Origin: Promethearchaeum syntrophicum
Lineage (GTDB): Archaea; Asgardarchaeota; Lokiarchaeia; Sigyniarchaeales; Promethearchaeaceae
DNA: 32,000 nt
Assembly (NCBI RefSeq): GCF_008000775.2
Contig: NZ_CP042905.2
Location: 4,200,001 to 4,232,000, forward strand
Direction of reading: 5' to 3'
A model generated the notes under the pieces. The model was not told where the DNA came from and did not search any database. It saw only the letters and a program-made list of their open reading frames with translations. A program made the translations under genes and the position numbers. Of the stretch, positions 1-32,000 are shown piece by piece (within the stretch, counting starts at the first letter, position 1; every line of letters begins with the position of its first letter).

Positions 1-226
1 CTGTGCTATTAGGTAATCCCGTAGCATGAATAATATCTTTCATTGAACATTCTTCTTTGTATCCTACTACGTGAATTATTAAGATATCCTTTCCGATAGT
101 TAACCGGGTTTCTTTTTTTTCTTTGTTCAAATATATTATTTGAAAACTATCTATTTCATTGATAGTTTGGGAAATTATCTCCGAAAAGAGTTTAAGAATT
201 TCTACATTATGTTCTGAGGTTTCCAA
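1..226 (-). CDS. possible helix-turn-helix transcription regulator, N-terminal part only (continues past window start)
   Basis: The minus-strand frame is open to the window edge and is absent from the supplied track. There is no ATG; the only candidate start is TTG at 226..224. The translation ends ...TRLTIGKDILIIHVVGYKEECSMKDIIHATGLPNST, which resembles the HTH/recognition-helix region of ArsR/MarR/TrmB-type winged-helix proteins. Confidence 0.25.
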   Translation of the reverse strand, partial: METSEHNVEILKLFSEIISQTINEIDSFQIIYLNKEKKETRLTIGKDILIIHVVGYKEECSMKDIIHATGLPNST

Positions 227-389
227 TTTAAAATCATTTCTCGTTAATTCTCTAATAAATAATCTTTCATGTCAAGAAAACTACTAGATTTTAAATAATA
301 TTTCCATTTCGGAACCTTTAAATATTTCTAAAACAAGAAGAATATAGATATTTCCATAATGGAAATAATTTTTTTTTAAGGTGATTATA

Positions 390-827
390 ATGGATAAAAT
401 CAAAATAAAAATGATATTTATAAAGATAGCTTATATTGTGGGCATAATTTTAGATGGACTTTTAGGAATTGATATGTTTTTATATACTTTTTTAGGAAAA
501 TCTATATATTTACATAATCAAAATATTCCAATTTCAAGTAATGAAACTCAACCTGTAATGATGTTTGGAACAGCATTAATGATAGGATGGACTATATTAT
601 TAGGATGGGGTTTACATAAACCTATAGAAAGAAAAGGAACACTAATTATTACGGCGTTTCCTGTTGTATTCCTCTACCTAATATATGATATATTTCAATA
701 TATTAATGATATATCGATAACTGATCCAAGTTCAAAAATTGTAGTAATGATCATAAGATGCGGTCTTATTATTCTAATGATGGTAGCATATATTTTTGCT
801 AATCAAGTGAAAGAAAGAAAAAAATGA
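390..827 (+). CDS. small integral membrane protein, unknown function (about 4 TM segments)
   Basis: The track ORF 381..827 begins with GTG; the first ATG is at 390. Four long hydrophobic stretches are present (IAYIVGIILDGLLGI, MMFGTALMIGWTILLGWGL, LIITAFPVVFLYLIY, VVMIIRCGLIILMMVAYIF). A hairpin plus T-run follows. Confidence 0.6.
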   Translation: MDKIKIKMIFIKIAYIVGIILDGLLGIDMFLYTFLGKSIYLHNQNIPISSNETQPVMMFGTALMIGWTILLGWGLHKPIERKGTLIITAFPVVFLYLIYDIFQYINDISITDPSSKIVVMIIRCGLIILMMVAYIFANQVKERKK

Positions 828-852
828 AACTAGGATTTCACTTTTTTTTTTT
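825..852 (+). terminator. hairpin plus oligo-T terminator after the 390..827 gene
   Basis: tgaaa(825-829)/tttca(836-840) forms a stem overlapping the stop codon. An alternative 7-bp stem is agtgaaa/tttcact. A run of 11 T follows at 842-852. It lies between convergent genes. Confidence 0.55.
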
Positions 853-880
853 AGATGAATTCTGAAACCCCATTCATTTA

Positions 881-2023
881 TTATTCAAAATTATTATAAA
901 AGATTGGATTTTGTGCTTGCAATAAAGTATAGGGAACTCCGGGACGCTTTTTGACCAATTTTTTAATCAAGAGTGTTTTTAACGCGGGAATTCTTTCAAT
1001 TGTTCTCCCGATTTTATAAAAATTTGTATTTAACAAAGTGGTTGCTATTACAATAATCGAATTTATATTAGGGGTTGAAATTGAGATATATTTTCCAATA
1101 GATGAGAGTGGCACCAACCCTGTTGGAATATCTTCCGTCAAATATCTGACTCTTAAGCTTACTGGAGCTTTAATATTTTTATAACTCTCTATTTGATGAA
1201 AAACTTCATAATAATCAGTAGCTTTACAACCATACACTCTATTTGCCCATTTTATAAGAGAGATTGGCTTTACACCAATATATCTTAAAATTTTACACCT
1301 TTCTTGATCAACTTTTTCAACTAAATTAGCGATTTTTTTAGATATACCCTCTTCATAGAAATGGAAATCAGATTTCCGGGTTATTGAACCTGCATTCAGA
1401 ACCGTTATAACTGGATGGATTACAGCACCAATATTATTTAGACTTGTCTCTCTAATATCATCGACTAGATTAAACTCAGGGAAGATAGAATTAATTATTG
1501 GGAACAGTATTTTATTATCCTCTTCGGGATAAAAACAGAAATCAACTGAGTTTTTAATTTTTAATATCGAAACTCCGAAATCATGAATTTTTCTACAAGT
1601 AAACAATAAAGTTTGCGTTTCTCCTACATGAATTTGCAATTTAGGACGATTATTTTTTATTGCATTATATACTTCAACGGCACCCCAAGTTCTTCCAGGA
1701 TTTAGAATAATTATTTGATTATTCTTCAGATATGGAAGAATTTCTTTAGTAATGCTAAGATGTGCAGAAGCAGGGACGACATATAGGATAATATCGGCAT
1801 TCTCTATCGCTTTTTTATAGTTATTTGTTATCATTTTGAGTTTATGAGATCCGGATATATAACCAAAGGATAAGATTGTTTTGCTGCTTTTAATATTTTC
1901 AACATATTTTGAAGATCTATAGAGAAGGGTTACATCATGACCTAATCGACTTAAATAAACGGCGAAAGCTCTTCCACCATTTCCCGCACCAATAATTGTT
2001 ATGTTATAATTTGAATTTTCCAT
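881..2023 (-). CDS. NAD(P)-dependent opine (octopine/nopaline) dehydrogenase family oxidoreductase
   Basis: N-terminal Rossmann motif ITIIGAGNGGRAFAVYLSRLGHDV. The C-terminal half carries strings typical of the octopine-DH family (GETQTLLFTCR, NNIGAVIHPVITVLNAG, FYEEGIS, VDQERCKI, RYLTEDIPTGLVPLSSIG). Confidence 0.8.
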   Translation of the reverse strand: MENSNYNITIIGAGNGGRAFAVYLSRLGHDVTLLYRSSKYVENIKSSKTILSFGYISGSHKLKMITNNYKKAIENADIILYVVPASAHLSITKEILPYLKNNQIIILNPGRTWGAVEVYNAIKNNRPKLQIHVGETQTLLFTCRKIHDFGVSILKIKNSVDFCFYPEEDNKILFPIINSIFPEFNLVDDIRETSLNNIGAVIHPVITVLNAGSITRKSDFHFYEEGISKKIANLVEKVDQERCKILRYIGVKPISLIKWANRVYGCKATDYYEVFHQIESYKNIKAPVSLRVRYLTEDIPTGLVPLSSIGKYISISTPNINSIIVIATTLLNTNFYKIGRTIERIPALKTLLIKKLVKKRPGVPYTLLQAQNPIFYNNFE

Positions 2024-2027
2024 AACT

Positions 2028-3734
2028 TTAGACCTCCTTTATTGATGAAGATTGAGTTTCTCCAATAAGTCCAGTATATAGTGCATCTTTAATTTGACCT
2101 AAACGTTTCTTTTCAGATATTGGAGAATCTGAATTATCCACAGCCAAACATTTTCCATTTATTATGCGAGTCTTAATTTTCCCTAAAGCCCATTTATTGC
2201 TTATTAATTGGGGAGCATCTAAGATCCCTTTTTGAACAAGTAATGTTAGAAATTCTGGAGATAATAATGGATCCTTATAACCTAAGGATAGCCCGAATTT
2301 AATTATATAATCCAGAAGTACTTGAGCTTCGCCCAAAATCTCATTTTTCCTATTATCTATAAGGGGATCTTTTGCATAGTCAGGTAATCCAACTACAGAA
2401 TCTTGTATCAAACGTTTTAAAATTGTACAACTTTCAATAATATCTTCTGGCAAAGCAGCATGTGTTGCTTCTGAATGACTTACTACGTGTACTATATGGG
2501 GTTTTATACTCATCTGGATTAATGTGGAAGTACAAAGTTGACCTTTAGCAATTTTATCATTAGATGAAAAATAAGACAACCCAGCACGTGTTTCCCTTAA
2601 AACCTCAAAATTTTGATCAATTAATGGTTCTACAATTTCTTTCATGGCTAAAACACGCGCTAAATCCATATTTAATGTGTTTCCTGCAGGAGTATTGAAC
2701 ATAAATTGCTCAATATAAATTTTAACTCCGAGTTTTTTAGCAATGTATGCAGAGATATATGCATCAGCAACAACAATATGATCTGGAGCCATTCTTAAAC
2801 CCCATTGATGAGGATCATTTACTTCTACAGGAATTTTTCTTGCAGCGTGCCATTTAATGGTTTTAAAATGTTCAGAAATAGAATCAAATAAGGATTTTGG
2901 ACCTCTTCCATCTAATTGAGAATACCAAAAGATCGGAATAGCGGCCCATGCATTGAGAATTGTATCATGGAAAAGTTCTGCATTTTTAATTAGATCTTGA
3001 GTTCCTGAATAAATTCTTAATAAGGGAAAATTTCCAATTTGACTATTTTCATAAAGATCAACTAAATCTTGTTTATTCCGAATAGGAACTCCACCTGCAC
3101 CTTTAGGAATCTTATTAATAATTTCAGGATGGTGTAGAAATTCCTGGCAAGCTTGATCTGGAGCAATCGAAATTATATCCAAAACTTTAGCTTCAGCAAT
3201 TTCTTTTACTCCATTATATGTTTCTTCTAAAGATGAGAGTCCAAAATGTGCTCTAATAATTGGGTAAGGGGAAATTGATCGAATTCGAGAAATTAAATCA
3301 GATGGATAATTGGCAATATTATTATCTTCCTTTTCAGATCCGTGTAATTGAGATATAATTATGTCAAAAGTTTCTCCACCAACAAAAAATTCTTTAAAAA
3401 AATTCTTCGTCTTTGCATATTTTATTAATTCGGGTAATCCTCCTAAATAATAATTACGATCAGTTAAGTTTTCTTGCTTTACGATATTAATGAAATTCTC
3501 AATGTGTTTTTTTCCCGTTTCGGGAGTTAAACGATAAGATATTGCGATATTTTTTGCATTACTTTTTTTAATTTGAGTTATAATTTCAGGAATTTTATTA
3601 GCAGGTCCAAGAAATTTAGATTCAAAACCTAAATCCGAAATTACTTGAAAAAAATTTAAAATTCCTGCTGTATGCACACAATCTTCTAGACAAGCCCCTA
3701 AATACTTTTTATCATTCATTTTCATATTGATCAA
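2028..3734 (-). CDS. fusion protein: N-terminal B12-binding-like (flavodoxin-fold) domain plus large TIM-barrel-like domain resembling the glutamate mutase E (GlmE) chain
   Basis: Residues about 8-130 align by eye with cobalamin-binding domains (MetH GDVHDIGKNIV.. vs LEDCVHTAGILNF.., then ..NAKNIAISYRLTP like ..ADLIGLSGLITP). The DxHxxG motif is altered to D-C-V-H-T-A-G. The remaining about 430 aa show a pattern reminiscent of methylaspartate mutase E (PIIRAHFG..LEE.., LLRIYSGTQD.., GVKIYIEQ..). There are only 4 nt between its stop and the start of the downstream opine-DH-like gene. Confidence 0.5.
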   Translation of the reverse strand: MINMKMNDKKYLGACLEDCVHTAGILNFFQVISDLGFESKFLGPANKIPEIITQIKKSNAKNIAISYRLTPETGKKHIENFINIVKQENLTDRNYYLGGLPELIKYAKTKNFFKEFFVGGETFDIIISQLHGSEKEDNNIANYPSDLISRIRSISPYPIIRAHFGLSSLEETYNGVKEIAEAKVLDIISIAPDQACQEFLHHPEIINKIPKGAGGVPIRNKQDLVDLYENSQIGNFPLLRIYSGTQDLIKNAELFHDTILNAWAAIPIFWYSQLDGRGPKSLFDSISEHFKTIKWHAARKIPVEVNDPHQWGLRMAPDHIVVADAYISAYIAKKLGVKIYIEQFMFNTPAGNTLNMDLARVLAMKEIVEPLIDQNFEVLRETRAGLSYFSSNDKIAKGQLCTSTLIQMSIKPHIVHVVSHSEATHAALPEDIIESCTILKRLIQDSVVGLPDYAKDPLIDNRKNEILGEAQVLLDYIIKFGLSLGYKDPLLSPEFLTLLVQKGILDAPQLISNKWALGKIKTRIINGKCLAVDNSDSPISEKKRLGQIKDALYTGLIGETQSSSIKEV

Positions 3735-4099
3735 ACCTAAATTATTGTATAGACAATTCTGTATATATGTTATTTAACGGGAGAAATGTAAATATTAATA
3801 AATTCTTTCATTGATTTATTAACAAAAATTGCATTAAAATATAGATTTTAATTTAATCTATAAAATTTTTAATTTTAAACTTAGATTGAATTGTTTAAAA
3901 TTGTTAATAACATAAAATTTTGATTCTATAATTATTACGCAAGATAGATATAAAAATATATTGCTCATTTAAATACTTCAAAAATTAAATCATGCATTCA
4001 TTCAAATGGATATTTAAGTAAAATTAGTTTGGATTTAAATTTTCATTAAAATTATAACTTTAATCTATTTTTACAAATTGGATCTTACAAAAAAATGAT

Positions 4100-4127
4100 A
4101 AGGATTCAAATCCAAATCCTTTTTTTT
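4100..4127 (+). other. orphan terminator-like hairpin (7-bp perfect stem plus T8) inside a long intergenic region
   Basis: aaggatt(4100-4106) caaatcca aatcctt(4115-4121) is followed by T through 4127. An A7 run precedes it, so it looks terminator-like on both strands. No annotated ORF ends nearby in either orientation. Confidence 0.3.
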
Positions 4128-4260
4128 CATAAATAATATACCTTTTTTTTGTATTTTTTCCCATAAATTATTTTAATAATCATCTTAACCTTCAATTAAA
4201 TAGAGAAATTTTTCTCAAATAGTGATTTGCTCTAGTACAAGAAATTGCCAGGGATTTGTT

Positions 4261-4764
4261 ATGTCTGATATCAGTGAAAAACTCCATGAACTTCAAGAAA
4301 GTATGCAGAAGCTGACCTTATTAAAGCAGTTAGGTGCAGAAAAACTCATTTTGGAGCAAGAAAATGAAATATTTCATATTCAACAAGAGATAATGAATAT
4401 CAATGCAAATGCTTCTGTGGATATAATTGATACAATTTTACCAAAAAAGTGTAAATTTTGTACAGATCATCTAGAGAGATTCAATGAGGAAGAAAAATTA
4501 GATTGCTATGAAAAAAATTACTCTAAATGCAAGAAAAAAGAACCTAAAAATATGAATTTACTCAGCATGAACTTTTTAAAAGTAATTCTAATGTATTTGG
4601 TTCTTCTTGGGCTCTTATTTGCTTTTTTGATAATTACAAATATACTTTTTACCTATTTTGAAGGTCAAGCTTTATTCGTGTTTATTGGTGCCTTTTTAGG
4701 AATGATGATTATTATAATTATTTTTAGAAAACCTGTGAGGAAATTATACAAATCAATTTCCTAA
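4261..4764 (+). CDS. hypothetical coiled-coil / Cys-cluster protein with two C-terminal TM helices
   Basis: The track ORF starts at GTG 4222; the first ATG (MSDISEKLHELQES...) is at 4261. The N-terminus is heptad-like, followed by CKFC..x15..C..x8..C. Two hydrophobic helices follow (VILMYLVLLGLLFAFLIITNILF; ALFVFIGAFLGMMIIIIIF). Confidence 0.55.
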   Translation: MSDISEKLHELQESMQKLTLLKQLGAEKLILEQENEIFHIQQEIMNINANASVDIIDTILPKKCKFCTDHLERFNEEEKLDCYEKNYSKCKKKEPKNMNLLSMNFLKVILMYLVLLGLLFAFLIITNILFTYFEGQALFVFIGAFLGMMIIIIIFRKPVRKLYKSIS

Positions 4765-4781
4765 ACCAATTAGCTCACCTT

Positions 4782-6800
4782 TCACTCCAAATACAAATTT
4801 TCGACAGTTTTTTCAATTAAATATAATAATTCATCAATATCTTTTTGATCTTCTTCATTTAGTGGATGGATTTGATTAGTTCTACGAATTCTATGCAAAA
4901 TTCGGCCAACCCCATCTAATTGTTGAATTATATGCTTATTTATCTTTAGTGGTAATTCATTTAAAGTATCAATTTCTACTTGGGGAAGAGTTCTATTCTT
5001 TTTTAACGTGATTAATTGATAGAAGCGATTAAAAATAATGGAATTTAAAATTGTACAAAGCGCATAAAGTGAGATAGGAGAATTAACATCTTTTCTAGGA
5101 ATTAAATAAAGCAAAGTATTTGAATGATAGAACCCATCTGTATCAACTGCAGCTATTAATCTATCTCCGGTTCTACGTAAGATAATCTTTTCTTGCTCAA
5201 TATGAGTAGGATTAAATCCACCCGAAAATAGCATATCGGGTTTAACCATTATAAAATGCCCCTGATAATGAATTAAATAAGGAACTATTGAATTTCCTGA
5301 AATCAAACCACGCTTCCAATAATGATTTTTTTTCATTCGAGATGTAATTCGTTCTTTGCCGATACCCGTCTTAGAACGTATTCCGTGATGTATTTCAAAG
5401 TAATTCTTAAGAGGAATTGTGTTTTTTTCAAATTTAGTGGTAAAATTTTCTGTATCTTTAGAGAAAAATAAGCGAAATCTCTTTTTCGGTTGGTTTTGAA
5501 AAAATTTAGGATTCATTTTATATTCTTGGAGTAAAAAAACTTCATTATTTCTGAAAATACACTTTATAGAACGCATTTCCACTTCTAATTGATTAGTATC
5601 TCCTGAAATTTTTTGTAAAATCAAAATTACCGGTAGCCCACTATTTGCTTGAGACCAAAAATTTTTTTCAAATAAGCAGATTTCAAGTAAAATACTTTTT
5701 GACAATAGGAAACTTCGCAGTTTTTGATAGTATTTCCCCATTAAAAAGCTATCTGGTAGAACAAAAGCGCCCCAACCACCAGGTTTAAGAAATTGAATTG
5801 CCCTTTCAATAAAAAGAGCGTAATAGCTGATTTTATATTCCGCAGTGGAAAATATTTTTCGATATTTGTCAGCATTATCATTTTTAAGTGTACCAACTCG
5901 CCCTAATCCCCAACTTTTATACGGGGGATTTGTAATAATTATATCTACTATTTCTTCATTGAAATTGGAGGGAATTTTAATATTGTTTTGAGAATTTTTC
6001 CTTAGGAGATCTTTCCATTGAATTTCTGTCAAAGATTCTAATGAGTCTGCATGAACAAAAGATATTTTCTGGAACATTTCACTAAATCCAGGGTGAAAAG
6101 TCAATAATTTTAGCAGATAATTACAGATTTTGATAATATATGGGTCATAATCAAAACCCCAAAAGGAAAAGTTTACATTCTTAAAATTTTGAAAAGAGAC
6201 AAATGCAGCCGCATAAATGAGGAAAGCACCCATTCCGCATGAATAATCTAAGATTCGAATATTGTCAGATCTAACCAATTTCATTAGAATATCGCTTTTT
6301 AACCTATTTAATATATATAAAATTACACTTGGTGGGGTATAATAGGACCCACTTGCTTTCCTGGTATTATCTTCTTCGTGATCGTCATTTAAGAAATGAA
6401 AATATTGAATTATATTGCTTAAAATTTGAATATCTGTTAATATTGGATCGTTAAGGAAGATATTTTCAGTAGAAAAAGGTGTTTCTTTTTCAAAGATCTC
6501 GCTTATTGTATTTTTAAATTCGTTTGATAACTTTTCATTTAGATTATTGATGAATTTAAAATCAAAATCGAATTGACCCTTATTTAGGTATATTTCCCAA
6601 AAAGCCCTCTTTAGCTCCCGTTTTATAGGTATTTCAAGTTTTTGCAACCAATTTCTGGTTTCGATAAATTCACTAACTATTAGATTAATTGAAATAAGAT
6701 TTACCGAGAGTTCTTCATTAGTAAATTCGATCTGAATATGATTATTAAGAATTTTCTTAATTGACAGGATTAATTTTTTAATTTTTCGAGTGGGGATCAT
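4782..6800 (-). CDS. gamma-class N6-adenine DNA methyltransferase, Eco57I-family catalytic domain with TaqI-like C-terminal specificity domain
   Basis: Motif X-like GSYYTPPSV, motif I ILDYSCGMGAFL, and motif IV IIITNPPYKSWG (NPPY encoded at 5919-5930, complement). The C-terminal segment HHGIRSKTG...GLISGNSIVPYLI...KIILRRTGDRLIAAVDTDGFYHSNTLLYLIP is typical of TaqI_C-type domains. The track ORF extends to 6989 but that extension overlaps the divergent gene. I place the start at Met64 (ATG 6800..6798, MIPTRKIKK); Met41 (6869) and Met37 (6881) are alternatives. Confidence 0.85.
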   Translation of the reverse strand: MIPTRKIKKLILSIKKILNNHIQIEFTNEELSVNLISINLIVSEFIETRNWLQKLEIPIKRELKRAFWEIYLNKGQFDFDFKFINNLNEKLSNEFKNTISEIFEKETPFSTENIFLNDPILTDIQILSNIIQYFHFLNDDHEEDNTRKASGSYYTPPSVILYILNRLKSDILMKLVRSDNIRILDYSCGMGAFLIYAAAFVSFQNFKNVNFSFWGFDYDPYIIKICNYLLKLLTFHPGFSEMFQKISFVHADSLESLTEIQWKDLLRKNSQNNIKIPSNFNEEIVDIIITNPPYKSWGLGRVGTLKNDNADKYRKIFSTAEYKISYYALFIERAIQFLKPGGWGAFVLPDSFLMGKYYQKLRSFLLSKSILLEICLFEKNFWSQANSGLPVILILQKISGDTNQLEVEMRSIKCIFRNNEVFLLQEYKMNPKFFQNQPKKRFRLFFSKDTENFTTKFEKNTIPLKNYFEIHHGIRSKTGIGKERITSRMKKNHYWKRGLISGNSIVPYLIHYQGHFIMVKPDMLFSGGFNPTHIEQEKIILRRTGDRLIAAVDTDGFYHSNTLLYLIPRKDVNSPISLYALCTILNSIIFNRFYQLITLKKNRTLPQVEIDTLNELPLKINKHIIQQLDGVGRILHRIRRTNQIHPLNEEDQKDIDELLYLIEKTVENLYLE

Positions 6801-6844
6801 TCTTAATATCAATTTTTTTGAAGGTTTATTTCTTGTAGAAAGGT
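6801..6844. promoter_or_regulatory. 44-bp head-to-head intergenic region shared by two divergent methyltransferase genes
   Basis: On the minus strand, gaaataaa lies about 25-32 nt upstream of ATG 6800, which is TATA-like spacing for a leaderless mRNA. On the plus strand an A/T run sits at the equivalent distance and aaaggt lies just before ATG 6845. Confidence 0.35.
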
Positions 6845-9073
6845 ATGGGTGATTCAAATTTTCTTTCATTTTCGTTCCCATTTCACACAAAAGAAAATAT
6901 TCCAGAGTTAAATTGGGTGAATCGTCCAATAAACAATTTCCAAGTCCCAAAAACAGATATAAAACCAGTGTTAGTAGTTGACTCAGCAAAAATTTTAACT
7001 AATCTTGGGAAGATCCAATTGAATTCAGCTAAAAATGATCAAAATATTAATTTTTACTCATCGTATGAAGAAGTGTTTAAAAAGGATAGAGAGGATAACA
7101 CGTTAAATCGAATAATCCATGCAGATTCTTTAATAGGGATGGCAAATTTAATAGAAAATGGATTTAGAGAAAAAACACAAATGATTTATTTCGATCCTCC
7201 TTTTGGAATCGAGTTTAATGCCAAATTTCACTCCGGAAATCAAAAAACAGAAGGATATATAGATTCATGGAAAAACGGATTAAATTCTTATTTAGAATAT
7301 TTACGTGAAAGAATTTTTTTATGCCGTGAGCTTCTCAATCCTTCCGGGTCCATTTTTATTCAAATTGGGGATGAAAATGTCCACTATGTGAGATGTTTAA
7401 TGGATGAAATCTTTGGTAGGAAGAATTTTGTGAGTCAAATTACGTTCAGAACCGCGATTAGCACAAATAAAATTAATAGCGTTTCAGATTATTTATTATG
7501 GTATGCGCGTGATAAATCCAAAATGTTTCGTCGTAAATTATATTGTGAACGATCGGAAGAAAAATCATCAAAAACATTTACTTACTCAGATACGAACCCT
7601 AAATCTGGAAAAATTAGAAAATTTAAAGCACAAGAATTAGTTAATCGAATAAAACCTACAAAATCTTTAAGAATTGATAGAAATTATTCTATTGATTTCA
7701 AAGGTAAGAAATTTTTACCTCCGGAGGGATTTGAATGGAGGTGGAATAAAGATGCATTACAAAGACTTATCGAGCTTAATAGGATACATGAAATTAATGG
7801 AAAATTATATGGTAAACGTTATGGAAAGGATTTTCCAGTTATGATCTTAACAAATCTTTGGACAGATACTTCTACAAGCACTTTTGCTTCGCGAAAGCAC
7901 TATACTGTACATACAAATCCTAAAGTTATTCGGAGGTGTATTGCAATGACTACAAAACCGGGTGATTTAGTCCTTGATCCTACCAGTGGCTCTGGCACTA
8001 CTGCAGTTGTGGCTGAAGATTTATTTAGAAAATGGATAGTATTTGATACAAGTCCAACATCAATACTATCTACTTTTAATTGGTTGATAGGAACAAACTT
8101 TCCAGAGTATCAATGGGATGATTCTATTAAAGATTTCATTTATACTCAAGTTAATAAGGTTAGTTTAAGCAATTTAGCCCATAAAAGGACGTCAAATCAA
8201 GAATTTCAATATGATCTACCGAAGAAGGAAAAAAAAAATCGGAATGCTATTAGGATTGCTTCTCCGTTTTCAATTGAAATGATAAAAAAATTAAAAATAT
8301 CTAAGTGGGCAGAATTTATTGTTAGTATTTTGAAAAATAATGGAATTTTATTACCATCTGGAAAAAAAATAGCCTTAGATAACATTCAATTCTTAGAAAT
8401 CCCAGGCAATAAAGATCAAAATAGGACCTTGTCCATTGTTCGTGGAACAATTAGGGAACTAATATATAATGTAATAATTAACGATCCAACAGCAGAAATT
8501 AGTGAATCAGATATATTGAAAGTCTTAGAAATTCCCGATGAACCAATTAGAAATCAAAACTGGATAATTTTAGGAGGAGTTTTTTCATTTAAATTCTATC
8601 GAAGAATCAAAGAAATTAGAGAACTTCTTGAAAAGTCAGAAACTACACTTCAAAAAGTTATTTTACTTGGAAATTATCACCCAGATTTACTAATAAAACA
8701 ACTAAGTTTTGATGCTCATCCTGAAAGTATTAGAATAATGGGCTCAATTATCCAGAAACCAAAAGATCTAAAATTCACTATTCAATTTTATAATCCATTT
8801 AGTAATATGTTTGAAAAACTACCTGATGATCAAATAGCTGTGTGGATGATTTGTAATTTAAAAAATGATGAAAAAAAACCCCCCAAAATTGATTTAATTC
8901 AATGCCCTATATATAAAAATTTCATCTCAAAAATAATTAAACCATATTTTTGTTCCACCATCGAATTAAACCAATATATAAAACAATACAAGAATCAAAT
9001 AGAAGAATCGAAAATCGGTTTAATTGGAATAGATCTTCGAGGCACACCACATTATGCAATTTTGGGTAGATAA
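6845..9073 (+). CDS. beta-class N4/N6 DNA methyltransferase (type III Mod-like motif order) with an uncharacterised C-terminal extension of about 330 aa
   Basis: Motif IV IYFDPPFG (DPPF at 7193-7204) precedes motif I LVLDPTSGSGTTAVVAE (7976-8002). This is the circular permutation of the N6_N4_Mtase family. A variable region of about 250 aa lies between the motifs (TRD position). No motif is recognisable in the last about 330 aa. Confidence 0.85.
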   Translation: MGDSNFLSFSFPFHTKENIPELNWVNRPINNFQVPKTDIKPVLVVDSAKILTNLGKIQLNSAKNDQNINFYSSYEEVFKKDREDNTLNRIIHADSLIGMANLIENGFREKTQMIYFDPPFGIEFNAKFHSGNQKTEGYIDSWKNGLNSYLEYLRERIFLCRELLNPSGSIFIQIGDENVHYVRCLMDEIFGRKNFVSQITFRTAISTNKINSVSDYLLWYARDKSKMFRRKLYCERSEEKSSKTFTYSDTNPKSGKIRKFKAQELVNRIKPTKSLRIDRNYSIDFKGKKFLPPEGFEWRWNKDALQRLIELNRIHEINGKLYGKRYGKDFPVMILTNLWTDTSTSTFASRKHYTVHTNPKVIRRCIAMTTKPGDLVLDPTSGSGTTAVVAEDLFRKWIVFDTSPTSILSTFNWLIGTNFPEYQWDDSIKDFIYTQVNKVSLSNLAHKRTSNQEFQYDLPKKEKKNRNAIRIASPFSIEMIKKLKISKWAEFIVSILKNNGILLPSGKKIALDNIQFLEIPGNKDQNRTLSIVRGTIRELIYNVIINDPTAEISESDILKVLEIPDEPIRNQNWIILGGVFSFKFYRRIKEIRELLEKSETTLQKVILLGNYHPDLLIKQLSFDAHPESIRIMGSIIQKPKDLKFTIQFYNPFSNMFEKLPDDQIAVWMICNLKNDEKKPPKIDLIQCPIYKNFISKIIKPYFCSTIELNQYIKQYKNQIEESKIGLIGIDLRGTPHYAILGR

Positions 9074-9237
9074 TTTAAATTTTAATATCAATTTCATATT
9101 GAAATAAATTTTTTATAAAAGAAATGAAATACGCCCTTCAAGCAAGATTTAGATTTCCTAGATTTTTGACCAGCAAATATATAAGCGAACCGATCAAATA
9201 GAAATATATAGTTTGCAAAAATAGCAAATTATTTTAA

Positions 9238-10458
9238 ATGGGTGAAAAATGTTTGAATATCAATATAATTAAAAAATTCAAGAATCGAGGAAAAAATTCA
9301 AGAGATCTCAAAAAGTTTGGTTTAATTTTGATCATTGGGCTCTTGATGCAAGTTATCTTTGTATCTAATATCGAACATTCAGTTGCTGTAGATGAAGGAA
9401 ATCCGGGATTGAGAACCGGGCAGAAAATGGTATATAATCCTGTGGCGGAGGAAATTATATTATTTGGGGGAAATCGCGGTAATGGAGACACTTCTTTATT
9501 GGATACGGTTTGGAAATACAATATTTCCCAATCAGAATGGGTAGAAATCAATCCGGGTCTATCACCAATATCCAGATATAATCATGCTATGGTTTATTTA
9601 CCTGGAAATAACAGTATTCTCCTTTTTGGAGGCAGAAAAAATTCCGATTATACACAATTGGATGATACATGGAAATATGATTTACGAACCAACACATGGG
9701 AGGAAATTATTTGCACTCCAAAACCTCCCGCTCGTCAATTTAGTTCCCTAACTTATGATTCCCAAAGTGAACGAGCATTATTATTTGGGGGGTTTGGACA
9801 AAATGAAGAACACCTCAATGATCTTTGGGAGTTTACTCCCGAAAATAATACTTGGACGGAAATAACAACTACTAATGCCCCCCAAAGCCGATATGGTCAT
9901 TCTCTTATCTATCGAAATGCTACGAACAATGCCTATCTGTTTGGAGGCCGTACTTTAGGACTAAATGATGATCTGTGGAAATTTGATCCTTCCATAAACG
10001 CTTGGAATTCCGTTGTAACCTCAACTAAACCTCTGCAACGTTATTTGCATTCTATGGAATATTGCTCAGAATCTGACTTGGGCTTTTTATTCGGGGGTGA
10101 TAATGAAAATACTCAAGGCCGAGCATTAGATGACACATGGGTATTTAATTTTACTGCCAATTCATGGATATTAATCCAACCCGAGACTTCCCCTGTTAGT
10201 CGGTTAATATATTCCATGTGTTATGATAGTGCTCTGAATCAGGTTTACATTTATGGAGGATTGACTGACGATTATCAAGTGTGCTTAGGTGATTTCTGGC
10301 AGTTTGATTTTACATCATCAAATTGGATTGAAATTGGAGATGGATCCAAAGGATCAATAGAAGGTTATCAAGGAATCGGGATTTCAATAATGAGCAGTAT
10401 TGCTGTCTGTACTCTAATAATAATAAGAAAAAAGCGTAGTACAGCCTTCAGAATCTAA
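9238..10458 (+). CDS. membrane-anchored six-bladed Kelch-repeat beta-propeller protein
   Basis: Six repeats of about 47 aa each contain hydrophobic-FGG...(D/L)xW(K/E/V/Q)(Y/F)..x..W, for example ILFGGNRG..DTVWKYNISQSEWVEI and ILLFGGRKN..DDTWKYDLRTNTWEEI. There is an N-terminal basic plus hydrophobic signal/anchor (KKFGLILIIGLLMQVIFV) and a C-terminal TM plus basic stop-transfer (ISIMSSIAVCTLIIIRKKRS). Confidence 0.85.
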   Translation: MGEKCLNINIIKKFKNRGKNSRDLKKFGLILIIGLLMQVIFVSNIEHSVAVDEGNPGLRTGQKMVYNPVAEEIILFGGNRGNGDTSLLDTVWKYNISQSEWVEINPGLSPISRYNHAMVYLPGNNSILLFGGRKNSDYTQLDDTWKYDLRTNTWEEIICTPKPPARQFSSLTYDSQSERALLFGGFGQNEEHLNDLWEFTPENNTWTEITTTNAPQSRYGHSLIYRNATNNAYLFGGRTLGLNDDLWKFDPSINAWNSVVTSTKPLQRYLHSMEYCSESDLGFLFGGDNENTQGRALDDTWVFNFTANSWILIQPETSPVSRLIYSMCYDSALNQVYIYGGLTDDYQVCLGDFWQFDFTSSNWIEIGDGSKGSIEGYQGIGISIMSSIAVCTLIIIRKKRSTAFRI

Positions 10459-10460
10459 TC

Positions 10461-10516
10461 AAAAAGATTTCATCTTTTTTCCACACTTATCACTTTTTTG
10501 GGGGCAATTTCCCCAA
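10461..10516. terminator. two hairpins between convergent genes (terminator region)
   Basis: aaaaagat ttc atcttttt (10461-10479, with T-run to 10480) and ttgggg gcaattt ccccaa (10498-10516, preceded by T6). Confidence 0.45.
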
Positions 10517-10553
10517 CCCAAATTAATTTTGGAATTATTTTTTAATTTGATTT

Positions 10554-10991
10554 CTATCGTGAATAAGAAGTTACTAATTTTTTCAATCTATAAATTTTAG
10601 AAGAACCACATTCTGGGCATTTTTTTTCCTTAGAATTATTAAAGCTTTGCCATTCTAAATCACAGTCCCAACAGCCCCAGCCTCCCCAATCTTTATAGGT
10701 GATATTTCCCGCCACAATTTCAAAATCTTTTTCCTCAACGATCGATCCTACCAATTTTTTGATTGCTGAAGATAAAATTCTTGAAAAAGTTGGTTGTGAA
10801 ATATTAAATTCTTTTGCACACTCTCCTTGGGATAAACCTTTATAGACGTTTAACCGAAGTGCTTCATATTCTTCTAAATTCACAATAACTGGTGCTGAAT
10901 CAGGAGTATCCTTAGAAATATTATTATATCTTAGCTTTATTTTACTTAAAGATTCTTTATCAACATATCTTTGAATTCTTCGTGGACTCAT
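10554..10991 (-). CDS. DUF134-family predicted DNA-binding protein (sigma-70 region-4-like HTH) with C-terminal zinc ribbon
   Basis: MSPRRIQRYV... N-terminus. The core VIVNLEEYEALRLNVYKGLSQGECAKEFNISQPTFSRILSSAIKKL matches the DUF134 pattern (..l..dE.EAlRL.d.egl.q.e.A..m.vSr.T..r.l..Ar.K.). The C-terminal CWDC...x19..CPEC is a Zn-ribbon. It is the last gene of the NifX/MinD operon. Confidence 0.8.
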   Translation of the reverse strand: MSPRRIQRYVDKESLSKIKLRYNNISKDTPDSAPVIVNLEEYEALRLNVYKGLSQGECAKEFNISQPTFSRILSSAIKKLVGSIVEEKDFEIVAGNITYKDWGGWGCWDCDLEWQSFNNSKEKKCPECGSSKIYRLKKLVTSYSR

Positions 10992-11064
10992 ATAATTACA
11001 CCTTTTTTTGAGATAGAAGAAAAAATTAAAATTATCGCAAATTCAAATTGAATACCGACGTTTT

Positions 11065-11433
11065 TTAATGTTGACAAGTTGCTTGTGATAATTTTTTTAA
11101 TAGATTTTGTTTAAAGGCTTCAAAGTTTTGTTTTATGGTTCCTTGAATCCCACGATAAGGCTCAATTCCGACTTGTATAAACCCCATCAATGGACGCTGG
11201 CCAATGCCGCCAACTACCACTTCCGAAACACCATTATTTTTCAAAAGCATAACAGGTGTCATACACCCACCTTGCTCATGAGGGGAATTTTGAATTACTT
11301 CAACAGTTATTACAGCTTTGGTATTTTCATCGTATTCAATTGTGAGAAATGTGGGTGTATGGCCGAAATGCCCGACTAATTCACCATTCAGTCCTTCGAC
11401 TGTTCCAGGAAAAGCAATTTTTTTGGTACTCAT
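11065..11433 (-). CDS. NifX/NifB-like protein (dinitrogenase iron-molybdenum cofactor biosynthesis domain family), paralog 1
   Basis: KIAFPGT...LVGHFGHTPTFLTIEYD...VEVIQN...VSEVVVGGIGQRPLMGFIQVGIEPY is the characteristic pattern of the Nitro_FeMo-Co domain. The start is probably MSTKK (11433); the track start at 11442 adds MIK. Confidence 0.8.
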   Translation of the reverse strand: MSTKKIAFPGTVEGLNGELVGHFGHTPTFLTIEYDENTKAVITVEVIQNSPHEQGGCMTPVMLLKNNGVSEVVVGGIGQRPLMGFIQVGIEPYRGIQGTIKQNFEAFKQNLLKKLSQATCQH

Positions 11434-11529
11434 TTTTATCATTTTCTTGTTTATATATCATTTTAAATGATTAGAGATTCATAAAATTTCTTCTCTGGTC
11501 TTTTTTAGAATAATTATTCATAAAAAGGA

Positions 11530-11940
11530 TCAATTATGGTGATGATGATGGTGATCATGACCAAATTGACCAGCATCTTCTTTTGGGATCCCATAATCTT
11601 TCCCTCCACCAGGATTGCATAAACTTTCCCCGCCTCTTAAGGTCCCATTTAAAATCTCTTTGATGCAATTATCTATCGTTCCGACAATACCAACAATCGG
11701 TTCAATGTTAAATTGATTAAAGAGATCTACGGCGCGTCTACCCATACCTCCAGAAATAATTACATTGACATTTTGTTCATGTAAATATTTTGGAATATAT
11801 CCGGTACTATGACCCGGATTTGGTATTTCTTGTTTGTTACTTATTTTCTCACCATCTAATTCAAAAATGGTATAATTAGGACATCTCCCAAAATGTTGGG
11901 CTACCATTCCACTATCTGTGGCAATTGCAATTTTTTTCAT
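11530..11940 (-). CDS. NifX/NifB-like protein, paralog 2, with C-terminal His-rich tail
   Basis: KIAIATDSGMVAQHFGRCPNYTIFEL...NVNVIISGGMGRRAVDLFNQFNIEPIVG. The C-terminus is ...GHDHHHHHHN (11533-11559). The start is probably MKKIAIA (11940); the track start is at 11952. Confidence 0.8.
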   Translation of the reverse strand: MKKIAIATDSGMVAQHFGRCPNYTIFELDGEKISNKQEIPNPGHSTGYIPKYLHEQNVNVIISGGMGRRAVDLFNQFNIEPIVGIVGTIDNCIKEILNGTLRGGESLCNPGGGKDYGIPKEDAGQFGHDHHHHHHN

Positions 11941-11988
11941 TTTTACTAACACCTTTTTCTTTTTTTTATTTTTTATTTCTTCGTTTTT

Positions 11989-12909
11989 TTATTTTTCTTT
12001 TTCCTTTATGATTACATTAATTTTTTTGGATATTTTCTTTAAATTTTGAGCAGAAATTCCATTAGGATGATCCTTTATTATAGGAATACCTTTGGCAATC
12101 GCATAAGGCCATTCTGAATCCAGTGGGATTTCACCTAATAATTCAATTTTATTTTTATTGAGATATTCTTTAATCCGCTTATTTCCTTCGAGATACATAT
12201 CTGATTTATTGATTATTATTCCAAAAGGAATATTAAAATTGTTAATTACTGAAATTACCCTATCTGCATCATGTAGAGCTGCAGTTGTCGGTTCAATAAT
12301 TACAATCACATAATCTAATCCGGTCAACATTGCAATTACTGGACATCCTATTCCAGGTGGGCCATCAATGATCATTATATCTTTTGATTCATTTTTAGCT
12401 ACTTCATCTGCGTATTTTCGGAGTTCTGTTACGAGTTTTCCACTTGTTTGCGCGCCTAGAATAGTTTCTCCAGTTATTACATCGAAATTATATATTGATT
12501 TTAGATGATTTATAGTTCCACTATTTACAGGTTCCACCTCAAACGCACTTTCTGGACAAAATATTTTACAAGCTCCACATCCTTCACACACTATTGAATC
12601 AATTTTCGGGATTAGATTATCTTCATCCCATTTCAATGCATCAAAATGGCAAAAAGCATCATCAATGCAAAGTTTGCAATGTACACACTTTTCTGGAATA
12701 AAAGCCGCCTTTTCAGTAGTTTTAACATGAAATTCTTGGACTTGATTGTTTTTTGCTTGGAATAAAATTGCTAAGTTAGGAGCATCCACATCTGTATCAA
12801 CCGCTATTACAGGTAATCCTTCTTCCGCTAATAAACATGCAATAGACGCTGTAATTGAGGTCTTTCCAACACCACCCTTACCAGATACTATACCTAAATG
12901 ATAAGCCAT
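11989..12909 (-). CDS. MinD/ParA/Mrp-type P-loop ATPase with inserted 2x[4Fe-4S] ferredoxin-like domain
   Basis: Deviant Walker A GKGGVGKTSITAS and Cys clusters CVHCKLCIDDAFC and CEGCGACKIFCP, followed by IIDGPPGIGCPV. Its ATG lies 3 nt after the stop of the upstream paralog. Confidence 0.85.
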   Translation of the reverse strand: MAYHLGIVSGKGGVGKTSITASIACLLAEEGLPVIAVDTDVDAPNLAILFQAKNNQVQEFHVKTTEKAAFIPEKCVHCKLCIDDAFCHFDALKWDEDNLIPKIDSIVCEGCGACKIFCPESAFEVEPVNSGTINHLKSIYNFDVITGETILGAQTSGKLVTELRKYADEVAKNESKDIMIIDGPPGIGCPVIAMLTGLDYVIVIIEPTTAALHDADRVISVINNFNIPFGIIINKSDMYLEGNKRIKEYLNKNKIELLGEIPLDSEWPYAIAKGIPIIKDHPNGISAQNLKKISKKINVIIKEKEK

Positions 12910-12912
12910 TAT

Positions 12913-13845
12913 TTAAACACTCTCCAAAGCCATAATTTTTTTAACATTTGCGAGGATGGAAAGAAAAGCTTGTTTTGCAGGAAACTCACGAGAATCGAGA
13001 ACAAATGGAATTCCTTTCGCGTAATCTTCGATTACTATGTTATCGATTGGAATTTCTCCTAGAATTTTAATGTTAAAATCAGAAGCCACTTGTAAAATTG
13101 GTTCTTTATAATCAGTTAAGGTAGAACGATTTAAAATAATCTGTGCATTTTGTCCAGATAATTGAATCAAACGCAAAATACGTTTTAAATCATGTTCTCC
13201 AAATGGTGTCGGTTCTGTAACACATAAAGTTAGATCTGCCAAACTAAGAGCTTTTTCAACATCACAATGAGCTCCAGGAGCAGTGTCTGTAATGATAATA
13301 TCATAATTATTTTTTCGTTGAAGTTCGTAAGTTTGTTCAATTAAGTTTTCAACAATTAATACAGAGATTGCTTCACCAGGGTTTAATTCCCCTATTAATA
13401 GATCTAGGTTATTATGAACATTTTTCATAAAGAATCTTGATCCTATTGAACGTTTTCCAGATGAAATTGCATCTGTTGGGCATACTCGTTTACAAATTGT
13501 GCATCCAGAACACATTGGTTCCATTAAGGAAGGAAATTGATCAGGAAATTGAAGGATTGCATGGCGATAACAAGCATCGCGACATTTTCCACACTTTATA
13601 CATTTATCTGGGGAAAATTTTGGAACGAACATATCTATATGAGTTCTTTCTACATCACTATCGGTTAGAGCTTTTCCCAATAAAATATTTGAGTTGGGAT
13701 TTTCTACGTCACTATCGATTAATAGAACTTTATATCCGAGTTTGGCATAGTAAACAGCGAGATTGACGGCAATGAGAGTTTTCCCTGTTCCACCCTTTCC
13801 ACCAGTGACTGATATTTTTTTGACGTTTATAAGATTTTGAGACAT
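12913..13845 (-). CDS. MinD/ParA/Mrp-type P-loop ATPase with inserted ferredoxin-like domain (tandem paralog)
   Basis: Walker A GGKGGTGKTLIAVN, Cys clusters CIKCGKCRDAC and CSGCTICKRVCP, then IITDTAPGAHC. Confidence 0.85.
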   Translation of the reverse strand: MSQNLINVKKISVTGGKGGTGKTLIAVNLAVYYAKLGYKVLLIDSDVENPNSNILLGKALTDSDVERTHIDMFVPKFSPDKCIKCGKCRDACYRHAILQFPDQFPSLMEPMCSGCTICKRVCPTDAISSGKRSIGSRFFMKNVHNNLDLLIGELNPGEAISVLIVENLIEQTYELQRKNNYDIIITDTAPGAHCDVEKALSLADLTLCVTEPTPFGEHDLKRILRLIQLSGQNAQIILNRSTLTDYKEPILQVASDFNIKILGEIPIDNIVIEDYAKGIPFVLDSREFPAKQAFLSILANVKKIMALESV

Positions 13846-13886
13846 ACTTTTTCCTTTCTGAGTGGTTAATTTTGAATTGTAATATT

Positions 13887-14366
13887 TTAAAAATTACCTC
13901 TACCTTGACCTCTACCTTGGCCTCTGCCTTGACCTCTGCCTTGACCTCTACCCATGCCTTGACCCCCGCCCATTCCAGTATGAGCTGCAGAACTTGCGCT
14001 GGTAATTAGGGGTAATTTATCCTGAAGATAAAGTTCCACAATAGTTTTCACGTTTGTATTAGGATCATTTGGATATCCATAAGCAGATACTCCACCTTGA
14101 TTCAGAGCCCCACTTGCATTTGGGCCATAATCTGCACCAGCTACAACTTTAGCACCTGTCCCAACAATTAATTGTACAGCCATTGGACCTGCTCCGCCCA
14201 TAGCGTTCGATGCGGTATTTTCAATAACATCTACTTCATTAATTTCTCCATTTTTAAGAGATACAACTGTAAAAAAGGGACATCTACCAAAACGCCTAGT
14301 TACGGGAGCATTTAATCCATCGGATGTTGTGGTAGGAATTGCAATTTTAACATTTTTTTCAACCAT
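13887..14366 (-). CDS. NifX/NifB-like protein, paralog 3, with C-terminal Gly/Arg-rich (RGQG)n tail
   Basis: KIAIPTT...VTRRFGRCPFFTVVSL...VDVIEN...GAKVVAGADYGPNASGALNQGGVSAY. The tail is GMGGGQGMGRGQGRGQGRGQGRGQGRGNF. It is the first gene of the minus-strand operon. Confidence 0.8.
   Translation of the reverse strand: MVEKNVKIAIPTTTSDGLNAPVTRRFGRCPFFTVVSLKNGEINEVDVIENTASNAMGGAGPMAVQLIVGTGAKVVAGADYGPNASGALNQGGVSAYGYPNDPNTNVKTIVELYLQDKLPLITSASSAAHTGMGGGQGMGRGQGRGQGRGQGRGQGRGNF
13896..13955 (-). repeat. in-frame 12-nt tandem repeat (about 5 units) encoding (RGQG)n
   Basis: The plus strand reads acctctaccttg acctctaccttg gcctctgccttg acctctgccttg acctctacccat. It lies entirely inside the 13887..14366 CDS. 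Confidence 0.9.
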
Positions 14367-14605
14367 ATTTTTTCACTTATTTTTTTATGAATAGGTATTC
14401 AAATAATAAATAGAATTACTAAATTAAAAACTTTCTTAAGATTTTTTTTTATTCATCATAAAATGGTTTTGAAATATGATTTTATTTATTTTTTATTTAA
14501 ATGAAAGAAAAAAAATCCCAAAATTCTTAAAGTATTATCCTAAAAATGTACCCAATCGAAGATGTGTCATTTGATATATCTTTGATTAAAATTGAGGTTT
14601 TTTAA

Positions 14606-15490
14606 TTGAACAAGAAACTATTAAAAATGGTAATTTTTGGTTTAGCATTTATGATGATCGCTAATCAATTTGGGTTTTCTCAAGCTGTAGTTGAAACTGA
14701 AACACAACGTTCAAATAAAGTTGAAGAAATCGTAAATTTATCTGTAGGAACACCAATTGACGAAAGCGTTGTTATAGCTGCTGCAGATGGCATAGTTGAT
14801 AAGTATGCTGTCATTATTGGTATCTCGGATTACAGTGTTGTTAGTGATCTGAGCTATTGTGATGAAGATGCAAGTGATTGGTACAATTATTTAGCACCTT
14901 TAGGTTATCAAATCACATTACTCGGGGATGGCTCCAATCAATATCCCGTACCTATTGATGGATTAGCAACTGAATATAACATGAAACAAGCAGTTGCAAA
15001 TATTTTAGCTGTAGCAGACGAAGATGATGTTATCGTTTATGCAACCAGTGGCCACGGAACTGAATCCAAAGTTGGTAGAGGAAGAACTGCGACCTATCAA
15101 CAATTGATTTGTGCTTGGGATTATGGTGTCGGAGAAAATGGTGAAGATGGAAAATTATTTGATTATGAATTTGCTCAAATGTGGGCACCTGCTGTATCAA
15201 ATGTTTTCATTTTTATTGATCACTGTTTTTCAGGGGGTATGAATGAATTATTCGATAATCCAAATGCGGACTGCTTTTATATGACAACCACATGCACTGC
15301 CGATGGATATGGATATGATATGTCTGTATATGAAAACGGAAAATGGACCTATTGGTATTTAGAAGCTGGTTTGATTGGTCAAGGTTACACGGATCTTCAC
15401 GATTGTTATGTGTGGGCTCATGCTAATTATGATTTTAATCAAGATAAGGATGAACCATTGGAATTCGGAGTTGCAGATTTTACATTATAG
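14606..15490 (+). CDS. secreted caspase-fold cysteine peptidase (metacaspase/orthocaspase-like, peptidase C14-type His-Cys dyad)
   Basis: TTG start 8 nt after GAGGT. The N-terminus is signal-peptide-like (NKKLLKMVIFGLAFMMIANQFGFSQA). YAVIIGISDY..L.YCDEDA resembles rAllIGinY..L.g..nDa. The catalytic-type His is in VIVYATSGHG and the Cys in IFIDHCFSGG, about 57 residues later. Confidence 0.7.
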   Translation: MNKKLLKMVIFGLAFMMIANQFGFSQAVVETETQRSNKVEEIVNLSVGTPIDESVVIAAADGIVDKYAVIIGISDYSVVSDLSYCDEDASDWYNYLAPLGYQITLLGDGSNQYPVPIDGLATEYNMKQAVANILAVADEDDVIVYATSGHGTESKVGRGRTATYQQLICAWDYGVGENGEDGKLFDYEFAQMWAPAVSNVFIFIDHCFSGGMNELFDNPNADCFYMTTTCTADGYGYDMSVYENGKWTYWYLEAGLIGQGYTDLHDCYVWAHANYDFNQDKDEPLEFGVADFTL

Positions 15491-15517
15491 GGTATTTTAC
15501 TTTATACCCTTTTTTTT
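15490..15517 (+). terminator. hairpin plus T8 terminator after the caspase-like gene
   Basis: gggtat(15490-15495) ... ataccc(15504-15509) is followed by T-run 15510-15517. The stem overlaps the stop codon. Confidence 0.6.
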
Positions 15518-15648
15518 CCCAATTTAATAGTTTTTTTTTCATATTTCTCTATTAACACATAAACAATTTTGGTTTTTCTTATAATTTCCCCAATTTGAAG
15601 GCAAAAATTATATCTAAACAAAGAATAAAAATAAAACATAGAAATAAA

Positions 15649-16635
15649 ATGAATTATCTTACATTTAAATTGGTCATTTCAGAAGACCCTGGTGCAAAAA
15701 TCTTCCAAAAACTTGCAGAGTACTGGAATTCAACCTCAAGATTAGATGAAAATTACTTTGGACCTGAATTCTATTGGGCTTTTTTCCAATTAGGGGATTT
15801 TCCAATGGAAGAAATGGCAATTATCAAGTGGGAAGTGTGGTCACAATATCGATTAAGAGGAAATTTTGAAGATTTAAACAAATCAGCATATATAGGAGTC
15901 ACTTGTGGCCTATTTATATATTATCCTCAAAATCCGGATTCATACATCAAACTTAAGGATAGTATAAATTTATTCTTTGAAAAACGCAGGTCGGATATAG
16001 CCCCTTTTACTGTTCTTGCTATTGTAGAAAAGGACGAGAGAGAAATCCCAGATGAACATAAGAATTTCATAGAAGCCAATGGAGGGAATATTAACATTCT
16101 AACCGAATCCTTTTTAGAAAAAAATATTCAGCAAATCATCATTTTTACGTTCATCAATTTCTTAAAAGAACTTCGTCCAGAGTTTTGTACTTCTCTAACA
16201 ATTGAAAAAAATTTCTGGTCGTTAACTTTATCTGAATTAAGGGCGATTTTAATGGCCGATCGTCAAGGAATTCAGTTAAAATCTAGACACATTGCTCCTT
16301 CGGATGAGTATTTAATTGAAAAAACATTCGAAGAAGAAGAAAAAGATGAAGAGCCTACTGAAGATGAATTAAAATTTGTGGCAATTTCACCAAAAGGAGA
16401 AGTTGTACCTATAAGCAAAGAGATAACTCCAAGTGAAGTTCTTGAATTAATAAAGAAGGGCTATAAACTCCCTGCCTGGGTTGTTATTCCAAGGCATTGT
16501 AGCAATTGTTTTAACCAAAATCAAAACAATATCCGTGAGATTGAAGATAAAACCGTAATTTTAATGGAATATCCACGAATTTACGGTATGAAATTTATAT
16601 GTGGTAATTGTGGACATTCCTGGCGTGGAAAATGA
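15649..16635 (+). CDS. hypothetical protein: Ras-like small-GTPase-fold domain with degenerate nucleotide-binding motifs, acidic linker, C-terminal zinc ribbon
   Basis: The track ORF starts at TTG 15595; the first ATG is at 15649 ([22 protein letters not shown]). The by-eye alignment to Ras/Rab is as follows. [13 protein letters not shown] matches YKLVVVGAGGVGKS, so the P-loop is lost. [13 protein letters not shown] matches LDILDTAGQEEY, so DxxG is lost. [23 protein letters not shown] matches [31 protein letters not shown] matches MVLVGNKCDL, so NKxD is degenerate. The C-terminus has CSNC...x33..CGNC. Confidence 0.4.
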   Translation: [328 protein letters not shown]

Positions 16636-16650
16636 ATTAGTTGACAGATT

Positions 16651-17940
16651 ATGAATAGTGAAGATAAAAATAACTCTGCACGAAAAGTGGCTGAGGCTAT
16701 GGTTGACAATATGCAAGCAAATCAGCAAAATCCAAATTTTGATGATGAAAAAGAACGATCTTTTCAAGAAGCCAGGGATAAAGTATTTGCTAATAGAAAG
16801 ATAATTAATATTGGGATAATTGGGTGTGGAGGAATTGCTAAAAATCATGCATTTTCCATTAGTTTGTTAGAAAATAATGCCCGAAAAATCTGGAAATGGA
16901 AAGAGTCTAAACAAAAAATCAAACCTGTTTTATATGCTTTAGCGGATATTGAAGGAAGTAAAGCAGAAGAATTTGCACAACATTTTCCCGCAAAAAAAAT
17001 CTATAAAGGAGCGAATGCTGGCAATGAACTTATAGATGATCCTGATGTTGATGCGGTATTTATTCTTGTACCAACTGTTGACCATCTAGGATATGTTTTA
17101 AGAGCAGCTGAGAAGGGAAAACATATAATGCTTGAAAAACCGGCAGCTTTTTCGCCAGATGATATTCGAAAAATGATTGAAGCTAGAGATAAACATAAAG
17201 TAGTTCTCCAAGTAGGTTTAGTAATGCGAAGTTCTTCGCCAATTTATTACTTAAAGAAACTTCTCTCTGATAATAAGGAGAAATGGGGATCTTTAACCAA
17301 TATAGTTTACTCTGATTCCCAACAAAAACCCTACACAAATGATCCAACCCATCCTTCTACCTGGCGACGCGATAAAAATAAAGCCCATGCGGGAGTATTA
17401 TTTGAACATGATATTCATGATTTAGATGGGATGATATCCATTTTAGGGAAAGTGGATGAAGTTTATGCTAAAATTAAATATTTTGCCGGATATGCAGGAA
17501 TAGAAGATTCGGTAGCAGCTCTGGTCACTTTCAAAAACGGTGTAACTTTTTCAATGAATTGTATGTGGAATGATTTAAATTATGATTGTCGGAAATACGA
17601 AATATTTTTTGAAAAAGCCAAGATCAGAATTATTGCCGACGGTAGAGATGAAAAACTCGCAGAGGTTTTCGTTCAATATCTCGATGAACCAGAATATGAA
17701 ATTGAAATGAAAACGATGGATGATTATTTCTTTAAGCAGATTGGAATGCCACATGTGAAAGCAGAAATACCTGGACCTTATTACGCTGAAGATTTGAGAT
17801 TTATTATGGCGATTGTTGAAAACAATATAGAAAGTGAAATAAAAGCAGAATACGGAAAATATGTTCAAGAAGTGATTGAAGCTATATATCATAGCAACGA
17901 AATTGGTAATGTAGTTAAGATTAGGGAGAAATTATTATGA
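16651..17940 (+). CDS. Gfo/Idh/MocA-family NAD(P)-dependent oxidoreductase with N-terminal extension of about 50 aa
   Basis: INIGIIGCGGIAKNHA is the Rossmann motif. VDAVFILVPTVDH and the EKP motif (HIMLEKPAAFS) are present. The C-terminal alpha/beta domain includes LFEHDIHDLD. Confidence 0.85.
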   Translation: MNSEDKNNSARKVAEAMVDNMQANQQNPNFDDEKERSFQEARDKVFANRKIINIGIIGCGGIAKNHAFSISLLENNARKIWKWKESKQKIKPVLYALADIEGSKAEEFAQHFPAKKIYKGANAGNELIDDPDVDAVFILVPTVDHLGYVLRAAEKGKHIMLEKPAAFSPDDIRKMIEARDKHKVVLQVGLVMRSSSPIYYLKKLLSDNKEKWGSLTNIVYSDSQQKPYTNDPTHPSTWRRDKNKAHAGVLFEHDIHDLDGMISILGKVDEVYAKIKYFAGYAGIEDSVAALVTFKNGVTFSMNCMWNDLNYDCRKYEIFFEKAKIRIIADGRDEKLAEVFVQYLDEPEYEIEMKTMDDYFFKQIGMPHVKAEIPGPYYAEDLRFIMAIVENNIESEIKAEYGKYVQEVIEAIYHSNEIGNVVKIREKLL

Positions 17941-18398
17941 CAATAATAGAAACTGGGATAATATTTAAAGAAAAAAGCCTTTGTAAAGTTTATTTTAAAT
18001 CATCTAAGGAAATTCTTGGTGAAGATGAACGTAGTTTTTTAACGAAAACTATTGGGGTTCTAGCAAAATCGGATTTTGGTGATAAAATTCATAAATTTTC
18101 TATGGGAGCGAACAAAATCTTAATTAAATTAAAAGATTTAATTGTGATCGATGAGGATACTAAAGAAAAATCACATAGTCCACTTATAATTTATTGCATT
18201 GCAGGTAAGAAAACTGATCAAAATCAAGTAAACAAATGTATGGATGAGACTATCACTCAATTTTTGGCACAATTCAGTATTATTGATTTTGCATCTAAAG
18301 AGCCAAATAAATTTTCAGCTTTTAATGAACAATTAAAAAAAAATTTCCATGAAATTGCATCAAGACCAGAAGATAGGTTTAAGTCGATATTATTCTGA
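17937..18398 (+). CDS. hypothetical protein, possibly longin- or roadblock/MglB-like regulatory fold
   Basis: ATGA overlap (ATG 17937, upstream stop TGA 17938-17940) indicates translational coupling to the oxidoreductase gene. The predicted-by-eye element order is beta-beta (IIETGIIFKEKSLCKVYF), alpha (ERSFLTKTIGVLAKS), beta-beta-beta (IHKFSMGANKILIKLKD..LIIYCIAG), alpha (VNKCMDETITQFLAQF), alpha (NEQLKKNFHEIASR). This matches longin topology. There are no diagnostic motifs. Confidence 0.3.
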   Translation: MTIIETGIIFKEKSLCKVYFKSSKEILGEDERSFLTKTIGVLAKSDFGDKIHKFSMGANKILIKLKDLIVIDEDTKEKSHSPLIIYCIAGKKTDQNQVNKCMDETITQFLAQFSIIDFASKEPNKFSAFNEQLKKNFHEIASRPEDRFKSILF

Positions 18399-18507
18399 TC
18401 ACAGCCGTAGGGAAAAGAAATTTAAGTTACACTACCATATATTTATTAATTTCATTATATAATAAATCAGTTAATTGTATGATTTAGAAAGAATTCGGTG
18501 AAAAATA

Positions 18508-18759
18508 ATGGCACAATTCAGATTTCGGTTAACGGGTGTTCCACCTGACCAGGCTATCCGTCTTATTGACGTAGATCCAAACCAAACAATAGCGGAAATT
18601 AAGAAAGAAGTCCAAAGAGCATATAAGCTCAATCCAATTTTAGCAATTCAATTTATCTTCAAAGGAAAAGTCCTTCCTGATAACATTAAATTTTCAAAGG
18701 TCGGAATCTCATCTAAAAACGACGTAATTACCGTAATGGCCACGCAAGCGGGTGGATGA
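18508..18759 (+). CDS. ubiquitin-like beta-grasp small modifier ending in Gly-Gly immediately before the stop codon
   Basis: 83 aa. It aligns by eye with ubiquitin: FRFRLTGVPPDQAIRLIDVDPNQTIAEIKKEVQRAYKL.. vs [34 protein letters not shown].., and IQFIFKGKVLPDNIKFSKVGISSKNDVITVMATQAGG vs [42 protein letters not shown] TGA is at 18751-18759. Confidence 0.75.
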   Translation: MAQFRFRLTGVPPDQAIRLIDVDPNQTIAEIKKEVQRAYKLNPILAIQFIFKGKVLPDNIKFSKVGISSKNDVITVMATQAGG

Positions 18760-19306
18760 TCTAATTAATATGGTAGAAAAATATTGTAATTGATTTTTTT
18801 TTCTGATTAAACATTTTATCTAAGAGAACACGAGGAATTATTGATATTATTAGTCTATAAAAGACAAAAAATTTATATTTTGAGAACTATTATCCGAGTT
18901 AAGTAATTAATACGAGGTGTAATGTTGAATGATGGTAACAGGAAAAGAAAAGAGAAATCTCATTTTTGTGTCAAAACAACATACACTTAAGAAAATCTTT
19001 TTATTTTCTCACGTAATATTGTTGTAAATTTCACAGTAGTGCTGATTTATCTGAGAGGAGTTATTTACTAAAGAATTTCTAAAGTATGATTTGGAAATAT
19101 TGATAATTTTCTTTAATTTATCTTTTCAGATGAATTTCTCCTTGATTTTTCATTAATGATGCTTTATTGAATATTTTTCGAAATTTTTCTTGTTTCCGTT
19201 AATTTAGAAATAAATATCGAACTCCCCCTGGACTGCCCGATCAGGCAAACCATATTATTATAATTTTTTTCGGAAAAAAAAAACTAAACTCAAGTGATTT
19301 ATCACA

Positions 19307-20272
19307 ATGGACAACACTCACAATCAAAGAATTGGATTTGATTCCTCAAAAGATGGATTAGATTTTGATTCGATCAGTCAAAATCGCCAGTTTAAATCAA
19401 ATTTCCAACTAAAAGAAGTAACAGTGGCTCAAGCAAAAGAGCAATTGTTAGCAACTATGAAAATTGCAAAAGTGCTAAAGGTAATCGGTGGAGGAAAAGA
19501 AGCTACCGTTTTATTGGCACAAGAAAAAGATACCGGAGATCTGGTATGTGCAAAAGTATTTCGATACTATACAAGTACTATTAAAAAACGAATACTAGGC
19601 ACACATCACATCTCTGCGAATGGAATGGCTGGAATAGCTGCTTCCCAAGAATATTGGAATTTATATGGACTCTACAAAGCAGGAATTCCTGTTCCTAAAC
19701 CCAGATTGTTACTAAATAATATCACCGTCATGGATTTCATTGGATCTGATTATGATAAAACCGTTCCTGCACCATTATTACGAGATGTTGATGTTCGACA
19801 ATATGGTGATCCTGAAGAGATCTTCCATGAATCAATTGGTCTTTTAGCAGATATGTTCCTCAAAGCGCACTATATCCATGGTGACTACTCAGATCATAAT
19901 ATTTTGATAACAAGAAAGGGATTAATTACAATGGATGTTTCACAATCGGTTCAATATAATCAAAAAACCTTCGTCAATACACCAGTTCGTATTCGAATTG
20001 ATCAAGCAGTGGATATGTTACTGGTTGATATTGAAAATATAAATAAGGCATTTCGCCGAAATTATCGGTTGCAAATTAACTCCGATGAAGTTCTAAAAGA
20101 AATAACGAAGGAACTTCCACAACATTTACAAAACTATCTTTGTAATTCCGATGGCATTCCTATTCATTCAGAAGGGTTCTATGCACCTGAAATATATCTT
20201 GGAAAAGAACAGGTTCGACGAGACGGAGTTCGAAAACGATCTAATCGAAATTATCAGCGAAAAAAACGTTAA
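19307..20272 (+). CDS. RIO-type atypical serine protein kinase
   Basis: Nucleotide loop VIGGGKEATVLLA (cf. STGKEANVY), Lys in VCAKVFR, catalytic loop IHGDYSDHNILI (cf. HGDLSEYNIL), and metal-binding ITMDVSQSV (cf. IDxxQ). There is an N-terminal low-complexity region of about 55 aa and a basic C-terminal tail (RKRSNRNYQRKKR). Confidence 0.8.
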   Translation: MDNTHNQRIGFDSSKDGLDFDSISQNRQFKSNFQLKEVTVAQAKEQLLATMKIAKVLKVIGGGKEATVLLAQEKDTGDLVCAKVFRYYTSTIKKRILGTHHISANGMAGIAASQEYWNLYGLYKAGIPVPKPRLLLNNITVMDFIGSDYDKTVPAPLLRDVDVRQYGDPEEIFHESIGLLADMFLKAHYIHGDYSDHNILITRKGLITMDVSQSVQYNQKTFVNTPVRIRIDQAVDMLLVDIENINKAFRRNYRLQINSDEVLKEITKELPQHLQNYLCNSDGIPIHSEGFYAPEIYLGKEQVRRDGVRKRSNRNYQRKKR

Positions 20273-20336
20273 AAAAATATTCACTTAGTCTGATTAAAAT
20301 TCCTTAACAACTATAATTTTTTACTGATTTCATTAT

Positions 20337-20627
20337 TTAATTTTCTTCATCTTGTGAAAGTTTCTTTTGATTCCTTGAGCTTGGAGATAAATAATTAAGG
20401 ACAAAGCATATGCTAGGAATTATTGAAATAAATATTAATGCCATAAAAATACCGGTATCTCCAGAACTGGATATTACAATAGTTAAATTAATCATAAACA
20501 AGAGTAATACTACAGTTGTATAATATTTTCTAGTTGCAAAGTTAATTTCTGCCACACCTAATTTAAAATTAAATATGTTATAAACTTTAATGTCTATTTT
20601 CGAGTAGAGTGATACATTTCTTTCCAT
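20337..20627 (-). CDS. small membrane protein (2 TM), unknown function
   Basis: The track ORF 20337..20810 overlaps the 3' end of the upstream gene in another frame. Internal Met62 (MERNVSLYS..., ATG 20627) removes the overlap and leaves 96 aa with two hydrophobic helices (YYTTVVLLLFMINLTIVI; IFMALIFISIIPSICFVL). Confidence 0.4.
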   Translation of the reverse strand: MERNVSLYSKIDIKVYNIFNFKLGVAEINFATRKYYTTVVLLLFMINLTIVISSSGDTGIFMALIFISIIPSICFVLNYLSPSSRNQKKLSQDEEN

Positions 20628-20664
20628 AACTATAGAAATTGAAAAAAAAATTCCAAAAATCCTT

Positions 20665-21555
20665 TTATAGGGCTTTTTCAGTATTATCTTGCATGTTAGA
20701 TGAAACTTCGGTTTTATTGTACAACAATGATATTGTATAACCGAAAAAGTTGATAACGATAAACAAGTTTGAGACCAGATAGAAAATGGCATTCTGCACC
20801 AAAAAATCATAATAATTTATTGCTCTTGTGTAAGCAAAAGTCAACCCATCTATTCGAAAAAAATTTTCTAGCACCACTAACCCGAGGATTAAATTGATAA
20901 AAACCAGTATCAGTCCAGCCGTAAATAGGAAAAAACTGATTTTTTTAGAGAGAATTTTGTAATTTTTAAATAATAATTCCCCGAAAAAGGATAGGGCTCC
21001 AGCGACAGAGAGACTTAATATCAATCCCGCTAACATAAGATACCAAATCCGAGTCGGTTCAGGTATATATTGGGGGATATTAATCCAGTGGAACACATTC
21101 ACCACGAGATTTATTAATAAGATTATCACCCAAAAGAGAATTGGTAGAATAAAATATTTCTGGGTAAACCATTTTCCTGCATTCTTATTCCCTAAGCTTG
21201 CTTTTCCGATCTTGGAAAGAATTATAAAGATGATGATACCCAAAATTACAGCAATTGCCATAAATACTACTGAATTTAGTATGTAGCTTTGCATAGACTC
21301 ATTTGTGACCTCGGAAAGGGAAGAACCCCAATCAAAGATCAACATATTTATAATATACCTTGGATATTGAGAAAGAATCGAATGAGAAAGTCCGATAACT
21401 CCTTCACCTGGGTCCTCCCATCCCAACCATGTAGATAAAAATGGCGCTCCCGGTACATTATTTAGAAAGATAATACTCCCCATACAACCTATCAAAAAAA
21501 AAACTAGACTTATTAACACTCCTACGAGAATTTTTATTCCTTTTGACTTCATCAT
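20665..21555 (-). CDS. polytopic membrane protein, distant resemblance to Opp/Dpp-type ABC transporter permeases
   Basis: About 6 TM segments. An N-terminal TM is followed by a loop IINMLIFDWGSSLSEV (cf. permease l..l.gDfG.S). The C-terminal ...AINYYDFLVQNAIFYLVSNLFIVINFFGYTISLLYN resembles ...rDyp.vqg..l..a..f.l.Nll.D..Y...dP. No clear EAA loop is present and there is no ATPase or binding-protein gene nearby. Confidence 0.35.
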   Translation of the reverse strand: MMKSKGIKILVGVLISLVFFLIGCMGSIIFLNNVPGAPFLSTWLGWEDPGEGVIGLSHSILSQYPRYIINMLIFDWGSSLSEVTNESMQSYILNSVVFMAIAVILGIIIFIILSKIGKASLGNKNAGKWFTQKYFILPILFWVIILLINLVVNVFHWINIPQYIPEPTRIWYLMLAGLILSLSVAGALSFFGELLFKNYKILSKKISFFLFTAGLILVFINLILGLVVLENFFRIDGLTFAYTRAINYYDFLVQNAIFYLVSNLFIVINFFGYTISLLYNKTEVSSNMQDNTEKAL

Positions 21556-21748
21556 TTAGACATATCACTTCAGTTTATATTTTTTTGAGGCATAATTGTC
21601 CTCATGAAAAAGTTAAATTGAAAATATATAAAAATATGATAAATTTCATTATTAAGTTTTAGTATAGACAATATCGAGATAAATTAAATTAGATATTGTA
21701 ATTGCCCTTTTTCCAACCTAGCGCTATTCTTTTTTCTTCCATAAAATT

Positions 21749-22654
21749 TCATTGGAAGTCCTTAACATATTTCGCAGTATTATGGCCAATGTAAACCATC
21801 CAAACAATCAAGCCTATATGTAATATATCATTGGCAGTAAACCAGATTCCAAAACCCCAAAACCAACCGGAAATACCTAGTAGCAAATATCCAATATATA
21901 AAATCATGACAATTGCCAGAATAAGCCAAATTCGGATAAAGATTATATCCATCTTATTTTTTTCTGATCTATATCTTTTTACATTTTGAATCATAAAGAA
22001 AATAAAGCCAGGAATCAAAAATAAGACCAGCAATTCAAAGGAAAGCAAAAAATTTACGGGTAAGGCAATACCGACAGTTAATATAATCATATATATAATC
22101 GAATTAAATAATCCATACAACTGCATAGCGAAACGTTTTTTCCCTGCAACACAAGAATATGATTGGGCAAACATCATAGAATTTACGCTTGCAACTGAAA
22201 GCAACAAATACATAATTTCCAACCATGTCGTCCATAAACAATTTTCTTGATTAGCGCATTTTAATTCATAATTCAATGCTTGATAGCTAGTTCCAGCAAA
22301 AATCGCTCCAAGACCCCATAAAATAAGAGCCATTCCCCACCAAATCAAAGATTTTTGTTTATTGTTTTTACTTATTAATTTAATTCCGTAAAATATCGTA
22401 ATTACACCCAGAAAATATACAAAAAATGTTGAACTTGGTTCAGCAAAGATGAAAGTAATATTAAAAAAACTGAGTTCTATCCAAGAATGCGCTTCTAACC
22501 AGCTATCAGATGATAGTGGGGGTTCTATAAATAATTCATTTATTCTGTTCATCCAGATTAGAAAATAAAGAAATACAATGAAGATAAGAATGTTCATCCA
22601 ATAAAGAAATTTAAGAAATATGGTAGGATTATTCAGTTTTCTTAAAGATTCCAT
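21749..22654 (-). CDS. polytopic membrane protein (about 8 TM), unknown function
   Basis: 301-aa ORF dominated by hydrophobic segments. No motif was recognised. Confidence 0.55.
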   Translation of the reverse strand: MESLRKLNNPTIFLKFLYWMNILIFIVFLYFLIWMNRINELFIEPPLSSDSWLEAHSWIELSFFNITFIFAEPSSTFFVYFLGVITIFYGIKLISKNNKQKSLIWWGMALILWGLGAIFAGTSYQALNYELKCANQENCLWTTWLEIMYLLLSVASVNSMMFAQSYSCVAGKKRFAMQLYGLFNSIIYMIILTVGIALPVNFLLSFELLVLFLIPGFIFFMIQNVKRYRSEKNKMDIIFIRIWLILAIVMILYIGYLLLGISGWFWGFGIWFTANDILHIGLIVWMVYIGHNTAKYVKDFQ

Positions 22655-22792
22655 GATTCTACTTTGCGTTCTTGATTCATAAATATATTTCCGAAAAACA
22701 GATGTTTAGCAAGTTTATGAATTTAAAAAAGAGTTCTAAGATAATCTGAATATAGAAATCCCCGATGTAAAATTAAGAAATAATGAGTATTC

Positions 22793-23107
22793 TTAGAGAT
22801 TTAAACGATTTTTTATTGTATTTTTCCACTGGATAACTAAAAGTTCTCCAGATTTTGTGTTATATCTATCTGTAGTAAAAGAAACTTCTTCAACATTACC
22901 GAAATCTTGTTCAACAAGCTTTAAGCATGCATCAATGTTTTTAATTTGGGAACCAATTCCGTGCTTGTGCTGGATAAAAACAGTGGAGGATTTTTCGTTT
23001 TGGCGAATAAAACTGTCTACTTTCTCTTCAAAATTTAGAATATTTGATGGTTTCTTCTCACTTAATACTAATGTATGAAGATTTGCATTATTTTTATTAG
23101 GATTCAC
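22793..23107 (-). CDS. small hypothetical protein with weak Smr (small MutS-related nicking endonuclease)-like motif pattern
   Basis: 104 aa. NLHTLVLSE (cf. Smr DLHGLtveE), about 35 aa, then VFIQHKHGIGS (cf. viIHGKGthS), then IKNIDACLKLVEQ..VEEVSF and SGELLVIQW (cf. Lk.aV..wL....V..f / G.GaT.V.L). It is co-directional with, and 125 bp downstream of, the 23233..25602 methyltransferase. The TATA-like ttttaaata sits about 25 nt upstream of its ATG. The shadow ORF 22857..23078 (+) was rejected. Confidence 0.3.
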   Translation of the reverse strand: MNPNKNNANLHTLVLSEKKPSNILNFEEKVDSFIRQNEKSSTVFIQHKHGIGSQIKNIDACLKLVEQDFGNVEEVSFTTDRYNTKSGELLVIQWKNTIKNRLNL

Positions 23108-23232
23108 TTACAAGTAGACCTCTTCTATTTAAAATAGTAATCGAATGGTATGCATTTAAGTGTTATGCTTATAGGATTATTAAATATTCTGCAAATTGGA
23201 ATAATGATTAGAAATTTCAGATTTTTCATGTG

Positions 23233-25602
23233 TTAATTTTCCAAGTTTATATCATTTAATGATATTTTAAATAGTTTAGCTATATTTTGATTGATTTTAC
23301 TTATATTCTCCTTTCTATCTGAATTTTGTTTTGATTCTATTTCATTATCTTGATTGATTTGCTCGACATAATTACAGATTTCTCTATACAATTGATAACT
23401 TCGCGATTTTTTATTCAGAAAATCAATTTTAGGGATGGGAAGTGCTAAAATATTTGCTTGAATTAAATGAGGAAATGTTTTTTTGTTCGGATTGGCAAAA
23501 CTATGAAGATAATAATACTCAATTACTTTGGATGATATAATTCCGAATAAAAACTCGAGTGAATATTGCGATAATATTGTTGTATTATAGTCAAGTCCTA
23601 TATCCTCGTCAGATTTTGAAATTGAATTAAGAATTTTTGATGCTTGATTTGGATCCTTAATAAAAGCAGATAATCCGTACGATTTCTGAGTCTTGTTTGC
23701 TTCAACAATTTTTGCTGATTTAATATCAGGTTTTATATGGGGTAATAATCCAATATCTTGAGAATTATCATATTTAAGTGAGAACTGATATACGACTTGT
23801 ACTGTATAACGTTTTTTATAATCAAGGGCAGAAATAATCCCATTTCCAGTTTTTCTAATGAGAATTTTAGGGATATTGTATTTCTCTGGCGATTTATATT
23901 TAATTCCGTTGTAATTTAAATGGATTTTGAATCGATTTTGGAGATTAAAACGTTGGACATCTTCACCTACTAAAATCGGAACCCATCCTTTTTCATGTCC
24001 TTTTTCAAATGAATCTAATGGTAAGATAATTCTATCATAGTTAGATATTTGAGACTTTTCAATATATTTTTTGCAATAAGGACAATTTGTCATTAATAAT
24101 GATGGATTTTGAGGATTTTTTTTAAAATGTGGGATAGGATTCCATTTCTTACAAGCGGGACATTGATATATTTCGCCATTTTTCCCTATTTCTACTCCAC
24201 GACTGTTGTTAACAAAATCTCCAAACACATAGTGTTCTGTTGATTCAATTTTTTTAAGTATTTCAGCATTTGAATGCCGTGTAAAAATAATGAAATTATA
24301 AAATGGGTGATCTAAGAAACTTTTTTGTGGAATAGTATGAATTTTCCATAAATCCATATGAAACATTTCCAATTTTTTCCGATTCACATAGTATTCTTCA
24401 TTTAACAATAATATTTTAACTAAATGCTTTTTGGAAGGAGATTTTTTTTGAAGGAAAAGAATACATGAAGGAATTTTTACATTTGGAAAAATTTTTTCAC
24501 CTAAATAATTTATCTGAAGAATAGAAGTATTTTTAATAAGATAATATCTAAGTGGAGCGTATACAGGATTAAATAAAATTGTACTTGGGACTATTAAAGC
24601 AATAATTCCTTCAATTTGAATAATTTCTAAATTTTTGATTATAAAAAGGGCGTAAATATCAATTTGATCTTTAATTTTATATGGACGATTATAGGGAGAT
24701 TTCGGGCTTAAACCTCCGGTATAAGTTTTTGAGTCATGAGAGGACTGTAGAAGTACTTTGAATTTAGTTTGCATTAATTTTTGATAAGGTTTGACATCGG
24801 TACCCCAAGGAGGATTCCCAATAAGAATATCAAAAGGAGATTCAGGGAAAAAATGTTTCAAACTATCTCTTTTTTTAAAGCTTGGATTTACTCTTTGATT
24901 CATTGAAAAAATAGAAAAATTAATTTCAGCAATTTCCAGGGCTAAGGGATCCGAGTCAAATGCAAAAATTTCTGAGTTAGAAAAATATTCAGGTATAAAT
25001 TGAATAAAATTTCCGGCACCACATGCGATATCAGCTATCTTGATATGTATTTCTTGTTCTTCTTCAATTTCTTCTTTCATTTTCTCTTTATTTATTGTTT
25101 CTATTTGATGATATTTTAACCAATAGGACTTTGAGGTTGAAATAATCTCTTTAACAAGCCAGCTTGGAGTAAAAAAAGTCCCTTTTCGATGTTTAATTCG
25201 ATTTTTTCTATAAGATATGGAATTAGCAGAAGGTAAATGTAGTATTTCATAAAAATTTGGTAGAAATAAAGAATCATGGATAAAAGGATAGATTGATTCA
25301 AGCATAAATCCAAAATTTGCTATTGTTAGGTAATTCTCTGAGATCGATTTTGAAATTAATGGAAAATCTTTTGGGGTGATGTTCAATTTTTGAATTGAAG
25401 AAATAAAGATTTGTGAGAGTTTTGATCCATCAATTGATGTATTTTCATCTTCAACGTTCAATTTAATAAAAAATTCTTCTTTTGAGAACTTTTGGAGGCA
25501 AATAAAGATTTTTAACCCTAAACGAAAAATATCACGCTTTTGATCTTCATTCAAATTATTACCATAGAATTTGATGAATTTCTTTATGAAATCTTTACTC
25601 AC
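23233..25602 (-). CDS. gamma-class N6-adenine DNA methyltransferase, Eco57I-family with TaqI-like C-terminal domain carrying a zinc-ribbon insertion
   Basis: GTG start at 25602; there is no in-frame ATG before residue about 100. Motif X GTFFTPSWLV, motif I IADIACGAGNFI, and motif IV ILIGNPPWG (NPPW at 24805-24816, complement). The Zn ribbon is CPACKKW..x19..CPYCKKY. The TaqI_C-like segment is VPILVGEDVQRFNL...PKILIRKTGNGIISALDYKKRY. Confidence 0.85.
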   Translation of the reverse strand: MSKDFIKKFIKFYGNNLNEDQKRDIFRLGLKIFICLQKFSKEEFFIKLNVEDENTSIDGSKLSQIFISSIQKLNITPKDFPLISKSISENYLTIANFGFMLESIYPFIHDSLFLPNFYEILHLPSANSISYRKNRIKHRKGTFFTPSWLVKEIISTSKSYWLKYHQIETINKEKMKEEIEEEQEIHIKIADIACGAGNFIQFIPEYFSNSEIFAFDSDPLALEIAEINFSIFSMNQRVNPSFKKRDSLKHFFPESPFDILIGNPPWGTDVKPYQKLMQTKFKVLLQSSHDSKTYTGGLSPKSPYNRPYKIKDQIDIYALFIIKNLEIIQIEGIIALIVPSTILFNPVYAPLRYYLIKNTSILQINYLGEKIFPNVKIPSCILFLQKKSPSKKHLVKILLLNEEYYVNRKKLEMFHMDLWKIHTIPQKSFLDHPFYNFIIFTRHSNAEILKKIESTEHYVFGDFVNNSRGVEIGKNGEIYQCPACKKWNPIPHFKKNPQNPSLLMTNCPYCKKYIEKSQISNYDRIILPLDSFEKGHEKGWVPILVGEDVQRFNLQNRFKIHLNYNGIKYKSPEKYNIPKILIRKTGNGIISALDYKKRYTVQVVYQFSLKYDNSQDIGLLPHIKPDIKSAKIVEANKTQKSYGLSAFIKDPNQASKILNSISKSDEDIGLDYNTTILSQYSLEFLFGIISSKVIEYYYLHSFANPNKKTFPHLIQANILALPIPKIDFLNKKSRSYQLYREICNYVEQINQDNEIESKQNSDRKENISKINQNIAKLFKISLNDINLEN

Positions 25603-25635
25603 ATTTAAATTCTCGAAGATTTTAAATATAAATTA
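25603..25635. promoter_or_regulatory. 33-bp head-to-head intergenic region with two oppositely placed TATA-like boxes
   Basis: The sequence is atttaaattctcgaagattttaaatataaatta. tttaaa (25604-25609) is about 27-32 nt upstream of ATG 25636. On the other strand tttatatttaaaa (25620-25632) is about 18-30 nt upstream of GTG 25602. The spacing fits leaderless archaeal promoters firing in both directions. Confidence 0.4.
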
Positions 25636-28203
25636 ATGCAATACGGGGTTAATTTTTTTCAGAAATTAGTAGAAATTTGTAATGAATTAAGGACTGAATT
25701 GATTAAAATCCCCAAGGAACTGTTACAAGTAAAGATATTAGAAATTATCCCATTTCAAGACACAAAAGGACTGGAATGCGATGAATTTATAGAAATTTGC
25801 TGTCAAAATGTATGTTTATTAACAGTTTACAAAAAAATTTTTCCAGATTTAAATTTATCTGTCTCTAAAAGATTTTTAGAGCAATTTTGGAGCAAATTAT
25901 TTGCCAATAAAGAAAAAAAAGTTAATTTTTTTATCAAAAAATTAAATGTATTGCCGATTGAGAAAGTAAAAATCGATTTAACTCGATATGATTCAATATC
26001 CCAATTTATTCAAACTGTATATACTCAATTTATTAAAGAATATAACCCAAATCTTCAAAAAAAGCGAGGAATCACCTATACACCCCGTTTTATTATCCGA
26101 ACTATGATAGAATCGATTGATTCTATATTACAAAGTAATTTTAATGACTCTCTAGGAATTGCATCTAAAGATCTTATTTTATATGATCCTGCAACGGGTT
26201 CGTTATCATTTGAGATTGGGTTGATTTCATATGTATATGATCAAATTCGAACCAAAAATAAAGAAAAAGATATTAAATTTGAAGATTGGGTCTTTCAAAG
26301 TTTTAACAATTCATTCTTAGGTAATGAACTAAATCCACCGGCATATTTTCTTGGAAAATTCTTACTTTTTGACATTTTACACCAATTAAATAATTTATCT
26401 CAAAATTTGGGTAAAAATTTCAATGTATTTTTTAAATCTGCTCTTTCTCCAGACATATTAGAAGAATTTAAACATAAAAACCAAAAAACAAACAAACCAT
26501 TAGTTATTTTCGGTAATCCTCCCTATTCAGTTTCTAGTTCTAACAGAAATTCATGGATATATAAATTAATGAAAGAATATTCTGTTAAAGAACCTAATTT
26601 AACGCGCTTATATGATGACTACGTTAAGTTTTTGCGGTTAGGTCAATGGTTATTGGATCAGCAAAAAAGTGGGATACTGGCATTTATAACAAACAGGAAA
26701 TACTTAGATGGAAAAATTTTCTATGGAATGCGGCAATCAATGCTAAAATCGTTTGATACAATTCATATCATTGATCTTTTTGGAGATATACGGAATATAA
26801 AGGATTATGGCACGAAAACAAATACAAATATCTTTAATATTCAAACTGGAGTTTGTATTGGATTCTTTATTAAAAATATTGAGAAAAATGAAAGAGAGAT
26901 AAACAAAATAGCGCGAATTTTCTATATGGGGGTTAAAGGTTCAATTGACCAAATAAAAACACAATTGGTTAAACCATTTGAACAGCTTCCATTCATAGAA
27001 TTATCTCCGCATTCTCCAAAATTCTATTTTGTGCCAATCGAATTAGAAAATGATTTGACTGAAATTTGGAATAACCAATGCATTCCAATCACCGATTGTT
27101 TTCAAAAAACAAGCCGGGCAATGATAAGTTCGCGTGATAGATTTATGATTAATGTGGATAAAAAGCCGTTAGAGGAGAATATTGCTTTATTAAAAAACAA
27201 GGAATTTGCCACGTTAAGATTTAATGAAAGAATTGGGCAGAAATTTGATGAAATCTTGGAAAATGAAGATATTTTAGCATCTTTTAATTTTAATGAAATG
27301 GAATCTTCGATAATCCAGATAAATTATAGACCATTTGATATACGTCATGGGATATTTTATACAATTAATCGAAAATGTGGAAAATCCATTATATTGGATT
27401 ATTTAAATAAACCAAACCCAAATTTTAATTCACAAGATGTAATAAATAAGAATAATATTAGTTATAATAATTCTGGTTATGCATTTAATTTCGTTCAATC
27501 AATCCAACATCCCCCATTCAACCATTTTTTGTTCACTAAAGGAGTTGTCGATTCAGGATTATTTGGTTATTCAACTTCCAAAGTCGCACCCTTGTGGATT
27601 GATGGAAAATCAAATATTACTCCAAAATTTACTGACATTATTAAAGATATCATTCCTCAAACCGATCCTATTCAAATTTCTGGATATATCTATGCTATTT
27701 TAAACTGTGACCAATTTACAAAGATATTTGAACCTATTTTAATCCATGAATTCCCAAGAATATTAATCCCTTATAACTCAATATTTTTTGAAAGAATGTC
27801 TGTTTTGGGAAAAAAATTAATGCATCTTCATGTATTTGAATTCGATTCTATACAATGGGAGAAATACCGAATTTTCTATGAACAAATATCTTTCCTCCCA
27901 AAATCATTTCAATTGAAATCATGGAAATTTGAACCTGATAGGGATGAATTACATATAATTTCTGTAAAAAAAAAAGACTCATTGAAATTCCCTTGTTCTA
28001 ACCTAGAATGGAATTATAAAATTGGAAGCATAAAATTATTGGATCATTGGTTGAAAGCTCGAAAATTTAAGAAATTAGGAAGATCATTAAAACCAGATGA
28101 GTTGAGTAGATTGATAACTCTATTATTTGTGATTAAAGAATCTCTGCACATTAAAAAACAAATTGCTCAATTTTTCTCTAAAAATTGGAAGCATTTTAAT
28201 TGA
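25636..28203 (+). CDS. gamma-class N6-adenine DNA methyltransferase of the type ISP-like MTase+TRD architecture (no nuclease or helicase domains)
   Basis: Motif X RGITYTPRFII, motif I LYDPATGSLSF (second Gly replaced by Leu), and motif IV VIFGNPPYSVSS (NPPY at 26515-26526). It continues LYDDYVKFLRLGQW...GILAFITNRKYLDG..FYGMRQSML..FDTIHIIDLFGD, then YRPFDIRHGIFY and near the C-terminus IGSIKLLDHWLKARKF..LGRSLKPDEL. As I recall them, these strings are typical of the MTase and C-terminal specificity domains of LlaGI-type (type ISP) enzymes. Confidence 0.8.
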   Translation: MQYGVNFFQKLVEICNELRTELIKIPKELLQVKILEIIPFQDTKGLECDEFIEICCQNVCLLTVYKKIFPDLNLSVSKRFLEQFWSKLFANKEKKVNFFIKKLNVLPIEKVKIDLTRYDSISQFIQTVYTQFIKEYNPNLQKKRGITYTPRFIIRTMIESIDSILQSNFNDSLGIASKDLILYDPATGSLSFEIGLISYVYDQIRTKNKEKDIKFEDWVFQSFNNSFLGNELNPPAYFLGKFLLFDILHQLNNLSQNLGKNFNVFFKSALSPDILEEFKHKNQKTNKPLVIFGNPPYSVSSSNRNSWIYKLMKEYSVKEPNLTRLYDDYVKFLRLGQWLLDQQKSGILAFITNRKYLDGKIFYGMRQSMLKSFDTIHIIDLFGDIRNIKDYGTKTNTNIFNIQTGVCIGFFIKNIEKNEREINKIARIFYMGVKGSIDQIKTQLVKPFEQLPFIELSPHSPKFYFVPIELENDLTEIWNNQCIPITDCFQKTSRAMISSRDRFMINVDKKPLEENIALLKNKEFATLRFNERIGQKFDEILENEDILASFNFNEMESSIIQINYRPFDIRHGIFYTINRKCGKSIILDYLNKPNPNFNSQDVINKNNISYNNSGYAFNFVQSIQHPPFNHFLFTKGVVDSGLFGYSTSKVAPLWIDGKSNITPKFTDIIKDIIPQTDPIQISGYIYAILNCDQFTKIFEPILIHEFPRILIPYNSIFFERMSVLGKKLMHLHVFEFDSIQWEKYRIFYEQISFLPKSFQLKSWKFEPDRDELHIISVKKKDSLKFPCSNLEWNYKIGSIKLLDHWLKARKFKKLGRSLKPDELSRLITLLFVIKESLHIKKQIAQFFSKNWKHFN

Positions 28204-28235
28204 ATTTGATTTAAATCTATTTGGAGTGATTTAAA

Positions 28236-28586
28236 ATGGAAGAAAATATATCTTTTTGCGGCATTAATTGCTTCTCATGCCCCGCTTATATTGCTAAAAG
28301 CACAAATAATAACGATCTGAGAATTAAAACAGCAAAAAAATGGTCTAGTATCGGTTTTGAAATAACCCCTGAACAAGTTAATTGTGATGGATGTAAAAAT
28401 ACTGATGGAATACTTCTTCTACATTGTAATGACTGTAAAGTTCGTAATTGTGCAATGCCTAAAGATATAATGACTTGTGCACAATGCCCGGACTATTCTT
28501 GTGAAAAACTCGAGAATTTATGGAAAGAAATTCAGACTACTGAAGGAAAGACAAATCTTGATAAGATAAAACAATCCTTTAATTAA
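28236..28586 (+). CDS. DUF3795-family Cys-rich protein
   Basis: FCGINCFSCPAYIA..NNDLRIKTAKKW... followed by CDGCK...HCNDCKVRNCA...CAQCPDYSCEKL is the characteristic DUF3795 Cys pattern. Confidence 0.7.
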   Translation: MEENISFCGINCFSCPAYIAKSTNNNDLRIKTAKKWSSIGFEITPEQVNCDGCKNTDGILLLHCNDCKVRNCAMPKDIMTCAQCPDYSCEKLENLWKEIQTTEGKTNLDKIKQSFN

Positions 28587-29659
28587 GATACACTTTGAAA
28601 TTCTAATCCTAAATCCTCAGCATAACTAAAAACTTCTTGCATTTCTGCTATGGTGACTCTTCTATTGATTTCAGGATAGTGTTCTTGCGAAACAAGATAT
28701 GCAGGATGATATTGCCTCATAATATTCACTATAACTTCAGGAACATTCTCTGAAATCCATTTCAAGATAGGTTTTGAACAGCATTCTAGATGTCCCGGCA
28801 TAACTAAATGGCGAATAATTATATTTCTTGAACCATGTTCGTAAATGTAAGTAAAATTCCTTCTTAATACATCCCAATATGATTTAATTTTTGAATATTT
28901 CTCAGCGCATTCATTATTCCCGTATTTGAAATCGGGCAACCATAGATCAATCAAATCAGATAATAATTCAAGAGCAAGGAGAGAATTGTAGAAATTTGAA
29001 TTCCATAATTGGCAGACATTAGCCGTTTGAAATTTTAAAGATGAAATAATTGTATGCAAATTGGGAGTGGGGTCTCCGCCAACATAATTAATATTTTTAG
29101 CACCTCTATTATAGATGGTTGTAGCAAGATCGGCTAAATCTTTAGGGGTGACTTTTCGACCAGCTTTTTGTATTGGATAATTCTTTCCCGCTGTTGAAAT
29201 ATCTTCATTTTGGCAGAAAACACATTCAAATGAACATCCGCTAAAAAAAATCGTTCCTGAAGGAATTAAAGGTGGTTCTTCACCCATATGTAAAAAAGTT
29301 GATGAAATATAACTCTCATCGTATACTCCACAGAATCCATGTTGATTTGCTGTTCGATCGACATTGCATAAATTTTCACAAAATTCACACGATTTTAGTA
29401 ATCTTTGTGCTAGTTCAATTTTTAAATCCAAAAAGGAATTTCCTTCACATTTTTCAAAAATCGTTGGTGGAATAAGCATTTTGTTTTCTTCAAATTTTTG
29501 CTTCAATCTGGAATGAATGTCCCATAATTCATTGACATCTTGACTATGATTAAAAGCAGCAGGAATAGCTTTACATCGAAGATAATATGCTAATGTGGAG
29601 TTATGGAGTAATTGATAATAATGATTTAAACGGTTTTTCAATATTTGATTTGAAAACAT
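28583..29659 (-). CDS. radical SAM enzyme, PflX-like (homolog of pyruvate formate-lyase activating enzymes)
   Basis: The CxxxCxxC cluster is in FFSGCSFECVFCQNEDIS (29213-29236, complement). An additional upstream Cys cluster is CEFCENLC..x12..C. NINYVGGDPTP is also present. Confidence 0.8.
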   Translation of the reverse strand: MFSNQILKNRLNHYYQLLHNSTLAYYLRCKAIPAAFNHSQDVNELWDIHSRLKQKFEENKMLIPPTIFEKCEGNSFLDLKIELAQRLLKSCEFCENLCNVDRTANQHGFCGVYDESYISSTFLHMGEEPPLIPSGTIFFSGCSFECVFCQNEDISTAGKNYPIQKAGRKVTPKDLADLATTIYNRGAKNINYVGGDPTPNLHTIISSLKFQTANVCQLWNSNFYNSLLALELLSDLIDLWLPDFKYGNNECAEKYSKIKSYWDVLRRNFTYIYEHGSRNIIIRHLVMPGHLECCSKPILKWISENVPEVIVNIMRQYHPAYLVSQEHYPEINRRVTIAEMQEVFSYAEDLGLEFQSVS

Positions 29660-30573
29660 ATCTAGCTTCCTCCCTTTTACATCAAGATTTTTTTAGGATG
29701 TGATAACAAAAATCGGTCTACGTTAACTATATATAGAAAAAATGGGTATATATCTTAGCAGTTGGTAAAAAAATGCGAATCGAATACAACAAGCATGACT
29801 TGATATTTATGCTCCACTGTGCATCACGCACAACTATGGGGAATTTTAAAAATATTCTTCCCATAGCAATTAAGTGGTATTAAGTTGGATTGAATCGCAC
29901 TGAAAAAACCAATTTTATCCTAATTTTCTGTGATTTGCTCTTTGATTTTCTAGGAGCGATTCAAACCCACCATACCTTTAATTGCACACAGAGGAGTCTA
30001 AATTGAAAAAAAAATTCAAATCAATATTTGAAAACACTGGATTTTTTATAGTATTGTAGTAGCGAACGCTCTCTAATTTAATAATCAGTTTTAGAAATTA
30101 ACCGATTTTTGAATTTATAAGAAAACGACTACGTAAACTTTAAATACTAATATTTCCATGAATATTATAAGAGCTAAAAAATGATATTTTAGTTCACAAC
30201 TAACCTGCGAAAATAAAATTAAACTATGTTTAGATGAGTAGAATGATATCAAATCGAAATCTTATTAACCGTTTATTCGGAAAAAATATCGGTATGCATA
30301 CTTTATTGCCAATAACTTATTGGACAGTAAATGACGCAATGATTAAATGCCGATTTTTTAAGATTTAATTAAGATTTCGGTAAAAATATCATGAAATCGC
30401 TAAACCTGAAACAAATCCAAAACCAGTTTTAATAAATAACTGGGTATGGGTGCAGGGCTTCTTTTCCTCTGAAATTTTTACCGAGATTTTTCAAGATTAA
30501 ATTATTCAAATTGATCTAACAAATTTAAAAGAAAATCCAAAGGTTAAACCCATAATACAAAAAATCAACATAT

Positions 30574-30597
30574 GTGATGAGAAATCATCACCGGAGG
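30574..30597 (+). promoter_or_regulatory. perfect 7-bp hairpin with GAAA tetraloop abutting a GGAGG Shine-Dalgarno sequence
   Basis: gtgatga(30574-30580) gaaa tcatcac(30585-30591), then c GGAGG (30593-30597), then 9 nt, then ATGATG (30607). Confidence 0.4.
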
Positions 30598-30606
30598 AAA
30601 ATAATA

Positions 30607-31023
30607 ATGATGTTATTCAAGGTGCAGAAATCCATCTCATTTATCCCATTTGATTATCCCGATCCATTGATGAGTGAAATATTTAAATATAAATATAAAA
30701 GTCAAGCGAACCACTGGGTTAATTCAAAAAAATCAGGGAATAGATTAGAATACCTAAATAAATTGGGTTATAAGATTCCTGTGCTGGAAAATAATGAAAA
30801 AAACATCAGATCATATATGACCTTTAATCGCAAATGGGATAAACCGCGATCGGTGCGGTTTCCTAGCCCAGACGATTATGATGAATTAAATCCTCATCTT
30901 AGTTCATTAAGTCAGATTCTAAAGCGTATAAATCTGGGAAGAAAGTATTCAGAACCAGGCCAAGGTCGTATAAGTATTAACTACAAAAAAATCAGGAGGG
31001 GATTACAGAAAGTAGCTAAATAG
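30607..31023 (+). CDS. hypothetical basic protein, unknown function
   Basis: The track ORF starts at GTG 30574. The ATG at 30607 is preceded by GGAGG at optimal spacing, so I prefer it (138 aa). No motif was recognised. Confidence 0.5.
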   Translation: MMLFKVQKSISFIPFDYPDPLMSEIFKYKYKSQANHWVNSKKSGNRLEYLNKLGYKIPVLENNEKNIRSYMTFNRKWDKPRSVRFPSPDDYDELNPHLSSLSQILKRINLGRKYSEPGQGRISINYKKIRRGLQKVAK

Positions 31024-31170
31024 CAAAAAAATTAGTAGAAAAAGTCATATTTCCTTAATTTCAGAATCGAAACTAAAAAAATGGAGGTGTTTGTTAGAAA
31101 GATAAGAAAATAGAAGAAATAGAAAATATTAAAAAAAAATAACATAAAAAACTGGACCTATATTAACATT

Positions 31171-31200
31171 TGAAATGCAATTTCGCATTTCATTTTTTTT
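31171..31200 (+). terminator. perfect 8-bp hairpin plus T8
   Basis: tgaaatgc aatttc gcatttca (31171-31192) is followed by tttttttt (31193-31200). It lies about 150 nt downstream of stop 31023, between convergent genes. Confidence 0.55.
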
Positions 31201-31211
31201 ATCCTTTTACA

Positions 31212-31649
31212 TTATTTCTGAGGTTCAAATCCGAGATCCCATCGATAAATAGGATTCCCTTCTTTATCTTCTCCAGTTTGAGTTTTTAGATAGGTAACTT
31301 GAACAGGCATATCAAAGGTAACTTCCTTGGGTTTGTCTTCTTCTACACCAATTAATTGGCCTGAAACAGAACAACCTTCATCCATTTGACAAACGGCAAA
31401 TATATAGGGTTTTTTACGGTTATATCCTTTCTGAGTCATCGCTTTTGCCCCTACATAAATCGAAGAGAAAGTTTTCAATATTCCTTTTCCTGAAAGTTCA
31501 ATCCATTCAGATTCTGATATACATTTTGAGCATAATCGACGAGGTGGTAAATCTATATTTCCACATTTAGGGCATTTTGAACCCATTAACTTCTTTTCAC
31601 GTAAGAAATTAAAATATTTATCCACAGTAACCATATTTTCTTCACTCAT
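31212..31649 (-). CDS. DUF35-family Zn-ribbon/OB-fold protein (partner of the archaeal thiolase/HMG-CoA synthase complex)
   Basis: The rubredoxin-like CPKCGN..x8..CSKC is followed by an OB-fold-like segment (GKGILKTFSSIYV...). The start is placed at MSEENMV (ATG 31649), preceded by AAGGAG and lying 1 nt after the thiolase stop. The track start is at 31682. Confidence 0.8.
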   Translation of the reverse strand: MSEENMVTVDKYFNFLREKKLMGSKCPKCGNIDLPPRRLCSKCISESEWIELSGKGILKTFSSIYVGAKAMTQKGYNRKKPYIFAVCQMDEGCSVSGQLIGVEEDKPKEVTFDMPVQVTYLKTQTGEDKEGNPIYRWDLGFEPQK

Positions 31650-31650
31650 T

Positions 31651-32000
31651 TTAGATCTTCTCCTTAGTAAATATGTTAACAACTACAGTAGCACCACTAC
31701 CACCAACATTATGGGTCATTCCAATTTTTAAGTCTTTTTTAACTTGTCGATTTCGTTCAGCGATCCCACGCATTTGCTTAAATATTTCAACTATTTGTCC
31801 TACTCCAGTAGCACCTACAGGATGACCTTTGGTCTTCAAACCACCACTTGTATTAATTGGTCGAACTCCATCACGCTTAGTTTCCCCATTACCTATTGCT
31901 GCAGCGGCTTTTCCGGCTTCATAAAATCCAAGATCTTCTAGGGCTGCTAGTTCTGCAATGGTAAAACAATCGTGAACTTCTGCTATTTGAATATCTTTTG
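31651..32000 (-). CDS. thiolase (acetyl-CoA C-acetyltransferase), C-terminal part; continues past window end
   Basis: The frame is open to the window edge. It reads [71 protein letters not shown]...[16 protein letters not shown], which are the canonical thiolase C-terminal motifs. Confidence 0.9.

What the first reader, a model, noticed from the sequence alone, without database searches (positions are those of the whole stretch)
4782..28203. Recurring architecture: two head-to-head DNA methyltransferase pairs (four large MTases) with no recognisable restriction partner
Four ORFs of 672-855 aa carry clear amino-MTase catalytic motifs: NPPY at 5919-5930 (complement), DPPF at 7193-7204, NPPW at 24805-24816 (complement), and NPPY at 26515-26526. 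They form two divergent pairs about 16 kb apart. In each pair a minus-strand Eco57I/TaqI_C-type gamma-class enzyme starts only 44 bp (6801-6844) or 33 bp (25603-25635) from the start of a plus-strand MTase of a different type. One partner is beta-class and Mod-like; the other is type ISP-like. I recognise no PD-(D/E)xK, HNH or PLD nuclease, SF2 helicase/Res, HsdR or HsdS signature in any ORF of the window. Two hemi-methylases for an asymmetric type IIS/IIG site, or orphan regulatory MTases, are the conservative explanations. However, the same back-to-back layout recurs with non-homologous partners, and the shared promoter regions are extremely compact. Together these suggest a co-regulated two-MTase module. 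It could be an epigenetic system or an R-M-like defence system whose effector is unrecognised.
Basis: partly seen in the sequence, partly recalled or inferred. Interest (0 to 1): 0.7.

Follow-up and report, generated by a model that had tools for sequence, protein, structure and literature searches.

The report
Nuclease-less DNA methyltransferase pairs in Lokiarchaea
Four large DNA methyltransferases in the Asgard archaeon Promethearchaeum syntrophicum look like restriction-enzyme relics that lost their DNA-cutting parts and were kept as inherited chromosomal DNA-marking genes, while their head-to-head pairing is real but optional.

Summary
The window (Promethearchaeum syntrophicum MK-D1) holds four amino-MTases in two divergent pairs with 44-bp and 33-bp gaps. 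No nuclease turned up. Profile libraries give only MTase and specificity domains. AlphaFold models show M2 is Mod-like and M4 has an all-helical N-terminus. The unassigned regions have essentially no invariant catalytic-type residues. M3 and M4 are about 215 and 180 residues shorter at the N-terminus than their nearest relatives, which are type IIG/IIL-like. A bacterial relative of M2 sits in an operon with a Res helicase; M2 has none.

M2, M3 and M4 form Promethearchaeota-restricted clades. All four have orthologs at the same chromosomal positions in other genera at 41–47% identity, beside housekeeping genes at 47–67%. Catalytic motifs are invariant, and recognition domains are as conserved as catalytic cores.

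Pairing is not obligatory. M1 accompanies M2 in 5 of 9 loci, apparently a single later gain. M3 accompanies M4 in 5 of 7 loci, apparently ancestral and lost twice.

Best reading: persistent orphan MTases domesticated from type III, type IIL/ISP and type IIG systems. An obligate two-MTase module or a cryptic defence system is not supported. No Lokiarchaeial methylome was found in the searched papers, so specificities and function remain untested.

The parts
4782..6800 (-). M1: 672-aa gamma-class amino-MTase (N6_Mtase/Eco57I core, NPPY at aa 291, TaqI_C recognition domain). It is the facultative partner of M2.
   Evidence: Pfam. Start at ATG 6800 supported by orthologs. NPPY is invariant in 5 orthologs. 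The N-terminal 145 aa has no Pfam hit and no invariant acidic residue. Present next to M2 in 5 of 9 distinct loci.
6801..6844 (.). 44-bp, 77% A+T divergent control region between M1 and M2.
   Evidence: The gap is 44 bp in a second Promethearchaeum species, and about 85, 73 and 60 bp in other M1-bearing loci. No promoter element conserved across genera was identified.
6845..9073 (+). M2: 742-aa beta-class, type III Mod-like MTase (DPPF at aa 117, DPTSGSG at aa 378). It is the persistent core gene of pair 1.
   Evidence: Pfam N6_N4_Mtase at aa 112-404. PADLOC MTase_III at 2e-67. AF2 model pLDDT 82, pTM 0.85. Best fold matches are the EcoP15I, H. pylori and Mbo45V Mod subunits. Found in the same syntenic position in all 9 distinct loci.
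8126..9070 (+). C-terminal domain of M2 (aa 428-742): a lineage-specific, fast-evolving alpha/beta domain of unknown function.
   Evidence: No Pfam or PDB-sequence match even with a profile. Only 15 hits among 1.84 billion representative proteins: 12 M2-family members and 3 short unexamined proteins of 198-279 aa. About 25% identity between genera against 59-71% for the MTase core, and no invariant D/E/K/H. Still detectable in Harpocratesius (hhalign 98%) but absent from the Hodarchaeales relative.
4261..4764 (+). 167-aa coiled-coil, Cys-rich, C-terminally membrane-anchored protein. It is the most constant neighbour of M2. A functional link is untested.
   Evidence: Adjacent to M2 in 9 of 9 distinct loci at 51-84% identity. 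It lies directly upstream on the same strand wherever M1 is absent. No Pfam, NCBIfam or PADLOC hit.
23233..25602 (-). M3: 789-aa gamma-class amino-MTase (NPPW at aa 263, TaqI_C recognition domain). It is a nuclease-less relative of type IIG enzymes and the facultative partner of M4.
   Evidence: Pfam. M3 aa 136 aligns to aa 351 of its nearest non-Loki relative P0233, which carries a faint precomputed HSDR_N hit. NPPW is invariant in 13 orthologs and there is no invariant D/E/K/H in aa 1-135. Present next to M4 in 5 of 7 distinct loci.
24076..24165 (-). Zinc-ribbon insertion in the M3 recognition region (C480, C483, C506, C509).
   Evidence: All four cysteines are invariant in 13 orthologs. Weak Zn_ribbon_3 match, E=1e-4. 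The segment is an insertion relative to P0233.
25603..25635 (.). 33-bp, 88% A+T divergent control region between M3 and M4.
   Evidence: The gap is 32-33 bp in a related Promethearchaeum contig and in L. ossiferum, and 78 and 137 bp in two other lineages.
25604..25616 (+). TTTAAATTCTCGA: conserved TATA-box-like promoter element of M4, starting 32 nt upstream of its ATG and 1 nt from the M3 start codon.
   Evidence: TTTAWATTCTYGA lies about 28-32 nt upstream of the M4-ortholog ATG in 6 of 7 loci, including L101, which has no M3. Its promoter role and leaderless transcription are inferred from archaeal promoter geometry and are not shown.
25636..28203 (+). M4: 855-aa gamma-class MTase with a type ISP/IIL-type recognition domain (NPPY at aa 294). 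It is the persistent core gene of pair 2.
   Evidence: Pfam Type_ISP_C at aa 488-817. Aligns to DrdV only from DrdV residue 275. AF2 model pLDDT 82. Best fold matches are DrdV (TM 0.64), LlaBIII and the LlaGI nuclease-deletion mutant.
25636..26145 (+). N-terminal region of M4 (aa 1-170): an all-helical bundle occupying the place of the nuclease plus linker of type IIL/ISP relatives.
   Evidence: DSSP on the model shows nine helices and no strand before aa 181. No Pfam hit. No invariant column in aa 1-120 among 21 orthologs. Most bacterial relatives with a complete N-terminus have about 270-340 residues before the equivalent point and total about 975-1,120 aa.

Best explanation
The four genes encode active but nuclease-less DNA amino-methyltransferases, probably N6-adenine. 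They are persistent orphan MTases of the family Promethearchaeaceae, derived from three different kinds of restriction-modification enzyme by loss of the cutting or translocating component.

- M2 works like a type III Mod subunit without Res and has gained a lineage-specific C-terminal domain.
- M4 works like the methyltransferase plus recognition half of a type IIL/ISP enzyme. Its N-terminal nuclease has been replaced by a helical bundle.
- M1 and M3 work like TaqI/Eco57I-type gamma MTases. M3 has an added zinc ribbon.

Each enzyme marks chromosomal DNA at its own fixed recognition sequence for a host function such as gene regulation, replication or repair timing, or self-marking. They do not restrict DNA. 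M2 and M4 are the long-lived core genes, embedded in conserved chromosomal synteny. The divergent gamma-class partner is an accessory: M1 was added once beside M2, and M3 was ancestral beside M4 and lost twice.

Where the partner is present, the two genes are transcribed from back-to-back promoters. In the 33-bp version each gene's TATA-like element lies against the other's start codon, so their initiation complexes must overlap and their expression is coupled.

Shown: domain content, absence of nuclease features, orthology, synteny, conservation pattern, pairing frequencies and the conserved M4 promoter element. Inferred: catalytic activity, adenine target, leaderless transcription, promoter coupling and the host function.
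For: No nuclease:
- Only MTase and recognition domains appear in Pfam, NCBIfam and PADLOC.
- The unassigned termini give no hits even at E<=5.
- M4 aa 1-170 is all helix. The M2 and M4 models match Mod subunits and DrdV/LlaBIII/LlaGI-deltaN.
- The unassigned regions have no invariant D/E/K/H apart from K82 in M1.
- Neighbours give no nuclease or defence hits.
- The published REBASE-based survey lists no type I, II, III or IV REase gene in this genome; its four type IIG entries are nominally bifunctional.

Derived from R-M enzymes:
- Most bacterial M4 relatives with a complete N-terminus are about 975-1,120 aa, with about 270-340 residues ahead of the point that aligns to M4 aa 105-129.
- M3 aa 136 equals aa 351 of P0233, a type IIG-like protein with a faint HSDR_N hit on an integrase and primase element.
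- The bacterial M2 relative P0113 lies in a Mod...ResIII operon.

Persistence:
- The M2, M3 and M4 families are Promethearchaeota-restricted clades with large score gaps to outsiders.
- Orthologs occupy the same positions beside the DUF134/Nitro_FeMo-Co/MinD cluster or the MutL-ubiquitin and radical SAM genes.
- MTase identity between MK-D1 and L. ossiferum is 41-47%, against 47-67% for syntenic neighbours.
- Three genera of one family are covered.
- There is no integrase, tRNA, flanking repeat or viral relative.

Active and fixed specificity: DPPF, NPPY and NPPW are invariant, and recognition regions are as conserved as catalytic cores.

Facultative pairing: 5 of 9 and 5 of 7 loci, with the gain and loss pattern seen in the trees.

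Promoter: the element is conserved in 6 of 7 loci.
Against: - No methylome or biochemical data exist for any of these proteins in the searchable literature. Activity, target base, motifs and function are all inferred.
- M1 and M3 were not modelled structurally, because only two prediction jobs were allowed. For their N-termini, absence of a nuclease rests on profile searches and residue conservation.
- The fold of M2's 315-aa C-terminal domain could not be searched on its own, so a very divergent or novel effector fold is not formally excluded.
- A head-to-head layout retained in 5 of 7 and 5 of 9 loci, while the flanks change, hints at some selective advantage of pairing. A purely 'independent enzymes' reading does not explain that.
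- The trees are neighbour-joining without support values.
- A trans-encoded, unrecognised nuclease elsewhere in the genome cannot be excluded from a 32-kb window.
Confidence: 0.65

Rival explanations
1. Strand-complementary two-MTase module. In each pair, the plus-strand enzyme comes from a family that methylates only one strand of an asymmetric site (type III Mod, type IIL/ISP). It marks one strand and the divergent TaqI_C-type partner marks the other. After replication both daughter duplexes therefore keep a mark, and the shared promoter keeps the two activities balanced. Pair 2 would be an Eco57I-style 'type IIG enzyme plus companion MTase' system that lost its nuclease.
For: - Type IIG enzymes modify one strand, and classical ones such as Eco57I need a second MTase for the complementary strand. 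Type IIS systems need two MTases (PMC2582602).
- M4 is structurally a DrdV/ISP-type module and M2 a Mod-type module.
- The M3/M4 pair is ancestral and is kept head-to-head while its flanks change.
- The gaps of 33 and 44 bp are far tighter than other divergent gaps in the window.
- The same layout arose twice with different core enzymes.
- None of 79 bacterial M4 relatives has such a companion, so the pairing is a lineage-specific acquisition.
Against: - M2 persists without M1 in 4 of 9 loci and M4 without M3 in 2 of 7, with intact catalytic motifs, so the core enzymes function alone.
- M1 appears to be a later insertion between two older neighbours.
- Without a nuclease there is no known need for second-strand protection.
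- No evidence exists on recognition sequences, so 'same site, opposite strands' is untested.
Confidence: 0.2
2. Cryptic defence system. The pairs are the modification half of an R-M-like or BREX/MADS-like system whose effector is unrecognised. The effector could be the novel C-terminal domain of M2, the 167-aa membrane protein, or a gene encoded elsewhere.
For: - M2's C-terminal domain has no homolog anywhere outside this family. It keeps a small H612/D614/H625/E627 cluster in most members.
- The 167-aa gene accompanies M2 in 9 of 9 loci.
- M1 and M3 give weak hits to the MADS mad2 and BREX PglX models.
Against: - The H/D/H/E cluster is not kept. E627 is A or S in P0011 and P0013, and the motif is degenerate in Harpocratesius. 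The domain has no invariant D/E/K/H and evolves at about 25% identity between genera.
- The mad2 and PglX scores (34-58 bits) are far below the family cut-offs of 500-900 bits, and no other BREX or MADS gene is nearby.
- No third gene is conserved with pair 2.
- The conservation is vertical and syntenic, with conserved recognition domains. That is the reverse of the patchy, fast-diversifying pattern of defence systems (the 'persistent MTase' concept in PMC10609329).
Confidence: 0.05
3. Insertion hotspot. The adjacency has no functional meaning. New MTase genes simply tend to land and survive next to existing ones, and the compact gaps reflect general genome compaction.
For: - M1 looks like an insertion between the 167-aa gene and M2.
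- L101 carries two further MTase genes, Dam-like and Eco57I-type, 4-7 kb from its M4 ortholog.
- A relative carries homologs of M2, M3 and M4 on contigs of identical length (29,811 bp), probably the same contig.
Against: - Both partners sit in the same precise head-to-head position, with their start codons 33-44 bp apart.
- M1 and M2 diverged in parallel in place (45-48% against 47-49%), and M3 and M4 likewise.
- Other divergent gaps in the window are 5-25 times larger.
Confidence: 0.1

Closest known systems
Persistent (vertically inherited) orphan DNA MTases, such as Dam, CcrM and the archaeal persistent groups HG1-HG4 of Anton et al. 2023 (PMC10609329)
   Same: No cognate nuclease. Conserved across a taxon at a fixed chromosomal position. 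Catalytic motifs and recognition regions are under purifying selection.
   Different: Most known archaeal persistent MTases are small type II enzymes with 4-5-bp sites, nearly all palindromic. These proteins are 672-855 aa and of type III Mod, type IIL/ISP and type IIG descent, families that typically read asymmetric sites. Here they also occur as head-to-head pairs. Persistence is shown only within one family (three genera), and the function is unknown.
Type III R-M Mod subunit (EcoP15I Mod, PDB 4zcf; Mbo45V Mod, 7dsu)
   Same: Beta-class motif order and DPPF. These are the best sequence and fold matches for M2. A bacterial relative is encoded with a Res helicase.
   Different: No Res gene was found in any of the Lokiarchaeial loci whose gene calls were examined. 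M2 has a 315-aa C-terminal domain found nowhere else.
Type IIL and type ISP R-M enzymes (DrdV 7lo5, MmeI 5hr4, LlaBIII 4xqk, LlaGI 5ffj)
   Same: M4 shares the helical linker, gamma MTase and Type_ISP_C recognition-domain module (TM 0.6-0.65).
   Different: M4 lacks the N-terminal nuclease of DrdV and MmeI, and the nuclease plus helicase-like ATPase of the ISP enzymes. It aligns to DrdV only from residue 275, and aa 1-170 are all helical.
Eco57I-type type IIG system (bifunctional enzyme plus separate companion MTase) and type IIS two-MTase systems
   Same: The gene content of pair 2 resembles it: an IIG/IIL-like protein next to an Eco57I/TaqI_C-type gamma MTase. Such systems use two MTases because the site is asymmetric (PMC2582602).
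   Different: Neither protein carries a nuclease and no separate REase gene is present. The companion is dispensable in 2 of 7 lineages.
BREX PglX and MADS Mad2 methyltransferases
   Same: These are nuclease-less gamma MTases with related cores. There are weak profile hits for M1 and M3 and a distant fold hit for M4.
   Different: Scores are far below the family cut-offs. No PglZ, BrxC or BrxL gene and no other mad gene is nearby.

Membership tests
Type III restriction-modification system | Beta-class Mod methyltransferase with a central recognition region | tested here: met
   M2: N6_N4_Mtase, DPPF before DPTSGSG. PADLOC MTase_III at 2e-67. The fold matches EcoP15I and Mbo45V Mod.
Type III restriction-modification system | Adjacent Res subunit (SF2 helicase plus nuclease) | tested here: not met
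   No ResIII, helicase or nuclease gene appears in the window or in the gene calls of the orthologous loci examined. The bacterial relative P0113 does have one. The survey lists 0 type III Res genes in the genome.
Type IIG / IIL bifunctional R-M enzyme (MmeI, DrdV, Eco57I) | Gamma-class N6A MTase fused to a C-terminal recognition domain | tested here: met
   M1 and M3 have Eco57I + TaqI_C. M4 has Eco57I + Type_ISP_C. The M4 fold matches DrdV.
Type IIG / IIL bifunctional R-M enzyme (MmeI, DrdV, Eco57I) | N-terminal PD-(D/E)xK-type endonuclease domain in the same polypeptide | tested here: not met
   M4 aa 1-170 is all helical and about 180 aa shorter than most of its bacterial relatives. M3 is about 215 aa shorter than P0233. 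The N-termini of M1, M3 and M4 give no Pfam hit and have no invariant acidic residue. M1 and M3 were not modelled.
Type ISP R-M enzyme (LlaGI, LlaBIII) | Mrr-like nuclease plus helicase-like ATPase upstream of the MTase and recognition module | tested here: not met
   M4 aligns only to LlaBIII residues 767-1169 and LlaGI residues 603-989. No ATPase domain is found in Pfam.
Type IIS system with two MTases | Two adjacent MTases plus a separate REase gene | tested here: not met
   Two MTases are adjacent, but no candidate REase exists. Neighbours are membrane proteins, a DUF3795 protein, a radical SAM enzyme and housekeeping genes.
BREX | PglX reaching the family threshold, together with PglZ, BrxC and BrxL genes | tested here: not met
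   PglX models score 14-39 bits against cut-offs of 500-900 bits. No PglZ, BrxC or BrxL hit appears among the window ORFs scanned.
MADS (methylation-associated defence system) | Mad2 MTase at threshold plus the other mad genes | tested here: not met
   NF047738 scores 46-53 bits against a cut-off of 720 bits. No other mad hits appear among the neighbours.
Persistent orphan DNA methyltransferase | No cognate restriction endonuclease | tested here: met
   See the nuclease tests above. The survey lists no type I, II, III or IV REase gene in the whole genome; it does list four nominally bifunctional type IIG genes.
Persistent orphan DNA methyltransferase | Vertical conservation across a taxon rather than a patchy distribution | tested here: met
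   Orthologs are in synteny in Promethearchaeum, Lokiarchaeum, Harpocratesius and unnamed Promethearchaeota MAGs. Their divergence parallels that of housekeeping neighbours. This holds for M2 and M4. M1 and M3 are present in only 5 of 9 and 5 of 7 loci. The depth demonstrated is one family.
Persistent orphan DNA methyltransferase | Conserved recognition specificity and demonstrated genomic methylation | not testable with these tools
   Recognition regions are as conserved as catalytic cores, which is indirect support. No methylome data were found.

The most novel reading that the evidence does not exclude
The two pairs are a lineage-specific epigenetic device of the Lokiarchaeial relatives of eukaryotes. 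A hemimethylating core enzyme (M2, M4) and its divergently transcribed gamma-class partner would together write a strand-resolved mark at asymmetric sites. The mutually occluding 33-44-bp promoters would set their ratio. The mark would be read by host machinery, for example for strand or age discrimination in replication or MutL-dependent mismatch repair. M4 orthologs lie two or three genes downstream of MutL in three lineages. M2's orphan C-terminal domain would act as the adaptor to that machinery.
Probability: 0.12. Interest if true: 0.7.

Novelty: new member of a known kind. Interest (0 to 1): 0.4.

Why it matters
[quoted passage not shown] The one published survey had a single Lokiarchaeial genome and no methylome, so it could not ask which MTases are persistent.

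This analysis picks out four of that genome's 17 MTase genes as inherited, nuclease-free and specificity-conserved. That makes them the best candidates for a housekeeping epigenetic function in the two cultured genera, Promethearchaeum and Lokiarchaeum.

It also gives three clean examples of R-M enzymes (type III, type IIL/ISP, type IIG) domesticated by loss of the nuclease or Res component. In addition it defines a new 315-aa domain fused to a Mod-like enzyme.

If the pairs turned out to write both strands of asymmetric sites, that would be a new way of building a heritable mark. As it stands, the finding is a solid and well-delimited lead rather than a new kind of system.

Tried and rejected
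- I considered the conserved H612-P-D614...H625-P-E627 cluster in M2's C-terminal domain as a possible PD-(D/E)xK site. I rejected it because E627 is A or S in some orthologs, the motif is degenerate in Harpocratesius and no D/E/K/H is invariant.
- The genome-collection scan for M2 used narrow peptide patterns and returned only 7 loci. The taxonomic breadth is therefore a lower bound.
- The metagenome scan for M4 returned 79 bacterial type IIG relatives and one archaeal contig. It was useless for counting archaeal pairs but useful as an outgroup.
- Viral-contig scans for M1 and M3 found nothing close.
- Rfam, tRNA and repeat scans of the window found nothing relevant.
- The literature searches found no Lokiarchaeial methylome or earlier description of these pairs.
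- The sigma-70 promoter scanner was not used because it does not apply to archaea.
- No promoter element conserved across genera was found upstream of M2.


Full report
SOURCE AND OBSERVATION. The window comes from Promethearchaeum syntrophicum MK-D1. M2, M3 and M4 are 100% identical to NCBI proteins of that organism on a 4.32-Mb contig (Logan sample DRR199588). G+C is 26-35%. The four catalytic tetrapeptides translate exactly as claimed, the start codons give gaps of 44 and 33 bp, and the proteins are 672, 742, 789 and 855 aa. Pfam confirms N6_Mtase/Eco57I/TaqI_C for M1 and M3, N6_N4_Mtase for M2, and N6_Mtase/Eco57I/Type_ISP_C for M4. Motif order makes M1 and M3 gamma class and M2 beta class. 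M4 also fits gamma class if the invariant D184-P185-A186-x-G188 of its alignment is motif I; one search's own pattern found no motif I in M4. The clustering is not chance. A REBASE-based survey counts 17 MTase genes in this genome, about one per 250 kb, and four of them lie within 23 kb. The other three divergent gaps in the window are 239-914 bp.

IS A NUCLEASE HIDDEN ANYWHERE?
(i) Pfam, NCBIfam and PADLOC give only MTase and recognition-domain hits for the four proteins. The unassigned N-termini give nothing even at E<=5.
(ii) An AlphaFold2 model of M4 (pLDDT 82) has nine helices and no strand in aa 1-170, which excludes a PD-(D/E)xK, PLD or GIY-YIG core there. Its best fold matches are DrdV, LlaBIII and a nuclease-deletion mutant of LlaGI, and it aligns to DrdV only from residue 275.
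(iii) Among 70 bacterial relatives of M4 with a complete N-terminus, most are about 975-1,120 aa and have about 270-340 residues before the point that aligns to M4 residue 105-129. M4 is therefore about 180 residues short, roughly the size of a nuclease domain.
(iv) M3 residue 136 aligns to residue 351 of its nearest non-Loki relative P0233. That protein is type IIG-like with a faint precomputed HSDR_N hit, and it lies on an element with an integrase and a D5-type primase.
(v) The M2 model (pLDDT 82, pTM 0.85) matches type III Mod subunits, and no nuclease appears in the top 50.
(vi) Across ortholog alignments, the N-terminal regions of M2, M3 and M4 and the C-terminal domain of M2 have no invariant D, E, K or H. 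M1's N-terminus has only K82.
(vii) None of the neighbouring ORFs gives a significant nuclease or defence hit.
(viii) The survey lists no type I, II, III or IV restriction gene in the whole genome. Its four type IIG entries are nominally bifunctional, and the tests above show that M3 and M4 lack the nuclease domain.
One caveat remains. M1 and M3 were not modelled, and M2's C-terminal domain could not be fold-searched separately.

THE M2 C-TERMINAL DOMAIN. Residues 428-742 form a confidently predicted alpha/beta domain. It has no Pfam or PDB-sequence relative even with a profile. An exhaustive search of 1.84 billion representative proteins found only 15 hits: 12 members of the M2 family and 3 short unexamined proteins of 198-279 aa. 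The domain evolves at about 25% identity between genera, against 59-71% for the MTase core. A small H612/D614/H625/E627 cluster looked at first like a degenerate PD-(D/E)xK motif, but it is not kept across the family. The domain is still recognisable in Harpocratesius (hhalign 98%) and absent from the Hodarchaeales relative. I regard it as a lineage-specific non-catalytic domain, possibly for dimerisation, DNA contact or partner binding. That role is an inference.

DISTRIBUTION AND INHERITANCE. The M2, M3 and M4 families are each a Promethearchaeota-restricted clade, followed by a large drop in score to bacterial type III Mod-like or type IIG proteins. M1's outside relatives were not searched. 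Orthologs sit in conserved synteny. M2 lies between a 167-aa membrane-protein gene and the DUF134/Nitro_FeMo-Co/MinD-ferredoxin cluster in nine distinct loci. M4 lies near the MutL-ubiquitin genes and/or a radical SAM gene in most loci. Between MK-D1 and Lokiarchaeum ossiferum the MTases are 41-47% identical and their syntenic neighbours 47-67%, which fits descent in place. There is no integrase, tRNA gene, flanking repeat or close viral relative. NCBI places the three named genera in one family, Promethearchaeaceae, so persistence is demonstrated at family level. The catalytic tetrapeptides are invariant in all orthologs. The recognition regions are as conserved as the catalytic cores: M4 42 vs 44%, M3 47 vs 44%, M2 59 vs 61-71%, M1 51 vs 51%. 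That is the signature of a fixed recognition sequence, not of a diversifying defence gene. It matches the concept of 'persistent' MTases described for other archaea (PMC10609329).

IS THE PAIRING A MODULE? Both pairs recur. M1/M2 occurs in the window, two other Promethearchaeum species, L. ossiferum and a JGI contig. M3/M4 occurs in the window, a related contig, L. ossiferum, an SRR22273277 contig and a Harpocratesius species. Neither pairing is obligatory, however. Four of nine M2 loci have no M1. In those, the 167-aa gene sits 56-201 bp upstream of M2 on the same strand with no M1 remnant. Two of seven M4 loci have no M3 and no remnant. In neighbour-joining trees rooted with outside relatives, the M1-bearing M2 sequences form one clade nested among M1-less lineages, which suggests a single gain of M1. 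The M3-less M4 sequences are scattered among M3-bearing ones, which suggests M3 was ancestral and lost twice (no support values). M1 and M3 are distant homologs of the same architecture (24% identity in the core; hhalign 99.9%). M3 alone has a zinc ribbon with four invariant cysteines. None of the 79 bacterial M4 relatives has such a companion. The same layout therefore arose by two different routes, with M2 and M4 as durable cores and the gamma-class gene as an accessory.

CONTROL REGIONS. Upstream of M4, the element TTTAWATTCTYGA lies about 28-32 nt from the ATG in six of seven loci. It is present where the gap has grown to 78 or 137 bp and in L101, which has no M3. Its position fits an archaeal TATA box for a leaderless or near-leaderless transcript. 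That conclusion is inferred from general archaeal promoter geometry and has not been shown. In the 33-bp versions the element starts one base from the M3 start codon. A second A+T-rich, TATA-like stretch (25621-25633) lies against the M4 start codon in the position expected for M3's promoter. Two initiation complexes on such a region would overlap, so expression of the pair is probably coupled or mutually exclusive (inference). No comparable conserved element was found for M2.

MECHANISM AND RIVALS. I commit to the following, at about 0.65. These are persistent orphan amino-MTases, domesticated from type III, type IIL/ISP and type IIG systems by loss of Res or the nuclease. Each writes a fixed mark for a host function, and the divergent partner is optional.

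The main rival, at about 0.2 and stronger for pair 2, is a strand-complementary module. Type III Mod and type IIG/IIL enzymes methylate one strand of asymmetric sites, and Eco57I-type systems use a second MTase for the other strand (PMC2582602). The partner could therefore complete the mark. The weakness of this rival is that the cores persist without their partners and that no recognition data exist.

A cryptic defence system (about 0.05) is disfavoured by the synteny, the conserved recognition domains and the absence of any conserved third gene. The BREX and MADS profile scores are also far below threshold. A pure insertion-hotspot explanation (about 0.1) does not account for the precise head-to-head geometry or the parallel divergence in place.

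NOVELTY AND SCORE. Orphan and persistent MTases are well known. REBASE already lists these genes, and nuclease-less IIL-like MTases exist, for example PglX. I did not find four features reported before: their family-level persistence in Lokiarchaea, their derivation from three R-M types, the new C-terminal domain on the Mod-like enzyme, and the facultative head-to-head partners with an interleaved promoter. This is a new member of a known kind with some variant features. It is a useful and directly testable lead for Asgard epigenetics, but not a new kind of system. Interest is 0.4.

Noticed in passing
window 4261-4764 (+): This 167-aa protein has an N-terminal coiled coil, a Cys-rich middle and C-terminal transmembrane helices. 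It has no Pfam, NCBIfam or PADLOC hit. It is more conserved than the MTases (51-84% identity) and lies next to M2 in 9 of 9 loci. Where M1 is absent it sits directly upstream of M2 on the same strand. It could be a functional partner of M2 or just a syntenic neighbour.
   Followed up: partly
L008 3062-5630; L009 2805-5379; L101 4447-6923; window about 18508-18759: A MutL mismatch-repair gene followed by an 83-85-aa ubiquitin gene lies immediately beside the M3/M4 locus in three lineages. In L101, which has no M3, a flavodoxin gene lies between ubiquitin and M4. In the window a ubiquitin gene lies 4.5 kb from M3, but MutL is absent. This is probably ancestral synteny. A methylation-mismatch repair link is pure speculation.
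   Followed up: partly
window 28583-29659 (-) and 28236-28586 (+): A glycyl-radical-activase-like radical SAM gene recurs just downstream of M4 in the window, L008, L101 and L102 at 54-56% identity. A DUF3795 gene follows M4 in the window and in L. ossiferum. No known link to DNA modification was found; the NCBIfam hits are weak.
   Followed up: partly
window 9238-10458, 14606-15490, about 18508-18759, 19307-20272: The stretch between and around the two MTase pairs holds several eukaryote-like genes: a six-bladed Kelch-repeat protein, a caspase-domain (Peptidase_C14) protein, a ubiquitin and a RIO-type protein kinase.
   Followed up: no
L101 419-3752: A Dam-like MethyltransfD12 gene and an 816-aa Eco57I/M_Eco57I_C MTase lie 4-7 kb from the M4 ortholog in a lineage that lacks M3. 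This suggests the neighbourhood accumulates MTase genes.
   Followed up: no
L097 10929-17782: In the bacterial type III-like operon of the M2 relative P0113, two copies of an AAA_15/DUF3696 ATPase gene plus a small 172-173-aa gene are inserted between Mod and the 1,002-aa ResIII gene.
   Followed up: no
L098 374-14918: The nearest non-Loki relative of M3, a type IIG-like protein with a faint HSDR_N hit, sits on an apparent integrated element. The element carries a D5-type primase, a GIY-YIG protein and a phage-type integrase.
   Followed up: no
window 13884-13959: A 12-nt tandem repeat of about 6 copies (ACCTCTACCTTG-like) lies in the 3' coding part of the minus-strand Nitro_FeMo-Co-domain gene (13887-14366). 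It would encode a short repetitive C-terminal tail.
   Followed up: no
window 4000-9000 and 23000-28000 versus 9000-18000: G+C is slightly lower over the MTase genes (27-30%) than over the housekeeping block between them (31-34.5%). This could be a faint trace of foreign origin or of different codon constraint.
   Followed up: no
proteins P0166, P0174, P0185, P0189: Further nuclease-less-sized (768-800 aa) Type_ISP_C proteins from L. ossiferum and other Promethearchaeota are only about 27% identical to M4. Loss of the nuclease from ISP/IIL-like enzymes may therefore have happened more than once in this phylum.
   Followed up: no
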